Positions 1 through 64,000 of a DNA stretch of 64,000 bases are shown here, piece by piece. The notes under the pieces are model-generated. The model did no database searches. It saw nothing but the letters and a program-made list of their open reading frames with translations, and was not told the DNA's origin. Numbering within the stretch: the stretch's first letter is position 1; the number at the start of each line of letters is the position of its first letter. Both the position numbers and the translations under genes were made by a program. This DNA is from Leucoraja ocellata (taxonomy: Eukaryota), in contig JAWMAR010001270.1 in the NCBI GenBank assembly GCA_036785375.1, positions 62,001-126,000 on the forward strand, written 5' to 3'.

Positions 1-480
1 CCATTCTCTTCCAAATGGAAGTAAATCCTATCCAAATGAATCATATCCAATAGCCTCCCTATTATTGACGTGTGGTGCACCAGGCCCATATTAGTTAAAT
101 TCCCTCTATTTCCCTTTTTAAACAATGGAACAACATTAGCTACTCTGCAGTCCTCCAGATCATTGCATTTAGCCAGAAAAAATGCTAAAATCTTTGTCAA
201 GGTTCTTGCAATTTCCGCTCTTGCCTCTCTCAAGAAATATATCGCATTAGGCCCTGTGGATTTATCCACGTTAATGTTTTTTTAAAAACCCCTGTATCTT
301 AATCCAAAATCTGTCCTTGAATATTAATATTCTCAACACTGAACTCACCGTCTTCCATGCCCTTCTCCTCAGTCAATACAGATGCAATGTATCTGTTTAG
401 TACTTTGCCTCAACCCGTCTCCATGCACAACATTGAGTGACCCCTCCCCTATCTTCGTTACCCTCTTGTTTTAATGTAGG
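1..480 (-). mobile_element. Decayed CR1 LINE ORF2 fragment
   Basis: The reverse strand encodes DCRVANVVPLFKK, matching DWRVANVTPLFKK of the CR1 at 8641. Confidence 0.75.
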
Positions 481-1305
481 TATTTTTTTTAAGGGATTGT
501 ATGTAATCCGACTCCCCAAAACCATTTTGTGGCAGCTTTTATACTGGAGTCACTCAGCAGGACAGGCAGCATCTCTGGAGACAAGGAATGGGTGACGTTT
601 CGGGACCCTTCTTCAAGCGTCTGGTGGCAACTTTTGGTCCTTCTAATCGTCCATTTCAGTTCATCCTTCCTTGCTTTATATTCCAATTAAAATCAGGCTG
701 TGTTGAAGCGAAAGAAATAAAGAAAGAAATATCTGGGTTAGTTACTCCTGTTGTTTTTCCAGTGGGCTTCAAGCCCCGGGACATGGAACATAAGAGAGAT
801 TAGAAAGACATCAAACCCGAAGTGCGGTGACGAAATAAATTCATAAACTCATAAATCAAAGCAGAATTAGACCATTCAGCCCATCGAGTCTTCTCCGCCA
901 TTCTATCATGACTGATTAACCCTTCGCTCTCAACCACATTCTCCTTCCTTCCCCCGGTAATTTTTTTTTTAAGTTCATATTAGATTGTAAGTCCCTTACG
1001 TCGAATGAGGAAAATCTGCGATTCTCTTCTGAATGGTCAGTCAATCATTTGAACATGGATCCAGGGAAGTCTGAGAGAGAATTGTACCCCGATAGAAACT
1101 GTTCACTTGGCAGTGGGGGCGGACCCTCGCTCATACTAGCACTCCACCAACACCGAACCAAATGTGAAACCCACTTTACCGTCATGTGACATCCTATGTC
1201 ATGGTCACAAGCGGAAAATATTTATTCACCAGCAACTCTTTCTTGCAAGGATCTTTTAGGAAACTTCTCTCATTTGCAACAAACGGCCAACAACTTTCTT
1301 ATAAT

Positions 1306-1360
1306 ATGACAGTGGAAGCATCATTTCGGTACATGGCCCTTCTGGTGACAGTTTGGCAAG
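1306..1360 (+). CDS. G1 leader exon MTVEASFRYMALLVTVWQ
   Basis: 55 nt, phase-1 donor G|gtact; same length and similar sequence as the G3, G4 and G5 leaders. Confidence 0.85.
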
Positions 1361-4300
1361 GTACTTTTAGATATATGTGCCGGTCCATCATATTCAATTC
1401 TGTTTTAGAATACTCCATTTAGTTGCCCACTGTGAATTTAGTTACAGTGCTTCTCCAGCTCGCTTGTCGCTAATTCTAATTTACTGTTGTAATTTTCAAC
1501 TCTTGATTCATTTTCCTTGTCCAGTTTGTGCAACTGTTTTCAGTGTTTTTCCTTAATTTCTGGCAGCCAACGAAGTAACTTCGACCAAAGTGGACCAATT
1601 CCCGAAAGAGCTGACAGTCCACAGAGGAGGCAATGCGTCCATGTTCTGCACGTTCTCAATACAACAAGTTACTCTTGATGTTTCTTGGTGGAGATGGGGA
1701 GAGAAGACATTTATAGAACCAGACAGCAGAAAAATAATTTCTACCAAAAAGGGCAGTGGGGATTTTGTTCTCCTGAATGCAAATGTAGCGGACTCCGGGG
1801 TTTATTATTGTAAAGTGAAACATCAGCAGCAATCTATCGGAGATGGAGCTGGCTCCAGGCTGACTGTAATTGGTAAGTATCCCATGACGGAGAGAACGTA
1901 AGCTCTCTATAGTATAAATTATGCTCTCTAATGTGAATAACATCACATTTTATCGCTGGGTTAAAACTGGATGATTACTAATAACTGTATTTTATGTTAT
2001 GAATTCAAACCACTCCGCCGACTTGAAATCTGAAATGTCTGGAAATAATTAGCTGATCGGGCAGCATGTGTGTGGCGAGGGAGGGTTGTTCTCGTTTTTC
2101 GTGCTTCCAGGGGGCCTTTTCCTTTGTCCTTCTGTAGTCGCGCTGCTATCGCCCACGATTCAGATTCACTCTTCATCATTCCCACGGTGCTCAGTGACCA
2201 CATTGTTTTTCAGTGAAGATGCTCAAGCCACTTGGATATTTAATCTGGACTGTGGGAAGTATGGCGGCTTTTTCCTCACGGGAATCATTTTAACACATTG
2301 AGTCTGGGTCTGTTCTTATGTATAATGAAAAGTCACCATTCCAGGCCAACTGTGGCTACAACCTCCCCAGAACTGTGTCCACCCACAGTCCACACACAAT
2401 CTTACCCTTTTTGACGCAACCGCTACAAATTGTCTACCCAGTATTTGTTATAACTAATTTTCAGAAATCTATTAGTTTTATCCTTAAAGTCAGGAAACGT
2501 GTGAATAAAGGGAGCTCTCATGATTTGGATGTAATAAAGATAGACAAAAAACGCTGGAGTTACCCTGCGGGACAGGCAGCATCTCCAGACTGAAGAAGGG
2601 TCTCGACCCGAAACGTCACCCAATTATTTTTTCTAGAGATGCTGCCTGTCCCGCTGAGTTACATTTTTGTGTATTCGAGCATTTTTATTTAACCGCCAAA
2701 TATCTGTAAAGCACGAACAGAATGTAATTGTCTTTTGAGGAAACACCAGTGCTCCTGTCCTTGCAAATCGTGGTTTCCATTTACACGACCCTCGGTTGAA
2801 ATGCCTACAAGTAAAACGGCGCTGTCACTGAACTTAGCAACAAATATTTATTCCACGTAAAATAATCTGTTTTTGTGCCATGGAGAAACTGAGTTTTAGT
2901 TGGTAGTGCACTCGCTGAGGTTGGGAATAAACACATAACTCTCTTCCGAAGGCAATAATGATCCTGATTCAATAACTTGTTAGTACAAAAATGGAATGTA
3001 AGAAGATTTAAAAGTTAGATGTTCAACAGATTGCTTGTACTGGGCTCACAATACACCTGTCCTTCCAGCTAAACACTGACTAGATTTAACTGAGAAAGAT
3101 CAGTGTTCGTAAATGACAAATATGGAGTTCGGTTCAATAGAATCTTACTTACATGTAAGTAATCGAGCGTTCAATATATCGAGCAAATTTAGAAAAGGTC
3201 ATAGATATAGATAAAATGTGTTGCCACATTGGAAGTCACTTTCACGTTCTATCACCTTTATTTGTTATTATCAACCAATTGTCAGTATAACTCAATCATA
3301 CCGTATATCGCGGCCTGGAAAAGGTTTTCCTTGTGAAAGTTACTTCATCTGAACTCTCAACCCCAGTCTGGCACATGTGACAATTAAATGTATCTTGAAT
3401 CTTGTATCTTGAACTATTATGGGGCCAAACCTCAGATCGATAGATGTAGCCAAACCCTGCCCCTCGACCATATGCATTGGCGAGATGTGAATATATACAG
3501 GGCTGGATTCGTTAGGATTCGTTAGTCTGTGTGCAGTTTAACAATCTCCTCGCAAATTCGTGGTTTTTCTTCCGTTGCTACGCTAACTTACCCATTGCCA
3601 ACTTTTCGCTGGTTGGTAGGGTAGCCAGTGGTAAATTATCCCGTGATAATTGATTGTGGTGGGGAAGAATGAGGACAGTTGATATGGATGCGACAGGAAA
3701 ATTGGATAAATTAATAGGAGTTTAATAGTCAGCGTGAAGGCGACACCGGGCCTGTATCATTCTTTGCAACAAACATGTAAAACACAGTCATTGCTGGCGT
3801 AATTACTAAATATTGCTGTCAGCTTCTTCGGCGCGCTAAATCTGGCACTTCCATTCAGAACAATGGGACATTCTCCGCATATTACTTAAATCGAAAATCA
3901 CATTCCTATGTGTTCCTTGAATGTATTTTACTGTCCATGGTAAGACGAACTATAAATCAGTGACAAATCCATGAGTTTAAAAGTGAACGTACCGATAACC
4001 CATGTGGTCATGATACTGCAATGTCTTCACAAGCCGTATGACAGAGTATTCATTGACATGGAAAGAAGACATCCAACATAACTTGTTTTCCTTCTGTTAC
4101 AGCTCCGCCAACTCCCCTGAGCATTAGCCAAGTTAATGGCAGTTCGCCGCCAAAACTTGTGTGTCAAACGGCTGCCTTTTCCCCGAAGGAAGTCAAAATA
4201 TCCTGGCAAAGAAATGGTGTAACAATTTCCACCGGGGAAGAACCTGTGAACAACAGTAGCGTGGAGGGATTGTATGTGGCTTCCAGCTTTCTCGAAGTAA

Positions 4301-7300
4301 CAAAGCCTACCTGGCGCGTTGATATTTACACCTGCCTAGTGTCACATGTCTCCCTTGCGGTCCCCGCCAGAGTTGACTACACCGTCAAGCCAGGTAAGAC
4401 TGGCAAACAGAACTGGGAACAGAGGGAGACCTCCGATCCGATTTAGAAATTATATCTGGCCGAATACTGTACGTGTAGTAGTAAATGTTAACCTATTTAT
4501 TCACAGTAGAATATCGATGTGCAAGCAACCTAATGCATCATTTAGCGCTATATTTTCTCAATTAGAACTGCGACGATTAATTAATACGTTTAATGTATAT
4601 CGTGCGTGTGAAACAGCAAACTTTCAGGCACTTGACCGTGGTGTAGCAAGCAAACATTCAACTCTCGACTACAAAGTGACATAGTATGACGAATGGGGAA
4701 GGAGATTGCTCTGAACAAGACATATTTTCTTTAAGACAGGAAGTCGGCTTTTAACGTTTGTATTAAGGCGATAAATTTCACTTCCCAGAGATACGCGAAT
4801 CTTTGTAATTCCGTACCTCGGAACATCACAGATCCATAATGTTGTATTTCAGAGCTGAGATCAATAGTTTTTGAAAATGATGATCAAGGGCAACAGGTGC
4901 ATAGGAACGCGCCATCTCCTGCAAATTCCCTTCCGAGTCACACACCATCATGACTTGTAAATAAATCGGCCGTATCGTCGCTTGGATTTGATCTTGGAAC
5001 TCCCTACCCAATAACACTGGAATTATCTTCGAGAGGACTGCAGTGATTCACTGCACTGCCACACTGTGAAGGACAAGTATGAATTGGGAATACTGTATGT
5101 GCTGGCCTTGTCAGTTTACCCAGATCATTTGTGTTTTAAAATCAAAAGGTATGAACAATGGGCAAGAATTGGATTATAATCGAGGAACGACCACAATCTT
5201 GCACCCGGAGAGGTCATCTGACCTTATTCTCTAGTCCTTATAAGTTTACCAACATGAAATGTCACTATATTCGTCTAGTTGTATTCAAATGTAATTATTC
5301 TCATCCGTTTACTGTCCATGATGCAACCAACTACCCACACTATGCCCCTCAATGCCCTTCTGGCTTATAACCGCCCCTTAAATGTTCTACCATTTCTACC
5401 AAGTATCATATGTGCCAGGAGCAGGTAAGTAGGAGGCAAAGGAGATTTCTTTTTAAATGTTTCCAGCATCTGCAAAGTTCTGGAGATACTTGGCATCCCT
5501 GGTAGCTTCTGCGGAGGGTAGCTGAAGAATGGTCACTACTCGAAACGTAATTTCCCTCCAGCAGTGCAACTAAGCCTGTTGAGTTCCTACGACAGGCAGC
5601 TGGGACTAGCTCGGTTGGGCAACGTGCTCGGCATGGGTGAGTTTGGTGGAATGACCGGTTTTCGTGCTTTGACTCTCCTAATTTCTCATAATCTGCGATT
5701 TGGAGGCAAATCTTGTTGGAAGGCCTGCCTGTTTCTTGAAATATTTTAACACGTTAAAGGCTTGCAATCCCGCACGGAAATGTAAATTGCTTTTGTTACA
5801 CCTTAAAAGCTGTAGAATCAGGTGCTATATGCCAGTCCTAAAATATGGAATCTGCTAAGATAAAAGCAAGTCTCACTTTATACTTCATAAGTAACTTTCA
5901 TACAGAGAGAGAAGCTCACTGGATCATTGTGTGACACGGTTTACGTGTTTACCATACATCTGTGTTGGAAGGAACTGCAAATGGTGGTTTACACTGGTGT
6001 AACAGCGGGCCAAGCAGCATCATCGAAGAGAAGGAATGGGTGACGTTTCGTGTCAAGACACCTCTTCAGACTGAGAGTCAGTGGAAAGGGAAACTAGAGA
6101 TATGGAAGGTTACAAAGAGATGTCAGCTGAAAATGACAGATCAAAGCAGACGATATATATTTATTCGCTAACTTGCAAATAATGCAATTCGTTCCATTCG
6201 GTATATATTGGAATGCTTGTACACCAAGGATTAAAAAGACACATTCGGAGTGCTCTGCCTTCCTGACTCCTAATTTCTCACCAGTTTCTTGGTTTATCTG
6301 TTTTACAGTTTTAAATGTATCTGCTTCTCCTGCAGACTCTAATCTCGCACTGATTCTCGGATGTGTACTGGGCGTATTGGCAATTTTAATCCCGATTATA
6401 ATTTTGATAGTACTCAGAATAAAGGCAACAAATGGTAAGACCGTTATTTATTTTTGCCAATTGCTTTAATATCCTTACAGTATTTCAGAAAACAGGAACA
6501 TTGAATTAATAAATGTCGAGTGCAGAAGAAGAAACATTGTAGGTCATCATTAGGTGATCATTAGGTCATCATTAGGTGATCATTCACATAACAAAAACAT
6601 TATGACAGTTAACTATTGAAATGTGCTGGAACATTTTATTTTTTTCAAAATTCGAATTATTCGCTCATCGACTGCGTCTTTATTTCACATCTAAGAGGAA
6701 TTGTTCATACATTACATTTTATTCTTTAAAACTATTGAATCTTAAGGAATTTGATATGGATCTTGACTTTGTTTGTGAGCAACCTGCTCTAACTTGCCAC
6801 ACTTTTTATTTTCATTGTAATTTTGGAATGTGACACGGCTGCTGACACGCTATCACCATTTGATAATTTAATTCAAAGTCATGTTCGATTACATATTACA
6901 GACTATGCGAAGTTAATACACTAACACAAGATTGCAAAAACCGCTATTGCTAAACGGTTTCAAATATAACGGCGCCATCAGGAGTTCTTACTTTAGCCAA
7001 TACATTTGATTATCTTCAAAGACACAATATTCATTTTGTTGTCTTGTTTTCTTTAGATGTTAATAAAAATTCGATGGAATCAAGTCGAAGTGCAGAAACG
7101 GTAGGGTGCAATGCTCTTAGTATTGCCATTTTTTTTCAAAAATGTTCTTTAGCAAAGATTTTAATTTCATTGAGTAAAATCTAGAATTATTGTGGCACAG
7201 TGGAAGCTGTCCTGTTTATATCAACCTTGCATTTTCGAGTAATTACCAATATTATTTTCAATTTCAAAGAATGCACTCCAAATCATTAACGTTAAGTCAC

Positions 7301-10300
7301 TGATGAAGCGTTTGTCATGTTCATCGATCTGCTGCTGTCGGGCAAAAAACTTTGTTCTCTCAAGGATGCGATTCGGGGGCAGGTAACATAACTCTAAAAT
7401 GTTCTGAGTAGGACGGTTGGATTGTCGATAGATTCTGCTGGCACAATGACCTGGCCATTATCGTTGGGGGAAACTCGAAGTTGGCTGCACGAAGCATTCT
7501 GGACCCGCTAGATTGAGCAGTAGCGATGCCTTCAGATCATCGGGGTCATTTAGTGAGCATAATCACGTTCAAACATGCGCCATCGCTCATCTGTCAGTAA
7601 AACACAAGGGGACTCGGTTTTCGACAGGAATTGGCCATAACGTTGAAAAATCACAAAATAAAACTGATAAAGAAAATAAACAGCGGTAAACGAACGTAGT
7701 GGGTTAGACCCAATAACTATGTAATTACCCGACTCGCACTCAGATAAAGGTATAAGCATCTTTAATATCCATTCCAGTATCAGATATGCAGTACATTATA
7801 CATTCATTCTGCTGCAACTACTGAATACAGTAAGCGAGTTCTTACACCATAAAGCATGCACTAGGCAGAGTTATTATTACTAAGCATTCTGATTGGCTAA
7901 CATCCAATAGTCAATCTACAACCCCCATTGCCTAATCTACACCATATCCCTTATACCTCTCTCCATTCCCCACCAGGAAGGTCTCGGGGCATTCCCAATC
8001 TTTTTATGGAGATCCAATCAGTTCCCCTCAACTAACACTTTCCTCCATCTGGCAGAATACGTCTTCAGCTTTAACAACTATTCTTGACTCCTCTCACTTT
8101 CTTTAAGTCAAAGGTATAGCCTTGTATCTTTGTTTATATTTAGAATTGACACCCTGTGCAAGTGTACAAACAGCATGGGTGCGACTCCCCCGTTGATGGA
8201 TTGCTTTCACAATTTGTCACCACGGACACCTTTCCATTTCTAGGCCTGGTTTTCAACGTGATTGTTCTCAAACACGACTTACAAATTAGATTTTTGGATT
8301 CAAGTTTCTTGGTGCAGTGGATCACTTCTGAGGCAGAGGTGACCTGTACAATAGGGATGGTTGCACCTGAACTGTTTGGAACCAATATCGAGGCAGTTCC
8401 CGAGGCAGGTTCGGTCCTGGGCCTCCTCCATTGATAGAGTAAGACCACATGCAAATTGGTGGAACAGCACCTCATAATTCACTTGGGTAGCTTCACCCTT
8501 GGATAGTGGTATGAACATTAAATTATACAATTTTTTGCTAACTTCTACATACTCACCTCCCCTCGCTTTTCTGCCCCTTCTCCCTCCCCAATCCCGATCC
8601 TCAGCTAAATGTCAGGTAACCAGTTCACAATTACGTATCCTGTAGGTCCCTTGCAGTCAGAAACAGGTGAGTTGATCATGGGGAACAAGGATATGGCGGA
8701 CCAATTGAATAACTACTTTGGTTCCGTCTTCACTAAGGAAGACATAAATAATTTGCCGGAAATAGCAGGGGACCGCGGGTCAAAGGAGTTGGAGGAATTG
8801 AGTGAAATCCAGGTTAGCCGGGAAGTGGTGTTGGGTAAATTGAATGGATTAAAGGCCGATAAATCCCCAGGGCCAGATAGGCTGCATCCCAGAGTACTTA
8901 AGGAAGTAGCTCCAGAAATAGTGGATGCATTAGTAATAATCTTTCAAAACTCTTTAGATTCTGGAGTAGTTCCTGAAGATTGGCGGGTAGCAAACGTAAC
9001 CCCACTTTTTAAGAAGGGAGGGAGAGAGAAAATGGGGAATTACAGACCAGTTAGTCTAACATCGGTAGTGGGGAAACTGCTAGAGTCAGTTATTAAAGAT
9101 GGGATAGCAGCACATTTGGAAAGTGGTGAAATCATTGGACAAAGTCAGCATGGATTTACGAAAGGTAAATCATGTCTGACGAATCTTATAGAATTTTTCG
9201 AGGATGTAACTAGTAGCGTGGATAGGGGAGAACCAGTGGATGTGGTGTATCTGGACTTCCAGAAGGCTTTCGACAAGGTCCCACATACGAGATTAGTATA
9301 CAAACTTAAAGCACAAGGCATTGGGGGTTCAGTATTGATGTGGATAGAGAACTGGCTGGCAAACAGGAAGCAAAGAGTAGGAGTAAACGGGTCCTTTTCA
9401 CAATGGCAGGCAGTGACTAGTGGGGTACCCCAAGGCTCAGTACTGGGACCCCAGCTATTTACAATATATATTAATGATCTGGATGAGGGAATTGAAGGCA
9501 ATATCTCCAAGTTTGCGGATGACACTAAGCTGGGGGGCAGTGTTAGCTGTGAGGAGGATGCTAGGAGACTGCAGGGTGACTTGGATAGGCTGGGTGAGTG
9601 GGCAAATGTTTGGCAGATGCAGTATAATGTGGATAAATGTGAGGTTATCCATTTTGGTGGCAAAAACAGGAAAGCAGACTATTATCTAAATGGTGGCCGA
9701 TTGGGAAAGGGGGAGATACAGCGAGACCTGGGTGTCATGGTACACCAGTCATTGAAGGTAGGCATGCAGGTACAGCAGGCAGTAAAGAAAGCGAATGGTA
9801 TGTTAGCTTTCATTGCAAAAGGATTTGAGTATAGGAGCAGAGAGGTTCTACTGCAGTTGTACAGGGTCTTGGTGAGACCACACCTGGAGTATTGCGTACA
9901 GTTTTGGTCTCCAAATCTGAGGAAGGACATTATTGCCATAGAGGGAGTGCAGAGACGGTTCACCAGACTGATTCCTGGGATGTCAGGACTGTCTTATGAA
10001 GAAAGACTGGATAGACTTGGTTTATACTCTCTAGAATTTAGAAGATTGAGAGGGGATCTTATAGAAACTTACAAAATTCTTAAGGGGTTGGACAGGCTAG
10101 ATGCAGGAAGATTGTTCCCGATCTTAGGGAAGTCCAGGACAAGGGGTCACAGCTTAAGGATAAGGGGGAAATCCTTTAAAACCGAGATGAGAAGAACTTT
10201 TTTCACGCAGAGAGTGGTGAATCTCTGGAACTCTCTGCCACAGAGGGTAGTTGAGGCCAGTTCATTGGCTATATTTAAGAGGGAGTTAGATGTGGCCCTT

Positions 10301-13300
10301 GTGGCTAAGGGGATCAGGGGGTATGGAGAGAAGGCAGGTACGGGATACTGAGTTGGATGATCAGCCATGATCATGTTGAATGGCGGTGCAGGCTCGAAGG
10401 GCCGAATGGCCTACTCCTGCACCTAATTTCTATGTTTCTATGTTTCTATGTATCCCTCGTGGGATCGCACCACCCCTAGACAACAATTGTCCTATCCAGG
10501 AACACCTAGTCTTGGGTTGTCTGTTGCTGGCATTGATCTGTCCTGGTCTTTTTTTGCTTCCAGACCCCCCTCTCTACAATCAGTCTGAAGAAGGGTCCTG
10601 GACCGAAACGGCACCTATCCGTTTTCTGCTAAAATGCTGCCTGTCCCACTGAGATACTGCAGCATTTTGTGTCTGTCTCAGGTTTTGCTAATATTACATG
10701 GGTGGATTTAAGTTAGATTGGCGGGGGGGGGGGGGGGGGGGGGGGGGAATCCAATTCAGGACTGAGGCAGGTGAGAAACAGATGCTGAGAGAATGTTTAG
10801 AGGAGAGAATAGGCAGGAGCATGGCAAGGAGTGAGGAAAGACTATTGGATTGAATTGTATTTATTTTAATGCGAGAGGTCTATAGGTAATGTGTAGCGGG
10901 TACGTGCGACTGGGACATTGTAGCCATTACAGAAACCTGGCTAAGAAAGGGACAGGATACAGATGTTATAGGAGAGAGAGGTAGCAGTTAGAGGAAGTAG
11001 TGTTGCTTTATTTAAGGAGAACTTAATGGCAGTAGTCCGAGATGACATTATTGATCGTCGTTCAGTGAGTTTATATGGGTGGAAATATGAAATTGTTGTT
11101 GGGAGCGTTCTTTAGACCTCCAAATAATCAACAGGAATTTAGAAGAGCAAATATGCCAGGAGATTGCAGGCATCTTCAAGACTAATGTTGTCAAATCTGG
11201 GATTTTCATATTCTCAATATAGACTGGGATTGTCATAACACCTAGAGTTTAGACGGAATGGAAATTGTCAAATATGGTCAGGAAAGTTACCTTAGACAAT
11301 ATGTAGGGGGGCCTTACATAGGAGAGGGCAAAGCTTGATCTACCCAAAGGACATTGGAAAGGGAAGTGACTGATGTGTTCATAGATTACCCTTTTGGGAC
11401 CAGTGCTCACTGTTCTATTAACTTTAAAATAGTTATGGATAAAGACTCATGGGTGGACCCATGAGTTCAAATTCTGAATTTGGGCAAGGCCAACTTTTAA
11501 GGTGTTAGACAGGAATTTGCTAAATTTAATTCAAGTAGGTTGTTTGTGGGCAAAGGAACATTCAGGAACATACTTGGAAAGGAAATCAGGAGGCCAACAG
11601 GTGGTCAAGAGGAAACGCTTGCAAATAATATTAAGGTAAATCCAGATTTTATAAAATATTAGGCAAAATAAGCTAACTAGAGAGTATAGGCCCCACAGAA
11701 ACCAAAGTGGTCATCTCTGCGTGGAGCGGCAGGAGATGGGCAAGGTACTCAACGAGTATTTCTCCTCTGTTTTTAACATGAAGACTGGGAACTTGGGACA
11801 GTTAATGAAAATGTCTTGACAGCCCACATTACGATCGAGGAGGTGCTGAATGTCCTGAGGTGTATGAATGTAGAATAATCTACCAGACCTGATCAGATAT
11901 ATCAGAGGACACTGTGGGAAGTTAGAGAAGAAATAGCATCTTGGCTGAGGTAAACAAATCATCATTAAACAGGTCTGAGCTGCAGAAAATGTTTGGATTT
12001 ATTTCCCGACATGCAATACCTCACACTTATCTGCACATGCCTAACTGATCAAGATCCTGCTGTAATATTTGATGACCATCTTCATTATCTACTTTACCAC
12101 TGACTTAATGTCATCTGCAAGCTTACCAAAAAAATCTTCTATATTCTGGCCCTAATCATTGACATGCAACACAAACGGCAATGAATCCAGCACCAATCCC
12201 CGAGGCACACCCTTACTCCCAGGCCGCCAGACATTCCTTGCTGGAGACAGAGGAACTTGGAACAATAATAGAAATCTCGAGGACAGTATGTATGATGTTT
12301 GAGGAGCATACACAAAAAGCTGGAGTAACTCAGTGGGACAGGCATCATCTCTGGAGAAAAGGAATGGGTGCCGTTTTGGGTCGAGACACTTCTTTAGACC
12401 CTTCTTCCTCATGGTTGAGGAGGTACTGAATGTCATTGCAAAGAAAATCTTAGGAACTATAGATCAGCGAGCCAAATATCTGTGGTAGGCAAATTACTGG
12501 AGAGAAACATTAGATTGCATAGGATCCAGGGAGTACTGGAAAGAATTGGCTTCATGGAAGGAAGCAGAGGTGATGGCGAAAGGTTGTTTGTCTGACTGGA
12601 GGCCCGTGACTAGTGTTATGCCTCAGGGATCAGTGCTGGGCCCATTGCTATTTGTGGTTTGTATCAATGATTTGAATGAGAATGTACAAGGCATGGTTAA
12701 TAAGTTTGCAGGTGACACTAAAGTGGGTGGTATCGTAGATAACGCAGATATTTGATCAGTTAGGGAAATGGGCTGAGAGATTGTTAATGCAGATAAGCAC
12801 AAGGTGTTGCATTTTGGGAAATCAAACCAGGACAAGTCCCCACGCAGTGAAAGGCAGGGTCCTGGGAAGTGTTGTGGAGCAAAGGGATCTAATATTGTAG
12901 GTACCCAAAATTGCTGGAGAAACTTAGCGGGTGCAGCAGCATCTATGGAGCTAAGGAAATAGGCGACGTTTCGGGCCGAAACCCTTCTTCAGACTGATGA
13001 GGAGTGGGGGGGGGGGGGGGGGGGGGGGAGGAAGGAAAAAGGGAGGATGAGCCCGAGGGCAGGGGGGGCAGGGAGATGGGAGGAGACAACTTGAGGGTTA
13101 AGGAAAGGGAGGAGACAGGAAGGGCTAGCAAAATTGGGAGAATTCCTTGAAAGTGGTGTCACAGATAGAGTGGTCAGGTGACTTTTGGTATGTTGGCCTT
13201 CATCAGTCAGGATGGAGAACGTACAGACTCCAGACAGGCAAGCACCCAGGGTCCAAGGTCAGGATCCAACCCGAGTCTCTGGCACTAAGGCAGCACCAAT

Positions 13301-15036
13301 CTTTGGGCAGCACCTCTATTGCTGCACCACTGTGTGAATAGGGTAAATATTAGTCAAACCCTCAATCAGTGATCAGACACAAATATCTCAACAGGGGACT
13401 TTGCATAATCTTGTACCCTGATGTTTGAGCACTACTCGAATTTATCAACCATTCTTAGTCTTGGAATCCAAAAACTCAGACCAATTACATTTCTTTATAT
13501 AAAAAAGGATATTCATCTGGTTGGCCTATACTCTACCGCTACATCAGAGAATCTGGTGCTTCTGTACCCATGAACTTGCGACTGCATTGTCACAGGACAA
13601 TGAGTACTGTAGAAGCTGTACTTTGTCCAGGCGCAGCCACTCAGCACTGAGATGCGGGGATCATGAATGCATCTTGCAATGAATGGGCTCAACAGCTGAA
13701 AATGGGGCTGCTTCATTGGTTGAGAGGGGCCCCGTCTCATCAGCACATCTAAGATCACAAAAGAATCTTGATGAACTGGGACAATGGGCCGAGGAATGGC
13801 ACATGGAGTTTAATGCAGAGGTTTTACATTGTCAAGACAAACTTGGACAGGGCTAATACAATAAATGGTAGGCCCTGGGGAGTGCTGTAGAACAGAAAGA
13901 CCTAGAAGTACATAGTTCCATGAATATGGTGATGCAGGTAGACAGGGTGCTGAAGAAAATATTTGGCATGCATGTCTTCATGAGTCAGGTTGAGTACAGG
14001 AGTTGGGACATGTTATTGCTGGCTAAGATGTTGGTACGGTCACATTGAGTACTGTGTACAGTTCTGGGGTGAAAATACAGCTATTCACCAGGATAGGGAG
14101 AATGGGGTTAAGGTGGGAGAGGGATATTAAAGGGGCCTTTGGAGCAACTTTTTCACCAAAAGGGTGATTCGCGAGCAGCCAGAGGAAGTGCGAGGCAAGT
14201 TCAATTACAATATACAAGACACTTGGACAGGTTCACGGCTCGATAAGGTATGATACATACATACTTGGGCCACAAAGCGACTTCCATCACAATTAGCAGG
14301 AGGTGAGGGAGGATTTGTAGGGCGCCCAGCTGTTTTTCTGTAGCAATGACCTGCACTCACTGGATGTCTCACTGTATCTTGCATAACAGCACACTGTATG
14401 ACACTCGCCTCCCTGTTCGCCCCATCCCACCCGATAGCAGCACACAGACAGCCATTGAATATTTAAAATGGCTCCTTCCACATGGGCTAGTCTGCTACTG
14501 GGTCACTGACTTTTGCATCGCCTGGTTGTGCCAGAGGCGAGTCGTGTCCATAACCAGGAACCCGGCCCTGCAAGCCTGGTTGTAACAGGCCATGTATAAA
14601 CACGACTTGCTTTCTGGGAAGGAACACCGAACGCTAGTTGAACGCCGAACTAATGTATTAGCATGCTGAAAAAGTAGTACTTTAAATCTTTACCTACACT
14701 TCCTAGGAGATTACACTAGCAATAACCTAGTATGAACATTAAGTGCAAAAATAAATATTGCTTTATAAATACAATTAAAAATTGGAGTAAGAAAAAATAC
14801 TTAAAGTAACTATCTTATACTAATCAATGATCGATATTTGAAAACAAAATCTATTCATGTATTTACTAACATCCGATATTTAATGACTTTCACAGACTAA
14901 AGGAAGCGAAGCTGACAAGCCTACTTACGCTGCTCTGCAGTTTTCCAAATCAATTAAATCAGCACCTAAACCCAAGAACGAACACCCAGTCTACGCAGAT
15001 ATAAATATTTCAAAGGGGAAACGGTACTGTGAATGA
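1306..15036 (+). CDS. G1: VJ-C1-TM IgSF receptor (SIRP/NITR-like), join(1306-1360,1567-1872,4103-4393,6336-6434,7057-7100,14896-15036), 311 aa; possible extra mini-exon 14622-14654
   Basis: All introns are GT-AG with compatible phases (1,1,1,1,0). Most exon sizes match paralog G4. The joined frame is open from ATG 1306 to TGA 15034-15036. Confidence 0.85.
1567..1872 (+). CDS. G1 V-J Ig exon
   Basis: Acceptor tggcag|, Cys-B (MFC), Trp-C (VSWW), DSGVYYC, J-like GDGAGSRLTV, donor G|gtaagt; 306 nt. Confidence 0.95.
2590..2620 (+). ncRNA. Minimal hammerhead ribozyme motif in a Penelope-type short repeat (other copies: 12962-12992 -, 23201-23231 -, 39266-39296 -, ~6039-6069 -, ~10585-10615 +)
   Basis: CTGAAGA core, stem II GGG-TCTCGA-CCC, GAAAC-GTC cleavage triplet with palindromic ACGT. 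Confidence 0.65.
4103..4393 (+). CDS. G1 C1-set Ig exon
   Basis: LVCQTAAFSPKEVKISW...GLYVASSFL...YTCLVSHVSL is the C1 signature; ttacag| acceptor and G|gtaaga donor. Confidence 0.95.
6336..6434 (+). CDS. G1 TM exon DSNLALILGCVLGVLAILIPIIILIVLRIKATN
   Basis: Uncharged hydrophobic run with basic stop-transfer residues; 99 nt, phase 1-1. Confidence 0.9.
7057..7100 (+). CDS. G1 cytoplasmic exon 1 DVNKNSMESSRSAET
   Basis: Polypyrimidine tract plus tttag|, 44 nt, donor gtaggg; same size and phase as G4 exon 48265-48308. Confidence 0.75.
7940..8535 (+). mobile_element. Decayed Penelope-like element fragments
   Basis: VLGLLH...KLVEQHLIIHLGSFT..SGMNI resembles the C-terminus of Penelope ORFs; related pieces lie at ~21190-21480 and ~37300-37590. 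Confidence 0.55.
8641..10450 (+). mobile_element. Young 5'-truncated CR1 LINE (family A, TTTCTATG tail) with uninterrupted RT ORF (8609-10351)
   Basis: NYRPVSLTS, QHGF, LDFQKAFDKV, GVPQGSVLGP and FADD motifs; microsatellite tail; TSD (g)tatcc at 8635-8640 and 10450-10455. Confidence 0.95.
10850..14230 (+). mobile_element. Old fragmented near-full-length CR1 ORF2, interrupted by younger repeats
   Basis: APE motifs LNCIYFNARGL (~10850) and DIVAITETWL (~10915); RT motif PQGSVLGPLLF (~12620); many stops and frameshifts. Confidence 0.75.
14896..15036 (+). CDS. G1 terminal exon TKGSEADKPTYAALQFSKSIKSAPKPKNEHPVYADINISKGKRYCE*
   Basis: ctttcacag|ACTAAA start shared with the G2, G3 and G4 terminal exons; two Tyr motifs homologous to the G4 ITIM and ITSM. 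Confidence 0.85.
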   Translation, partial: TKGSEADKPTYAALQFSKSIKSAPKPKNEHPVYADINISKGKRYCE

Positions 15037-17297
15037 GTGAAGATGCAAGACCTTATCACTTGCCATTTATTGCCTGTCCAATTGAAAGGATCCACATCGC
15101 AGATCAGGGAAGAGGATAGCTATCATGTGCAACAGAAGAAATACCTTGACAGAATCGGAAGCCGACGTGTTAATAACCAGTGCTTTCCAAGACGAAAGCA
15201 AGAACAGTAATGCCAGTGTCATACAGGTGCAAACATGAACACCTATCCTCCCTCATTTATGCTGCTGTACAGTACATTTGGTGCAATGTTATCAAAATTT
15301 CACAAAGTGAGCTTACGTTCTATAAGAAAATGCCCGTTACTTCAATTTTATAAAAATAATTTTATTTTCACTTAATTAAAACTGTCTTTTCAAATTCATC
15401 CACGGCTTGAAGATTATCAGTTGTTGTGACTGCCATCTGTATTGATACAAAACAGAAAAAATTGCCAACCAACAAACCAGGAGAGAAATGCATTGTTGCC
15501 TAAAGTGATTAGGGCAGTGCGGAACCACAAGGTGCACTCCAAGTCCTTGCAAGAAGTCACTTTTCCACCTGTTCAAATATTTGGACGAAAAGACTTGGAT
15601 ACTTAGATCGAGTTGAGAAGATCTATAATCTCATTGAATGGCTGAATTTAGAGAACAGCATTTTAAAGAATTATGTCTGGGAGTAAGAACAGATTGGTGC
15701 ATTTAACATTGGCTTAAATGCAGGCCATACACATATCATATCCAGGCAGTCCTATTCCACATTTTTCTACATCTTTTTTCTCTCATGCCCGTCAACGTCT
15801 CCTACTCAGCTAACCCAGGGTCAATTTACGGTAAAGAGGAAGGAAAGTGAAGGAAACCCACATTGGCATAACATGTTCACATTGCAGAGCATTAGAAGTA
15901 CAAGTCAGGATAATCTACCACCATTAACTGGTGATTAAAGTACTATTATATATTATGGGATTGGTATAGTGATAGGCTGCCGAGGGCAATAGATGGGGAG
16001 AAAAGGAAATCCACTGCCCGACTCTTAACCTACAGTACCCCACAATACATTGGGAGCCCAGAGTCACCCATTATGGATATACAAACAGCAGTTGTTCACC
16101 TCTCCCTTACCAAGGCACAATACCCAACCTCTGCAATAAATTATCGCGATATTATTCGAATCTGCTTTAAATCCGAAGTGCTGATTTTGAAATGTTGTTA
16201 GAATTGCATTTGCATCTGTTTGTATACGCGGCTTCAAATTGCGAATGGAATATTTTCGTAAATGTTCATACTGGGCAGATGTGTGTGGTAGTTTTCAAGC
16301 GAGAAACGAAAGTTGTTTTTATCCTGGAGCTAAAAAAAAGTACTGGAACAACTTTTTCCAAGGAAATGTCCCGACCCGAAATGTCACCCGTCCAATACCT
16401 CCAAAGATGCTAGCCGATTCGCTGAGTTATTCCAACATGGGGGAAGGAGCATGTTCAGTTCCCCCACTTCAGTGCGTGTGATGATTTATTTAGCGACGCT
16501 CAACTTCCAGTGTGTCACTTCCCCAGATTGAGAAATATTCAGTATTCCCTTCGCGTTCGGGAAACATTTATCCTGGTGAAATTTGTACCCTCGTAAACCT
16601 TCACCCCGCGCATTAAAATACAGTACTGCCCAAACACTCGCAAGGACCCAGTTTTCATCCGCACCCAACCACTTGATTATAGATAGCTGTGACAATTTCA
16701 TTTTGTTCCCGTGGCAATCTCTGAAATTAAAACAGCTCGACAAACCACCTCGTTTTGAGGGAAACACAAATGTCTAATACCAATTTCGCCCGCGTTAACT
16801 CTTATACTCCTATTTAGAGCAGCGGCACCTTTCTTATGGGTCACTAGTTGATAGACTCGCATTCTTTGTGCTTTTAATTTACCCCGTCACTTTCCTGCCG
16901 ACGAGAGAGCAGTTTATAACAATAGGACAACTTAAAACGGTTCAAACAATAGCGCGGTTAACTCGTCATAATAACATTGTGATATAATTCTCAAGTGAGA
17001 CAAACGAGTGAACGTCCATTCCAAGGCAACAAAATACATAATATATTTGTCTCTGTTAAAGCTACCCCAACTCCGTTGAAAATCATCCCGGTTAAAGGAA
17101 CTTCATCGCAGTCTCGGAAACTTGTGTGTAAAACGGCGAGCTTTTATCCGGAAAAAATAGAAATCTCCTGGCGGAGAAATAACGAAGAAATTCTGACCAG
17201 AATAGAAACGGTAAAAAAAAAATAGAAGCGCAGAAGGATTGTATGAGGTTTCCAGATTTTTGGAAGGAATTAAACTTGCTTGAGGCGACGCCGTTTA

Positions 17298-17516
17298 AAC
17301 ATAGAAACATAGAAACATAGAAATTAGGTGCAGGAGTAGGCCATTCGGCCCTTCGAGCCTGCACCGCCATTTAATATGATCATGGCTGATCATCCAACTC
17401 AGTATCCCGTACCTGCCTTCTCTCCATACCCTCTGATCCCCTTGGCCACAAGGGCCACATCTAACTCCCTTAAATATAGCCAACGAACTGGCCTCAACTA
17501 CCCACTGTGGCAGAGA
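17298..17516 (-). mobile_element. CR1 family A 3' fragment inserted in the G2 C1 exon
   Basis: (CATAGAAA)n tail; GTTTA duplicated at 17293-17297 and 17517-17521. Confidence 0.9.
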
Positions 17517-17708
17517 GTTTACACCTGCTTGGTATATCATGTTTCCCTTGAGGTGCCAGCAGCTCTCAGCTACACCGTCAAAAAAGGTAAGATTGTAATT
17601 ACTTGCAGACAAGAGCGGGTGTATATGTCCAACCTGGTTAGAATTTAAATATACAGCTGCTCAAACACGGGGACAATGGCTAGATACGACCCGTGTTTAT
17701 TCGTAATG

Positions 17709-18281
17709 GTGAGACCAAATCTGGAGTATGGTGTACAATTTTGGTCGCCCAATTATAGGAAGGATGTCAACAAAATAGAGAGAGTACAGAGGAGATTTAC
17801 TAGAATGTTGCCTGGGTTTCAACAACTAAGTTACAGAGATAGGTTGAATAAGTTAGGTCTTTATTCTCTGGAGCGCAGAAGGTTAAGGGGGGACTTGATA
17901 GAGGTCTTTAAAATGATGAGAGGGATAGACAGAGTTGTTGTGGACAAGCTTTTCCCTTTGAGAATAGGGAAGATTCAAACAAGAGGACATGACTTCAGAA
18001 TTAAGGGACAGAAGTTTAGGGGTAATATGAGGGGGAACTTCTTTACGCAGAGAGTGGTGGCGGTGTGGAATGAGCTCCCAGTGGAAGTGGTGGAGGCAGG
18101 TTTATTGGTATCATTTAAAAATAAATTGGATAGGCATATGGATGAGAAGGGAATGGAGGGTTATGGTATGAGTGCAGGCAGGTGGGACTAAGGGGCAAAA
18201 AAAAATTGTTCGGCATGGACTTGTAGGGCCGAGATGGCCTGTTTCCGTGCTGTAATTGTTATATGGTTATATGGTTATATG
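17709..18281 (+). mobile_element. CR1 family B 3' fragment (ATATGGTT tail), copy A only
   Basis: TSD GTAATG at 17703-17708 and 18282-18287; empty site at ~33617-33622. Confidence 0.9.
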
Positions 18282-21200
18282 GTAATGAGAGATCAATGTT
18301 TCAAAATCACAAATGTTATCGCTAAATTCCTAAATGTGTATATATTTCTATATATTATGTCGTTCACATTTCCCCTGTTTCTCACTTGATCCATAAGATG
18401 CAGATAAAATCCTAATTATCGGATGCGCAGTGGGTGTCTTGGCAGTTTTAGTTTTGGTCATTATCTTGATAAGGCTCCAATTAAAGGCACAAAATGGTGA
18501 GAATTATACACATCTTACGGTATTCTCGGTCTTAATCATAATGGTGGTTAAAAAAAAACAAGGGCAGTAAATGCTATTCGATTGCAAAACAATAAAACAA
18601 TTGAGAATAAAACTGACCATTAACAATGACAAAAATAAATCTCAAGATATAAATCTTACATCTTCCCATGTCAATGTTTCAATCGTCGTATACTTTTGTT
18701 GTCTCCATCGGTTACTGAATTCACCGAAATTCGGTAGTGGTGCCGAAGCCGACGGATATTAAGCAGAGTGCAGAGATAACACTTTCAATCTACCAAGTAT
18801 GCAATGGGGTCAAGGAAGGAGCGTTCACGTCGCGGCCCTGTTTCCACCAATCTTTCCACCACCACGCACTAGAAGCACAAGAACAGACACCATTGTATGC
18901 AGATGCCGAGACGTGTGTTCAGCTCTAGTTGAACAACTTCTAATCTTGTGTGTGGTCTCGATAAGTAGAGTACGCAATGTTGGATGATTTCAGCCCAAGG
19001 ACAATATGAACAACTCTATTTCCTAGCGACCGTTGATTTCCTGACAATTGTGCAGGCAGGTTCATCGTAGAATTTACCCCATGAGAATATAGATTAAACG
19101 GTCTATCAGCGAATCTTAAAATTGTACTTTTCATTATCAGCATTTTTAATACGTAATATTAAATGTTTGCTACTTTAAATCTACTATTCGTCTGCCCCCT
19201 TAAGCAGATTCCATTTACGTTCATACAAATGATCGGCAATAACGAAGAAAGCTAATGTTGTTCTACGGGCCTGGAATGATTAGTAGCACCGAAGATCAAC
19301 ACTAAGTGAAATCAGGGAAAGAAAATTAATGAAGAATGGCAAAATAAAATCTGCTACTGGCAGATCACTGGAAGATCGCTAACTCAACGAAACAACACTA
19401 AAACACAGAATAATCCACCCCAGCAGTAGCGCGCAATACAGTTTTAGAATAAACTACTGTTTTCTCAACTCATTAGAAGCAGTTCCCCAACTTGCAGTGA
19501 AGCACTTTTAATCCCGTGCCCGTGTATCATTAAAGGTGACGGATAACAATTCCATATTTGTTTGCATGTTGGTGCAGTCTCATGGATTAGTATGAATCCT
19601 GAAATGTATATACATTCTCTTTGAGACTGGTAGTATTTTGTTTCAAAATCGTATTCTTTGTGCCACCAGATGGTAATTGACTAATGGCCGATATAAATTA
19701 CTTTCACAGACTAAAGATGATAGATTCTACGTTATATCATGTCGATTTGCAGTTACTCAACTCCAGTCAGCAGTAACATTTAACCAGAAAGAGGAACATG
19801 TACCTTATGCAGATGGAAATGTTTTAAAGAAGGAGCGAAGCTGGGAATCGAAGCTGTAGACTGTGAATAATTGCAGGCGGAAATATTGCTACTTTCTGAT
19901 CATTGCAGCCAAGCTAATGAACTCCCATGGTAACAATCGTTGGAGCTGCAGGTCGTTTTCACCTGCATTGAGTCAATGTTTTGGTGTAAATGACCATCAT
20001 TTAACAAGCATCCAACACTTTCTGAAAGCAGGGATGAAAGTGCCAGTTTGCATTTGTTGTAAATTTTAAAAATCGTGTTTGTTTATTTTACTTCTGTTCA
20101 CAAATGTGAATAATTTCGCTGGTGCTTTGTGAAGAAACTATGGCCACGTCCGTTCGTGATAACATGTCACTTAATGATGTCTGATTTAAAAAAACGCCGA
20201 TTATTCAGTTGTGCAACCAATATATTTTCCCTTCATTAAATTCCATGCTTTTTCAATGCACCTGAGCCTTTGTCCTCTCATTTGTTTCGAAATACACTAA
20301 CGTCAACACAAACCAGAGAAGGAAATCCGAAGAAACCCATCAACCAATCAAGTGCACTACCATTGAATACACTTGTAATGAAATGGTATTAGTCAGTCAT
20401 GTGATGATAGCCTGGCGGAGCAAAGCGCCTCAGTGACGTCAGTGGCATAGCCACCTACAGTGGAACAGAAGATGTAAGTTCTGTCAGGTGCCAGTTCTGC
20501 ACGGATGGTTCCATTTGCCCAGACATTACTGTTGGTAACTTCATATGTTCCACGTACAAAGCAAAGCAAATCAGTACGTGCATCAGCATGTAGTGACTGG
20601 AAGCACCAGCAGACCTTGGCGGACTGAGCGCTTACATAGGTAGATTCCTGTTTACATTAAATCCATTGTGCTGTATTCAACTAAAGGTGTGAATTAAATC
20701 GTCCAGACTGGATGGTGATGCAACTTAATAAATATCAAGACTGTGCACAAATTGCAAACTGTTTATGATTCTTTCCACTGATGCACCTATGACATAGTGA
20801 AATAATGTGAATGCCAGAGTGTGCCACAGGCCATATGTATTCTCTTGCTCTTGGGATAATGTGGCAATTTATTCGTGTTTGCCTATCCCTTCTCACTTCT
20901 CAATAGCGCGATTTCCCCTTATCTGAAATTATAATCTACTGCTCTTATGAATAGTTTAATAACATTAACTCTTGTGAATGAGTTTAACTTGTCATAAGGT
21001 CATAAGTGATAGGAATAGAATTAGGCCATTCGTCCCATCAAGTCTACTCCGCCATTCAACCATGGGTGATCTATCTCTCCCTCCTATCTCCACTCTCCTG
21101 TCTTCTCCCCATAACCCCTGACACCTGAATTTCCATAACCCCTGACACCTGAACTTGTGCCACCGACTCAAGCAGCGGGCCACATAACTGCAAATCTGGA

Positions 21201-21639
21201 TAATTTATTTCAAAATCAAGTATCCACAAGATTGACCAGGACAATTATCTGCAAAGTCTCTTCGCTAAGTACTATTCCTAATGACCACAGGGAATCGATT
21301 TCCCACAGTTTAGTAGCGAAGCATAAACCTCCGCATAAACCTACCAGATCTCCCATTACTAAACACTTTAACATCCCCATCAGAGTGGGGCTCAGTGCAA
21401 ATTGGAGGAAGAGCACCGACTATTTCGCTTGGGAAGCTTCCCCTACAGCGGTATGAATATTGACCTCCAACTTCAAGTAACCCAACTCTCAACCAATACT
21501 AATATTGGTGGCCAGTGGGGGGGGGGGGGGGGCTTTCTGGAGCGCTAGTATGGTGTTGTGGGCTGAAGGGACTGGTTTCCAGAGGGCTAGTATGGACACA
21601 GTGGACCGAATGGATTCTTGGGCTGGCGGCTCAGTCACA

Positions 21640-22711
21640 CATGCCTGTTGTGCTGGCAGCTCACTCACTCACGGCTGGTGGGCTGGCAGTTGACTCACTG
21701 CTATTCCTTGAAATTCCATTTCAAGCAGGGTGCAAGGCCATCAAATTCAAGTGCAGTTTCATACCATTTCAAGCAGGGTGCAAGGCCACTAAAGACAGCA
21801 GTCGTCACCTCTCCTACATCTTGCAGAGACTGAGCCACGCCCACACTTCTGGGTTTTATAGTCCCTCCCACCCCCCTCCCACCAGAAGGGGCGGGGCCTT
21901 CATGGCGTAATTAACAGGAGAGAGAATATGAACATTTTTTAAAACACTAATAATAACTCTTTTATTTTTCATCGATGGGAAAAATCCTCGGCACCTGATT
22001 CGTGGAGGGGTACTCTGAGTAAGATGTCCAAAGATCACAGCCGTACATGGTAGCGTTGTTTCTAAAATCAATACAAAGCGTAAACGGGAAGTGGTCAAGA
22101 TTAGACATTTATTATATAGAAGGCAAGGCAATTTTAATTGGGCAAGGCAACTTTAATTAGGCAAGGCAACTTTAATTAGGCAAGGCAGCTTTAATTAGAC
22201 AAGGCAACTTTAATTATGCAACTTTAATCAGGCAAGGCAACTTTAATTATGCAACTTTAATTAGGCAAGGCAACTTTAATTAGGCCACACAGCTTTAGCA
22301 TTTCCAAACCAAAGGCAGCACAGATTTAGCATTTCCAAACTATATTTTCAAACCACATTAAGGGCACTGACAGGTCAGTAAAACCACTCACAGTTTAGTA
22401 GACATGTGTTCAGTGTTATTTACAGCTCAGATTGAGACATTACCCTCTCGCGCCCCCATCTTGCAGAGACTGACTGAGGCACTCAACACTTCCGGGTTTT
22501 ATAGTCCCTTCAGGAGAGAGAATCTCAACATTTTAAAAACACTAATAACTCTTTTATTTTTAATCATGGGAAAAATCCTCTTGCCCTGCGCAGCGGAAGG
22601 GGACGGGGACTCTAAGTAAGATGGCCAAAAATCACAGCCATCAGTGGCAGTGTTTTTTCTAAAAATCAATATATAGAACGTGGTCAAGATCAGACTTTTA
22701 ATAATATAGAT
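21640..22711 (-). mobile_element. Putative composite non-autonomous Helitron-like element with an internal 19-bp minisatellite (AGGCAAGGCAACTTTAATT)n at ~22121-22285; duplicate at ~37770-38780
   Basis: Two related modules, each starting TCTATA on the minus strand (22710 and 22120). The 3' CTAG end was not clearly found. Confidence 0.45.
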
Positions 22712-24690
22712 ATATGTGTGTGTGTAAATGTATGTTTTATATACACACACTGGACTCTTTTGCCGTTTATTGTATTGCTCACAGTGTACTATCTTTACAT
22801 ATTCTGTTGTGCTGCTGGAATAAAGAATGTCGTTGTTCTATCTGGGACATATGACAATAAAACGCTCTTGACGTGTTTTCTTCTGAGACTGGCCGCCTAG
22901 CTGAAGAATTGGAAATTACGAGAAGCACGGATAGTGTTTTCGTCGGAACCTATGAAAGATAGGAAGGTATTGTTTTAACATCTAAGGTGTAGAGTTATGC
23001 TGGGCCAGGTTTTGACGCAGAAAGTGCCTAGAACGCATTACCAGGGATGCTGGAAGAAGAGAAGACAGCAGTTTTTAAAGAGTCTTTTCGATAGGCATAT
23101 AAATATGTACAAAGGAACTGCAAATGCTGGTTTAAACCGAAGATAGACACAAAAAGCTTGAGAACAGCGGGACAGGCAGCATCTCTGGAGAGATGGAATG
23201 GGTGACGTTTCGCGTCGAGACCCTTCTTCAGAAATATTGCAGGCATGGTGGGATGTGGATCATATGCAGATAGAGGAGATTAGTTTATCTTCGCATCATG
23301 TTCCGCGTAGACATACTAGTCCGAGAGACCCATTGCAGTGTTTAACTGTTGTATGTTTTATAATCTATTTGCTTTCGGAGACCTGAGTTCGATTCTCACT
23401 ACTTCATCTGCGAATTATAAATGATTATTTAAATTATTTTTTTTATATGCGTATACGCCGTCCTTGCTCTGCTCTTTTTTAGATGCCTCTTATTTGTTTC
23501 ATCAGGACGAAGCGTATGCCCTTCCGAATCAGATATCTTTTGGACTTCTGCTTGTAATTAGCAAACACGAATGTGTCCTTGCGAGCTTCTGCAACGTTTC
23601 TAAAAAAAAGATGCATCGAAACTAAGTTTTTTTCCATCGTCTACTGACTAACTAATCATCTACTGACTAACTAACTGACCACTGCATTTCTAGCTTGACA
23701 AAATAGAAATAACACACAGCATGAAAATAGAACTGTTCTCGTGAGTCTGCTGGCGACGTCATGGAAAGGCTTGCGGTCGAATGCTGTGCTTATCTGAAAC
23801 AAACAAGTCACGGACGGCTCGCGTTATCATCTTAGAAACTAAAGTGTAGAACAAGAAGTTTAATTTAAGACCATTGCTTAAAAGTCCACTTCCGTAAATG
23901 AAACATTTCTAAGGTTGTACTGTAATCTTCATTATTTCGCAGGAAGACACAAAATGCTGGAGTAACACAGTGGGACAGGCAGCATCACTGGAGAGAAGGA
24001 ATGGGAGACGTTTCGGGTTGAAACCCTTCTTTCCTTTATTGTTCTTTCCCTAATTATTTCGTGTTCGTTCTGGGAAAAAAATAAATACGTGGTAAACTTC
24101 ATCATGGCAATTAAATGGCTGATTTTTAAATATAACCATATAATATAACTATATAACAAGTACAGCACGGAAACAGGCCATCTCGGCCCTTCTAGTCCGT
24201 GCCGAACACTTACTCTCACCTAGTCCCATCTACCTGCACTCAGAACATACCCCTCCATTCATTTCCGTCCATATACCTGTTCCATCATTCTTGCCTGCTT
24301 GGAGTCCCGGGTATTTAATATGGTTGACGCGTTGTCACTTTTGCTCAGAAGAGCAGAGACGTGTGGTGCCTCTCCGGCATAGAGGAGCTGAAATATATCC
24401 GTGAGGGTTACTGGTGAGACTACCCCTGTGCACTTGACCTATGTGGGTGCGCTTAGTTCGTATTCCATACAACATTTGACAAGTTGTGATGATTCTATTG
24501 ATAATAAGAAGATATCGCCTGTAATTAGAGGCAACTTGCTGGCATTAACTATAAAGTTCATAGACTTTAGGGGCCGCTCGAATGGATAAGGAGAATGCAG
24601 ATGGACTGGCAATATGTCGCAATTGATGACCGTCGGAGATATGCATTTAGTGCATTTACATCTTCAGTCTGCATCTAAATTCCAGTTTTG

Positions 24691-24990
24691 TTTAATTTAG
24701 TTTAGAGATGCAGCGCGAAAACTGGCCCTTCGGCCCATCGGGTCCGCGCCGATAAGCGATCAACGCATATTAACACTATCCTACCCACGCTGGGGACATT
24801 TTTTACATTTACCAAGCCATTTACCTACATGCCTGCACGTCTTTGGAGTGTGGGAAGAAACCGGAGAAAGAAAGCCCACGCGGTCACGGGGAGAACGTAC
24901 AAACCCCGTACAGACAGTCCCCGTAGTCGGGATCGAACCCGGGTCCCCGGCGCTGCAAGTGCTGTTAGGCAGCAACTCTACCGCTGCGAT
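24691..24990 (-). mobile_element. tRNA-derived SINE (HE1/V-SINE-like); further copies at ~28175-28462, ~41418-41716 and ~42695-42988
   Basis: The minus strand has an A-box-like CGCAGCGGTAGAG, B-box GGTTCGATCCC, a CR1-like 3' end and a (CTAAA)n tail. Confidence 0.8.
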
Positions 24991-25514
24991 CACTTGGAAA
25001 CAAAGTTGTGGCAAGATAATTACTGGATAATGCTAGATTGCAGGTACTTTGTAATCTGAAATTAATCACGAAATATTGTGAATTCTAGGTGGTCGAGGAC
25101 AATCTGTGGAGAAAGAGAAACAGTAAATATTTCTATATTATAACAGAAATGATCAACTCGAGACGTTAGTTCTATTTCGCAATCTGACCTGTTGCAGGAT
25201 TCCAGTCAATTCCACCAAACGGTAGAAAACAGTATTTTCTTGTTAATGGCAATCCAACACATCTTGTCGAAAGGAGAATAAAAACGCAATCTAACCAATT
25301 ATTCCCATCAGGCATTGTTAATAATATTTGGAAAACGCATCTGCGATGACGTCATCAACAATGTAAGGGTCTAACGTTATGGAAAACAAAATTATGTTGC
25401 CCAAAGCTTTCCGCGCCTCCTGTTTACTAAATTAATCTAATTTAATGAAACTTTAAAAATATAGGAGCCATCTTGGAACCATTTAATCGAAGTTAAATTA
25501 ATAATGCAAACATG

Positions 25515-27040
25515 TAGTGTAGAAATAGCAGGGGCTATGACAGAAATATTTCAAATGTCATTAGAAACGGGAATAGTGCCGGAGGATTGGCGTACTGCGC
25601 ATGTTGTTCCATTGTTTAAAAAGGGGTCTAAGAGTAAACCTAGCAATTATAGACCTGTTAGTTTGACGTCAGTGGTGGGCAAATTAATGGAAAGAATACT
25701 TAGAGATAATATATATAAGCATCTGGATAAACAGGGTCTGATTAGGAACAGTCAACATGGATTTGTGCCTGGAAGGTCTTGTTTAACTAATCTTCTTGAA
25801 TTTTTTGAAGATGTTACACGGGAAATTGATGAGGGTAACGCAGTGGATGTTGTGTATATGGACTTCAGTAAGGCCTTTGACAAGGTTCCTCATGGAAGGT
25901 TGGTTAAGAAGGTTCAATGGTTGGGTATTAATGGTGGAGTAGCAAGATGCATTCAACAGTGGCTGAATGGGAGATGCCAGAGAGTAATGGTGGATGGTTG
26001 TTTGTCAGGTTGGAGGCCAGTGACGAGTGGGGTGCCACAGGGATCTGTGTTGGGTCCACTGTTGTTTGTCATGTACATCAATGATCTGGATGATGGTGTG
26101 GTAAATTGGATTAGTAAGTATGCAGATGATACTAAGATAGGTGGGGTTGCGGGTAATGAAGTAGAGTTTCAAAGTCTACAGAGAGATTTATGCCAGTTGG
26201 AAGAGTGGGCTGAAAGATGGCAGATGGAGTTTAATGCTGATAAGTGTGAGGTGCTACATCTTGGCAGGACAAATCAAAATAGGACGTACATGGTAAATGG
26301 TAGGGAATTGAAGAATGTAGGTGAACAGAGGGATCTGGGAATAACTGTGCACAGTTCCCTGAAAGTGGAATCTCATGTAGATAGGGTGGTAAAGAAAACT
26401 TTTGGTGTGCTGGCCTTTATAAATCAGAGCATTGAGTATAGAAGTTGGGATGTAATGTTAAAATTGTACAAGGCATTGGTGAGGCCAATTCTGGAGCATG
26501 GTGTACAATTTTGGTCGCCTAATTATAGGAAGGATGTCAACAAAATAGAGAGAGTACAGAGGATATTTACTAGAATGTTGCCTGGGTTTCAGCAACTAAG
26601 TTACAGAGAAAGGTTGAACAAGTTAGGGCTTTATTCTTTGGAGCGCAGAAGGTTAAGGGGGGACTTGATAGAGGTTTTTTAAATGATGAGAGGGATAGAC
26701 AGAGTTGACGTGGAAAAGCTTTTCCCACTGAGAGTAGGGAAGATTCAAACAAGGGGACATGACATGGGAATTAAGGGACTGAAGTTTAGGGGTAACATGA
26801 GGGGGAACTTCTTTACTCAGAGAGTGGTAGCTGTGTGGAATGAGCTTCCAGTGAAGGTGGTGGAGGCAGGTTCGTTTTTATCATTTAAAAATAAATTGGA
26901 TAGTTATATGGATGGGAAGGGAATGGAGGGTTATGGTCTGAGCGCAGGTATATGGGACTAGGGGAGATTATGTGTTCGGCACGGACTAGAAGGGTCGAGA
27001 TGCCCTGTTTCCGTGCTGTAATTGTTATATGGTTATATGG
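25515..27040 (+). mobile_element. CR1 family B, 5'-truncated RT (single nonsense TAA at 26680-26682)
   Basis: YADD, GVPQGSVLGP and ATATGGTT tail; absent from copy B. Confidence 0.95.
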
Positions 27041-27045
27041 TAATG

Positions 27046-27735
27046 ATTGAAGGTAGGCATACAGGTGCAGCAGGCAGTAAAGAAAGCGAATGGTATGTTG
27101 GCTTTCGTAGCAAAAGGATTTGAGTATAGGAGCAGGGAGGTTCTACTGCAGTTGTACAGGGTCTTGGTGATACCACACCTGGAGTATTGCGTACAGTTTT
27201 GGTCTCCAAATCTGAGGAAGGACATTATTGTCATAGAGGGAGTGCAGAGAAGGTTCACCAGACTGATTCCTGGGATGTCAGGACTGTCTTATGAAGAAAG
27301 ACTGGATAGACTTGGTTTATACTCTCTAGAATTTAGGAGATTGAGAGGGGATCTTATAGAAACTTACAAAATTCTTAAGGGGTTGGACAGGATAGATGCA
27401 GGAAGCTTGTTCCCGATGTTGGGGAAGTCCAGGACAAGGGGTCACAGCTTAAGGATAAGGGAGAAATCATTTAAAACCGAGATGAGGAGAACTTTTTTCA
27501 CACAGAGAGTGGTGAATCTCTGGTACTCTCTGCCACAGAGGGTAGTTGAGGCCAGTCCATTGGCTATATTTAAGAGGGAGTTAGATGTGGCCCTTGTGGC
27601 CAAGGGGATCAGAGGGTATGGAGAGAAGGCAGGTACGGGATACTGAGTTGGATGATCAGCCATGATCATATTGAATGGCGGTGCATGCTCGAAGGGCCGA
27701 ATGGCACCTAATTTCTATGTTTCTATGTTTCTATG
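27046..27735 (+). mobile_element. CR1 family A 3' fragment directly behind the family B copy
   Basis: Near-identical to 9751-10450; TTTCTATG tail. Confidence 0.95.
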
Positions 27736-29636
27736 ATCTTTTTCAGTATTCGCTTGCGGTGTCACAATATACTTTTCTATTAAACAATGGGAATATACCG
27801 ATGCATTTCCTCAAAATGTGGCAAATAAAATTCTTCAAATCCATTTTGTAAGATTATTATTGGTCCATTGTTGCAGAACAGCCCTTCGCTGACAGTAGCT
27901 TGCAAACATGCACAGAAATCCTTAATTTGTCAGATTTGCCGTGTACTGAGGTTTTCTCGAACTGCCGCTGGTTTCTTTACACTGCTGTCTTCACTAAAAA
28001 AGAAACAACGTGCCGCTTTAAATCTGAGTCCAGTCTTCATTATCTTCAAGACCAGCATCACAAACCGGAATGTTCTTGTTGCAGCTCTTCGTTTGAACGG
28101 TTAATGTGGACAGACTTAAAACCCGAAATTACGCAATCTTTACATGGAAGTTCAAATAGAAGCAGTTTTTTTAGCAATAGTTTAGAGATACAGCGCGGAA
28201 ACAGGCCCTTCGAGTCCGCGCCGACCAGCGATCACCCCGTACATTAGCACTATCCTGCACGCTAGGGACAATTTACAATCTTTACCGAAGCCAATCAACC
28301 TACGAACATGTACGTCTTTGGAATGTGGGCGGAAACCGGAGCGCCCAGAGAAAGCCCAAGCCAGTCATGGGACGAACGTACAAACTCCATACAGACAGCA
28401 CCCGCAGTCGGGATCGAACCCAGGTCTCTGGCGCTGTAAGTGCAGCAACTCTACTACTGCGATACGGTCCTGCCCGATTTCAGTAATTTAAAAAATATCC
28501 AGAGAATTACTGTGTATATTTGGAATATTGTGCCCTTCCATTGAACGGCACAAGGTCTCTAAATGAGGCGCATCAAACATTTAAATTACACGAAAATTAC
28601 TTAACCATTTGGTCTACAACAGGTTTCTGCTCGTGCAATTTAATGTGTGTTCTGAAGCCAAAATCATTGATTTGGGCAGAGGGATGTGAGTATAACCACG
28701 ATACGGGGAAAACATAAAGAGTTCAAACCGCCTCGCTCACCACTTTGGCTTCTTGCCTGTAGTCCAAACTTTAAGTGATCCTTAATTTCTACGATTTCTT
28801 GAAACAATACTTTGGAGGAAATTATAAGATTAACAGTTTGGTTTAAATCTCCCTAATTTATATTGGCCCATTCGATTAATTTACAGCCCCTATTCTCCTG
28901 TGTTGTGTGGATGTCAACAGCATAAGTTGATTGCTCTACTGGGCATTATCGGAAGAAAAAACATAGATTTCATTCATACGTTAGCTGTCGCGGCTTGGCG
29001 CCAATCTTCTGCTGGACTCCCCATAGAATATTGCTGCAATTGTGTTTATGAAAATAGTAGAAATATTAGTTAACAAAAACCAGCATGGAGATTTGGTTTT
29101 GTAGGAATAGCAACCGGAGTTAGTGATAAAGCGTCAGATGGAAACATAATCAATAGAAAGCTGCGGATGGCGATGGTGAGGGCTGAACAGGAAGAAACGA
29201 AAAGGGTGATTGTTGTTTGAATGTATATAATCGAAAGAGCGAAGGAGCACAACACACATTGGGAAGGGGGGGGGGGGGGGAGAGATTCAAGGGAAGGTGG
29301 GTGTCTACGTTTGTGCATCTAAATATTCACAAGCACTCCTTACCTTCTACGCGGAAACGATTTGTGACAATTAACTGAGTAGGCAGCTGATGCAAATTTA
29401 ATTCCGAGTAAAAATGTGGATGCTACGGGAGGAAGTTGTGAACATGTTTCAGGAAGTATTGGAAGGCTTTGTTACAATGGGAATGGGCCGAACTATGACC
29501 TCTCCCGCCGCACGAGCCACAGTCGTGGGATATATATTACGTCACGGTCACGTTTCATATATTTACTCATAATTTCCTTTTCCGCAGAGCAAGTTTTGAG
29601 TAAACTAACAACAAGTTGGCAATTTATTCTTGTAAT

Positions 29637-32600
29637 ATGTCGGTGAAAGTTAGAGTTTGGTCCATGGCTCTTCTGGTCATACTAACGCAGGGTATAGTTA
29701 AAATGTGTGCCATTTCTGGTCTAAGTATTATTTTACGAAAATTCGAGCTATTAGGTTCATCTATTTGGCCCTCGTGGGTTTATAGTTGTTTCGTGCTTTT
29801 CGACAGTTGGTTCCTGTTTTCTCTGTCCAGTGTTTACAAATGTTTCAATTGTTCTTGCATTTTTCCCGACAGCTACCGAAGTCTATCCGACCAGAGTGTC
29901 CCAATTCCCTGTCAACTTGGACGTTGGCGGCGGTGAACACGCTATCATGTATTGCAAATTTCCAATATCGAAAGGCGATATTGGCGTTAATTGGTGGAGG
30001 GACGGCATGAAGACATTCCTTGAACCGGACAGTAGAAAACAATTTACCATAGATTCTGGAAGCGGAACATTTACTTTCCAACATGTGCGTGTAGCTGACT
30101 CCGGCCTGTATTACTGTCAAGTAAAGTTCCAGCAGAAGGTTATCGGAAATGGAAGTGGCAGCCTGATCACCGTATTTGGTGAGTGTGTGTGTTAGGGAAA
30201 TAAGCAAGTTTCAGTTCTATGTCATTTGTAAAGTCTAGTCGGGAGGACAATGTGAAAAATCGCCTGTTGATAAATATCCAGTAATAACAATTTTAAATTA
30301 CAGGGACCAGTAATTCAAAATAAAACAAAGCACAATGGACATAACCAGCAGGTCGAGTCGCACTTGTGGGACGCGTGGGTATTGAGGGTTATTCTGTTCA
30401 TTGTACGATACTTTGCGAGACTCCTTTTCATTGCCGCTATGAATGGGCGCAGCCCATTCATTTAGCGGTCCCGAATTTTAAGCCAATCTCCCAGATGGAT
30501 TTATCGCTAAGAACGGGTAAATGCTGAGATGGAAGGAATTAATTCTGAGGTGTGGTTAGAAATGTTTTGCAATGAGATATTGAAATAATATTCCTGTTAG
30601 TTTGAGTGGTTGGAGTGTGATGTCCAGGTTTCTCATCACTAAGAAAAGAGAGTAGGAGCAATTTTAATACGTCGATGGTAGAGTCTGTCATGCCTCTATT
30701 CTACATCGACAGCTTTAGAACCTCATAAGACCAATGTGCTGCTGCAACCCAAGGACCTTGGTCTTCCAACATGTGGGACTCATCGCTGCTGATTCCAAGC
30801 TGACTTCAATGAAATCTTTTTTCTTTTTTTTGACATCGCTTGACACTAATTTTGTCAGGCATAACCTCAGTCTATTCAACCAATTTGGCAACGTACGGGG
30901 GGAAAAAAGAAGTAAACAACATCTCAAATGAAATTATTTAAAGTCCGGGAATAAACAGTAACATTTATTTCATCATTAAAGATTATCCTGATTAAGTGAA
31001 TTAAGTCAAGCTTTCTAAAGATTTGTAATAAACGGACAATGCAACCCAACAATCAACTCTCCGTCCAGTTAGACACCGGCTGCAGCTCGTACGGAAGGAG
31101 TTCGCGTTAATAAATGCCAAATATAGGGCCTTTTACGTGCAGACCTAAATGAGTAGAATCTGCACAGCGGGAAACAGAGCTTGTTATTTTCCATCGTTTG
31201 GCTTCTGCAAGCTATCATCATTAACGCCGATCTAACGTTGTCGATTCACTGCCGCCAAGTTGGCACAACAGATGGAACTGATTTGTATAGAGACACAAAA
31301 TGCTGGAGTAACTCAGCGGGGCAGGCAGCATCTCTGGGTAGAAGGAATGAGTGACGTTTGGGGTCGATACCCTTCTTCAAACCTCGATCCGAAACGTCAC
31401 CCATTCCTTCTCCGAAGAGATGTTGCCTGTCCCGCTGAGTTACTGCAACATATATTCGGTTTAAACCAGCATCTGCAGTTCTTTCCTACATACTGATATT
31501 GAATAAGTGCGCTCGTAAATTGCTTGTAATAGAAACCACGGTGTTTCACTATAAGCATTCAATGCGCGAGAAAGGTGTTCCAGCACTTGGTTCACATGCA
31601 GGTAAATGGTTGTGATCGGCATTTCAAACCCATATCTGGTTCTGGTTCTGGTTGATTACTGCGCAAACACGTGATAAGTGGTTATCTCCCGCATGTCGGA
31701 GTGAGTAGAGTAGAGTAGTGATTAAATGTTGAAGTGGGTGTTTTTGACCAGGGTGAGAAGATTTAATCCATATACTACTTAAAGTGCTAACGGGATTCAT
31801 CATTAATCTTCATGTATAACCGCTTCCTGTCACCACACTATACGAATCTGTTATATTTCGATTATGATGGCTCCATTTCTTTTGCAACATATGAATGATC
31901 CGAACATGGCCACTTTTAAATAATCACGGCAGGCTTCTGGCAAAAGCTTTCGCGCGATACCGGGGAACGTCCATTCAGAACAGAGTTTATTTTGGAACTC
32001 CTTAAATTCTGTTGGCACTCCTTAAATTCACCCTCTTTGTATGTTGGCGGAGTTCGTCCGGGTGTCCGCTAGGAAAGGGAGTATAAATGAACGACAAACT
32101 GGGAAGTTTAAATATTAAATAATTTGGTCTTGCCAAATACGACTCGGTGGCGAGATAAAATGTAAATATTTACAATGAAATGGAAAGCGAACACCCGATA
32201 TTTTTTTTTCTTTGCTTAAGATCCCCCAACTCCCTTGACAATTGTTCCTGCTGAAGGACATGGCTCTCCACGGAAACTTGTGTGCAAAACTGACGCCTTT
32301 TATCCGGAGAAATTAGAAATATTCTGGCTAAGAAATAACGAGGAAATTCGCACTGGAATCGAAACTGTGAAAAATCAGAGCGAAGAAGGATTGTTTGTGG
32401 CTACTAGTTCTTTGGAAATAACGCAGCCTGGGGAGGGCAAAGATATTTACACCTGTCTGGTATCACATGTCTCCCTGAAGGTGGCGGCCAGTTTCAGTTA
32501 TACCCTGGGCCAAGGTAAGACTGGAGCCAGTTACACATGATATTGGGGCGGTAGATCAAATTCGATCAGATTAATAACTGGACAGCTTTCCGTACACGGA

Positions 32601-35258
32601 GCGAAAGGTAAATGTGGCTCGCATTTGTTCGCATGAAAGCAACACTTGTATGCTGTATAAAATGAATTGCAGTCCATCAGTTCTTGTAAGGAAATCCGTG
32701 TGAGATGAATTGACAAACTGAATTGATATAGTGTTTGTAATGAGCAAAAACGTCCTGGGATATGCGGTATTCCGCTGTCTGGTGAAATATATGAAGATAA
32801 AACCTAAATTCCGTTTAACGTTAGTAAGCAGCTTTCCACACATGGGCACAATACAACGGCAATTGTTTGTCCTGTGGATTCCATTACTAACTTCCACCTG
32901 GTGCCGCATGATATACCTTCCAAACTTTCCGATGTGGGTATTAAAATGCACCTACGAAATGATTTACCTTCTTGACTGCCGTTTGTATATTTGTTCTGAA
33001 ATGTATAAATTCTTTACAGTTTCTTAATTTTCAGTTGCTTCATCAGGAATTGATCGCAAACAGATTATCGTATATGCAGTAGGTGGATCAGTACTTTTAA
33101 TTCTGATTATAATCGTGATAAGACTCAGTTTAAAGATGTGGCCCGGTAAGAATCTTGATAATTTACAATAATCATTTCTATGGTTAAAAACAGCATGGAT
33201 ATGTCAATGGTGTTTGCTCAAAGAGATTTCTGAAGCCGGTTTTGATATATGTCTGTGATAATATATGATGGATCTTCAAATTCAATTATATCAGCTTGGA
33301 ATTGGATTATTCAATTATCACCTTTGCATATATTTTCAAATATAAGGAATTATTCAAACATCCAGTGTGATGGATAATGAGTGCAATGGAAGATTACGAT
33401 TTTGAAGAAAAAACAACTGTGGTTTTCTGTGGCAATGAACAAAACCAATCATCTCCTTATTTTTACATTACATTGCTGTTTTGACATGGACACAATTCCT
33501 TATAAACCATCACAATGTTAAAGTTTCAGTTAAGATTTAGGTCCAGTGGGCGCAACATCACGAAAGGGTACATAGGAACATAGAAAATAGGTGCAGGAGT
33601 AGGCCCGTGTTTATTCGTAATGAGAGAACAATGTTTCAAAATCACAAATCAATCATGGAGCAAGAAGCTCAAAGGCTAATAAACCATTGAGGTGTTCTGT
33701 GATATCGCTAAATTCCTAAATGTTTATAAATTTCTATATATTATATCATTCACGTTTTTCCTGTTTCTCTCTTGATCCATAAGTTGCAGATAAAAACCTA
33801 ATTATCGGATGCGCAGTGGGTGTGTTGGCAGTTTTAGTTTTGGTCATTATCTTGATAAGACTCCAAGTAAAGGCACAAAATGGTGAGAATTATACATATT
33901 TTACACTATTCTCGGTATTAATCATAATGGTGGTTAAAAAACCAAGGGCAGTAAATGCTATTCGATTGCAAAACAATAAAATAATTGAGAATAAAGCTGA
34001 CCATTAACAATGACAAAAATAAAACTTAAGATATAAATCTTACATCTTCCCATGTCAATGAATGTTTCAATCGTCGTAGATTTTTGTTGTCTCCATCGGT
34101 TACTGAATTCACCGAAATTCGGTAGTGGTGCCGAAGCCGAGGGATATTAAGCAGAGTGCAGTGATAACACTTTCAATCTACCAAGTTTGGAATGGGGTCA
34201 AGGAAAGAGCGTTCACGCCCGGCCCTGCTTTCACCAATCTTTCCACCACTACGCACTTGAAGCACAAGAACAGACACCATTGTATGCAGATGCCGAGGCG
34301 TGTGTTCAGCTCTGGTTGAACAACTTCTAATCTTGTGTGTGGTCTCGATAAGAAGAGTACGCAATGTTGGATGATTTCAGCCCAAGGACAATATGAACAA
34401 CTCTTATTTCCTAGCGACCGTTGATTTCCTGACAATTGTGCAGGCAGGTTCAACGTAGAATTTGCCCCATGGGAATATAGGTTAAATTGTCTATCAGCGA
34501 ATCTTAAAATTGTACTTTGCATTATCAGCATATTTAATACGTAATATTAAATGTTTGCTACTTTAAATCTACTATTCGTCTGCCCCCTTAAGCAGATTCC
34601 ATTTACGTTCATACAAATGATCGGCAATAACGAAGAAAGCTAATGTTGTTCTGTGGGCCAGGAATGATTAGTAGCACCGAAGGTCAACACTAAGTGAAAT
34701 CAGGGAAAGAAAATTAATGAAGAATGGCCAAAAAATATCTGATAACAGTATCCAATTGGCAGATCACTGGAAGATCGCTAACTCAACCAAACAAAACTAA
34801 AACACAGAATAATCCATCCCAGCAGTAGCGCGCAATACAGTTTTAGAATAAACTACTGTTTTCTCAACTCATTAGAAGCAGTTCCCCAACTTGCAGTAAA
34901 GCACTTTTAATCCCGTGCCCGTGTATCATTAAAGGTGACGGATAGCAATTCCATATTTGTTTGCACGTCGGTGCAGTCTCATGGATTAGTATGAATCCTG
35001 AAGTGTATATACATTCTCTATGAGACTGGTAGTATTTTGTTTCAAAATCGTATTCTTTGTGCCACCAGAGGGTAATTGACTAATGGCCGATATAAATTAC
35101 TTTCACAGACTAAAGATGATAGATTCTACGTTATATCATGTCGATTTGCAGTTACTCAACTCCAATCAGCAGTAACATTTAACCAGAAAGAGGAACATGT
35201 ACCTTATGCAGATGGAAATGTTTTAAAGAAGGAGCGAAGCTGGAAATCGAAGCTGTAG
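29637..35258 (+). CDS. G3: chimeric VJ-C1 receptor: L 29637-29691, V 29873-30178, C1 32221-32514, TM-a 33047-33145, TM-b 33784-33882 (G2-derived), G2-derived terminal exon 35109-35258; probably tailless
   Basis: L, V, C1 and both TM exons are open with canonical splice sites. Sequence after 33604 is a copy of the G2 3' half. The actual 3' splicing is uncertain. Confidence 0.75.
29873..30178 (+). CDS. G3 V-J Ig exon
   Basis: MYC...VNWW...DSGLYYC...IGNGSGSLITVF; cgacag| and G|gtgagt; 306 nt. Confidence 0.95.
32221..32514 (+). CDS. G3 C1 exon
   Basis: LVCKTDAFYPEKLEIFW...YTCLVSHVSL; ttaag| and G|gtaaga. Confidence 0.95.
33047..33145 (+). CDS. G3 TM-a exon GIDRKQIIVYAVGGSVLLILIIIVIRLSLKMWP
   Basis: 99 nt, phase 1-1; paralog of 47521-47619. 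Confidence 0.85.
33784..33882 (+). CDS. G3 TM-b exon VADKNLIIGCAVGVLAVLVLVIILIRLQVKAQN (duplicate of G2 TM)
   Basis: 99 nt, ataag| and G|gtgaga; near-identical to 18398-18496. Confidence 0.75.
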
Positions 35259-38200
35259 ACTGTGAATAATTGCAGGCGGAAATATTGCTACTTTCTGATC
35301 ATTGCAGCCAAGCTAATGAACTCCCATGGTAACAATCGTGGGAGCTGCAGGTCGTTTTCACCTGCATTGAGGCAATGTTTTGGTGTAAGTGACTATCATC
35401 TAACAAGCATCCAACGCTTCCATTTCTGAAAGCAGGGATGAAAGTGCCAGTTTGCATTTGTTGTAAATTTTAAAAATCGTGTTTGTTTATTTTACTTCTG
35501 TTCTCAAATGTGATTAATTTCGCTGGAGCTTTGTGAAGAAACTATGGCCACGTCCGTTCGTGATAACATGTCACTTAATGATGTCTGATTTAAAAAAACC
35601 CGCCGATTATTCAGTTGTGCAACCAATATATTTTCCCTTCATTAAATTCCATGCTTTTTCAATGCACCTGAGCCTTTGTCCTCTCATTTGTTTCGAAATG
35701 CACTAACGTCAACACAAACCAGAGAAGGAAATCCGAAGAAACCCATCAACCAATCAAGTGCACTACCATTGAATACACTTGTAATGAAATGGAATTAGTC
35801 AGTCACGTGATGATAGCCTGGCGGAGCAAAGCGCCTCAGTGACGTCAGTGGCATAGCCACCTACAGTGGAACAGAAGATGTAAGTTCTGCACGGATGGAT
35901 CCCGTCTTCCATTTGCCCAGACATTACTGTTGGTAACTTCATATGTTCCACGTAAAAAGCAAAGCAAATCAGTACGTGCATCAGCATGTAGTGACTGGAA
36001 GCACCAGCAGACCTTGGCGGACTGAGCGCTCGTGTTCTGAGATACCCCCCCCCCCCCCCCCACCACCCCCCCCCCCCCCCAACCCCACCCGGAGACACAC
36101 ACACAGACACACACACACACACAGACGCGCGCATACACACACACCCTTCCCTTTTTACATATACAACCGCCGCCTTCTCGACATGACAATTTCACCCATC
36201 ATCTGCATCCACCTATCACTGGATCGGTTTCGTCCCACCCCAGGTATCTTCCAGCTTAATCCACATTATTCTGAAGAAGGGTTCTAATCTGACACGTCGT
36301 CTGTCCATTCCCTCCGCAGATGCTGCATCGCCTGCTGAGTTCCTCCACCGCTTTGCTGTTTTTCTCAAGATCCCAGCAATGGCAGTCTCAAATATCTTAA
36401 TGTGTAGTAACCGTCCATGCAGCTCCCTGCGGACTGTGTTCTGGATGCTGAAACAGTGCGCCCACTTGTCACTGTATTCATCCTGTACGTCCCATTATGA
36501 AATCAATCAGCAAAATAGATGGAAAACTAATGTCATTTAATCAAATACGATTGATTCGTATTGGATGAATTATGATTTTCAACAGATCCTGATAATTAAT
36601 TACGAAAAATATATGGTGTCACAAGAGACTGAAGGCGCTGGAATCTTGAACTGCAAGAAATCAGCAGGCAGGCAAAATCTGTTGAGGCAAATGGAGAGAT
36701 GACCTTGCGGATTGGATCCCGTCTTCAGACTGACCTTCAGAAATGTATGTCACTTGGTCACTTACATAGGCAGATTTCTGTTTACATTAAATCCATTGTG
36801 CTGTATTCAACTAAAGGTGTGAATTAAATCGTCCACACTGGGTGGTGTGGCAACTTACTAATATCAAGACTGTGCACAAATTGCAAACGGTTTATGATTC
36901 TTTCCACTGATGCACCTATGACTTAGTGAAATAATGTGAATGCCAGAGTGTGCCAAGGGCCATATGTATAATCTTGCTCTTGGGATGATGTAGCAATTTA
37001 TTCGTGTTTGCCTATCCCTTCTCGCTTCTCAATAGCGTGATTTCCCCTTATCTGAAATTATAATCTACTGCTCTTGTGAATAGTTTAATAACATTAACTC
37101 TTGTGAATGAGTTTAACTTGTCAGAAGGTCATAAGTGATAGGAATAGAATTAGGCCATTCGTCCCATCAAGTCTACTCCGCCATTCAATCATGGGTGATC
37201 TATCTCTCCCTCCTAACTCCACTCTCCTGTCATCTCCCCATAACCCCTGACACCTGAATTTCCATGAACTTGTGCCACCGACTCAAGCAGCGGGCCGCAC
37301 CTGCAAATCTGGATAATTTATTTCAAAATCAACTATCCACAAGATTGACCAGGCCAATTAACTGCAAATTCTCTTCGCTAGGTACTATTCCTAATGACCA
37401 CAGGAAATCGATTTCCCACAGTTTAGGAGCGAAGCATAAACCTCCACATAAACCTACCAGATCTCCCATTACTAAACACTTTAACACCCCCATCAGCGTG
37501 GGGCTCAGTGCAAATTGGAGGAAGAGCACCGACTATTTCGCTTGGGAAGCTTACCCCACAGCGGTATGAATATTGACCTCCAACTTCAAGTAACCCACCA
37601 CTCAACAAATACCAATATTGGTGGCCAATGGGGTGGGGGGCTTTCTGGAGCGCTAGTATGGTGTTGTGGTCTGAAGGGACTGGTTTCCAGAGGGCTAGTA
37701 TGGACATAGTGGACCGAATGGATTCTTGGGCTGGCGGCTTGGTCACACATGCCTGTTGTGCTGGCAGCTCACTCACTCACGGCTGGTGGGCTGGCAGTTG
37801 ACTCACTGCTATTCCTTGAAATTCCATTTCAAGCAGGGTGCAAGGCCACCAAATTCAAGTGCAGTTTCATACCATTTCAAGCAGGGTGCAAGGCCACTAA
37901 AGACAGCAGTCGTGACCTCTCCCTCCTCCATCTTGCAGAGACTGAGCCACGCCCACACTTCTGGGTTTTATAGTCCCTCCCACCCCCCTCCCACCAGAAG
38001 GGGCGTCGCCTTCATGGCGTGATTAACAGGCGAGAGAATATCAACATTTTTTTAAACACTAATAATAACTCTTTTATTTTTCATTAATGGGAAAAATCCT
38101 CGGCACCTGATTAGTGGAGGGGTACTCTGAGTAAGATGTCCAAAAATCACAGCCGTACGTGGTAGCATTGTTTCTAAAATCAATACAAAGCGTAAACGGG

Positions 38201-40214
38201 AAGTGGTCAAGATTAGACTTTTATTATATAGAAGGCAAGGCAACTTTAATTAGGCAAGGCAACTTTAATTAGGCAAGGCAGCTTTAATTAGACAAGGTAA
38301 CTTTAATTATGCAACTTTAATTAGGCAAGGCAACTTTAATTAGGCAACACGGCTTTAGCATTTCCAACCCAAAGGCAGCACAGATTTAGCATTTCCAAAC
38401 TATATTTTCAAACCACATTAAGGGCACTGCCAGGTCAGTAAAATCACTCACAGTTTAGTAGACATGTTTTCAGTTTTATTTACAGTTCAGATTGAGAGAC
38501 ATTACCCACTCGCTCCCCCATCTTGCAGAGACTGACTGAGGCACTCAACACTTCCGGGTTTCATAGTCCCTTCAGGAGAGAGAATCTCAACATTTTTAAA
38601 ACACTAATAACTCCTTTATTTTTAATCGATGGGAAAAATCCTCTTGTCCTGCGCAGCGGAAGGGGACTCTAAGTAAGATGGCCAAAAATCACAGCCATCA
38701 GTGGCAGCGTTTTTTTTCTAAAAATCAATATACAGAACAACAGGAAGTGGTCAAGATCAGACTTTTAGTAATATAGATATATGTGTGTGTGTAAATGTAT
38801 GTTATATATACACACTGGACTTTTTTTTCCCGTTTATAGTTTTGCTCACAGTGTACTATGTTTACATATTCTGTTGTGCTGCTGCAAATAAGAATGCCGT
38901 AGTTCTATCTGTGACATATGACAATAAAACGCTCCGCTTGATTTCTTATGAGACTGGCCACCTAGCTGAAGAATTGGAAATTACGAGAGGCACGGATAGT
39001 GTTGTTCGTCAGAACCTATGAAAGATAGGAAGGTATTGCTTTAACGTCAGAGTTTGAGTGTTATCGGCCAGTTTTTGACGCGGAAAGGGCCTGGAACGCG
39101 TTACCACGGGTGCTGGAAGAAGATAAGACAGCAGTTTTTGAAGGGTCTTTTCAATAGGCATATAAATATGTACAAAGGAACTGCAGATGCTGCTTTAAAT
39201 CTAAGATAGACACACAAAGCTTGAGAACTCAGCGGGACAGGCAGCATCTCTGGAGAAATGGAATGGGTGACGTTTCGCGTCGAGACCCTTCTTCAGAAAT
39301 AAGGCATGGTGGGATGTGGATCATATGCAAATAGAGGAGATTAGTTTATCTTCGCATCATGTTCCGCGTAGACATACTAGTCCGAGAGACCCGTTGCAGT
39401 GTTTAACTGTTGTATGTGTTATGATCTATTTGCTTTCGGAGACGAAAGCAAATAGCGGCAAATAGCGTTCGATTCTCACTACTTCAACTGCGAATTATAA
39501 ATCTGCATATTTAAATTAAATTATGTATATGCGTATACGCAGTCCTTGTTATGCGCTTTTTAGATGCCTCTTATTTGTTCCATTGGGACGAAGCGTTATG
39601 CCCTCCGAATCAGATTTAATTTTAGACTTCTGCTTGTAATTCGCAAACACGAATGTGTCCATGCGAGCTTCTGCAACGTTTCTATAAAAAAGATGGAACG
39701 GAACTAAGTTTTTTCCATCGTCTACTGACTAACTAATCATCTACTGACTAACTAACTGACCACTGCATTTCTAGCTTGACAAAATAGAAATAACACACAG
39801 CATGAGAATAGAACTGTTCTCGCGAGTCTGCTGGCGACGTCATGGAAAGGCTTGCGGTCGAATGCTGTGCCTATCTGAAACAAACAAGTCACCGACAGCT
39901 CGCGTTATCACCTTGGAAACTTAAGTGTAGAACAAGAAGTTTAATTTAAGACCATTTCTTAAAAGTCTGCCTCCGGCAATGATACATTTCTAAGGTTGTA
40001 CTGTAATCTTCATTATTTGGCAGGAAGGCACACAATGCTGGAGTAACACAGCGGGACAGGCAGCATCACTGGAGAGAAGGAATGGGTGACCTTTCGGGTT
40101 GAGACCCTTCTTTCCTTTATTGGTCTTTCCTTAATTATTTCGTGTTCGTTCTGGGGAAAAAATAAATACGAGGTAAACTTCTTCGTGGCAATTAAATGGC
40201 TGATTTTTAAATGT

Positions 40215-40648
40215 AACTATATAATATAACCATATAACAATTTACAGCACGGAAACAGGCCATCTCGGCCCTTCTAGTCCGTGCCGAACACTTACTCTCA
40301 CCTAGTCCCATCTACCTGCACTCAGACCATAACCCTCCATTCCTTTGCCGTCCATATACCTATCCAATTTATTTTTAAATGATAAAATCGAACCTGCCTC
40401 CACCACTTCCACTGGAAGCTCATTCCACACAGCTACCACTCTCTGAGTAAAGAAGTTCCCCCTCATGTTACCCCTAAACCTTTGTCCCTTAATTCTCAAA
40501 TCATGTCCTCTTGTTTGAATCTTCGCTACTCTCAATGGGAAAAGCTTATCTACGTCAACTCTGTCTATCCCTCTCATAATTTTAAAGACCTATCAAGTCC
40601 CCCCCTTAACCTTCTGCGCTCCAAAGAATAAAGAGCAATCTTGTTCAA
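40215..40648 (-). mobile_element. CR1 family B 3' fragment (shortened counterpart at 24131-24278)
   Basis: ORF 40302-40577(-) matches the family B C-terminus. Confidence 0.9.
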
Positions 40649-40753
40649 TGTTACCCTTTCTCTGAGAGCATGGGACGATGTGCCATTACCTGACGCATTA
40701 TAAGTCAAGATGAAACGAAATGATTCAAAAATATTATCTGTTTCATCATTCTT

Positions 40754-41013
40754 TACTCAGAGAGTGGTAGCTGTGTGGTCTTTACTCAGAGAGTGATAGC
40801 TGTGTGGAATGAGCTTCCAGTGAAGGTGGTGGAGGCAGGTTCGTTTTTATCATTTAAAAATAAATTGGATAGTTATATGGATGGGAAGGGAATGGAGGGT
40901 TATGGTCTGAGCGCAGGTATATGGGACTAGGGGAGATTTTGTGTTCGGCACGGACTAGAAGGGTCGAGATGGCCTGTTTCCGTGCTGTAATTGTTATATG
41001 GTTATATGGTTAT
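40754..41013 (+). mobile_element. CR1 family B 3' fragment, copy B only
   Basis: TSD ATTCTT at 40748-40753 and 41014-41019; 29-bp tandem duplication at its 5' end. Confidence 0.9.
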
Positions 41014-44000
41014 ATTCTTGACTGCTTGGAGTCCCGGGTATTTCATATGGTTGACGCGTTGTCACTTTTGCTCAGAAGAGCAGAGACGTGTGGTGCCTCT
41101 CCGGCATAGAGGAGCTGAAATATATCCATGAGGATTACTGGAAAGACTACCCCTGTGCACTTGACCTATGTGGGTGCGCTTAGTACGTACTCCATACAAC
41201 ATTTGACAAGTTGTGATGATTGTATTTACAAAAAGAAGATATCGCCTGTAATTAGAGGCAACTTGCTGGCAATAACTATAAAGTTCATAGACTTTAGGGG
41301 GCGCTCGAATGGATAAGGATAATGCAGATTGATTGGCATAATGTCGCAATTGATGACCTTCGGGGATATGCGTTTAATGCATTTACATTTTCAGTCTACA
41401 TCTAAATTCCAGTTTTGTTTAATTTAGTTTAGAGATGCAGCACGAAAACTGGCCCTTCGGCCCACCGGGTCCGCGCCGATAAGCGATCACCGCATATTAA
41501 CACTATCCTACCCACGCTAGGGACATGTTTTACATTTACCAAGCCATTTACCTACATGCCTGCACGTCTTTGGAGTGTGGGAAGAAACCGGAGAAAGAAA
41601 GCCCACGCGGTCACGGGGAGAACGTACAAACCCCGTACAGACAGTCCCCGTAGTCGGGATCGAACCCGGGTCCCCGGCGCTGCAAGTGCTGTTAGGCAGC
41701 AACTCTACCGCTGCGATCACTTGGAAAAGTTCTGGCAAGATAATTACTGGATAATGCTAGATTGCAGATACTTTGAAATCTGAAATTAATCACGAAATAT
41801 TGTGAATTCTAGGTCGTCGAGGACAATCTGTGGAGAAAGAGAAACAGTACATATTTCTATATTATCACAGAAATGATCAACTCGAGACGTTAGTTCTATT
41901 TCGCAATCTGACCTGTTGCAGGATTCCAGTCAATTCCACCAAACGGGAGAAAACAGTATTTTCTTGTTAATGGCAATCCATCACATCTTGTCGAAAGGAG
42001 AATAAAAACGCAATCTAAACAATTATTCCCATCAGACATTGTTAATAATATTTGGAAAACGCATCTGCGATGAGGTCATCAACAATGTAAGGGTCTAACG
42101 TTATGGAAAGCAAAATTATGTTGCCCAAAGCTTTCCGCGCCTGCTGTTTACTAAATGAATCCAATTTAATGAAACTTTAAAAATATAGGAGCCATCTTGG
42201 AAAAATTTAATCGAAGTTAAATTAATAATGCAAACATGATCTTTTTCAGTATTCGCTTGCGGTATCACAATATTTTTTTCTATTAAACAATGGGAATATA
42301 CCGATGCATTTCCTCAAAATGTGACAAATAAAATGTCTTCAAATCCATTTTGTAAGATTATTATTGGCCCATTATTGCAGAACAGCCCATCGCTGACAGT
42401 AGCTTGTAAACATGCACAGAAATCCTTAATTTGTCAGATTTGCCGTGTACTGAGGTTTTCTCGAACTGCCGCTGGTTTCTTTACACTGCTGTCTTCACTA
42501 AACAAGAAACAACGTGCCGCTTTAAATCTGAGTCCAGTCTTCATTATCTTCAAGACCAGCATCACAAACCGGAATGTTCTTGTTGCAGCTCTTCGTTTGA
42601 ACGGTTAATGTGGACAGACTTAAAACCCGAACATTACGCAATCTTTACATGGAAGTTCAAATAGAAGCCATTTACAGAAACAGTTTTTTTAGCAATAGTT
42701 TAGAGATACAGCGCGGAAACAGGCCCTTCGACCCACAGAGTCCGCGCCGACCAGCGATCACCCCGTACATTAGCACTATCCTGCACGCTAGGGACAATTT
42801 ACAATCTTTACCGAAGCCAATCAACCTACGAACATGTACGTCTTTGGAATGTGGGCGGAAACCGGAGCGCCCAGAGAAAACCCAAGCCAGTCACGGGACG
42901 AACGCACAGACTCCATACAGACAGCACCCGCAGTCGGGATCGAACCCAGGTCTCTGGCGCTGTAAGTGCAGCAACTTTACCGCTGCGATACGGTCCTGCC
43001 CGATTTCAGTAATTTAAAAAATATCCAGAGAATTACTGTGTATATTTGGAATATTATGTCCTTCCATTGAACGGCACAAGGTATCTAAGTGAGGCGCATC
43101 AAACATTTAAATTACACGAAAATTTCTTAACCATTTGGTCTACAACAGGTTTCCGCTCGTGCAATTTATTGTGTGTTCTGAAGCCAAAATCATTGATTTG
43201 TGCAGAGGAATGTGAGTATAACCAAGATACGGGGAAAACATAAAGAGTTCAAACCGCCTCGCTCACAACGTTGGCTTCTTGCCTGTAGTCCAAACTTTAA
43301 GTAATCCTTCATTTCTACGATTTTTAAAACAATACTTTGGAGGAAATTATAAGATTAACAGTTTGGTTTAAATCTCCCTAATTTATATTGGCCCATTCGA
43401 TTAATTTACAGCCCCTATTCTCCTGTGTTGTGTGGATGTCAACAGCATAAGTTGATTGCTCTACTGGGCATTATCGGAAGAAAAAACATAGATTTCATTC
43501 ATACGTTAGCTGTCGCGGCTTGGCGCCAATTTTCTGCTGGACTCCCCATAGAATATTGCTGCAATGGTGTTTATGTAAATAGTAGAAATATTAGTTAACA
43601 AAAACCAGCATGGAGATTTGGTTTTGTAGGAATAGCAACCGGAGTTAGTGTTAAAAACGTCAGATGGAAACATAATCAATAGAAAGCTGCGGATGGCGAT
43701 GGTGAGGGCTGAACAGGAAGAGACGAAAAGGGTGATTGTTGCTTGAATGTATATAATCGAAAGAGCGAAAGAGCACAACACACATTGGGAAGGGGGGGAG
43801 ATTCAAGGGAAGGTGGGTGTCTACGTTTGTGCATCTAAATATTCACAAGCACTCCTTACCTTCTACGCGGAACGATTTGTGACAATTAACTGAGTAGGCA
43901 GCTGATGCATATTTAATTCCGAGTAAAAATCTCGATGCTACGGGAGGAGGTTGTGAACACGTTTCAGGAAGTATTGGAAAGCTTTGTTACAATGGGAATG

Positions 44001-44149
44001 GGCCGAACTATGACCTCTCCCGCCGCACGAGCCACAGTCGTGGGATATATTACGTCACGGTCACGTTTCATATATTTACTCATAATTTCCTTTTCCGCAG
44101 AGCAAGTTTTGAGTAAACTAACAACAAGTTGGCAATTTATTCTTGTAAC

Positions 44150-47100
44150 ATGTCGGTGAAAGTTAGAGTTTGGTCCATGGCTCTTCTGGTCATACTAACG
44201 CAGGGTATAGTTAAAATGTGTGCCATTTCTGGTCTAAGTATTATTTTTCGAAAATTCGGACCTGGTTTCGAGCTATTAGGTTCATCTATTAGGCGCTCGT
44301 GGGTTTATAGTTGTTTCGTGCTTTTCGACAGTTGGTTCCTGTATTCTCTGTCCAGTGTTTACAAATGTTTCAATTGTTCTTGCTTTTTCCCCGACAGCTA
44401 CCGAAGTCTATTCGACCAGAGTGTCCCAATTCCCTGCCATCTTGGACGTTGGCGGCGGTGAACATGCTATAATGTATTGCACATTTCCAATATCGAAAGA
44501 CACTATTGGCGTTAATTGGTGGAGGGACGGCATGAAGACATTCCTTGAACCGGACAGTAGAAAACAATTTACGATAGATTCTGGAAGGGAAATATTTACT
44601 CTCCAACATGTGCGTGTCGCTGACTCCGGTCTGTATTACTGTCAAGTGAAGTTCAAGCATCAGGTTATCGGGAATGGAAGTGGCAGCCTGATCACCGTAT
44701 TTGGTGAGTGTGTGTGTTAGGGAAATAAGCAATTTTCAGTTCTATGTCGTTTGTAAAGTCTAGTCGCGAGGATAATATGAAAAATCGCCTGTTGATAAAT
44801 ATCCGGTAATAACAATTTTAAATTACAGGGACCAGTAATTCAAAGCACAATGTACATAATCACCAGGTCGAGTAGCACTTGTGGGACGCGTGGGTATTGA
44901 GGGTTATTCTGTTCATTGTACGATACTTTGCGAGACTCCTTTTCATTGCCACTATGAATGGGCGCAGCCCATTCATTTAGCGGTCCCGAATTTTAAGCCA
45001 ATCTCCCAGATGGATGTATCGCTAAGAACGGGTAAATGCTGAGATGGAAGGAATTCATTCTGAGGTGTGGTTAGAAATGTTTTGCAATGAGATATTTAAA
45101 TAATATTCCTGTTAGTTTGAGTGGCTGGAGTGTGATATCCAGGTTTCTCATCACTAAGAAAAGAGAGTAGGAGCAATTTTAATACGTCGATGGTAGAGTC
45201 TGTCATGCCTCTAATTCTACATCGACAGCTTTAGAACCTCATAAGACCAATGTGCTGCTGCAACCCAAGGACCTTGGTATTCCAACATGTGGGACTCATC
45301 GCTGCTGATTCCAAGCTACTTCAATTAAATCGTTTTTCTTTTTTTTTGACATCGCTTGACACTAATTTTGTCAGGCATAACCTCAGTCTATTCAACCAAT
45401 TTGGCACCGTACGGGGGAAAAAAGAAGTAAACAACATCTCAACTGAAATTATTTAAAGTCCGGGAATAAACAGTAACATTTATTTCATCGTTAAAGATTA
45501 TCCTGATTAAGTGAATTAAGTCAAGCTTTCTAAAGATTTGTAATAAACGGACAAAGCAACCCAACAATCAACTCCCCGTCCAGTTAGACACCGGCTGCAG
45601 CTCGTACGGAAGGAGTTCGCGTTAATAAATGCCAAATATAGGACCTTTTACGTGCAGACCTAAATGAGTAGAATCTCAGCTTTTTCTTTTCCCTCGTTTG
45701 GCTTCTGCCAGCTATCATCATTAACGCCGATCTAGCGTTGTCGATTCACTGTCGCCAAGTTGGCACAACAGATGGAACTGATTTGTATAGAGACACAAAA
45801 TGCTGGAGTAACTCAGCGGGGCAGGCAGCATCTCTGGGTAGAAGGAATGAGTGACGTTTGGGGTCGATACCCTTCTTCAAACCTCGATCCGAAACGTCAC
45901 CTATTCGTTCTCCGAAGAGATGTTGTTCGGTTTAAACCAGCTTTTGTAGTTCTTTCCTACATACTGACATAGAATAAGTGCGCTCGTAGATTGCTTGTAA
46001 TAGAAACCACGGTGTTTCACTATAAGCATTCAATGCGCGAGAAAGGTAGGTGTTCCAGCACTTGGTTCACATGCAGGTAAATGGTTGTGATCGGCATTTC
46101 AAACCCATATCTGATTCTGGTTCTGGTTGATTACTGCGCAAACACCTCATGTGGTTATCTCGCGCAGGTCGGAGTGAGTAGAGTAGAGTAGTGATTAAAT
46201 GTTGAAGTGGGTGTTTTTGACCAGGGTGAGGAGATTTAATCCATATACTACTTAAAGTGCTAACGGGATTAAACATTAATCTTCATGTATAACCGCTTCC
46301 TGTCATCACACTATACAAATCTGTTATATTTCGATTATGATGCCTCCATTTCTTTTGCAACATATGAATGATCCGAACATGGCCACTTTTAAATAATCAC
46401 GGCAGGCTTCTGGCAAAAACTTTCGCGCGATACCGGGGAACGTCCATTCAGAACAGAGTTTATTTTGGAACTCCTTAAATTCTGTTGGCACTCCTTTAAT
46501 TCACCCTCTTTGTATCTTGGTGGAGTTCGTCCGTGTGTCCGCTAGGAAAGGGAGTATAAATGAACGACAAACTGGGAAGTTTAAATATTAAATAATTTGG
46601 TCTTGACAAATACGACTCGGTGGCGAGATAAAATGTAAATATTTGCAATGAAATGGAAAGCGAACACCGATACATTTTTTTTTCTTTGCTTAAGATCCCC
46701 CAACTCCCTTGACAATTGTTCCTGCTGAAGGACTTGGATCTCCACGGAAACTTGTGTGCAAAACTGGCGCCTTTTATCCGGAGAAATTAGAAATATTTTG
46801 GCTAAGAAATAACGAGGAAATTCGCACTGGAATCGAAACTGTGAAAAAACCGAGCGAAGAAGGATTGTTTGTGGCTACTAGTTCTTTGGAAATAACGCAG
46901 CCTGGGGAGGGCAAAGATATTTACACCTGTCTGGTATCACATGTCTCCCTGAAGGTGGCGGCCAGTTTCAGTTATACCCTGGGCCAAGGTAAGACTGGAG
47001 CCAGTTACACATGATATTGGGGCGGTAGATCAAATTCGATCAGATTAATAACTGGACAGCTTTCCGTACACGGAGCGAAGGGTAAATGTGGCTCGCATTT

Positions 47101-50100
47101 ATTTGCATGAAAGCAACACTTGCATGCTGTTTAAAATGAATTGCACTCCATCAGTTCTTGTAAGGAAATCCGTGTGAGATGAATCGACAAACTGAATTGA
47201 TATAATGATTGTAATGAGCAAAAACGTCCTGGGATATGCATATATCTACTGTCTGGTGAAATATATGAAGATAAAGCCTAAATTCCGTTTAACGTCAGTA
47301 AGCAGCTTTCCACACATGGGCACAATACAACGGCAATTGTTTGTCCTGTGGATTCCATTACTAACTTCCATCTGGTGCCTCATGATATACCTTCCAAACT
47401 TTCCGATGTGGGTATTAAAATGCACCTACGAAATGATTTGCCTTGTTGACTTCCGTTTGTATATTTGTTCTGAAATGTATAAATTCTTTACAGTTTCTTA
47501 ATTTTCAGTTCCTTCATCAGGAATTGATCGCAAACAGATGATCGTATATGCAGTAGGTGGATCAGTAATTTTAATTCTGATTACAATCGTGATAAGACTC
47601 AGCTTAAAGATATGGCACGGTAAGAATCTTGATAATAATCATACAATAATCATTTCTATGGTTAAAACGAGAATGTATATGTCAATGGTGTTTGCTCACA
47701 GAGGAGAAAAGGAAACGTAGATGGACATGTAAAGAAATTTCTGAAGCCGGTTTTGATATATGTGTGTGATAATATGATGGATCTTCAAATTCAATTATTT
47801 CAGCTTGGAATTGGATGTATTCAATTATCACCTATGCATATATTTTCAAATATAAGGAATTTTTCAAATCCAGTGTGATTGATAATTAATGCAATGGAAG
47901 ATTACGATTTTGAGGAAAAAACAACTGTGGCTTTCTGTGGCAATGAGCAAAACCAAACATCTCCATATGTTTACATGACATTGCTGTTTCGACATGGACA
48001 CGGTTCCTCATAAACCATTACAATTTTAAAGTTTCAGTTAAAATTTAGGTCCAGTGGGCGCAACATCACGAAAGAGTACAAGATGCGTTGTATTGTTATA
48101 ATTGTGACAATTGGTGCTGCTGAGCACCATCGGATATTTAAAAATGCAATCGTTCTTATTTTCTGCAGTAAATTTGATTAAAATGAGAAGAATAATGTCA
48201 AAATCTACAGATCAATCTTTACAATTCAAGTTGTTTTTATGTAACTCTTATTTCATTCCTCTAGGCCATAACGTAACCTCTGTAGGAATACGTCCGAAAG
48301 GGGAGCCGGTAGGTGAAATGTCTCCTCGTGTTTCAAAATAGGGATTATTCGTAGCAGAAATATTATAAATCAGTTTTATTCTATAGTATCGTGGAATACT
48401 CTAGGGCAGGATGAAACCATTATTTATTTTTCAGGTTACGTCAAGTATACATCCACTAATAATTTGAAAATTCCTGTTGTATCTGCTTCAACATCTTTTG
48501 ACAATTCCATGCCAGATCATATCCTAATTTATTCTAGTGAAAGGTGATGTTTAGGATGAAAATATGAGCCTTTATTAGTTCTGGTGGCAGGAATACTTAA
48601 AAATATACGGTACGGTAATTAAAATAAAAATGAAAAGAACCTTTGTCGAGAATTTAATTTGCTTTCTTGAGCCGTTCTTTAACGTGTTAATTGCAGTTTT
48701 GGCTTCGATCCTTAACGAAGGGCCATTTAACCGGATATCGTGGATAGGGGAGAACCAGTTGATGTGGTGTATCTGGACTTCCAGAAGGCTTTCGACAAGG
48801 TCCCACATAAGAGATTAGTATACAAACTTAAAGTACGCGGCATTGGGGGTTCAGTATTGATGTGGATAGAGAACTGGCTGGCAAACAGAAAGCAAAGAGT
48901 AGGAGTAAACGGGTCCTTTTCACAATGGCGGGCAGTGACTAGTGGGGTACCGCAAGGCTCAGTGCTGGGACCCCAGCTATTTACAATATATATTAATGAT
49001 CTGGATGAAGGAATTGAAGGCAATATCTCCAAGTTTGCGGATGACACTAAGCTGGAGGGCAGTGTTAGCTGTGAGGAGGATGCTAGGAGACTGCAAGGTG
49101 ACTTGGATAGGCTGGGTAAGTGGGCAAATGTTTGGCAGATGCAGTATAATGTGGATAAATGTGAAGTTATCCATTTTGGTGGCAAAAACAGGAAAGCAGA
49201 CTATTATCTAAATGGTGGCCGACTAGGAAAAGGAGAGATGCAGCGAGACCTGGGTGTCATGGTACACCAGTTATTGAAAGTAGGCATGCAGGTGCAGCAG
49301 GCAGTGAAGAAAGCGAATGGTATGTTAGCTTTCATAGCAAAATGATTTGAGTATAGGAGCAGGGAGGTTCTACTGCAGTTGTACAGGGTCTTGGTGAGAC
49401 CACACCTGGAGTATTGCGTACAGTTTTGGTCTCCAAATCTGAGGAAGGACATTATTGCCATAGAGGGAGTGCAGAGAAGGTTCACCAGACTGTCAGGACT
49501 GTCTTATGAAGAAAGACTGGATAGACTTGGTTTATGCTCTCTAGAATTTAGGAGATTGAGAGGGGATCTTATAGAAACTTACAAAATTCTTAAGGGGTTG
49601 GACAGGCTAGATGCAGGAAGATTGCTCCCGATGTTGGGGAAGTCCAGGACAAGGGGTCACAGCTTACGGATAAGGGGGAAATCCTTTAAAACCGAGATGA
49701 GAAGAACTTTTTTCGCACAGAGAGTGGTGAATCTCTGGAACTCTCTGCCGCAGAGGGTAGTCGAGGCCGGTTCATTGGCTATATTTAAGAGGGAGTTAGA
49801 TGTGGCCCTTGTGGCTAAGGGGATCAGAGGGTATGGAGAGAAGGCAGGCACGGGATACTGAGTTGGATGATCAGCCATGATCATATTGAATGGCGGTGCA
49901 GGCTCGAAGGGCCGAATGGCCTACTCCTGCACCTAATTTCTATGTTTCTATGTTTCTATGTTTCTATATGGCCTACATGGCATCGAAACTGCTTCCCACA
50001 AAATTACTATTTTGTGCTGGCTGCTAAATGGAATCCCACAAATGGATCTTCCACTCTGCAATGCTTAGAAGAAGAAATCTCCAAAATCTGCAAAATACTG

Positions 50101-52006
50101 ATATTCGTATTGGCACTGGTTAATTATTGTCATGTACACCGAGATTCAATTATAAACTTTATTTTGCGTGCAATCCGGAAAATGGATACCATATATGGGT
50201 ACAATCAAACCATACCCAAGTGCAAAAAGGGAAATGACACAGGGTGCAAAATATTGTGTTACAGCTAAAGAGAAATTCCACATTTTAAAAGCGCAAGGAC
50301 CAGAACGAGGTAAATCACAGATCAGGATTGCACCATTAGCTTGCTTGACGCCTGTTTAGTAACTTGATAACATCGAGTATAAAGCCGTTTTTAAATCTTA
50401 CACAAGGCGATTTCAAGCTATTTGTATTCTGTCTGAGGGAAGAGGAGAGAATGACGGAAGCTGGTTTACGTGGTTGGCTGGGCTGCAATCACAGGTTCCT
50501 GCGTTTCTTAAGGTCCTGGGCAAAGCTGTCGCTAAACCAATTTGGGATTCATCCCCATATAATTATTTAGACAGTGCAGCTGTGGAATTTGGGAAGAGAC
50601 TTTGGAGACCGTCCAACTTTCCTTGGTCCTCTGGGAAGGTCGAGGCAACGGTGTGCTTTCATGGCGTTAGAATTAATGTGGTTGGACCAGTGCAAATTAT
50701 TGGTGATGTTTATCGCCAGGAAACTCGACCAACACCATTATCCACCCCTTCCTTGAAATGACATAGTTGGTAATATAATTGAAAGCAAGTGAAATGTTAA
50801 TCTATTCCTCTATATCCCGCGTGCATCGATTTTCAGCCCCAGTTACACTTCTAGTGCCATATCAGCTATATAAGCCTGGTCACCCGCAGTATTAAATGTA
50901 CTTTTCTAATAGGTGAGACAAGCACCAATTGAACATACCGCTGCCTATGCTACGCTGAATTTAAGCGAGAGCAAAGGATTTTCAAATGGTCTACAAGAAG
51001 AACAACATGTCGCCTATTCACAGGTAATGCTCTTGGACAGCGTAATTAAGATATGGAATGAGCATTGTTCCAAATGTAGTTGCTTTTCCCAAACTGCAGG
51101 GAAAATATAAGTGCACAATGGCAAATCTTCATTTAAGTAAAACCTATCACCCGCTACTCATCAGAGCATAAATATAATTTTCCTTTCCTTATTCGGGTTT
51201 AAATTCAAATGTAAATTGTATGTGAAGAAATAAAGGGTGGGAAGCTAGGAACACACAAACCTACCCAGTTCTCATAATCAGGGCGAAATTAAATACAAAT
51301 GCAAGACAATGGCCTGGGAAAAGAGAGTAAACAAGCCGTTCAAATTATCCACCGAATAGGGGATTCGTGTCAAAAACTGGGGACGCAGAGCCATAGGAAG
51401 TAGTACCAACTTATATTCTATTGCATTTCGGTGCCACTGATGAAGAGGTGAGCCGCGGTGTCTATTGGAGAGGTACCGGTAGCTTCAGTCTGCGAACCAC
51501 CTCTTGGGCTCGACAGGCAAAATGGATTCCCGCCAATCCCACAAATACACTTTAAAAGGGGCTTCGTATTATGCCAAATATTTAATACTGCGGATACAAT
51601 TTTGAGCATTCACCAATTCTCCTAACTTTCGTAATTACATCGAAGTTGACATAAACGAAAAATAAAATAATTCTTTTGTGGGACAAGAACAGCTCCTCGC
51701 GTTTAAACTCAATATCAAGCAGAAAGGTATAGCCAAAAATAAATCTGCAAATCAATACCATTGTAAAAATAACAACTGATGGGTTGCATAAAATATTATT
51801 TTAAAGCAGTATGCTCAAATTCGTCACTGAATGATTGCCTAATCACCGATCATTAATTACTTTCGCAGACTAAAAGAGGTGGACATGACAAGCTGACCTA
51901 CGCAACTGTGCAACATGACAACCCCAAGAAAACGTCAGCATCCAAACAGAACAACAAATACACGGTGTACGCAGATGTGAATACTTCAACAAAGACGTGT
52001 AACTGA
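44150..52006 (+). CDS. G4: complete inhibitory VJ-C1-TM-ITIM/ITSM receptor, join(44150-44204,44398-44703,46695-46988,47521-47619,48265-48308,50913-51023,51869-52006), 348 aa
   Basis: Seven exons, all GT-AG, phases 1,1,1,1,0,0, 1047 nt open frame. The tail carries AAYATL, VAYSQT, LTYATV (ITIM) and TVYADV (ITSM). AATAAA at 52014-52019. Confidence 0.9.
44398..44703 (+). CDS. G4 V-J Ig exon
   Basis: MYC...VNWW...DSGLYYC...IGNGSGSLITVF; 306 nt. Confidence 0.95.
46695..46988 (+). CDS. G4 C1 exon
   Basis: LVCKTGAFYPEKLEIFW...YTCLVSHVSL; canonical splice sites. Confidence 0.95.
47521..47619 (+). CDS. G4 TM exon
   Basis: GIDRKQMIVYAVGGSVILILITIVIRLSLKIWH, 99 nt. Confidence 0.9.
48739..49965 (+). 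mobile_element. CR1 family A RT fragment in a G4 intron
   Basis: Near-identical to 9217-10450, with one stop (49343-49345) and a 12-bp deletion; TSD ATAT. Confidence 0.95.
50095..50750 (-). mobile_element. Decayed Rex1/Babar-type LINE 3' fragment
   Basis: Similar in layout to 55010-55880. Confidence 0.5.
50913..51023 (+). CDS. G4 cytoplasmic exon 2 VRQAPIEHTAAYATLNLSESKGFSNGLQEEQHVAYSQ
   Basis: tttctaatag| and CAG|gtaatg; phase 0-0; two tyrosines. Confidence 0.85.
51869..52006 (+). CDS. G4 terminal exon TKRGGHDKLTYATVQHDNPKKTSASKQNNKYTVYADVNTSTKTCN*
   Basis: tttcgcag|; canonical ITIM and ITSM. Confidence 0.9.
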   Translation, partial: TKRGGHDKLTYATVQHDNPKKTSASKQNNKYTVYADVNTSTKTCN

Positions 52007-52763
52007 CAATCCAAATAAAGTTTAGATGGTAGACTATTTGTTCGAGTATAAGCCCAAAGTTTCACTTGTTGCGTCCAGAATTTATAGTAATAATTGTTAG
52101 AGGGTAGAAAGCAAGTGACCATTTTCATCTTCAATGAAAGACAGGCTCACTGTTGGAATTTGTCTATTGCAGATTAAAATAAGAATATACAAAGTAGAAG
52201 CAGCAATATGTTATTCATAACTATTAACTTTCATTCCTGGTCCGTATCGAACTTCTCCAAATGCAAACGCTTCAAGTTATGCTTCTTGGATACCATATAT
52301 TTGCATTTACATAGCGATCCTGCTGCGAAATGTTTGTCGAATGTGGTATTTTATTTCAAAGTGGGAATTTGAAGATAGGGACAGAGATGCTAGCTACACA
52401 GAGATTTTGATAGGAAGGAAACGTTACAGCAGCTGAGTAAAAAGAATGGTCAAATGGTAGGTTCAATGAAGATTGGGCGAGAGGGATTGGGGGTGGGGGG
52501 AAAGTATCTATAGCTTGGGACTTGCCTTAAATTAGTACTGAGATGGAATATCATTCCACACCAAATTTCTTAGACAATAATACCTTTTGTGCAATTATCA
52601 CACAATTTTGCTGGATATGGATCAACGGACTGTATGTTTAAATGAGTAATGCTTGTAAATGCTTGTAAATGAGTAAAACAAATGTTCTTCCTAAAGCACT
52701 GTTGTTTCTGGGATGGGGCGACTGGTTACAAATAAAGCCTTCTGAAAGCCCAGATATAAGACA

Positions 52764-53322
52764 TCCACTGGTTCTCCCTTATCCACTCTACTAGTTACTC
52801 CACTTATCCGCTCCACTAGTTACACCCTTATCCACTCCACTCCACTAGTTCTCCCTTATCCACTCTACTAGTTTATGGAGGGAGGGAGTGGCTGAGGGTA
52901 GGGGAAAGGAGAGGGAGGAAGAGGTGAGGGAGGGAGTTTCGGAGAGGAAGAGGAGAGAGAAAAGATGGTGAAGAGGAGGCAGAGGGAATGCTGGGAGATG
53001 AGGGGGGAGGGAGGAGGATACGGGTAGGAAGAGGGATGGCGAGGTAATGGAGGAGGGGAGGGGGAAGAATGAGGAGGGGCGGGAGGGGTGAGGGGAGGAA
53101 GCAGAGGGGGGTTGGTGGAGACTGGGGAGAGGGTGGATAATGGAGGAGGGGAATAGGAGACTGAAGAGGGAGAGTAGATGCTTAAACATCGATCTTATTT
53201 TTTACGTTATTGCCATTTTAAACTTTAAAAGCATCCGCCGCGCCTGCGCATTTGGGAACTATGGGTGAGTGAAGGAATATCGCGATGGGGGAACGGGGCC
53301 CAACGAGTCCCACTTGGTCTAG
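52764..53322 (+). mobile_element. Putative non-autonomous Helitron
   Basis: A|TC start; GGGCCC-AACG-AGTCCC hairpin followed by CTAG|T at 53319-53323; internal tandem repeats and a purine-rich tract. Confidence 0.55.
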
Positions 53323-54184
53323 TTGACTTTGAAATCCAATATCAGCAGATCTGGTGACAGGTATAAGGGAAATGCAAGTTTCCAAAGTTTGGATGATGGT
53401 CACCAATGAGCTCATTAAACAAACGGGGAAGGCTCTTGCACGTGGCTCTTCGGTTGCAACCAGCATGATGATGAACGACTTTGAAAAGTAGAGGGTATCT
53501 GATGGTAAGTAAAAATAAGCCCTGATTTTTTTAATCAGCCCATAACGCTTCAGAAAAACAGCGTCACTCTTCAGCTGTTCTTTCAAGAAGGCCCTGTATT
53601 AACACATTAATTGTTTGTGAACCTCATTCCGTAATATGTTTGTGAAAATTGTTTAGTGCCACTGGATCCTGGCCCAGATCTGTCTGTGCACCAGTCTCCC
53701 CACGGTAAACAAAGTCACGCACAGGTTTTCCTCCATTTAGGGTATAGCATCCTGCAGCCACCCATGTTCGAGTCAATGGGTATGTGCATGTGGTGGATAC
53801 AAACTTTAATTTGGACCTGTACCGTACAGACCTATGCATATGTCAATAAATTCTACTTGACTCTATACATCACGAATGTTGTAATAATCTACATTTTGCA
53901 AACGAATAGGGAAATTAATAGTTCTCCTATAACCTTTCATGAGACATGGGAAATAGAAACTGAGACAAAACGATGTAAAAATGGGAAATCAAAACGGTTG
54001 GATAGATGAACAGGTCAGACTGCAGACTGGAGGGTAAAACGTTTAATATTTCAGACGAGGGATCCCTGATCAGAACTGTGAAACCTACTGAATATCAAGA
54101 TTTTGAAGAGGATGATGGGTGGAATAAAGATAATTCGCTAATAAAATCATGATTAGATTTGATTATACCATGGCCGTGAAGAAA

Positions 54185-54552
54185 AATAGAACATAGGTGC
54201 AGGAGTAGCACATTCGGCCCTTCGAACCTGCACCGCCATTCAACATGATCATGGTTGATCATACAACTTAGTATCCCGTACCTGCCTTCTCTCCATACCC
54301 CCTGATCCCTTTAACCACAAGGGCCACATCTAACTCCCTCTGAAATATAGCCAATGAACTTGGCCTCAACTACCTTCTGTGGCAGAGAATTCCACAGATT
54401 CACCACTCTCTGTGTGAAAAATGTTTTTCTCATCTCGGTCGTAAAAGACTTCCCCCTTATCCTTAAACTATGACCCCTTGTTCTGGACTTCCCCAACATC
54501 GGGAACAATCTTCCTGCATCTAGCCTGTCCAACCCCTTAAGAATTTTGTAAG
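54185..54552 (-). mobile_element. CR1 family A-like 3' fragment
   Basis: TYKILKGLDRLDAGRLFPMLGKSRTRGH on the minus strand. Confidence 0.9.
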
Positions 54553-55009
54553 TTGGTGCTAATTTGATTCTGCCTCCGGGACAGAAGTGGAATGAAGAAA
54601 CTAGAATTATGAGGTTCATAGACAGGGGAGATAGTCAAAAATCTTTTGTCAAATGGTAGGGGATTCTAAAACTAGAACGTGTATGTTTAAAACAAAAATT
54701 GATATATTTGGTGAGTACACGTAGTAATCTGCCTGGATGTTGTTGTCTTATGCTGCACGTCTCCGTTTTCCCTTTAAGCGAATGTATCTGCAGCTCGAGT
54801 TAATAAGAAATTCACAAATAGCCGAGACTAGAATTGCGCTCGCGAACTTGCTGATGACGTCGTGGAAACACTTTGTGGTGAAAAGCAAAATGTCGCCTTC
54901 TTACGTTACAGATCAGAACGGCGATTTGAGCAATTTATGTAATAGCTTATTTCGGCGTGACAAATTTATGTAAAGTTGCTCCGAAAAGTCTGTGTTTCAA
55001 TTCCAAGTC

Positions 55010-55880
55010 GTGTGTTTAGTTCAGTTTACTTCAGCAAATTATTGTCGCGTCTACCGAAATACAATGAAAAACATTTCAGTGCGTGCTGTCCTGTCAAAGA
55101 AAATACTATACATGAATACAATCAAGCCGTCAACAATGCACAGAGAAATTGGAACGGGTACAAAACTGAGCGCAAGATAAAGGCCAATAAAAGATGGTTC
55201 AAAGTTCTTATGTGAGATGGATGAGGTAGATGAGGAGCGCACTCTAGCTGATCAGAGGACCGTTCGTTCATTTGCCAGATGACAGCTGGGAGGAAATTGT
55301 CCCTGATTCTGGAGATTCTGGAGATATGCGTCGGAAACTTCTGCAAGACTTGCCTCGTGTGAGAGGGGAGAAGAGTGATGGCCGGTGTGAGGCTGGTCCT
55401 TGATTATCCTGACGGCCTTGCCGCGGCAGATGGAGTGTAGATGGAGTCAATGGATGAGTAGTTAGTTTGTGTGATGGTCTGAGTTACGTCCATAACTTCT
55501 TGCAATTTCTCGTGGTCTTGGATGGGGCTGTTTCCAACCCCGTCTATAATACATCCTAAAAAAGTTGTTTACAATGTCTCTGTCGAAGTTGGTGGGGGTT
55601 ATTGATGTCATGCCGAAATCCCTAATCCTTCTCAGGACGTAGAGGCATTCGTGTGCATTTCAGGCCATAGCTTCGACGTGGCTGGTCCAGGACAAATTGC
55701 TGGTGATATTTATTCTAAGGCACTTGAACCTTTCGACCATTTCTGCTTCGGTGCCATCAATGCATAAGTGGGGTGTGCACTGTTTCTCTTGCTGAAAGCA
55801 ACCACGGTCTCCTTTGTCTTGCTGACATTGAGGGAAAGGTTGGCTTGAATGTTCTCAATCTCCTTTCTGTTCTCTGGCCA
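55010..55880 (-). mobile_element. Decayed Rex1/Babar-type LINE 3' part
   Basis: RIRDNFLPAVI resembles the Rex1 C-terminal RLxNSFFPxAI; a related RT piece SIYKFVDDTTVV lies at ~63230-63265 (+). Confidence 0.6.
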
Positions 55881-55970
55881 GAATTAAAATGAGAATATAT
55901 ACATCAACATTTTTTTCCTGGAATTAATTTTTCAGTTATGATGAGACTGGGAAGGCTGTCTGTCCCATAA

Positions 55971-57270
55971 GGGCCTGTCCCATTTAAGGGCCTGTCCCAC
56001 TAACGCGACCTTTCAGCGACTGTCTTCGACCTTCAAGCTCGAGGGCACTCTCCTGAACAACCTCGAGCTGGATTGACCGTCAGCGATGAAACCGCGAGCT
56101 GGATCGACCGACCGCACATACACACATCGCAAAAGCGGGGGCCGGGGGGGGGGGGGCGCAGTCTGAAATTCACACCCGCGATGAACAGGAACGTAAAAGA
56201 CGACGGCACAGTGTACGGTAAGTCATTTAGCGAGCGCGGAGGGGAGGGGGGGGGGGAGGTGATGGGGAGAGAAGGGGAGAGAGGTGGGGGGTGGGGGGGG
56301 GGGGGGGGGGGAGTGCAGATGGAGTGGAGACACTTTTACGAAGCCAGACAACTTTAAATAAAGTTTAGCGGGCATTTAACCTACCGGTCGGTTTTCCTTG
56401 GCCCAGAAAACTCCAATGAGCCAATTAAATTGCCCGGTCAGCCAAGGAGATTGCCTATGGCTGCCCTCGACTGCCTATAACTACATAGCGACCCCATTCC
56501 ACTGCACTACGAGTTCAAAGGAACCATGCCGAAGACAATTTTTCAACATGCTGGAAATATTTCCTCGACCAAACTGAGGCATGGTTCCAGAGACCTCCTA
56601 GGACCACGTGTCGACCATGCTGCGAGTTTGAGTCGAGGGCAAACCCTTCTAAACTCGCAGATTAGGTCGCCTCAGTGGGACTGCCCCTTTAGGCGACTTT
56701 TTTTGGCGAGTGCAGGAGACTCTGTGCTCACCACATGGTCGCCACATATTCGTTGATGGTCTCTGGTGAGTCTCCTTGGGGTGGGAGATTGCAACCTTCA
56801 CGTGGTCCGCCCTGTTTCGACGAATGCAATCAACCCAGCGTGCACAATCAAATAAGATCAAATAGAACAAGTTGTCAAACAAAATGTTGCTGCGACCAAA
56901 AATTGGTCGCCATGGAGAAAATCGATAATCCTGTGGTCGTAGGTGCAGTCGTAGTGGGGTCACCATATAGCTGTAGGTAGTCGAGGTAGTCGTAGGAAGT
57001 CTTAGTTAATCGCCTATGCTGACCGGTCATTTTCATTGGCTCATTGCGGGAAACAAACATAAGCACGAATTTTCAGAACTAAAGATAACGCACCGGTAAT
57101 GTTAAATGCCCGCCGAACTTCACATCTGTGTATCTCTGGCTTATTAAACGTTGTATGGCTTCTTAAAATTGTCTCTACTCCTTCTCCCCCATTCTCCCAC
57201 CTTCTCCCCTTCTCCCCGTATCCCCCTTCTCCCCTCTTCTCCCCTCCCCACTCCCCCCTCTTTTAAAGTT
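55971..57270. mobile_element. Nested PIF/Harbinger-like MITEs (inner 55988-56687)
   Basis: TIR GGGCCTGTCCCACT...AGTGGGACTGCCCC flanked by TAA/TTA, inserted in the left TIR of a related element. Confidence 0.65.
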
Positions 57271-60124
57271 CTTACGTTTGCACACACGTTTGATCATCTT
57301 ATGTTCCTTCACACATGTCACCTTTTTTGATTCACGTTTTCTTATTCATCTTACCATAATAACTATTCTTTGTGTATTAAAAATGTGAGCCTGAAATAAC
57401 TAAAAGGAAACACATTTACAAAGATGATTCTTGAACAATTATAACTTTTAAAAAGTTACGTCGCACATTGCATTGACCGGGAACAAACTCCATGGACTAT
57501 ACACCTTCCCAATGCTGGTCTTTAAAAATTTGGCATCACAAGTTGTCAAGTGCTCAAATCTCCAAGAATGCAACAATTTTAAGTTAGCAGTCATACTGTA
57601 AAGAATTCTATTTTTTGTCTGCGAATGTAACAGATTAATACTTGGGAGCAAGGAGCTAGTTAATTCCTGAATTTTAACAATGGAAAGAGGATATAACATT
57701 TTTGCTTATAGTCACATATGGCACCACGGAGAAAGGCAGCAGAGGAATGCACTATATATTGTAAGCGAAAAAGAATGCAATCAAAGATTCAGTTGACTAT
57801 GGGTTTCCCTTTCTAAATTCCTTGTGTGAAGAATTAGACGATCCGAATCAATAGCGAAAAACTCTTAATGGTACGCCGCCCAATTGCCATCTAGTGGATG
57901 ATCAAATCCTTATCAACAACATCACTTGCTGTAATGTATCTCATTTAAATGCTGCAATTGAGGCTTGGAGTTTTTGGCTGAAATGAAAGAAATTCGCAGC
58001 GGGACTAACTCAAAGGTCATCACACCCTCCTGCATTCTAGGTGGGATAATCTGTGACAGAAATATACGAGGCTGAATAGTTGACAGCTCTGTCATCTTAT
58101 GCTCCGGTAGGACAAAGTCTCAATTTGAGAATGAGGTAGAGGTAAATGGATTTCAATATGTGTTGTCCAAACGCGGTGCACCTACAATGGCTGGGAGAGA
58201 AATCATTTTGGAGTAGGAAATCGAAGAAAACATATTTCCTAGATCATACTCGCTGAAATATAAATATACTCAAAATGCATCACGATGCCTTAGTCATGTG
58301 ATTTACGGCGTTGGTGTCACACGCTTCAGGCATTCTATGAAAACCTATTTCTTATGCACACCCTTCTATTTTGCAGTATGCCGGTGAAAGCAGTGGTTCG
58401 GTACATGGGTCTTCTTGCTTTGCTTTGTCAAGGTATGCTTAGTTTCTGTACCGATTTCGCTAAGCAAATCATATTTGACAATATTTTACACTAGTATGCC
58501 ACAGTAAATTAAATTTACAACGTTTCTACAATTGGCTTACCATTATTTCCTAATTGTTTTGTATTTGTGTATCCATTGGCTCTTTTTCTTGGTGCTGTAT
58601 GTACAAATGTTTTCATCATATTTACTTATTTCTGCCACTGACAAAAGCAACTTCGAACAAAGTGGAACAATTCCCCGCAATCCTGAAGGTCCCCAGGGGC
58701 AGAAATGAGACCATGTTCTGCAAATTTCCAATATTAAAATAAACCGCTGACGTTTCATGGTGGAGAGAGGGCGAGAAGACATTTATAGAATCGGACAACA
58801 GAAAACAATTCAAAGTAGGCAAGGGAAGGAGTACATTTACTTTATTGAATGTGAGTGTCGATGACTTCGGGATGTATTACTGTCGAGTGAAACATATCGG
58901 CAATGGAACTGGCTCCCAGCTAATTGTGTTAAGTAAGTGTCTTTGTTACGAATAGTGGGGTATGTTCTTCTGTTGCAATGTTACTAAAGCTTCCTGGTGG
59001 TGGAAATATTAATCTTAACTAGCTCTATAATTTTAATGGTTACTTCCGAGATGGAAATCTGAAATAAAGGGGAAATACTGAAAAATATTCCATCCGTCGG
59101 TCAATATAAGTTCAGCGAGAGTTCTGTTATAGTTTTGTTTTATTTACTCCGGGTTATGTTAAAAAGTCATAGTGACGTTACCCTGGTTATGGCTCTTGTA
59201 AATTGGCAGGTCACTTTATATTTTGACCTCCAGCTTTTCAAATACCCAACCAAATTCACGTTACTCCGAATTTCCAGAAAGTTGCAAATTTCCCACGCCG
59301 ACAAACTTTCACATCAACTAAAAACGGAGGAGAAATTGATCTCACAGTTTTGAGGTGGATAATTTTGTTTTCACATTCACTGTCTCCAGGAAAGTTCATG
59401 GAATGAAAAAAGAAAAGAAAGAACTACAACTGAAATTCTCCGATATTATTTCTTTGCTTGGTAATCATTTATATGGCACAGGGAGTAAAATGTAATATAT
59501 CTTTATTAATTAATAATTATAGTACAATGAGATGTTATTACAGAAATGAAGGAAAATACATATGCTTAAACAGAAACGAGGTGATTACGCAATGAATTGA
59601 CAAAAAAAGGTACAATTAACTCTCCCGCTCGCTAAATATTACTGACAGTGGCTCCAGCACAAATGGAACCATGGTCGTTAATGTCTTGTTAATAAAATAT
59701 ATGAAATGAGAAACAGAGTTTGCTCCGTTCATCCTTGCGTGCTTTTCGAGAAAAGCAGTTGTCGCCGATGTACTTCTGCCATTCAGTGCAGTCCATTTTC
59801 TGTAACTACCATATGCACATAAGAAAGAGCAAATGTTCAGAAGAAATGCGTGATTTTGAATTCAACATAAAGCACTGTCACGGAATCTTACCAAGCAATA
59901 CCTACCCGTGTCACATTCCTTCATAATAATCGCGCTAGGCAGCACTCCATTCATGCTTTGTTTCAATTACACTACTTACCTTGATATCCTCCGTAGAACA
60001 AAATTATAAACTCAACAAACAACCACACGGATAACAGGAGGCAGCAGCAACGGTTCAGCGACAATTATGTTCATTGAAATAAAATATATTTTGCAGCTTC
60101 ACGCTTTTATTTTTATTGTTCCAG

Positions 60125-60421
60125 CTCCCCCGACTCCATTGAAAATTGTTGCTATTGAAGGAAGTGCACCGCATTTGCCGCAACTCGTGTGTAAAACGGC
60201 TGCGTTTTATCCAGAGGAATTAGACGTAATCTGGCAAAGAAACAACGTGGAAATTTTGACCGGCATTGAAACCGTGAGAAACAGAACAGCGGATGGACTT
60301 TATGAGGCTTCCAGTTTTTTGCACGACACGCAGCCTGCGCCAGGCAAAACTGTTTACACCTGCCTGGTATCCCACGTATCTCTTACAGCCCCTGCCAGTT
60401 TCAGCTACATTGTCGAGCAAG
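60125..60421 (+). CDS. G5 C1 exon (intact)
   Basis: LVCKTAAFYPEELDVIW...GLYEASSFL...YTCLVSHVSL; ttccag| and G|gtaagc. Confidence 0.9.
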
Positions 60422-60475
60422 GTAAGCCGGGAGGCATTTAACGTAGACTTCAGCCTGCCGAGAAATACAATCCGA

Positions 60476-61430
60476 ACAAGTCAAGTCAAGTCACATTTAT
60501 TTATCTAGCACATTTAAAAAACAACTCTCGTTTGCCAAAGTGCTTTACATTTGTTATAAGAATAGTATAAACAAGCAAACTACATAATAGATACATATAG
60601 CCCGCGCTCAGTGGACGTCAGGAAAGACTTGGGAGTATAGATAGGTTTTTTGTCTTGACTTAAAGGAGTCGATGGAGGGGCAGTTCTGATGGGAAGGGGG
60701 TAGCTGTTCCACAGTCTAGGAGCTGCAACCGCAAAGGCGCGGTTGCCCCTAAACTTATGCCTAGACCGCGGGATATTCAGCAACCCCAAGTCGGCCGATC
60801 AGAGGGACCTGGAGGCGGAGTGATGGGCGAGGAGACTTTTAATGTAGGAGGGGGCAAGCCCATTGAGGGCTTTGTAGACATAGAAGAGGGTCTTGAAATG
60901 TATACGGAATCGCACAGGGAGTCAATGGAGAGAGGCCAGGATCGGGGTGATGTGGTCCCTTTTTCGGCTGCTCGTCAGGAGTCTCGCTGCGGCGTTTTGG
61001 ACCAGTTGCAGGCGGGACAGGGAAGATTGGCTGATGCCAGTGTAAAGGGAGTTGCAGTAATCTAGGCGGGAGGAGATAAATGTGTGGATGATCTATTCGA
61101 GGTCATCAAAGTGGAAGAATTGTTTTATTTTAGCTATCGTCCGAAGCTGAAAGAAGCTAGCTTTTACCACGGCATTGACTTGTTTGTCAAATTTCAGTGC
61201 TGAGTCAAATATCACGCCGAGGTTTTTGACTGAGGTTTGAGTAGTTTGGTAAGGCTTCCAAGGCTGCCTGCTATCATTTTGATTGAGTCGGAGGGGCCGA
61301 GAAGGATTACCTCAGACTTACTCTCATTTAGTTGGAGGAAGTTCTGGGCCACCCAGCACTTTATATCCTCGAGGTTGCGGGTGAGGTTAAGCAGATTTGA
61401 TTGTTTTTTGGGCTTCAGGGGAGATAGAGT
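60476..61430 (-). mobile_element. L2-type LINE 3' fragment in a G5 intron
   Basis: IPRSRHKFRGNRAFAVAAPRLWNS is an L2 C-terminal motif; the minus strand ends in AATAAA plus (GACTT)n. Confidence 0.8.
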
Positions 61431-62395
61431 GTGTATCGTCTGCGAACAAGGGTCTAGATCCGATTCCTTTACCCCAGAGATGTTGCCTGTCCCGCTGAGT
61501 TACTCCAGCTTTTTTGTGTCTATTTTCTAATACAATTAGATAGTTGTGCAAACACAAAAATCCAGTTCCTTTTCATATTTACTGGAACCTGTGGCGGCGG
61601 GTCCAGGGTGTCAGACCCAGAATATAAAATGCATTCTGACTTTGTAAACTGTTGTCAAACTACCGGGCGTAGTTTTGTAAAATAAAAATTAACACACATC
61701 TTAACATAATAACCAAACCGCAGCAAAGAGCCGCCGTATAATGTGATCTGTTCTATAAATTCGTCATTACAGTACAATGCGTGCCATGTGGCAGTCATAA
61801 AATCTTTGTGCAGAAATTATTGAAGCAGCGGTGAATTTCGTGGGCGAAGCTTGGCGCTTCGTTGTGCTTATGGCTGGCAGAACAGGGAAATTCAGCCGAT
61901 AGTATGAAATAAATGAACTTTGTACCTTCATTTATTGATCAGTGGTATTTTGAACTTGGGGCCAAAGTACTGCGTTGTAAAAAGAAATAAAATCCTTTTA
62001 TCTTAATAAGCAAACCTCTTTACAATCTGCCGCAGTGTGTGTGATTTGTTCGTTCGGTACATTCCAATATTACCTTACAATTCATGGGCAATGGAGGACC
62101 CGGCGTGGGGAGACCGCCGTGAGGCAGGGGGGAGGGAGGAGAACAACTGGGGACCTGACGCGGGGGTACTTTGTATGCGCCCTTTATGGGCGACTATTTG
62201 CGTACCCTGGGTAGGCAAGCAAAGAATTTCACTGTGACGTGTCACATGTGACGACGAAGTATTGAATCTGGTATTTATTGCATATTTTATGCAGGGAGGG
62301 TGGATAGATACCTTAAAATGCACTGCTTTTTTGTCTCCCTATTCCTGAATATGTGTTCCTATGGTTCACAGTTTCTTATGTTTCGCCAGATCCAG

Positions 62396-62497
62396 AAACC
62401 ACTGACAAAACACAAATTATTGGATGTGTAGTGGGCGGACTAGTAATTGTGATTCTGATCATATTTTTCACAAGATTCGGATTAAAGGCGCAACCGG
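62396..62497 (+). CDS. G5 TM-a exon ETTDKTQIIGCVVGGLVIVILIIFFTRFGLKAQP (alternative acceptor at 62390)
   Basis: Hydrophobic, family-like sequence; donor G|gtaaga. Confidence 0.85.
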
Positions 62498-62629
62498 GTA
62501 AGAACGTTGCATATTTGACCAAGTACTGCAATGTATCGGTTCTGTTCATTGATCAGAGACAGGATACATTCTATTGCAGCGAGAAACACGATTTCAATGT
62601 TATTTACTGCTTGAAAATTGATAATAGCC

Positions 62630-62866
62630 GTCTATCTTTCAAGAGAGAACTAGATAGGGCTCTTCAAGGGAGAGCTAGATAGGGCTCTTCAAGAGAGAGC
62701 TAGATAGGGCTCTTAAAGATAGCGGAGTTAGGGGATATGGGGAGAAGGCAGGCACCGGGGTACTGATTGTGGATGATCAGCCATGATCACATTGAATGGC
62801 GGTGCTGGCTCGAAGGGCCGAATGGCCTACTCCTACACCTATTGTCTATTGTCTATTTTCTATTGT
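62630..62866 (+). mobile_element. CR1 3' tail (TATTGTC repeats) with three tandem ~23-24 bp repeats at its 5' end
   Basis: FKRELDRAL; the 3' UTR resembles family A. Confidence 0.8.
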
Positions 62867-63704
62867 CAGTCAAACACTGAATCTGAATAGAAAATTATTT
62901 CATCTGCCCCACACCTCCCTGGCATCACATATAACCCTTAAAGGTTCCTTCCAGTTTCAACTATTTGGTCAAACGAGGAAATGCAGGAAGCATTTTAAAC
63001 GAGTTCTACATCAGATTAGAAATACAGCTGCGTAGTTGTTCAAACACGAGAGATAGAAGTGTGAATTGTATTATTTGTGATGAAAGACCAACGTGCAAGC
63101 AGCTCAAAAACTAATACCTCATTCAATGCATCCCGACTGAGATGAATTAACAACCTGAATTTATGTGCGGCTTATTTCATAGTAAACAATCGTGAGTATA
63201 TAGGACTGCGCGGCCAGATTCGGCTCAATATCCATCTACAAATTTGTAGACGACACCACGGTTGTGAGCATGATCGCAGACAGTGGCATGTGCGTGTGTC
63301 CCTAGTTCTCGAATTCACTCTTAACCCCCTCTTTTACATCACCCATTGCTAAAATACGTCGTTACATCTTCACGGTGTCTGCACGCGTGTCCTATTATGT
63401 GGATCGATGACAAATTATACTGTTCAATGCTTCTGTTTTTTTTTTAAACTGATGTCTAGTGTAACAATATGAAAAAATAAATCTCTTCTTAACCTTAATC
63501 AATTATCCCCTACAGAAAGAGCTACTTTGTAAAGTGACGCGTTTGCTTGATAATTAAAACATTAACCCATAATTGTTGCAATATGTATTTCCGACAATAT
63601 TTTTTGGTGGGTTGGAGCGTTACTTTTCAATGCTCTGCCTTATTAGCTTTTACTCCCTGTATAATTAATATGTCTTACGGTTTCTTATTTTTCACCTAAT
63701 CCAG

Positions 63705-63806
63705 AATGTACCTATAAAATACTGATTCTCACACGTGCAGTGGGCGGGTTGGTAATTTTACTTTCGATTATAATTTTGACCAGATTAGCATGGACGGCAC
63801 AACATG
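63705..63806 (+). CDS. G5 TM-b exon ECTYKILILTRAVGGLVILLSIIILTRLAWTAQH (Arg in TM)
   Basis: atccag| acceptor, 102 nt, G|gtaaga; homologous to TM-a; not reported in the ORF track. Confidence 0.8.
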
Positions 63807-64000
63807 GTAAGAACCTTGGATTGTTCAGTTATTTCAATTGTATTTCTAGAAAAGAGAAAATATGCGTTTTTATTCGGAATTAAACAGAACATCCATAGTA
63901 TTTATCTATTTTACAGTTGGCTATACCATTGTAAACTGCGCCTTAAAATGCAATGATTTCACCTTTCCATTCGAAGTATTCACTCCTCCCCTGAACCATT

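What the first reader, a model, noticed from the sequence alone, without database searches (positions are those of the whole stretch)
1306..63806. Cluster of non-rearranging VJ-C1 receptors: antigen-receptor-chain-like ectodomain on an inhibitory tail
Seen: five tandem paralogs, four with a V exon that already contains a J-like GxGxGSxL/IxV G strand, followed by one C1-set domain, a TM exon and Tyr-motif exons. No RSS lies at the V ends. Known: one VJ plus one C1 is the ectodomain of TCR and Ig light chains. SIRPs are VJ-C1-C1, NITRs are V-I, and NKp30 is VJ only. Inference: a diversified innate or NK-type receptor family of cartilaginous fish that resembles the proposed pre-RAG antigen-receptor precursor. 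It shows birth-and-death evolution, with inhibitory, tailless, pseudogene and possibly activating members. I cannot verify that it is undescribed.
Basis: partly seen in the sequence, partly recalled or inferred. Interest (0 to 1): 0.92.

Follow-up and report, generated by a model that had tools for sequence, protein, structure and literature searches.

The report
Shark-ray SIRP-like V-C1 receptor gene cluster
This stretch of a ray-like cartilaginous fish genome holds a tandem cluster of immune-receptor genes whose outer part looks like one chain of an antibody or T-cell receptor but needs no gene rearrangement, and they belong to a large, uncharacterised family found in sharks, rays and chimaeras.

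Summary
The + strand carries five tandem paralogs. There are four V exons with a built-in J-like strand (one has an in-frame stop), five C1-set exons (one broken), transmembrane exons and Tyr-motif exons. No RSS lies at any V end.

The genes belong to a large family found across Chondrichthyes. A profile search gave 49 hits, and all 48 that carry a name are from sharks, rays, skates or chimaera. RefSeq holds full-length models of leader-V-C1-TM-tail under inconsistent automatic names: SIRPalpha-like (14), NCR3LG1-like (11), Ig lambda-like (9) and others. So the models are public, but nine paper searches found no description of the family.

The V domain is compact, with 53 residues between the cysteines, and folds like CD79b, VNAR, PD-1 and TCR V. 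C1 is a true C1-set domain. G4 has a four-tyrosine tail with an ITIM and an ITSM. G1 has two weaker motifs. G2 is a pseudogene. G3 is a duplication chimera with a degenerate tail. G5 has an Arg-bearing alternative TM exon.

Four RNA runs gave zero reads on G4 exons, so expression here is unproven. SIRP orthology was not shown. The scan has noted this family on other pieces of this genome.

My reading is a SIRP-like paired receptor family, a new variant of a known kind.

The parts
1306..1360 (+). G1 leader exon (ATG, hydrophobic, phase-1 donor)
1567..1872 (+). G1 V exon with J-like G strand (GDGAGSRLTV)
4103..4393 (+). G1 C1-set exon
   Evidence: Pfam C1-set E 1.7e-11; splice sites
6336..6434 (+). 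G1 transmembrane exon
7057..7100 (+). G1 small cytoplasmic exon, 44 nt, phase 1 to 0. Its peptide resembles the same exon of ray RefSeq models.
14896..15036 (+). G1 last exon with two Tyr motifs (PTYAAL, PVYADI) and a stop. With the exons above it gives a conceptual ORF of 311 aa without internal stops.
17062..17586 (+). G2 C1 exon remnant: a frameshift in a poly-A run and a 223-bp retroposon tail insertion (17297-17519). No V exon was found for this gene.
18404..18496 (+). G2 transmembrane exon
19710..19859 (+). G2 last exon with degenerate motifs (FAVTQL, VPYADG)
18314..33572 (+). First copy of a tandem duplication of about 15 kb. Its partner is 33700-48080, 91-96% identical.
29637..29691 (+). 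G3 leader exon
29873..30178 (+). G3 V exon with J-like strand
32221..32514 (+). G3 C1-set exon
   Evidence: Pfam E 6.2e-13
33035..33145 (+). G3 TM exon of G4 type
33790..33882 (+). G3 second TM exon, a copy of the G2 TM exon, lying beyond the duplication junction
35109..35258 (+). G3 last exon, a copy of the degenerate G2 tail
44150..44204 (+). G4 leader exon
44398..44703 (+). G4 V exon with J-like strand. It was folded with pLDDT 91.
46695..46988 (+). G4 C1-set exon
   Evidence: Pfam E 5.3e-12
47509..47619 (+). G4 transmembrane exon
48265..48308 (+). G4 candidate small cytoplasmic exon, 44 nt. It is inferred only: same length, phase and donor type as the G1 exon, about 50% identical.
50913..51023 (+). 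G4 tail exon A (AAYATL, VAYSQ)
51869..52006 (+). G4 tail exon B with an ITIM (LTYATV), an ITSM (TVYADV) 23 residues later, and a stop
58648..58932 (+). G5 V exon with J-like strand but an in-frame TAA at 58740-58742
60125..60421 (+). G5 C1-set exon
   Evidence: Pfam E 2.8e-9
62390..62497 (+). G5 TM exon a (uncharged)
63705..63806 (+). G5 TM exon b with an Arg two residues before the GG. The homologous acceptor is mutated and an AG lies 5 nt downstream.

Best explanation
The window holds part of a tandem cluster of germline-joined V(J)-C1 type I membrane receptor genes. The cluster belongs to a large multigene family found across Chondrichthyes. Each intact gene is built from these exons: leader, one compact V domain whose G strand is already J-like, one true C1-set domain, a transmembrane exon, a 44-nt cytoplasmic exon, and one or two Tyr-motif exons. 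I read the family as a SIRP-like set of paired immunoreceptors. Long-tailed members (G4, and more weakly G1) would bind a ligand through the V domain. Their ITIM/ITSM tyrosines would then be phosphorylated and recruit SH2 phosphatases to damp the cell. Members with an Arg in the membrane span and a short tail would couple to an acidic adaptor and activate; the G5 alternative TM exon and several RefSeq relatives are of this type. The cluster evolves by birth and death. G2 is a wreck. G3 is a chimera made by a 15-kb duplication that joined a G4-type V-C1 to a G2-type degenerate tail. G5 has a stop in its V exon. Shown here: exon anatomy, domain types, absence of RSS, family range, duplication history. 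Inferred: splicing in this species, the G4 44-nt exon, signalling, ligand, cell type.
For: Exons, phases and domains. No RSS. G1 and G4 give conceptual ORFs of 311 and 352 aa without internal stops (counts only). Full-length relatives with the same order of parts exist in RefSeq for Mobula, Hypanus, Hemitrygon, Heterodontus, Heptranchias, Callorhinchus and others. All 48 named hits of the 49 profile hits are chondrichthyan, and the 49th is an unnamed Logan contig. E-values jump from 3e-38 to 2e-8. Tail: G4 has LTYATV and TVYADV 23 residues apart. The relatives share the pattern ..YAxLNL....YSQ|TK.., KLTYAALxL, xVYAxV. Among 50 relatives, 23 have tails of 60 aa or more, and 14 of those carry at least one canonical ITIM or ITSM. 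By my reading, 11 of 49 TM-bearing relatives have an Arg inside the span, mostly with short tails. Compact V: C27 to C81. The V model has pLDDT 91.1 with a bulge at GSG and no C'' strand; its Foldseek neighbours are CD79b, VNAR, PD-1 and TCR V-alpha. C1: the best structural match is the MHC class II beta2 domain, Z 15.6, rmsd 1.5 over 97 residues. SIRP likeness: the ESM Atlas nearest clusters are SIRPalpha at 0.96, SIRPalpha 2wng scores E 5.5e-26 with the family profile, and 14 of 49 RefSeq names are SIRPalpha-like. Birth and death: and the C1 tree.
Against: No expression evidence. Four RNA runs were read at about 1, 5, 6 and 25 in 100. They gave zero depth on the G4 C1, TM, tail A and tail B exons, and only the retroposon part was covered. 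Tissues are unknown, and I could not verify that the RNA runs are of the same species. The G4 reading frame needs an exon that I only inferred; without it, TM spliced to tail A stops after six codons. G1's two motifs have Pro at -2 and are not canonical ITIMs. SIRP membership is not shown. These genes have one C1 domain, not two. SIRPalpha is not among the 60 best of 73 PDB sequence hits of the V exon, nor among the top 50 fold hits of the V model. The family profile scores UrIg2 and antibody chains as well as or better than SIRPalpha. Searches with the tail alone reached no SIRP. The best two-domain structural match is B7-H6, a ligand rather than a receptor.
Confidence: 0.6

Rival explanations
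1. The family is the chondrichthyan co-ortholog of the SIRP family proper. It descends from the same ancestral gene as tetrapod SIRPalpha/beta, and has lost one C1 domain and shortened the V domain.
For: The ESM Atlas nearest clusters are 'SIRPalpha' and 'PTPNS1-like' at 0.96. The most frequent RefSeq name is SIRPalpha-like, 14 of 49. It combines a VJ domain, C1-set domains, a four-tyrosine tail and charged-TM partners. Two RefSeq models (P0064, P0176) carry two near-identical C1 domains. SIRPalpha 2wng scores E 5.5e-26 with the family profile.
Against: There is one C1 exon per gene here. The V exon does not find SIRPalpha among the 60 best shown of 73 PDB sequence hits, nor in the top 50 fold hits. 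Searches with the tail alone found no SIRP of bony vertebrates. The automatic names disagree with each other. No synteny or phylogeny with true SIRPs could be done here.
Confidence: 0.3
2. The family consists of B7-type ligands, B7H6/NCR3LG1-like or butyrophilin-like, shown on cells for VJ receptors such as NKp30. They would not be receptors themselves.
For: 11 of 49 RefSeq names are NCR3LG1-like, and others are PD-L1-like or CD276 homolog. The best two-domain structural matches are B7-H6 (Z 15.4, rmsd 3.3, 188 residues), a checkpoint regulator, butyrophilins, PD-L2 and B7-H3. Weak Pfam hits go to butyrophilin and CD80-type C domains, E 1e-3 to 2e-2.
Against: The C domain scores far better as C1-set (E down to 6e-13) than as a B7-type C domain. 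Its best structural match is MHC class II beta2. The V model matches receptor-type V domains (CD79b, VNAR, PD-1, TCR V), and no B7-family V domain is among the rows shown. The conserved J-like strand, the ITIM/ITSM pairs and the Arg-TM partners are features of paired receptors. No B7-H6 chain is among the 60 best PDB profile hits.
Confidence: 0.1
3. The cluster in this window is largely non-functional debris of the family. None of the five genes here would make a protein, although relatives elsewhere do.
For: There were zero RNA reads on G4 exons in four runs. G2 is broken, G5's V has a stop, and G3's tail is degenerate with no linking exon found. G4 needs an unverified exon. Retroposons fill the introns.
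Against: G1 and G4 keep open frames over 311 and 352 codons with consensus splice sites. G3 and G4 C1 exons differ at only 6 of 291 nt and leaders at 0 of 54, while the V exon differs at 21 of 303, which is not uniform decay. The RNA sampling was shallow and the tissues are unknown.
Confidence: 0.15

Closest known systems
SIRP family (SIRPalpha/beta/gamma; PTPNS1, SHPS-1)
   Same: A non-rearranging V domain with a J-like strand is followed by C1-set domain(s) and a single TM. The inhibitory members have several tyrosine motifs in the tail, and partners with a basic residue in the TM exist. SIRP as V plus two C1-set domains, ITIM signalling and DAP12 pairing: passages of PMC12975943. Language-model features place the family nearest to SIRPalpha clusters.
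   Different: These genes have one C1 domain instead of two. The V domain is compact, 53 residues between cysteines, with no C'' strand. No detectable tail homology was found. The V exon does not find SIRPalpha among the PDB hits shown. CD47 binding and synteny are untested.
UrIg / UrIg2 of elasmobranchs
   Same: A non-rearranging single-exon VJ is followed by a C1 domain in cartilaginous fish. UrIg2 (9dmx) is the best PDB hit of the family profile, E 4.5e-35, and its V-C1 stretch scores 57.6 bits.
   Different: UrIg2 is V-C1-C2-C3, forms antibody-like disulfide-linked dimers and is reported from elasmobranchs only (abstract and passages of PMC12227049). The genes here are V-C1-TM with signalling tails, and the family also occurs in Callorhinchus. 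The high total score of UrIg2 comes partly from its extra C domains.
Ig light chains and TCR chains
   Same: The ectodomain has the same composition, one V with a J strand plus one C1. Foldseek with a full-length relative lists antibody light chains and TCR beta chains in the top 50, E about 1e-14. Light chains score about E 1e-23 with the family profile.
   Different: There is no RSS, and V and J lie in one exon. The V is compact and lacks the C'-C'' region. The tail carries ITIM/ITSM motifs. The TM-scores of the two-domain fit are low (0.25-0.30), so the domain arrangement differs, and the PDB is crowded with antibodies.
B7-H6 (NCR3LG1), butyrophilins and the B7 family
   Same: A V plus C ectodomain with a similar extended arrangement: B7-H6 Z 15.4, butyrophilins about Z 14. 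Many RefSeq names point here.
   Different: The C domain is a clear C1-set. The V matches receptor-type V domains. The family has a conserved J-like strand and paired inhibitory and charged-TM forms.
Other joined-VJ IgSF genes (NKp30, NITR, CD79, CD8, PRARP)
   Same: They share the V architecture of rearranging receptors without rearrangement, as listed in PMC11599192. CD79b is the top fold neighbour of the V model.
   Different: From recall, not tested here: NKp30, CD79 and CD8 have no C1 domain, and NITRs are V-I. The PRARP paper (Fu et al. 2019) is not held, so I could not check its domain make-up or its range.

Membership tests
SIRP family | N-terminal V-set domain with a J-like G strand encoded in one exon | tested here: met
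   Pfam V-set E 4.9e-9 to 7.6e-6, with I-set scoring about as well. The motif lies directly before the donor. The motif is conserved in 40 sequences.
SIRP family | [quoted passage not shown] | tested here: not met
   There is one C1 exon per gene in the window. 2 of the fetched RefSeq relatives (P0064, P0176) have two near-identical C1 domains.
SIRP family | Cytoplasmic tail with tyrosine motifs that recruit SHP-1/SHP-2 (alpha type) | tested here: inconclusive
   G4 has four tyrosines, including one canonical ITIM and one ITSM. G1's motifs are non-canonical. Binding is not testable here. Searches with the tail alone found no SIRP.
SIRP family | Sequence closer to SIRPs than to other V-C1 molecules | tested here: inconclusive
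   Atlas features are nearest to SIRPalpha clusters at 0.96. PDB profile E is 5.5e-26 for 2wng against 4.5e-35 for UrIg2 and about 1e-23 for light chains. SIRPgamma reaches Z 13.9 against B7-H6 Z 15.4.
SIRP family | Orthologous position (synteny) and CD47 binding | not testable with these tools
   The window holds no flanking non-family genes, and the scan notes gave no linkage.
Rearranging antigen receptor chains (IgL, TCR) | V and J as separate segments flanked by RSS | tested here: not met
   V and J-like strand share one exon. No RSS-like site lies next to a V exon; there are 4 loose sites in the window against 1.2 expected.
Rearranging antigen receptor chains (IgL, TCR) | Ectodomain of one V and one C1-set domain | tested here: met
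UrIg / UrIg2 | Antibody-like chain V-C1-C2-C3 with several C domains (PMC12227049) | tested here: not met
   One C1 exon is followed by a TM exon in every gene.
B7 family / B7H6 | B7-type V and C domains | tested here: inconclusive
   The two-domain fit is best to B7-H6. However, the C domain scores as C1-set (E to 6e-13) against B7-type C (E 1e-3 or worse), and no B7-family V domain is among the fold neighbours shown for the V model.
Paired inhibitory/activating Ig-like receptors (functional class) | Closely related ectodomains on either ITIM-bearing long tails or short tails with a basic TM residue | tested here: met
   Sequence level only. 14 of 23 long-tailed relatives carry an ITIM or ITSM. 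By my reading, 11 of 49 relatives have an Arg in the TM, and the window's G5 TM exon b does too.
NITR | V domain followed by an I-type domain | tested here: not met
   The second domain is C1-set. The NITR make-up itself is recalled, not checked.

The most novel reading that the evidence does not exclude
The family is not a SIRP offshoot. It would be the surviving membrane-bound lineage of the pre-RAG VJ-C1 receptor, sister to Ig/TCR chains and UrIg: a germline-encoded, dimer-forming receptor chain. Its V loops would be diversified by gene duplication and patchy conversion instead of rearrangement. On this reading, cartilaginous fish still carry the kind of gene into which the RAG transposon inserted.
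Probability: 0.1. Interest if true: 0.85.

Novelty: new variant of a known kind. Interest (0 to 1): 0.55.

Why it matters
Non-rearranging genes that join a VJ domain to a C1 domain are sought as relics of the gene that the RAG transposon split. UrIg and UrIg2 were published on that ground (PMC12227049, PMC10751288). Here is a large membrane-bound V(J)-C1 family with signalling tails, present in sharks, rays and chimaeras. It sits in the databases under contradictory automatic names, and I found no study of it. If it is the SIRP counterpart, it dates paired SIRP-type regulation to the base of jawed vertebrates. It would also show that a single-C1, compact-V form is old. If it is a separate lineage, it adds a receptor-type candidate to the antigen-receptor origin question. 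Either way it offers testable material: ligand, adaptor, phosphatase binding, dimer state.

Tried and rejected
RNA support: one read-laying run on 46650-52600 with four RNA runs gave no reads on any G4 exon, so it neither supports nor refutes splicing. I chose the 3' half to test the TM-to-tail link, so the V-to-C1 junction was not tested at all.

Tail homology to SIRPalpha: a word-based search with the tail of a Callorhinchus relative found 4 proteins among 42 candidates, all chondrichthyan. An Atlas search with a tail alone gave 0.82, which is chance level.

Synteny: scan notes by place and by words gave no flanking genes and no MHC linkage for this piece.

A transcript lead failed. P0187, a Logan contig protein 97% identical to the G5 C1 exon, turned out to be a genomic read-through of intron plus exon.

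A first candidate for the G4 linking exon at 50041-50082 has no acceptor AG and was dropped.

An automatic count of basic residues in TM spans was too noisy because juxtamembrane Lys and Arg were counted. I replaced it with a manual reading.

No phylogeny with SIRP, TCR, Ig, UrIg, B7H6 or tapasin references was made, because no such reference sequences were on hand as stored proteins. The C1 tree holds only family members and says nothing about outgroups. A V tree was not built.

Papers: nine searches found no description of this family. Subscription journals are mostly not held, and supplements were closed and not asked for. Gene lists in the supplements of shark genome papers (for example PMC8455134, seen as a search listing only) may name these genes. 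Not seen, and known only from reference lists or recall: Fu et al. 2019 (PRARP), Flajnik et al. 2023 (UrIg), Viertlboeck et al. 2006 (chicken SIRP), Hatherley et al. 2009 (SIRPalpha structure) and Flajnik et al. 2012 (B7H6).


Full report
What is there. The window is repeat-rich vertebrate DNA without N. Translating the + strand and searching the exon translations back against the window gives V-like exons at four places. It gives C1-like exons at five places and several TM-like exons. Pfam scores the V exons as V-set, E 4.9e-9 to 7.6e-6, with I-set scoring about as well. It scores the C1 exons as C1-set, E 2.8e-9 to 6.2e-13. Every domain exon is bounded by AG and GT in phase 1, as usual for IgSF genes. 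Leader exons with an ATG and a hydrophobic core lie 200-250 bp upstream of the G1, G3 and G4 V exons.

The V exon. Each V exon ends, directly before the donor, in G-x-G-x-G-S-x-L/I-x-V. Its last eight residues fit the J pattern G-x-G-T/S-x-L-x-V. In a 40-sequence family alignment G93, G95 and V100 are at least 90% conserved. V and J are therefore one exon. It found 4 sites in the window against 1.2 in shuffles, and none lies next to a V exon. The domain is short, with 53 residues between the cysteines (C27, C81). An AlphaFold model of the G4 V exon has mean pLDDT 91.1. It shows strands A, A', B, C, D, E and F, and a G strand split by a bulge at G-S-G. No strand is called between C and D. Its best Foldseek matches are CD79b, shark VNAR, PD-1 and TCR V-alpha, with TM 0.73-0.81. 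All of these are V domains with a reduced C'-C'' region. This supports another scan note that called the domain VNAR-like.

The five genes.
- G1 has a leader, V, C1 and TM. It also has a 44-nt cytoplasmic exon at 7057-7100, whose peptide resembles the same exon of ray RefSeq models. Its last exon, 14896-15036, carries PTYAAL and PVYADI. Counted in a script, the exons make 311 codons without a stop. Both motifs have Pro at -2 and so are not canonical ITIMs.
- G2 is a wreck. Its C1 exon has a frameshift in a poly-A run and a 223-bp retroposon tail inside it, and no V exon was found.
- A tandem duplication of about 15 kb (18314-33572 against 33700-48080, 91-96% identical) copied the 3' part of G2 together with a V-C1-TM unit.
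- As a result, G3 is a chimera: a G4-type leader, V, C1 and TM, followed by a second, G2-type TM exon and the G2-type last exon. The motifs of that last exon are degenerate (FAVTQL, VPYADG), and no linking exon was found.
- G4 has a leader, V, C1, TM, tail exon A (AAYATL, VAYSQ) and tail exon B. Tail B carries a canonical ITIM (LTYATV) and an ITSM (TVYADV) 23 residues later.
- In G4 the TM exon ends in phase 1 and tail A starts in phase 0, so a linking exon is needed. The best candidate is 48265-48308. It has the same 44-nt length, phase and donor type as the G1 exon but is only about 50% identical. With it the frame is open for 352 codons. This exon is inferred, not shown.
- G5 has a V exon with an in-frame TAA, a good C1 exon and two TM exons. 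The second TM exon carries an Arg. Its tail lies beyond the window.
- Reverse-transcriptase ORFs fill several introns.

Recent evolution. Between G3 and G4 the V exon differs at 21 of 303 nt (14 non-synonymous, 7 synonymous; dN 0.061, dS 0.115). The V-C1 intron differs at 2.9%, the C1 exon at 6 of 291 nt and the leader at 0 of 54. The amino-acid changes sit at the A/A' strands, the end of B, the B-C loop, the start of E and the F-G loop. The V exon has therefore diverged more than twice as fast as its surroundings. Because synonymous sites are also raised, patchy gene conversion is as likely as selection. The numbers are small.

The family. A full HMMER search with the G4 V exon gave 422 proteins at E up to 1e-3. 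The top rows are giant multi-Ig proteins that score by summing many weak stretches. The single-stretch hits at 40-59% identity are full-length proteins of 250-410 aa from sharks, rays and chimaera. They have the same order of parts as the genes here, including the junction ...V|PPTPL... and the tail pattern. A word-indexed search with a Mobula member gave 34 hits. A search with a 17-sequence profile gave 49 hits, and all 48 named hits are chondrichthyan. E-values jump from 3e-38 to 2e-8. The RefSeq automatic names of the 49 disagree:
- SIRPalpha-like, 14
- NCR3 ligand 1-like, 11
- Ig lambda-1 light chain-like, 9
- tapasin or tapasin-related, 3
- TCR beta-like, 2
- class II DP alpha-like, 2
- PD-L1-like, 1
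- CD276 homolog, 1
- uncharacterised or hypothetical, 5
- unnamed, 1

Such disagreement is what one expects when no close characterised relative exists. This is an inference. In a C1-domain tree of 54 rows the window's genes lie inside a clade of 23 rows (support 100/99). Apart from one row of unknown species, that clade holds only ray and sawfish sequences. Several deeper clades each mix shark orders, rays and Callorhinchus. So the window probably comes from a batoid, and the family was already diverse early in chondrichthyan history. Among 50 relatives, 23 have tails of 60 aa or more, and 14 of these carry a canonical ITIM or ITSM. One subgroup has a WWIY..C TM and a basic, tyrosine-free tail. 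By my reading, 11 of 49 have an Arg inside the span, mostly with short tails. The window's G5 TM exon b is of that kind. The scan's own notes report the same kind of gene on many other pieces of this genome and directly up- and downstream of this window. I did not check those.

What it is closest to. The family profile against PDB sequences gives UrIg2 (9dmx) E 4.5e-35, many antibody chains, SIRPalpha (2wng) E 5.5e-26 and single light chains about 1e-23. Multi-domain chains gain score from extra C domains, so this ranking does not single out one relative. The single V exon finds Robo and titin I-set domains, a kappa chain, VNAR, the amphioxus IgVJ-C2 protein and CD79a/b among the 60 best of 73 hits, but not SIRP. 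The single C1 exon finds IgM C-mu, beta2-microglobulin/MR1, UrIg2, IgE, class II beta and CD276. A model of the Mobula protein is confident over V and C1 and has low confidence in the tail. With Foldseek it matches antibody light chains and TCR beta chains at E about 1e-14, but with low TM-scores, and that library is crowded with antibodies. With VIA-align the C1 domain alone matches MHC class II beta2 (Z 15.6, rmsd 1.5, 97 residues). The two domains together match B7-H6 (Z 15.4, rmsd 3.3, 188 residues), butyrophilins, PD-L2 and B7-H3. SIRPgamma follows at Z 13.9 (rmsd 5.2) and UrIg2 at 13.1. These values are nearly tied. The ESM Atlas places a Heterodontus member nearest to two SIRPalpha clusters at 0.96, with 205 of 256 features shared. 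That is a lead, not a test. Searches with the tail alone reached no SIRP.

Against the literature. SIRPs are V plus two C1-set domains, with ITIM signalling in alpha and DAP12 pairing in beta (passages of PMC12975943). SIRP, CD79, NITR, CD8, NKp30 and PRARP are listed as joined-VJ IgSF members with an antigen-receptor-like V (passage of PMC11599192). UrIg is called a non-rearranging VJ-C1 gene of the elasmobranch MHC. [quoted passage not shown] UrIg2 is V-C1-C2-C3 (abstract and passages of PMC12227049). Neither of these two papers contains the words SIRP or ITIM. Nine full-text searches found no paper on a chondrichthyan V-C1-TM family with inhibitory tails. The library lacks most subscription journals, and supplements were closed, so this is not proof that the family is undescribed.

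Expression. No RNA run is on record as holding the stretch. I laid four RNA runs on 46650-52600. One was single-cell, one oligo-dT and two were cDNA, from four studies, read at about 1, 5, 6 and 25 in 100. Depth was zero on the C1, TM, tail A and tail B exons and on the candidate exon. Only the retroposon at 48640-50032 was covered, by reads mostly 95-99% alike, that is, from other copies. Tissues are unknown, and I could not confirm that the runs are of the window's species. This result counts against the claim as far as it goes, and leaves splicing in this species unproven. Support for the exon order comes only from RefSeq models of other species.

Verdict. The genes are real members of a large family of germline-joined V(J)-C1 membrane receptors found across Chondrichthyes, most likely working as SIRP-like paired inhibitory and activating receptors. 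Membership in the SIRP family proper is not established: the two-C1 criterion fails here, and sequence, fold and tail tests are inconclusive. The family is public as unnamed gene models but, as far as I could search, uncharacterised. I rate it a new variant of a known kind. The bolder reading, a surviving membrane form of the pre-RAG receptor, is not excluded but has no specific support.

Method note. The window's genes were searched exon by exon. The joined step was left out of all searches and folds. Exons were joined only inside one script, to count codons and stops.

Noticed in passing
window 29873-30178 vs 44398-44703: The V exons of the recent duplicates G3 and G4 differ at 6.9% of nucleotides. 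The intron beside them differs at 2.9% and the C1 exons at 2.1%. Synonymous sites are raised too (dS 0.115), which hints at patchy gene conversion from other paralogs rather than selection alone.
   Followed up: partly
window 6336-6434, 18404-18496, 33790-33882, 62390-62497; relatives: A Cys at the outer edge of the membrane span (pattern I-x-G/A-C-A-x-G-G) is conserved in most family members. It is replaced by Tyr in the G3 and G4 TM exons, and an Arg sits there in G5 TM exon b. It could make disulfide-linked dimers.
   Followed up: no
window 8609-10351, 25504-27646, 48740-49861, also 17297-17519 and 54180-54554: Several copies of one retroposon family, 90-96% identical to each other, carry reverse-transcriptase ORFs (Pfam RVT_1, E 1e-22 to 1e-33). 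They sit in the introns and are heavily represented in all four RNA runs.
   Followed up: partly
relatives P0064 (Amblyraja) and P0176 (Chiloscyllium): Two RefSeq models carry two almost identical C1 domains in tandem, giving a SIRP-like V-C1-C1. This could be a real recent exon duplication or an assembly or model artefact. A scan note reports a C1-exon duplication elsewhere in this genome.
   Followed up: no
relatives P0112, P0137, P0200, P0201, P0202, P0204: A distinct old subfamily has a TM of the type WWIY-x-C followed by a CCK-x-C cluster and a basic tail without tyrosines. It occurs in several shark orders and a ray. This suggests a third, non-ITIM signalling or sorting mode.
   Followed up: no
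window 35800-36290 and 56070-56360: Low-complexity tracts (GT/CA-rich, Gly- or Pro-rich in translation) produce long spurious ORFs on both strands.
   Followed up: no
proteins P0067 (lungfish), P0096 and P0105 (frogs), P0041 and P0053 (turtles): Outside cartilaginous fish, the nearest V-domain relatives in the full HMMER search are arrays of two or three VJ-type V domains without a C1 domain. Their automatic names are SIRP beta-2-like, NCR3 and pIgR-like.
   Followed up: partly

Follow-up and report, generated by a model that had tools for sequence, protein, structure and literature searches.

Vertebrate immunity is tuned in large part by receptors that come as an inhibitory and a non-inhibitory partner, and how the disarmed one of the two comes into being is seldom visible. 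The SIRPs are receptors with three Ig domains in the order V-C1-C1. Within this family SIRPgamma is described, in the available portion of its source, as giving 'no signal' and as binding CD47 about 10-fold more weakly (PMC3533184). In the KLRC/NKG2, KLRI, Ly49 and PIR families, ectodomain exons are exchanged between signalling types and the signalling end stays distinct (PMC3210942, in part). The chicken BG genes form a tandem, same-strand array of the Ig superfamily that includes 5'/3' hybrids and varies in copy number from one haplotype to another (PMC4046983, in part), and UrIg/UrIg2, PRARP and NKp30 share an unsplit VJ exon whose G strand bears a GxG motif (PMC10751288, PMC11599192, PMC12227049, each in part).

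Here we describe G3, a hybrid gene in a tandem array of VJ-C1 receptor genes of Leucoraja ocellata (GCA_036785375.1, contig JAWMAR010001270.1, positions 62,001-126,000 of the forward strand; this 64,000-nucleotide stretch is the window analysed, and all positions are those of the window). We propose, with a probability of about 0.47, that G3 encodes a membrane receptor without a tail, which would share ligands with the ITIM-bearing copies but recruit no phosphatases. Hybrid genes, tailless partners and homogenised ectodomains are already established themes, and the function of G3 is putative. Here, in the oldest jawed-vertebrate lineage, one can read where the break occurred, which pseudogene was the donor, how the hybrid was copied later and how ectodomains were exchanged, and the array offers a testable case of the same V with and without a tail.

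The comparison with SIRPgamma and SIRPalpha made in the initial annotation holds as an analogy only. In both pairs a near-identical ectodomain with a VJ-type V, bearing GxG and followed by C1, is found on one member with tyrosine motifs and on another without a signalling motif. The domain layout differs: unlike the SIRPs with V-C1-C1, G3 and G4 have a V and one C1, and a single C1 exon is found in 13/13 mapped G3/G4-type genes. Also unlike SIRPgamma, G3 lost its tail through the graft of a paralogue's transmembrane (TM) and terminal exons and has two TM exons, and AMFR-like and BBS2-like exons lie beside the array, unlike the SIRP neighbourhood. As described for KLRC/NKG2, KLRI, Ly49 and PIR, V domains that are almost the same occur with either type of tail, but the partners there are activating and carry a charged TM residue, of which G3 has none. 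The array resembles that of chicken BG in its tandem Ig-superfamily genes and hybrids; BG hybrids, however, are explained by homologous genes having undergone unequal crossing-over or deletion, whereas the G3 junction is non-homologous and marked by a repeat, with two TM exons in tandem. The likeness to UrIg/UrIg2, antibody-like genes of the MHC or an antigen-receptor complex, consists of the unsplit VJ exon and GxG.

Structure of G3 and its duplication junction

The features of G3 are as follows.

29637-29691, + strand: leader exon (L), identical with the G4 leader
29873-30178, + strand: V exon, unsplit and VJ-type, GNGSG in the G strand, 13/101 residues different from G4
32221-32514, + strand: C1 exon (PF07654, E 4.5e-13)
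33035-33145, + strand: TMa, G4-type TM exon, core without a charged residue, the same in 4/4 G3-type copies
33146-33171, + strand: read-through of TMa, 8 codons and then a stop, due to a 4-nt deletion that is confined to the G3-type copies
33570-33605, no strand: duplication junction, a 36-bp dispersed-repeat tail that separates G4-type intron 4 from the G2-type intron
33784-33882, + strand: TMb, G2-type TM exon, splice sites intact, three AATAAA within 140 nt downstream
34192-34357, no strand: dispersed 165-bp repeat in the TMb-T2 intron, no tail exon
35109-35258, + strand: T2, G2-type terminal exon, where a phase-1 splice leads to a stop at 35111-35113
35641-35646, + strand: ATTAAA, candidate poly(A) signal, at the same distance in 10/10 G2-type modules

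The two genes from which its halves derive are also in the window.

17058-19859, + strand: G2, pseudogene and donor of the 3' module (TMb 18398-18496, T2 19710-19859)
44150-52006, + strand: G4, inhibitory-type paralogue of 352 aa with LTYATV and TVYADV
44150-44204, 44398-44703, 46695-46988, 47509-47619, 48265-48308, 50913-51023 and 51869-52006, + strand: exons of G4

All internal splice sites of G3 are AG/GT and all are in phase 1, and Pfam V-set and C1-set matches, together with GNGSG, identify a VJ-type V with GxG followed by C1. Arg or Lys in the TM core, the mark of an activating paired receptor, is absent from TMa and TMb. The G4 tail has four tyrosines, and its two motifs lie on in-frame cytoplasmic exons in 5/5 G4-type tails ([SIVLT]xYxx[ILV]). 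In G2 no leader or V exon was found, a frameshift, a stop and an inserted repeat (17297-17519) disrupt the C1, the gene is broken on both contigs that carry the array, and no intact G2-type C1 was seen among the best candidates of 62 matches elsewhere in the assembly.

Self-BLAST matches 27733-33572 to 42236-48080 at 94% on the G4 side, and 33700-36030 plus 36761-42238 to 18314-25514 at 91-96% on the G2 side. The two matches amount to a duplication in tandem, some 15 kb long, running from the G2 pre-TM intron to the G4 post-TM intron, and G3 spans its non-homologous, repeat-associated junction, at which two TM exons were left in tandem. The open frame, the identical leader and the match on the G4 side bear out the earlier view that L-V-C1-TM of G3 is of G4 type. 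The companion claim that the 3' half came as a decayed tail from G2 stands for the TM and terminal exons; its timing of the decay may be wrong, since in three other rays the models nearest to G2 have short tails as well. The 1.1 kb upstream of G3 is 97% identical to that of G4.

The array was assembled in two haplotype-like versions (C1270 and C578) and part of a third (C26). The identical junction is present in four genes, two on C1270 and two on C578, with copy-specific differences, and the G2-type modules of these genes differ from one another by 0.45-3.4%. Short-read assemblies (X1-X3), which cover introns and behave like DNA, contain the G3-specific intron 4 (33099-33564) with 0 differences, and have contigs that overlap the repeat tail at each edge (33537-33597 in X1 and X2, 33578-33658 in X3); these assemblies come from two samples of one study and may not be independent of the genome assembly. 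Under a 31-letter rule no single short-read contig crosses the junction, which is only tiled by overlapping contigs. Two runs guessed to be RNA (X4 and X5, with 18 and 14 million letters, from one study) matched repeats only and have no bearing on expression.

Every splice route from the TM exons to T2 ends in D-stop: TMa to T2 gives 256 aa, TMb to T2 gives 252 aa, and TMa through TMb to T2 gives 289 aa. We thus reproduced the immediate stop (G|AC TAA) reported for either TM exon, and the stop about 8 codons into read-through of the TMa donor was recovered as well (GKNLDNLQ, stop at 33169-33171). Inclusion of both TM exons and read-through of TMb are two routes beyond the earlier account. The latter yields a tail of 21-41 aa with YTYFTL in 4/4 G3-type copies, a non-canonical motif outside the ITIM/ITSM pattern that arises by this route alone. 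An alternative acceptor 15 nt upstream of TMa gives V-S-stop, and splicing of C1 to T2 gives D-stop. In its phase-0 frame T2 has 49 open codons, without an ITIM/ITSM and with both tyrosine motifs gone. Single cryptic exons between TMb and T2 never create an ITIM/ITSM-like motif (0/1780 candidates), and those after TMa do so in 47/436 cases, none of which passes a simple splice-site filter. On these predicted routes, a canonical tyrosine motif is shown at the DNA level to be unreachable for G3 within the locus.

The G2-type cytoplasmic exon 1 that had been described as present without AG/GT could not be found again by profile or pairwise alignment. A profile of three paralogous exon-1 regions gave 0 matches on the G3 introns, and pairwise alignments there scored z = -0.2 to 1.5, with a possible remnant near 34430-34480 seen as a weak alignment only; the exon is missing or unrecognisable. 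Two stretches considered as tail exons were rejected, 34263-34297 (TPLYADAE), which lies inside a dispersed repeat, and 34596-34640, which has a stop in frame and no donor.

Ectodomains and tail classes across the array

Thirteen genes carry the G3/G4 ectodomain: four have the G3-type junction, five an ITIM/ITSM tail, and four a second tyrosine-free module, onto which this ectodomain was grafted in another, independent event. The L-V-C1 frames and splice sites are open in 4/4 G3-type copies and in 13/13 related genes. Tail class bears no relation to V distance (permutation p 0.52) but is followed by intron 3 (permutation p 0.0002, excluding the C26 gene, whose TMa and intron values were also left unused). 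The description of G3 as a twin of G4 was right for the type of ectodomain and too narrow for the specific pair, since 13/101 V residues differ from the neighbouring G4 V and 3 from another ITIM-tailed copy. One other G3-type copy has a V 1 residue away from that of G4, V domains of G3 type and G4 type are 1 residue apart in two comparisons, and cross-class differences are 1-3 residues for 3/4 G3-type copies and 5 for the fourth. The pairing thus lies between tail classes across the array, and because of the 13 differences G3 and the adjacent G4 may not share a ligand. From these comparisons, V alleles are shown to be shuffled freely among tail types, and the 5' half (upstream region, V and C1) to have kept exchanging with ITIM-tailed copies. 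The G3-type copies resemble paired partners in having an ectodomain common to, or homogenised with, that of inhibitory members, and G3 does so in its intact ectodomain and TM without a canonical tyrosine motif or charged TM residue.

Among G3-type copies TMa has 0/111 variable sites against 2.4% in its flanks (Poisson P 0.07, Fisher P 0.17) and TMb has 3/99, and pN/pS comes to 0.95 in V and 0.44 in C1, from sites that are few and non-independent. Diversifying selection on V is unsupported (pN/pS 0.75, 78 non-independent pairs), and conservation of T2 does not significantly exceed that of its intron (Fisher P 0.15). The T2 acceptor, a branch-like CTAAT and the downstream ATTAAA are preserved in 10/10 G2-type modules.

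Explanations for the hybrid gene

The tandem duplication set a G4-type L-V-C1-TM before the TM and terminal exons of G2, and the hybrid later spread to four copies. In the reading proposed here, G3 would be transcribed from its G4-like upstream region and spliced to T2 from TMa, whether or not TMb is included. With its stop in the last exon, the mRNA would escape nonsense-mediated decay, and the protein of 256 aa would serve as a competitor or adhesion partner that does not itself signal and would dilute inhibitory signals. That G3 is transcribed, spliced in this way, displayed at the surface and provided with a ligand is inferred from the DNA. The main rival, which we consider doubtful though well ahead of the other alternatives, is that array turnover left G3 as a silent or neutral by-product, a pseudogene-in-waiting and at most a reservoir of V alleles. 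Parts of the array are indeed broken or orphaned (four orphan TMb modules, G2 on either contig, and the V exon of the window's G5, which contains a stop), its junctions are non-homologous and linked to repeats, the selection tests on G3 are not significant, and exchange with functional copies could hold the ectodomain open without selection on G3. Against this, the hybrid was retained and copied to four places with frames and splice sites open in every copy, its upstream region stays close to that of G4, and the same ectodomain was independently grafted onto a tyrosine-free module now in 4 copies.

That G3 is transcribed and mostly gives another product, whether the 289-aa hairpin, a YxxL form ended at an intronic AATAAA after TMb, or a secreted V-C1, seems improbable. 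The default product may be a two-TM hairpin because the splice sites of both TMa and TMb are normal; the AATAAA signals and the YTYFTL of every G3-type copy fit the second form, and the upstream acceptor, the C1-to-T2 splice or skipping of both TM exons would give the third. The invariance of TMa beside the variable TMb weakly favours TMa as the anchor, however, and the read-through tail is of unconserved length and off the ITIM/ITSM pattern. It is more improbable still that G3 signals, whether its transcript is spliced 15 kb downstream to the G4 tail exons or its protein relies on an adaptor or forms a heterodimer with a partner that has a tail. The phase of the TMa donor fits the G4 exon at 48265-48308, V-C1 proteins often dimerise, and the shark relatives P0119 and P0179 have a TM Arg and a short tail; yet both TM cores of G3 are uncharged, an intact terminal exon, the poly(A) candidate and four exons of G4 itself intervene, and on each contig the second G3-type copy precedes a gene without an ITIM tail. 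An assembly artefact from two joined haplotypes, for which the multiple array versions and the unbridged junction might speak, is largely refuted and very improbable, given a junction found four times with copy-specific differences and short-read contigs, perhaps not independent, that match intron 4 and both repeat-tail edges. A wider and rather unlikely reading, taken as a whole, would make the array a cartilaginous-fish system of modular paired receptors, in which VJ-C1 ectodomains from one freely exchanging pool are grafted time and again on three interchangeable 3' modules: one with ITIM/ITSM, an old batoid tailless one re-headed as G3 after its own gene died, and a tyrosine-deleted one with an Arg-bearing, activating-like TM in some copies. 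Genes with two TM exons would then select anchor and signalling mode by splicing.

Family identity and relatives

The family is one of cartilaginous-fish VJ-C1 receptors and by domain count is not SIRP. The G4 tail model matches XP_062923465 of Mobula hypostoma (RefSeq) over its full length, with 53% identity over 349 aa, and long-tailed ray models share 48-53% with G4 and have the same tail layout. The names of relatives, 'tyrosine-protein phosphatase non-receptor type substrate 1-like' and 'NCR3LG1-like', are automatic (XP_062923465, XP_051884096 of Pristis, XP_072926677 of Hemitrygon), and the link to B7-H6 (NCR3LG1) is such a name on some relatives only. Searches for relatives returned no skate model, a search of longer proteins for V exons gave 0/540 candidates, and Atlas and PDB searches gave generic Ig matches only. 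In the representative-protein search multi-Ig giants were dominant, and 11/150 matches were taken by length and stretch number. No description of the family or gene was found in the open texts searched, and PMC7677710 does not mention SIRP or NCR3LG1.

At a distance of 60-130 kb past the array are CUE exons, which we take to be AMFR-like, and exons of BBS2 (120/1347 candidate ORFs scanned). The human SIRP neighbourhood at 20p13 holds NSFL1C and PDYN. In the skate assembly SEP-domain exons are on C904, C14 and C667 and none on C26, C578 or C1270, and a search for opioid peptides gave stop-containing weak matches only. The neighbourhood, in what is a fragmented assembly, seems to point away from SIRP.

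The closest sequences to G2 are short-tailed predicted models of Pristis, Hemitrygon and Mobula (65-72%), and 17 others reach at most 61%. G2 groups with the short-tailed ray predictions at 55% bootstrap in a tree without P0158, P0160 and P0165, and not in another tree (support 38-40). The G2-type 3' module may long have served tailless mRNAs.

Anatomy and donor of the hybrid gene

Five Ig-superfamily genes or remnants (G1 to G5) lie in the window of this 3.44-Gb assembly, all on one strand, and a tandem duplication pairs blocks 18314-33572 and 33700-48080, with repeat insertions specific to one copy as the exceptions. The hybrid gene G3 shows 2.0-6.9% mismatch per segment to the tail-bearing paralogue G4 in its 5′ part, and from TMb (the G2-type transmembrane exon) onwards it shows 1.3-5.1% mismatch to the pseudogene G2. 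The feature described in the initial annotation is real, and its anatomy had been read correctly. The junction is composed as follows:

33572: end of the G4-type intron 4
33570-33605: 36-bp tail of a dispersed repeat
about 33604: start of the G2-type intron

The edges overlap by only a few bases on either side, and in the junction intron G3 has an empty site for a repeat that G2 gained later. On both C1270 (the contig of the window) and C578 (another contig of the assembly), G2 lacks its leader and V exons and has a broken C1. Its C1 and transmembrane (TM) exons share 65-72% identity with short-tailed RefSeq models of 243-248 aa from three rays (Pristis, Hemitrygon and Mobula) and at most 61% with the 17 other database proteins; a tree groups G2 with the short-tailed ray models at a bootstrap of only 55%. 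If this is orthology, the 3′ end of G2 would already have been a tailless module when the duplication occurred, the new head coming with G3.

Splice outcomes and the tail of G3

Terminal exons of the G1, G4, G2 and TM5b types (TM5b being the TM exon of a third 3′ module) all start ACTAAA in phase 0, and joining a TM exon of phase 1 directly to any of them must produce D-stop. The immediate stop proposed for splicing to T2, the G2-type terminal exon, is therefore borne out, with predicted products of 256, 252 or 289 aa, and read-through of the donor of TMa (the G4-type TM exon), expected to stop within about 8 codons, ends after 8 because of a 4-nt deletion specific to the G3 type. A G2-type cytoplasmic exon 1 lacking AG/GT could not be confirmed in G3, where a profile search gave no matches and pairwise alignments were no better than shuffles. 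In its ancestral phase T2 keeps 49 codons open in eight of ten copies, and both tyrosine motifs are gone, the first under a paired frameshift and the second reading VPYADG. Between TMb and T2, 1780 single cryptic exons are conceivable, none of which would supply an ITIM/ITSM-like motif; after TMa, 47 of 436 contain one, and none of the 47 passes a simple splice-site filter. The tail of the 352-aa G4 model can be aligned over its whole length to Mobula XP_062923465 (53%), the exon layout being the same, and this full-length match supports G4 as an inhibitory-type receptor.

The graft, its copies, the open frames, the absence of the canonical motif and the ectodomain exchange described below are demonstrated at the DNA level. 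What we propose from them is that G3, whose upstream region matches that of G4 at 97% over 1.1 kb, would be transcribed from this G4-like region, spliced to T2 with the stop codon in the last exon, polyadenylated near 35641 and displayed at the surface, where its product would compete for ligand; we consider this plausible and give it a probability of roughly 0.47. That G3 is a silent by-product is a serious but unlikely alternative; selection tests lean to constraint on TMa, not significantly. A different isoform is improbable as its main product; read-through of TMb carries a YxxL (YTYFTL) in four of four copies, with AATAAA signals after it, and from the sequence this is the one remaining loophole to a motif-less tail. 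Signalling by another route we regard as more improbable again, and neither TMa nor TMb has a charged core residue. Short-read contigs, which come from three runs on two samples of a single study and may not be independent evidence, tile the junction, not formally bridging it, and include the G3-specific intron; that the hybrid is an artefact is very improbable indeed.

Tail classes and ectodomain exchange

The surveyed array (295 kb of C1270, 225 kb of C578 and 120 kb of a third contig, C26) holds 13 genes with the G3/G4 ectodomain, and the L-V-C1 frame is open in every one. Five have the ITIM/ITSM tail, all five intact; four, two on C1270 and two on C578, have the G3 junction; and in the remaining four the junction is another one, leading to the TM5b module. 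C1270 and C578 look like two haplotypes, given long blocks at 97-99% with unequal copy numbers. All four modules of the G3 type fall into a single clade adjoining G2 (3.4-3.8% from it, 0.45-3.4% among themselves), so the graft arose once and was copied afterwards.

Tail class does not explain distance in the upstream region (p 0.23), V (p 0.52), intron 2 (p 0.31) or C1 (p 0.11), whereas intron 3 distance tracks it (p 0.0002, 12 genes), and so the ectodomain has been exchanged across tail classes. The V of G3 is 13 residues from that of adjacent G4 and 3 from that of the ITIM-tailed B7 copy; in two other G3-type copies it is 1 residue from an ITIM-tailed copy. Of the twin pair originally envisaged, the chimeric anatomy stands, but these V distances fit a pairing between tail classes over the whole array better than one between two genes. 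The V exons of the 13 genes form a few mosaic allele groups in a patchwork, with variation clustered at residues 47-56, 82-88 and 105-110.

Other modules, relatives and neighbourhood

Further features of the array are:

Window 63705-63806 and C1270:29025-30440: third 3′ module (TM5b and terminal exon)
C1270 125.7k, 166.9k, 191.8k and 233.5k, and two on C578: further TM5b modules
C1270:24475, 187234 and 228915, and C578 reverse-complement working coordinate 163175: second, independent graft, of G4-type ectodomain and TMa onto the TM5b module
C1270 135.9k, 177.1k and 201.2k, and one copy on C578: orphan TMb-T2 modules
Window 58380-63806: G5, with a stop in V (one of five G5-type copies)
Window 1306-15036: G1, whose 320-aa model looks intact and has a TM exon of 126 nt
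L075:7702-8115 (minus), L069:2398-2781 and L069:7515-7853 (minus), DNA pieces of C578: CUE-domain and BBS2 exons flanking the array

In the TM5b terminal exon, deletions remove exactly both tyrosine motifs and leave the frame open; TM5b has Arg near the TM start in four of seven copies and Cys in three. No cytoplasmic exon 1 was found in this module, direct splicing giving D-stop, and it may be activating-like or decaying. The second graft joins inside a repeat ~80 nt past the TMa donor, and its copies lack the downstream TMa acceptor, the upstream one being in frame and open. The orphan modules lie ~10 kb behind TM5b, each cut by a repeat 45 nt ahead of its TMb acceptor. G5-type ectodomains on C578 and C26 also occur with an ITIM tail (LTYTSL, SMYAGV), and others with two TM exons after them. 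The cytoplasmic part of G1 is one 44-nt exon (7057-7100), then a terminal exon whose tyrosine motifs, PTYAAL and PVYADI, depart from the canonical form at position -2.

Among named proteins, the nearest to those of the array come from rays (about 50-55% identity), followed by those of sharks and chimaeras, which makes the source a batoid-like cartilaginous fish. The motif is absent in 17 of 36 TM-bearing database family models (43 examined), some of which are probably truncated predictions, since P0153, cluster mate of the family protein P0113, has a full tail. Some shark members are short-tailed and have an Arg in their TM (P0119 and P0154, Scyliorhinus; P0179, Heptranchias), which suggests activating-type partners within the family.

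The CUE exon beside the array is presumably AMFR-like. With one C1 per gene, the array should not be filed as SIRP; the CUE/BBS2 neighbours and the SEP-domain genes on other contigs also point away from SIRP, in an assembly that is fragmented. G3 beside G4 would work like SIRPgamma beside SIRPalpha (PMC3533184), ectodomain homogenisation as in this array occurs in paired receptors (PMC3210942), hybrid-gene turnover like that seen here occurs in chicken BG (PMC4046983), and Siglec-5/14 is another paired-receptor case (PMC8615218); the array genes belong to the broad VJ-domain group (PMC11599192, PMC10751288, PMC12227049). No description of this receptor family was found in the openly readable papers searched. 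Retroelement and Tc1-type transposase ORFs occur in the DNA pieces L065, L071, L073 and L079. About 22 more distant related V exons (30-45% identity) lie at C26:7.83-8.50 Mb, C26:11.96-12.08 Mb and, on a further contig, C105:6.08 Mb.

What the first reader, a model, noticed from the sequence alone, without database searches (positions are those of the whole stretch)
33570..33605. A 36-bp CR1 tail sits exactly at the junction of a ~15 kb tandem duplication
Seen: copy A ends ...cgaaagggtaca (33572, equivalent to 48080) and copy B starts cccgtgtttattc (33604, equivalent to 17690). Between them lies acataggaacatagaaaataggtgcaggagtaggcc, the reverse complement of the CR1 family A 3' terminus. It shares ACA and CC microhomologies with the flanks and is absent at both outer ends. 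Inference: an aborted TPRT or LINE-patched break created the duplication, in effect a giant target-site duplication. This is a route for receptor gene birth that differs from recombination between pre-existing repeats.
Basis: partly seen in the sequence, partly recalled or inferred. Interest (0 to 1): 0.8.

Follow-up and report, generated by a model that had tools for sequence, protein, structure and literature searches.

The report
Retrotransposon tail bridging a gene duplication
In a cartilaginous fish, a 36-base scrap of a jumping element sits exactly where two 15-kilobase tandem copies meet, so a botched insertion probably made the duplication and with it a tail-less copy of an inhibitory immune receptor gene; this mechanism is known from tumours and cultured cells, and here it appears in inherited DNA.

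Summary
Copies A (17690-33572) and B (33604-48080) differ at 506 of 12,838 aligned bases (3.9%). They are joined by 36 nt of a LINE 3' tail with 3-nt and 2-nt overlaps.

It is unlikely: that element is absent from 3 of 4 related organisms, one only 1.4% diverged in the flanks, and it differs from the junction at a subfamily-type base and in tail length.

Best reading (0.62): CR1 reverse transcriptase primed at the downstream breakpoint, copied about 33 nt, and the cDNA joined DNA 14.5 kb upstream. This is the known retrotransposon-bridged duplication of tumours and cell lines, here inherited and from a non-L1 element. It is not a literal 15-kb staggered cut. Main rival (0.17): a later insertion overwrote an older junction.

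The duplicate is partial: leader-V-C1-TM without the ITIM tail exons. Reads across the junction were not tested, and the junction's age is uncertain.

The parts
33570..33605 (-). 36-nt 3' terminus of LINE (CR1-type) family A bridging the junction; short 8-mer tail at the left, 5'-truncated end at the right; 3-nt overlap with copy A end, 2-nt overlap with copy B start
17690..33572 (.). Duplicate copy A (15,883 nt)
33604..48080 (.). Duplicate copy B (14,477 nt; probably close to the ancestral unit length)
17297..17519 (-). Neighbouring family A element (223 nt, TSD about 4-5 nt) inside the C1 exon of partial gene W, 347 nt outside the left breakpoint; rival donor; absent in X6, X7, X14
17707..18286 (+). 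Family B LINE fragment inserted in copy A only, 6-nt TSD, 17 nt inside the left breakpoint; absent in X14
25512..27732 (+). Copy-A-only composite insertion: family B fragment followed directly by a family A fragment (shows family A active after the copies split)
29637..29691 (+). X1 leader exon (open, GT donor)
29873..30178 (+). X1 V-set exon (open)
32221..32514 (+). X1 C1-set exon (open)
33035..33145 (+). X1 transmembrane exon; last X exon before the junction
33784..33882 (+). Copied W transmembrane exon in copy B, in phase with the X1 TM donor (A copy at 18398-18496)
35109..35258 (+). Copied W last cytoplasmic exon, no ITIM-like motif (A copy at 19710-19859)
44150..47619 (+). X2 leader (44150-44204), V (44398-44703), C1 (46695-46988), TM (47509-47619)
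48265..52006 (+). Single-copy X cytoplasmic exons outside the duplication: 48265-48308, 50913-51023, 51869-52006 (two ITIM-like motifs in the last)
17060..17588 (+). C1 exon of V-less partial gene W, frameshifted and interrupted by the neighbouring LINE; the left breakpoint lies about 100 nt into the following intron

Best explanation
A retrotransposon-bridged tandem duplication in the germline. The + strand reads in the order of synthesis. A free 3' end at the downstream breakpoint (48080; an endonuclease nick or an existing break, which cannot be told apart) paired through 3 nt with the 8-mer tail of a CR1-type RNA. Reverse transcription stopped after about 33 nt. The cDNA end paired through 2 nt with DNA about 14.5 kb upstream (17690) on the same chromatid, the sister or the homologue, and synthesis or ligation from there repeated the interval. 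Shown: the anatomy, no CR1 at the ancestral left breakpoint, family activity of matching age. Inferred: RNA template, one event, repair route. Result: gene X1, an open leader-V-C1-TM copy cut off from the ITIM-bearing tail exons, which could splice in frame to the copied W TM exon and ITIM-less tail (inferred, no RNA evidence).
For: The fragment begins in the 3' tail repeat and is 5'-truncated, with the tail at the end where first-strand synthesis would prime. Overlaps of 3 and 2 nt: joint chance 0.010, same range as ordinary insertions here (1-3 nt overlaps at 17297, 17707, 27735) and as ZfL2-2 (about 80% 3' and 50% 5' microhomology, PMC2666801 passages). A T precedes the tail in 4 of 4 young copies and at the junction (weak; the two old copies were not counted). 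Three long family A copies carry 1.5-2.1% private changes over 678 columns, bracketing the 2.0% per lineage of the duplication. One contig each of X6, X7, X14 crosses 17517-17702/17708 without a gap, so no CR1 lay at the ancestral left breakpoint; none is seen beyond 48080 in the window. Precedent: 14 of 152 retrotransposon-bridged rearrangements in tumours are duplications (10.1101/2024.08.27.596794); 1-10 kb duplications treated as large TSDs (10.1101/2024.12.14.628481); one 1,228-bp TSD among 25 ZfL2-2 inserts.
Against: Geometry and microhomology do not separate reverse transcription from DNA template switching. A same-orientation family tail lies 347 nt outside the left end (chance about 0.025 for this geometry, 0.17 under a looser definition). 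Deletions of 51, about 650 and 732 nt separate the copies if the B-only stretches are ancestral, one starting inside a LINE, so later trimming of a longer element is realistic. The junction reads AAAATA where 4 of 4 young copies read AAATTA, so the matching source subfamily is not shown active at that time. The right breakpoint was not examined in relatives. The junction's age is unsure: X6 differs from the window by 14/985 left of the breakpoint but 20/501 right of it (p=0.003) and X4 shows only copy-A letters at 18372, 18612, 18753, so part of the 3.9% may be old allelic divergence (the tool warns that holes prove nothing).
Confidence: 0.62

Rival explanations
1. The duplication formed first by another route. 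A CR1 later inserted near the junction and either its own target-site deletion or a later deletion removed most of it together with the original junction.
For: Family A and B insertions postdate the copies' split (17707, 25512-27732). Three B-only stretches of 51-732 nt look like deletions from A, one with an end inside a LINE. Long target-site truncations are known (343-50,187 bp in Ku70-null cells).
Against: Needs an insertion close to the junction plus a deletion spanning it. My rough rate estimate (inference, not a tool result) is about 1% or less per duplication. Long truncations were not seen in 25 wild-type ZfL2-2 inserts.
Confidence: 0.17
2. A stalled fork or broken end copied 33 nt from a distant genomic CR1 tail (DNA template; MMBIR or polymerase-theta type patch) and then switched to 17690.
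For: Same order of synthesis and same microhomologies; these tails are very abundant (summed contig depth of 1e7 over 17283-17456).
Against: Tails are a small share of the sequence (6 other family A or related tails in 64 kb), so a random distant donor starting exactly in the tail is unlikely; templated patches usually come from nearby (own knowledge).
Confidence: 0.08
3. The 36 nt were copied from the neighbouring element at 17307-17342: either copy B once began there and later lost 347 nt, or one template switch hopped 17307 to 17690.
For: Same family, same orientation, collinear, 34/36 identical, 347 nt from the breakpoint; two mismatches fit a 3.9% age (P>=2 = 0.41); its own 4/221 differences from the family majority do not exclude that age.
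Against: The neighbour is absent from X6, X7, X14 (contiguous record coordinates across 17293-17516), and X6 flanks differ from the window by only 1.4% (CI 0.8-2.4) against 3.9% (CI 3.6-4.3) between the copies, so it is younger than the A/B split. If the junction is instead young, two mismatches are unlikely (P 0.03-0.09). One mismatch is the base shared with both older copies (54180, 62863), and the junction tail is one unit shorter than all four young tails.
Confidence: 0.07
4. Classical unequal recombination between two pre-existing CR1 copies, with later loss of the remnants.
For: LINE copies are dense in the window.
Against: No CR1 at 17690 in three relatives, none at 48081; the junction piece is 36 nt, not a full hybrid element.
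Confidence: 0.03
5. Assembly artefact: two divergent haplotypes placed in tandem.
For: Junction reads were not examined; X4 holds only 0.39 of the junction region's words and shows mainly copy-A letters.
Against: No gap or N in the window; the junction has a base-precise 36-nt insert with overlaps on both sides, which an assembler would not invent; X4 and X7 each show a second, lower-depth contig with copy-B-like letters over 18444-18661 (ambiguous).
Confidence: 0.03

Closest known systems
Retrotransposon-mediated rearrangement, duplication type (somatic L1; PMC7058536 Fig. 7a-b; 10.1101/2024.08.27.596794)
   Same: Two distant breakpoints in duplication orientation bridged by one short 5'-truncated retro-insertion with its 3' tail at one joint and no local TSD.
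   Different: Germline and old enough for 3.9% divergence between copies; CR1-type element with an 8-mer tail, not L1 poly(A); no copy-number, read or endonuclease-motif proof; 14.5 kb against 22.6 Mb in the PCAWG case.
Long TSDs / 1-10 kb L1-associated tandem duplications (10.1101/2024.12.14.628481 section 12; ZfL2-2 1,228-bp TSD in PMC2666801)
   Same: Insert flanked by a kilobase-scale direct repeat; break-induced replication proposed; L2/CR1-like element with 3' microhomology.
   Different: Those are de novo events in cultured or tumour cells; this one is about 1.5 times the upper size named for L1 and 12 times the ZfL2-2 case, inherited, and carries exons.
NAHR between interspersed repeats (L1-L1, Alu-Alu flanked SVs; PMC12350158 passages)
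   Same: A repeat at the junction of a copy-number change.
   Different: No homologous repeat at the ancestral left breakpoint in three relatives or at the right outer end.
Elasmobranch V-C1-TM receptors auto-annotated 'SIRP-like' or 'NCR3LG1-like' (e.g. P0035, P0155, P0170)
   Same: Leader-V-C1-TM-tail layout, tyrosine motifs in the last exon, clustered paralogues; V 48-58% and C1 68-71% identical to the best hits.
   Different: X1 lacks its own tail exons; the names are automatic and no functional study was found.

Membership tests
Retrotransposon-mediated duplication | Two distant breakpoints in tandem-duplication orientation bridged by a retroelement piece | tested here: met
Retrotransposon-mediated duplication | Element 3' tail present at one joint | tested here: met
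   (about 1.75 tail units, one mismatch)
Retrotransposon-mediated duplication | 5'-truncated end joined by short microhomology, no local TSD | tested here: met
   2-nt overlap; flanks map to 48080 and 17690
Retrotransposon-mediated duplication | Endonuclease target motif at the 3' joint | tested here: inconclusive
   T before the tail in 4 of 4 young copies and at the junction; too few sites, no family motif known to me
Retrotransposon-mediated duplication | Element absent from the ancestral allele at both breakpoints | tested here: inconclusive
   Left: absent in X6, X7, X14. Right: only the window's own outer end
Retrotransposon-mediated duplication | Insertion and duplication arose in one event | not testable with these tools
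   Needs junction sequences from several lineages; family age matches
Retrotransposon-mediated duplication | Reads span the junction and depth doubles | not tested
NAHR between repeats | Homologous repeat at both ancestral breakpoints | tested here: not met
CR1-clade LINE | RT-coding element ending in a short tandem-repeat tail | tested here: met
   PF00078 in 8609-10348, continuous with the 8-mer tail at 10427-10451
CR1-clade LINE | Placement in CR1 rather than L2 by RT phylogeny or repeat library | not tested
Elasmobranch V-C1 ITIM receptor | V-set, C1-set, TM and ITIM-bearing tail | tested here: met
   For X2 with 48265-52006
Elasmobranch V-C1 ITIM receptor | Same, for the new copy X1 | tested here: not met
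   No X tail exon inside the unit; the W last exon has no ITIM-like motif
SIRP (mammalian sense) | V-C1-C1 ectodomain, CD47 binding, synteny (recalled) | tested here: not met
   One C1 exon per gene; binding and synteny not tested

The most novel reading that the evidence does not exclude
In cartilaginous fish, whose genomes carry very many active CR1-type LINEs, aborted reverse transcription is a regular source of inherited 10-20 kb tandem duplications, and in immune receptor clusters it produces partial copies that split the ligand-binding exons from the inhibitory tail, seeding paired-receptor or decoy genes without any pre-existing homology. X1 would be an expressed example, possibly with a W-derived second TM and tail.
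Probability: 0.15. Interest if true: 0.72.

Novelty: new variant of a known kind. Interest (0 to 1): 0.42.

Why it matters
Retrotransposon-bridged duplications are documented as somatic or cell-culture events of L1 (and once for a fish L2-clade LINE). An inherited case from a CR1-type element that left an open receptor gene would show the route reaches the germline and can be retained. It also gives a cheap genome-wide test: count short LINE 3' termini at tandem-duplication junctions in shark and ray assemblies. The product, an ITIM-less copy beside its inhibitory parent, is the kind of step by which paired receptors are thought to arise (own knowledge). As one locus without read or RNA support it is a good lead, not a demonstration. 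I found no germline CR1 case in searches (listings only; open-access library).

Tried and rejected
No whole genome was held, so the family's tail variants could not be counted genome-wide. A metagenome scan for the tail motif found 0 matches. The lay did not list the diagnostic position 17324 among the rows shown (165 rows hidden), so whether AAAATA marks a subfamily rests on 2 older window copies and on my recall. I laid 4 of the 24 listed runs. Two word-based protein searches with the V exon found nothing; no close orthologue of X1/X2 appeared among 201 fetched proteins (best V identity 58%), so the duplication could not be dated from proteins. PDB hits were generic Ig domains. No V or leader exon for W was found in 6440-17050; W's first two tail exons were not found. 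Earlier-findings look-ups returned nothing. The search for a paper on this receptor family returned 0. X6 and X7 contigs both stop 41-42 letters past 17708 while X14 runs through, which hints at a second copy in those two, but depths and letters do not settle it; not used as evidence. The MAFFT global alignment misplaced the first block; one search gives the divergence used. Rejected: a literal pair of nicks 15 kb apart (local TSDs 3-6 nt; clade peak 3-5 bp). Selection on X1 is not shown: V dN 0.059, dS 0.107; C1 0.018, 0.029. bioRxiv supplements were closed and may list further duplication cases.

Full report
Observation. A self-comparison of the window shows a direct duplication in four collinear blocks. 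Copy A is 17690-33572 and copy B 33604-48080; block-wise alignment gives 506 differences in 12,838 bases, 3.9% (CI 3.6-4.3). Each copy has private segments: A-only 17707-18286 (6-nt TSD) and 25512-27732; B-only 51, 732 and about 650 nt. The 36 nt at 33570-33605 match the reverse complement of the 3' end of LINE family A at 34 of 36 positions in three copies. The overlaps with the flanks are exactly 3 and 2 nt; random joints reach both in 1.0% of 200,000 trials. The long family A copy codes for a reverse transcriptase (PF00078) and ends in an 8-mer repeat.

A 223-nt family A element in the same orientation lies at 17297-17519, its matching 36 nt ending 347 nt before the left breakpoint. It interrupts the C1 exon of a V-less partial gene, W. 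This offered a simpler story: the junction is a trimmed copy of the neighbour. In X6, X7 and X14 a single contig joins 17292 to 17517 with contiguous record coordinates, so the neighbour is absent in 3 of 4. In X4 a contig runs 25 letters into the tail, below the tool's 31-letter bridging rule but consistent with presence. The flanks differ from the window by 14/985 in X6, 41/945 in X7, 54/979 in X14 and about 0.7% in X4. The neighbour is therefore younger than about 1.4% divergence (upper CI 2.4%), while the copies differ by 3.9%. Within the window, all four young family A tails read AAATTA and have 21-28 nt of repeat before it; the junction reads AAAATA with 14 nt, sharing the A with both older copies.

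Results against. The junction itself was not in the stretch laid. X6 differs from copy A by 20/501 right of the breakpoint but 14/985 left of it (p=0.003) and shows one version only, roughly equidistant from A and B. X4 shows only copy-A letters at 18372, 18612 and 18753 and holds 0.39 of the words of 31600-35700. So these relatives may be single-copy and some of the 3.9% may be old allelic divergence, which would make the junction younger and weaken the dating. On the other side, X4 and X7 each have a second, lower-depth contig with B-like letters over 18444-18661, and X6 and X7 contigs branch just past the breakpoint where X14 does not. If the junction is young, two mismatches to the neighbour become unlikely (P 0.03-0.09), so the neighbour rival stays weak either way.

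Mechanism. On the + strand the order is target end, tail, truncated element, upstream site: the order of first-strand synthesis. The 3-nt tail overlap and 2-nt 5' overlap match ordinary insertions in this window and ZfL2-2 inserts (PMC2666801, passages). Three long family A copies have 1.5-2.1% private changes, against 2.0% per lineage for the duplication, so the family was active at about that time. I give 0.62 to reverse transcription primed at 48080 with the cDNA joining 17690; whether the primer was an endonuclease nick or an existing break cannot be told. A literal staggered cut is rejected: L2/CR1-clade TSDs peak at 3-5 bp (PMC4245944, passages). Overwriting of an older junction by a later insertion plus deletion (0.17) cannot be excluded, because sizeable deletions did occur here. 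A distant DNA-templated patch (0.08), the neighbour (0.07), NAHR (0.03) and misassembly (0.03) follow.

Gene consequence. The window holds a cluster of leader-V-C1-TM-tail Ig receptors whose closest named relatives are from rays, sawfish and sharks, auto-annotated SIRP-like or NCR3LG1-like. The unit carries W's TM and last tail exon, then X's leader, V, C1 and TM. The right breakpoint falls in X's TM-to-tail intron, 185 nt before the first tail exon (48265-48308); the other tail exons, with two ITIM-like motifs, are single-copy. X1 thus has four open exons with canonical splice sites but no tail of its own; its TM donor is in phase with the copied W TM exon, and W's last exon has no ITIM-like motif. 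The V exons differ at 21 of 303 bases, more than the background (p=0.01), 13 codons non-synonymously, but selection and expression are not shown.

Comparison with the literature. L1-bridged tandem duplications are described in tumours (PMC7058536, passages; 14 of 152 bridges in 10.1101/2024.08.27.596794, passages) and in L1-induced clones, where 1-10 kb duplications are called large TSDs (10.1101/2024.12.14.628481, passages and section 12). PMC12350158, PMC12227049 and PMC10249811 were seen as passages and gave no matching case. Other papers were seen as search listings only. The mechanism is therefore known; an inherited, CR1-type, exon-carrying case did not turn up.

Verdict. Real feature, probably a germline LINE-bridged duplication, a new variant of a known kind; single locus, junction reads and expression untested. 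Interest 0.42.

Noticed in passing
window 17060-19859: W is a C1-TM-tail cassette with no V or leader found, directly after gene 1's last exon (14890-15024). Its C1 exon is frameshifted in an A-run at 17213 and LINE-interrupted here, but X6, X7, X14 have 4 fewer A and no LINE, so it may be an intact alternative cassette in relatives.
   Followed up: partly
window 25512-27732: Two LINE fragments of different families lie back to back at one target site in copy A only: possible template switch between two RNAs or insertion into a tail.
   Followed up: no
window 40224-41015: Inverted family B piece, about 100 nt of other sequence, a 29-nt tandem repeat, then a forward family B 3' end; copy A has a 9-nt filler in place of about 650 nt of it. 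Resembles a twin-priming product later deleted in A.
   Followed up: partly
window 58378-63820: Fifth gene has an in-frame stop in its V exon and two TM-like exons (about 62390 and 63700); its C1 exon is 98% identical to unnamed protein P0201.
   Followed up: no
window 29873-30178 and 44398-44703: V exons diverge 6.9% against 2.0% for C1 and 3.9% background, with clustered amino-acid changes (codons 63-68, 86-88).
   Followed up: partly
window 16500-19100, run X6: Divergence from the window jumps from 1.4% to 4.0% across the left breakpoint, suggesting recombination between old haplotypes near it.
   Followed up: partly
window 18806-18950: Unannotated high-copy repeat (summed contig depth 1e5-1e6 in all four runs) in W's post-TM intron.
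   Followed up: no
window 8609-10451: Young family A copy with a 580-codon open RT-containing frame inside gene 1's tail region.
   Followed up: partly

What the first reader, a model, noticed from the sequence alone, without database searches (positions are those of the whole stretch)
44398..44703. Loop-focused divergence between recent duplicate V domains
Seen: G3 and G4 differ at 13 of 102 aa in V but only 4 of 98 aa in C1, and their leaders are identical. The changes cluster in the BC loop (GD/DT), the DE/HV4-like region (SGT/REI) and the FG loop (QQK/KHQ). Inference: diversifying selection on a ligand-binding face, for example against polymorphic MHC or pathogen ligands.
Basis: partly seen in the sequence, partly recalled or inferred. 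Interest (0 to 1): 0.7.

Follow-up and report, generated by a model that had tools for sequence, protein, structure and literature searches.

The report
Mosaic immune receptors with variable tips
Two neighbouring immune-receptor genes of a cartilaginous fish differ mostly in the outer tip loops of their first domain, likely because they carry two older versions of that domain shuffled among many gene copies; natural selection on a predicted binding surface is possible but is not shown.

Summary
The counts are right: 13/102 aa in V, 4/98 in C1, identical leaders, clustered changes. The inference is only partly supported. The V exon also has 7 silent changes, so pairwise dN/dS is 0.53 (C1 0.62); over 13 genomic copies omega is 0.69 in V and 0.68 in C1. 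V is older, not faster per silent change. G3 and G4 are not sister copies: they carry two V types (5 'REI', 8 'SGT' copies) on mosaic genes whose C1, TM and tail shuffle independently, and both types occur in runs under two organism labels. Tip loops do change faster than framework (omega 1.3 vs 0.5, p=0.01), repeated in seven other subfamilies (1.7 vs 0.5, p=0.0002), but never significantly above 1 (p=0.12-0.50); site and branch tests are negative. No donor paralog was found. Intron stretches show splits as deep as the V peak. G4 is an intact VJ-C1-TM receptor with ITIM/ITSM-type motifs, SIRP-like in plan, not shown to be a SIRP; ten paper searches found no description of the family. The scan holds no look-alike on other DNA. 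Verdict: real, mostly ordinary immune-multigene evolution; selection open (about 1 in 3).

The parts
44150..44204 (+). G4 leader exon (split leader, phase-1 intron)
   Evidence: identical to G3 leader 29637-29691
44398..44703 (+). G4 single-exon VJ-type V domain, 'REI' type
   Evidence: Pfam V-set/I-set; model pLDDT 91; 5 of 13 copies are of this type
44499..44504 (+). BC-loop codons 34-35 (DT vs GD); DT is likely ancestral
44586..44594 (+). codons 63-65 (REI vs SGT), end of DE turn and start of strand E; SGT is likely ancestral
44655..44663 (+). FG-loop codons 86-88 (KHQ vs QQK), three independent changes
46695..46988 (+). G4 C1-set exon
   Evidence: Pfam C1-set E=4e-12
47509..47619 (+). G4 transmembrane exon, no charged residue inside the hydrophobic run
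48265..48308 (+). G4 first cytoplasmic exon (predicted)
   Evidence: GT-AG introns and open frame
50913..51023 (+). G4 cytoplasmic exon with two tyrosine motifs
51869..52006 (+). G4 last exon with ITIM-type (LTYATV) and ITSM-type (TVYADV) motifs; 352-aa frame in all
   Evidence: motif names from established knowledge
29873..30178 (+). G3 V exon, 'SGT' type
32221..32514 (+). G3 C1 exon
33035..33882 (+). G3 TM exon followed by a second, G2-type TM exon (33784-33882); no G4-type tail

Best explanation
G3 and G4 carry two V-exon types that are likely older than the surrounding duplication and have likely been shuffled among mosaic gene copies by unequal crossover and gene conversion, and the amino-acid changes gather at the tip loops likely because those positions are weakly constrained. 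Shown: the array holds 13 close copies on three contigs, 5 REI-type and 8 SGT-type; C1, TM and tail assort without regard to V type; silent and replacement changes are both raised in V; tip omega exceeds framework omega but not 1. Inferred: exchange between copies reset C1 and introns more recently than V; the protein works as an inhibitory receptor whose V tip binds a ligand and whose tyrosine motifs recruit phosphatases, as in SIRP-alpha; tip change runs near the neutral rate, perhaps with a few selected sites.
For: Pair omega 0.53 (V) vs 0.62 (C1); 13-copy omega 0.69 vs 0.68 with tree length 0.48 vs 0.29. Synonymous sites in V are more diverged than non-coding DNA of the pair (7/65.5 vs 174/5001, p=0.009), replacement sites not significantly (14/237.5, p=0.07). 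No fixed difference between V types in C1, TM or beyond 45.5 kb; C1 diversity between types 0.019 equals that within; SGT copies exist with a C1 protein identical to G4's. 2 of 10 non-coding windows have a best split deeper than V's (0.047, 0.053 vs 0.043) and a third is close (0.040). Site and branch tests negative. Same-split changes within 3 nt also occur in introns (24 of 230 sites vs 6 and 9 at control lags) and C1 (4 of 21). Both V types appear under two organism labels.
Against: Fixed differences between types are 8 replacement to 1 silent. For this split the net divergence peaks on the exon (0.050 vs at most 0.019 outside it). The five REI V exons differ by only 1.2% while their adjacent intron segments differ by 1.7-3.1%. 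Tip omega estimates sit above 1 in most sets (1.29; 1.70 in seven independent subfamilies; 1.28 pooled; 0.85 in one subfamily) although the tip set includes conserved residues. Tip enrichment survives weighting by family variability (p=0.03-0.04) and so does adjacency (p<0.001). Position 64 is G, A or S in all 26 outside sequences and E only in REI. Power is low.
Confidence: 0.55

Rival explanations
1. Selection keeps two functionally different V tips apart while conversion homogenises the rest of the gene (divergence peak, as in primate red/green opsins), and tip residues are under diversifying selection from a polymorphic self or pathogen ligand.
For: Exon-centred peak and 8:1 fixed replacement:silent differences; both types under two organism labels, with REI contigs identical to G4 over codons 49-76 or more; tip omega 1.3-1.7 against framework 0.5, replicated; codon 35 has four states, and codon 63 has both S and R in this subfamily, in a second subfamily and in another organism's contig. 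The peak criterion is from passages of PMC3924837.
Against: No test rejects omega=1 (p=0.12-0.50 for tips; site models p>=0.11; 24-copy M1a/M2a p=1.0); intron splits are as deep; 8 of 13 copies lack the G4-type tail, so some may be freed from constraint; in human SIRP-alpha 13 allelic differences do not change CD47 binding (passages of PMC3974974).
Confidence: 0.33
2. The clusters are short conversion tracts from a more distant paralog.
For: AI at 13-14 and R63 are shared as amino acids with the G5 subfamily, DT with another paralog.
Against: The codons differ in silent positions and the neighbouring codons are unlike, which fits shared ancestry or parallel change; E64-I65 occurs in none of the 15 more distant array copies or the 20 further V exons read. 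An outgroup contig has DT with SGT, and another has R63 with G64-T65, so the tract can be built stepwise. A lost or unassembled donor cannot be excluded.
Confidence: 0.05
3. The clusters are a few multi-nucleotide mutations (or assembly errors), so the number of independent events is too small to mean anything.
For: 7 of the 9 fixed differences lie in three runs of 6 nt or less; like clusters occur in introns; such mutations mimic selection (abstract of 10.1101/165969).
Against: The FG and BC changes fall on several branches; tip enrichment repeats in other subfamilies mostly as single changes; the variants recur in several copies and in independent runs, which excludes assembly error.
Confidence: 0.07

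Closest known systems
SIRP family (SIRP-alpha/CD47)
   Same: V-set domain on C1-set domain, TM, tail with several tyrosine motifs; tandem, variable N-terminal domain. SIRP-alpha (E=7e-28) and SIRP-gamma are among the best solved-structure matches of the family profile. DE and FG loops are in the CD47 interface (PMC3974974 passages).
   Different: One C1 domain, not two (SIRP plan recalled); no charged-TM activating partner among the TM exons seen; neighbour is an OGFOD1 exon, not the genes recalled beside mammalian SIRPs; ligand unknown.
Non-rearranging VJ-C1 antigen-receptor-like genes (UrIg, UrIg2, PRARP)
   Same: Single-exon VJ, split leader, C1 domain; UrIg2 is the second-best profile match (E=1e-34).
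   Different: UrIg has three C1 domains and is secreted, UrIg2 has nine C1 domains in nurse shark (PMC12227049 parts 1-3 of 8); here one C1, inhibitory-type tail, multigene array. PRARP seen only as a name and a reference title.
Divergence peaks under gene conversion (primate red/green opsin exon 5, RHCE/RHD)
   Same: Copies homogenised in introns and one exon with fixed replacement differences.
   Different: The peak here does not stand above the deepest intron splits; no functional difference is known.
KIR/LILR-type receptor arrays with domain shuffling and copy-number variation (recalled)
   Same: Haplotypes differ in copy number; ectodomain types recombine onto different TM and tail ends.
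   Different: Different Ig domain types and lineage; analogy only.

Membership tests
Diversifying selection on a V-domain face | dN/dS above 1 for the domain or for a class of sites | tested here: not met
   pair 0.53; M0 0.68, M1a/M2a, M7/M8, M8a/M8 not significant; 24 copies p=1.0; own implementation, single tree, low power
Diversifying selection on a V-domain face | omega of tip loops above framework | tested here: met
   1.29 vs 0.50 p=0.011; independent subfamilies 1.70 vs 0.49 p=0.0002
Diversifying selection on a V-domain face | omega of tip loops significantly above 1 | tested here: inconclusive
   p=0.50, 0.12, 0.21; 95% range about 0.6-2.7
Diversifying selection on a V-domain face | changed residues contact a ligand | not testable with these tools
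Selection-maintained divergence peak under conversion | frequent exchange among copies | tested here: met
   partitions change along the gene
Selection-maintained divergence peak under conversion | peak higher than the neutral background | tested here: inconclusive
   V 0.043; 2 of 10 non-coding windows higher; no simulation run
Non-rearranging VJ-C1 receptor | V and J-like G strand in one exon, split leader, C1-set domain | tested here: met
SIRP | V-C1-C1 ectodomain (recalled) | tested here: not met
   one C1 exon per gene in this subfamily
SIRP | tyrosine-based inhibitory tail | tested here: met
   G4 and 4 more of 13 copies
SIRP | synteny with NSFL1C/PDYN (recalled) | tested here: inconclusive
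   SEP-domain and opioid-peptide matches lie on other contigs (0 of 5 and 0 of 2 on C26, C578, C1270); assembly is in 5847 contigs; OGFOD1 exon adjacent
SIRP | binds CD47 | not tested
   no job sent; no shark CD47 sequence in hand
UrIg / UrIg2 | three or more C1 domains; MHC or AgR-complex linkage | tested here: not met
   one C1; 0 of 11 MHC class I matches on the three array contigs (linkage itself inconclusive)
NKp30 / NCR3 | single V without C1, charged TM residue (recalled) | tested here: not met
   C1 exon present, uncharged TM

The most novel reading that the evidence does not exclude
An undescribed elasmobranch array of germline VJ-C1 inhibitory receptors, with a VNAR-like short C-D connection, uses its CDR1/HV4/CDR3-like face as an innate paratope, and selection has held two V types apart across a species boundary while conversion reshuffles C1, TM and tail beneath them: a KIR-like system built from antigen-receptor parts.
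Probability: 0.3. Interest if true: 0.62.

Novelty: new member of a known kind. Interest (0 to 1): 0.36.

Why it matters
Cartilaginous fish have no well-defined polymorphic inhibitory receptor family to match mammalian KIR/SIRP (own knowledge; no paper found). A copy-number-variable VJ-C1 array with two defined V types, tailed and tail-less forms, gives a direct test (two recombinant V domains, one ligand screen) of how non-rearranging relatives of antigen receptors diversify. The evolutionary pattern itself, variable tip loops on mosaic copies, is the usual one for immune multigene families.

Tried and rejected
Single-V search for longer homologues: 0 of 45 candidates scored; the alignment search gave 34 of 7994, 20 of them from cartilaginous fish. 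The deep profile search of protein representatives could not be run, so bony-vertebrate orthologues remain untested. No RNA holder listed: no evidence on expression either way. Site models, branch model: negative. Donor paralog: none found. SIRP and MHC synteny: no match on the array contigs, inconclusive. Fold searches: VNAR tops the VIA list (Z 14.6, rmsd 2.2, 96 aligned) but is tied with NCAM2 (14.1) and a TCR (13.7); SIRP and NKp30 are not among the rows shown, which excludes nothing. One search's first count of framework changes (23) is inflated by a misaligned N-terminal stretch in one group; this was trimmed. Rows dropped: one search left out 4 of 28 V copies (one with a stop, one with a deletion, two identical twins); one search left out the two twins; one search used 17 of 20 fetched distant V exons minus one near-twin (16; three singletons unused), left out the stop-bearing copy, and 2 further C26 matches and one on C105 were not used. 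Ten paper searches; the seven aimed at this family found no description. Three papers most likely to mention it (shark NCR3 analysis, UrIg 2023, Ohta 2019) were not held, so absence from print is not established; no supplements were read. Scan look-ups by sequence and by words: nothing.

Full report
What the genes are. The window holds four V exons and five C1 exons in tandem. G4 is a seven-exon, 352-aa frame with GT-AG introns: split leader, single-exon VJ-type V, one C1-set domain, uncharged TM, and a tail with LTYATV and TVYADV motifs; calling these ITIM and ITSM rests on established knowledge. G3 has the same front half but, past a duplication junction, is followed by a second TM exon and no such tail, as an earlier scan note said (e1-9507124; I checked the missing tail, not its retrotransposon mechanism). 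Homologues are in rays, skates, sharks and a chimaera-type record, under automatic names only. The family profile matches UrIg2 and SIRP-alpha among solved structures.

The observation. All counts hold. The contrast of 13 vs 4 gives p=0.04 and the adjacency of changed codons p=0.0009. But V also has 7 silent changes: dN/dS is 0.53 in V and 0.62 in C1. Against 174/5001 in the pair's non-coding DNA, V's silent sites are the more clearly raised class (p=0.009; replacement sites p=0.07), and the TM exon differs as much as V. On the model (pLDDT 91) 34-35 end the BC loop, 86-87 form the FG turn, and 63-65 begin strand E just after the DE turn: all at the tip by strand order, but not all in loops.

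The pair is the wrong comparison. The genome has 51 matches to this V; 13 are 84-100% identical. They fall in two types, five REI and eight SGT, with nine fixed differences in V (8 replacement, 1 silent), six in about 1.2 kb of adjacent intron and none in C1, TM or beyond. C1, TM and tail assort freely: 5 of 13 copies carry the G4 tail (3 REI, 2 SGT), four run into a G2-type end and four into G5-type sequence. Contigs C1270 and C578 are 99.2-99.6% alike over most of 50 kb at the array's end and are probably two haplotypes with different copy numbers, so the 13 are a mix of paralogs and alleles. Runs under organism labels A and B each hold both types at codons 63-65; one label may be this genome's own species. 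A run under label C has DT with SGT, one under E has T35, SGT and H87, one under F has R63 with G64-T65; with the paralogs this makes DT, SGT and probably H87 ancestral, so both lineages changed. No donor for the derived codons was seen.

Selection tests (own codon-model code, one tree per set, recombination ignored). Thirteen copies: omega 0.68, not different from 1 (p=0.24); M1a/M2a, M7/M8, M8a/M8 all non-significant under two frequency models. Branch between types: omega 0.99. C1: 0.68. Adding the C-D connection removes the contrast (p=0.11). Two neighbouring subfamilies give 0.85 vs 0.42 (p=0.054) and 1.45 vs 1.31 (no contrast). Seven independent subfamilies on C26 give 1.70 vs 0.49 (p=0.0002; against 1, p=0.12); all ten pooled 1.28 vs 0.53 (p=5e-6; against 1, p=0.21). 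Tailed and tail-less copies behave alike.

The divergence peak. For the REI/SGT split net divergence reaches 0.050 in the exon and at most 0.019 outside, the shape described for selection against conversion (passages of PMC3924837). Letting every window pick its own best split, V scores 0.043 and non-coding windows up to 0.053, 2 of 10 higher; by fixed sites V has 9 and the C1-TM intron up to 8. Neighbouring same-split changes occur in 9 of 39 V sites, 4 of 21 C1 sites and 24 of 230 intron sites, so part of the clustering is mutational, a known source of false signals (abstract of 10.1101/165969).

How it most likely works. Shown: anatomy, mosaic structure, two V types, faster change at the tip. 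Inferred: an inhibitory leukocyte receptor that binds a ligand with the V tip and signals through its tyrosine motifs; unequal crossover and conversion recombine V, C1, TM and tail; tail-less copies are decoys or decaying. The V excess between G3 and G4 is mainly the age of the two V types plus weak constraint at the tip (0.55). Selection holding the types apart stays a serious rival (0.33): the estimates lean above 1 and the data are too few to reject it. Human SIRP-alpha is a caution: two alleles differing at 13 residues bind CD47 alike (passages of PMC3974974).

Known and new. It works like a SIRP or KIR-type array and is built like the non-rearranging VJ-C1 genes (PMC12227049 parts 1-3 of 8 and passages; passages of PMC10751288). 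It fails the recalled SIRP domain count and the UrIg domain count, and sits beside an OGFOD1 exon. No description of the family turned up in the searches named under Tried and rejected, but key papers were not held. The pattern is a new case of a known kind; interest 0.36.

Noticed in passing
window 58641-58931: G5 V exon has an in-frame stop at codon 34 and a 12-nt deletion in the FG loop; the deletion is shared with a copy on C578, the stop is not.
   Followed up: partly
window 17061-17591: G2 has no V exon in the window and its C1 exon is split by an inverted LINE end; its TM and tail end are duplicated behind G3 and several other copies.
   Followed up: partly
L114:2873-3325 (G000:C26 about 12.088 Mb): Exon matching human OGFOD1 (E=4.5e-14) about 28 kb from the nearest array gene and among further V genes: a synteny anchor for the family.
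   Followed up: partly
G000:C26 7.83-8.50 Mb and 11.96-12.08 Mb; C105 6.08 Mb: At least 23 more distant VJ-type exons of the same kind, many in near-identical pairs on opposite strands.
   Followed up: partly
G000:C1270 vs C578: Probable haplotypes of one array with different gene numbers (7 vs 5 copies of this subfamily seen, both contigs end in or near the array); a tail-less position holds SGT on one and REI on the other.
   Followed up: partly
window 44398-44703: The V domain has a short C-to-D connection with no C'/C'' strands called; best fold match is a skate VNAR, tied with I-set and TCR domains.
   Followed up: partly
L011 and L013 (V exon, codon 91): Two SGT copies have Arg in place of the first Gly of the J-like motif; one of them keeps the full tail.
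   Followed up: no
window 44373-44735 and 29848-30210, minus strand: A stop-free antisense frame of 121 codons overlies both V exons; probably a by-product of the sense codons.
   Followed up: no
window 8609-10348, 25465-27643, 48731-49858: Long LINE reverse-transcriptase-like frames between the genes, 93-96% alike among several copies; possible substrates for unequal crossover.
   Followed up: no

Follow-up and report, generated by a model that had tools for sequence, protein, structure and literature searches.

The two tandem transmembrane (TM) exons of the gene G5 look, judging from the sequence, like the outcome of a gene fusion and not like a purpose-built exon pair. The window, by which we mean the whole 64,000-nucleotide stretch analysed (C1270:62001-126000, in a genome of 3.4 Gb), lies within a tandem array of leader-V-C1-TM-tail genes. 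The sequence covered comprised all 320 kb of contig C1270, 204 kb of C578, which is probably the other haplotype of C1270, and 120 kb of C26. The tandem exons are most likely a real feature, but one produced by the fusion of genes in a cluster that evolves by birth and death. We put at even chances the reading that G5 is a fusion gene whose open copies would encode short-tailed, non-inhibitory receptors, with FcR-gamma signalling limited to products in which C1 is joined to TM-b. At most, G5 would toggle between a silent and an activating receptor.

All exons of G5 described here lie on the forward strand. The leader exon (58378..58432), recognized from the sequence and by tblastn with the Narcine leader, ends in phase 1. 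It is followed by a V exon (58648..58932), which contains a J-like G-x-G end within the same exon, and by an open C1-set exon (60125..60421; Pfam C1-set, 1.5e-9, above the cut-off). A V region encoded by a single exon with a J-like G-x-G, followed by a C1-set domain, defines the non-rearranging VJ-C1 (PRARP-like) receptors, and G5 has this arrangement. The V exon was assigned by Pfam Ig/V-set on an open copy; the V-set match to the V exon alone, at 22.2 bits, is below the cut-off, and the catshark homologs score above it. The V exon of the window is dead, with a TAA at 58740-58742 and a 12-nt deletion, and the window copy itself would give at most a V-less product. An earlier note on this DNA had cautioned that the locus carries a dead V exon, which is true of the window copy and untrue of two other fused copies, at C1270:161.8 kb and C578:992 kb, whose V and C1 exons are open. 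The stop at 58740 appears to be polymorphic: it is absent from run X3 and from organism D and present in part of the X4 contigs, and one C578 copy has the 12-nt V deletion without the stop. The V exons of G5 copies (C1270:161845, C578:992189 and C26:12139804) differ by ~6-7%, with clustered replacements, and the C1 exons by 1-2.5%; the V-exon divergence may be a sign that the ligand-binding domain undergoes diversifying selection or conversion.

The two TM exons behind C1 are TM-a (62396..62497) and TM-b (63705..63806), separated by an intron of 1207 nt. The earlier note had described both as 102-nt phase 1-1 exons with good splice sites, and we confirmed this: each has an AG acceptor preceded by a pyrimidine tract and a branch-point-like word, and a GTAAGA donor. 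Another AG, 6 nt upstream of the TM-a acceptor, is also in frame. TM-a is a neutral TM exon with Cys. TM-b, identified by sequence and homology, has an Arg codon (CGT, 63734-63736) in the same column in which TM-a, G1 and G2 have Cys, exactly as previously noted. The two exons are 65.7% identical over 99 nt, much like other paralog types, whereas TM-a is 79.8% identical to TM-e, the TM of the unfused ITIM-type paralogs, and is its sister in the tree (bootstrap 90-91). TM-b is thus ruled out as a recent copy of TM-a.

The earlier note found no Ig exon between the TM exons. The stretch does contain the decayed 3' end of a C1 exon together with its intron, from 62911 to ~63161. Downstream of TM-a, the intron carries a high-copy SINE-like repeat, delimited by read depth (62630..62862, ends approximate, no strand assigned), and then the last piece of TM-a's own downstream intron (62863..62910). 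These 48 nt match the intron block that follows the TM in five other types, clearly in d and e (reached by 0/300 and 2/300 shuffles, respectively) and more weakly in b, c and G1 (25, 17 and 103 of 300). The rearrangement junction lies at 62910/62911. Immediately beyond it are 67 nt of C1-exon 3' end (62911..62977), decayed by one extra, frameshifting base, the loss of the Cys codon and a donor changed from GT to GA. The local alignment score of this remnant is 101, compared with a shuffle maximum of 41 (0/200 shuffles reach the score), and all four C1 types tested exceed their shuffle maxima. The remaining sequence up to TM-b (62978..63704) shows homology with the introns that separate C1 and TM in G4 (E 1.5e-7) and in G5 (E 1.5e-9), with no match to those of G1 and G2, and represents the former C1-to-TM intron of the TM-b gene. 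Because a C1 remnant and its intron separate the two TMs, TM-b is most likely part of a neighbouring paralog that has been decapitated. An assembly artefact was ruled out, as the junction and the exons are present in DNA runs of organism C, possibly the source species, and of organism D.

The sole tail exon behind TM-b is the last exon, found by homology just outside the window (C1270:126756-126867), and it is shared by both TMs. Compared with its nearest relative, it lacks 10 nt at one Tyr motif and 15 nt at the other, and it contains no Tyr. It starts in phase 0, so that splicing from TM-b gives Asp-stop in 7/7 copies; TM-a ends in the same phase and on the same base and would give the same Asp-stop. 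Read-through from TM-b yields 25 residues without an ITIM, again in 7/7 copies. First and middle tail exons were sought between TM-a, TM-b and the last exon, and none was found above shuffles (for the middle exon, 0/2 queries beat shuffles in either intron); the nearest downstream ITIM exons are 27 kb off, inside the next gene. An exon switch between inhibitory and activating forms calls for an ITIM-bearing tail reachable from the neutral TM, and the search revealed none. Since the common tail lacks Tyr and is out of frame with both TMs, neither TM choice gives an inhibitory receptor, contrary to the suggestion that alternative TM use could switch one ectodomain between the two kinds of signalling. 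We also looked for steric spacing or a frame relation that would make the two exons mutually exclusive and found neither, so inclusion of both TMs is possible.

The inhibitory counterpart of G5 is likely to be a separate gene. Two unfused genes with the G5 ectodomain (C578:1094134-1087480 and C26:12140072-12134700) have one neutral TM-e followed by Tyr-motif exons. Over ~2.6 kb, their leader-V-C1 region shares 97% identity with that of the fused Arg-TM genes, and the switch point lies near the window equivalent of 61824. Near-identical ectodomains thus stand on ITIM-tailed and on charged-TM, short-tailed genes, as in paired-receptor clusters. Both unfused ITIM paralogs are damaged, one by a non-consensus donor and the other by a frameshifted last exon.

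The cluster is a paired-receptor cluster that has been reshaped through unequal recombination. We found both copy-number change in the array and hybrid genes, which mark paired IgSF receptor clusters. On C1270, two TM exons stand behind one C1 in 7/14 V-bearing units, and sharp chimaeric junctions are present: the TMc+TMb units pass from G4-like to G5-like sequence inside the SINE-like repeat (the equivalent of 62630..62862), and the TMc+TMd units change to G2-like sequence, with a 36-nt piece at the junction. In the tail of G4-type genes, both the middle exon and a last exon with Tyr motifs are present. In three TMc+TMb units (C1270:190632-191875 and 232333-233576; C578 ~948400-947160), the TMc acceptor AG is gone and TM-b has Cys; these units are predicted to encode neutral, tail-less decoy-type receptors. 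Orphan modules in which TMd and a last exon lack any V or C1 exon upstream lie at C1270:135931, 177134 and 201173, ~10 kb behind TM-b modules. G1 (window 1306-15030) spans 8.4 kb from its TM to the last tail exon; a middle tail exon was searched for in G1 and G2 and not found, and the Tyr motifs of G1 may be out of frame. G2 is broken. Two G1-like units (C1270:43220-46350 and 244507-247640) have V and C1 exons without a TM and are possibly secreted or truncated. Other Arg types may be present in more distant V-C1 subfamilies of the family, which lie at C26 ~7.83-8.50 Mb, C26 ~11.96-12.08 Mb and C105:6.08 Mb.

The genome search revealed at least seven TM-b copies, four with Arg and three with Cys. 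Organism D, represented by two runs of one sample with DNA-type contigs and ~5-6% diverged, also has the Arg: one of its contigs covers the TM-b stretch, agrees with the window at 63734, keeps the frame open and has both splice sites intact. Another contig crosses 62910/62911 without gaps, and no contig reaches from TM-a to TM-b. The residue, whose conservation outside this copy the earlier note had asked about, is therefore not private to it, and its presence in 4/7 copies and in organism D rules out private decay. Arg and Cys copies of TM-b are ~2.5-3% diverged, less than the divergence from organism D; Arg is thus likely ancestral for TM-b and Cys a reversion, probably of the CpG type. By this comparison, the Arg is older than the split from organism D.

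Signs of constraint on TM-b are mixed. Between organism D and the open G5 copy, the exon has 1 synonymous difference in 102 nt compared with ~37 in 646 flanking nt (binomial p ~0.03, post hoc and assuming an estimated 38 differences in 748 nt); between organism D and the window copy, 3/45 differences fall in the exon (p 0.12, post hoc and not significant). The seven TM-b copies have 5 replacement sites versus 1 silent site, unlike the pattern of purifying selection. The TM-b acceptor and donor are intact in 7/7 copies and in organism D. The copies with Cys make up the clade with a dead upstream TMc acceptor (3/3 copies), where TM-b is the sole usable TM. The Arg falls in the outer third of the TM, 5th or 6th in its hydrophobic stretch, and the tail is short and ITIM-less in 7/7 TM-b copies, both as in FcR-gamma/CD3-zeta-coupled receptors; the open copies and organism D have an additional Arg directly before the helix. 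The residue three positions ahead of the Arg is Ile, so TM-b lacks the NxxR motif of the LRC-type subtype.

The closest named proteins are those of Mobula and Narcine, 64-69% identical over the V exon, followed by those of Hypanus, Pristis, Heterodontus, Scyliorhinus and Heptranchias, which points to a cartilaginous fish, most likely a ray, as the source; their RefSeq names, "NCR3LG1-like / SIRP-alpha-like", are automatic. In a PDB search, the best solved-structure matches were Ig light chains, and among the best 60 of 591 matches, mostly Ig light chains, B7-H6 (NCR3LG1) and SIRP-alpha were absent. Comparison within the family favours the view, put forward in the earlier note, that the Arg is an activating-type mark: apart from the age of the residue, this is supported by a catshark pair and by the association of Arg with tail type. 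Two catshark proteins share one 90%-identity cluster: XP_038661931.1 has Arg in the column of the TM-b Arg and a tail of 21 residues, and XP_038662960.1 has Cys in that column and four Tyr motifs. Among 80 family proteins, 14 have Arg at the TM-b column or the preceding column, 12 of them one column earlier than in TM-b. Tails longer than 60 residues occur in 1/14 Arg proteins versus 45/66 others, and at least two Tyr motifs, scored by a consensus ITIM pattern, in 0/14 versus 34/66; the Fisher p values (3e-5 and 2e-4, respectively) overstate the association, as the proteins are predicted, related and partly truncated. Excluded from this count were 10 rows that were isoforms or near-duplicates, 3 that were off-family or mis-anchored and 2 that had no residues ahead of the column, along with proteins of more than 520 aa and those in which neither a C1 end nor a TM, or only one of them, could be detected. 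When Arg or Lys was accepted within two columns and a single Tyr motif of any kind sufficed, the association was weaker (5/17 versus 40/65, p 0.027). None of the named batoid models examined has the Arg, and no named model examined has two TM segments. In a separate TM class (P0016, P0034, P0050, P0065, P0090 and P0108), the Arg precedes the TM-b position by one column and the inner end has a conserved Asp-His; this class is apparently an older activating type in sharks. The models of the family proteins P0176 and P0067 duplicate the TM, or the TM together with the tail, so that tandem TMs occur in other genomes as well. The genome has a candidate adaptor gene: TCR_zetazeta (PF11628) gave two matches over the cut-off, one of which we read as an Asp-bearing, FcR-gamma-like TM.

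We propose that a deletion between neighbouring V-C1-TM paralogs joined the G5 ectodomain and TM-a to the rear part of a paralog of the activating type. The captured half would have consisted of a scrap of C1, the Arg-bearing TM-b and the ITIM-less tail, and the deletion would have taken the tail exons of TM-a along with the leader, V and most of the C1 of the next gene. The open fused genes would then give rise to short-tailed receptors, of which the C1-to-TM-b form would pair with FcR-gamma through an Arg-Asp contact and the C1-to-TM-a form would be a silent decoy. The pairing of inhibitory and activating receptors would thus lie between genes, as in the KIR, LILR and FcR-like clusters. Three steps of this scheme are ones that we infer: a deletion as opposed to an old internal duplication, the use of TM-b in mRNA and the binding of an adaptor. 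It is possible, though unlikely, that selection has kept the fusion in two ray species, with a TM toggle between silent decoy and FcR-gamma activator opposite a same-ectodomain ITIM paralog forming a three-state system.

The same fusion could have left TM-b as an unused passenger, with only the TM-a form made, as a tail-less decoy, or with the copies decaying as pseudogenes and the Arg as a relic. The dead V exon of the window, the dead TMc acceptors, the broken G2 and the orphan TMd modules all speak of rapid decay, the 5:1 ratio of replacement to silent sites and the clade without Arg point in the same direction, and an unused 102-nt exon might stay open by chance over 5-7% divergence. Disuse is harder to reconcile with TM-b splice sites that are intact in every copy and in organism D, with an exon near-identical to that of organism D, and with the units in which loss of the TMc acceptor leaves TM-b as the only TM that can be used; on balance, we consider it rather unlikely. 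Were both exons included instead, the product would be a two-pass protein with TM-b inverted and its Arg and Lys facing the cytoplasm, where they would bind no adaptor. Normal splice signals on two in-frame phase 1-1 exons, 1207 nt apart, would permit this, the additional Arg directly before the helix suits an inverted segment, and P0176 is modelled with two tandem TMs. Yet the Arg column and the short tail are those of the family's single-pass, short-tailed members, and the clade that lacks a TMc acceptor has a single usable TM, which makes the two-pass form improbable.

We give similarly little weight to an origin of TM-b by an old duplication within one gene, from the C1 end through the TM plus ~190 nt. 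Such an event yields the same order of parts, and the remnant C1 and the tail exon do lean to the G5/TM-e lineage (bootstrap 81 and 75). Against it, TM-a is sister to TM-e (79.8%) and not to TM-b (65.7%), the intron of the remnant aligns further with that of G4 than with that of G5, and intergenic chimaeras are directly visible in the cluster. Least credible of all, and indeed very improbable, is the switch of one ectodomain between inhibition and activation. Its appeal came from two intact TM exons, one with a conserved Arg, and read-through of the TM-a donor does give a 61-residue tail with one T-x-Y-x-x-V match; this tail consists of intron and SINE sequence, and at the DNA level the switch is contradicted by the Tyr-less, out-of-frame common tail, the missing middle exon and the remoteness of the next ITIM exons. 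The fusion of neighbouring genes, with signalling confined to the TM-b form, remains the reading that we prefer.

The cluster would show how activating receptors are built in the oldest jawed-vertebrate lineage, through a one-base Cys/Arg change and the loss of both ITIM tyrosines, and how other ectodomains can capture an activating back half. Should TM-b be spliced in, an alternative-anchor isoform would have arisen by gene fusion. The inhibitory/activating splice switch would have been the surprising claim, and it fails. The wider V(J)-C1 family, whose members in rays and sharks include inhibitory and Arg-type ones, may be an NK- or myeloid-type paired-receptor system built on antigen-receptor-like domains. 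Among the papers accessible to the literature search, we found no description of the elasmobranch family as paired receptors and no alternative transmembrane exons in activating/inhibitory receptors; the family, which may repeatedly have gained a TM Arg and lost its ITIMs, is large and apparently undescribed.

The elasmobranch V-C1 RefSeq genes of Mobula, Hypanus, Pristis, Narcine, Heterodontus and Scyliorhinus are direct homologs of G5 with the same leader-V-C1-TM-tail plan. By domain plan, G5 falls with the joined-VJ receptors (PRARP, NKp30/NCR3, SIRP, NITR and UrIg). PRARP is organized as V-C1-TM-ITIM, NKp30 lacks a C1 domain and SIRP-alpha has two. In hybrids of the FCGR2C and SIGLEC14/5 type, unequal crossover joins one ectodomain to the signalling end of another gene; there the crossover replaces the TM and tail, whereas here both TMs remain. 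The joined-VJ class is non-rearranging, with a single-exon V that ends in a G-x-G J-like strand and then C1 (PMC11599192, PMC10751288), and UrIg is secreted, with three C1 domains (PMC12227049), unlike G5, which has TM exons. The literature also describes KIR fusion genes formed through unequal crossover (PMC5290243), the association of the Arg-TM forms of Xenopus XFL with FcR-gamma (PMC2413239) and, in FcR-gamma partners of the LRC type, a TM that begins with an NxxR motif (PMC6557307, PMC2413239). As in KIR/LILR (LRC) and XFL, inhibitory genes with a neutral TM and Tyr exons are intermingled in the present cluster with activating genes that have an N-terminal TM Arg and a short tail. In contrast to those systems, the ectodomain here is V(J)-C1 and not C2-type, the NxxR motif is absent, the Arg arose from a Cys-type TM by a point change, and the fusion keeps both TM exons in one gene.
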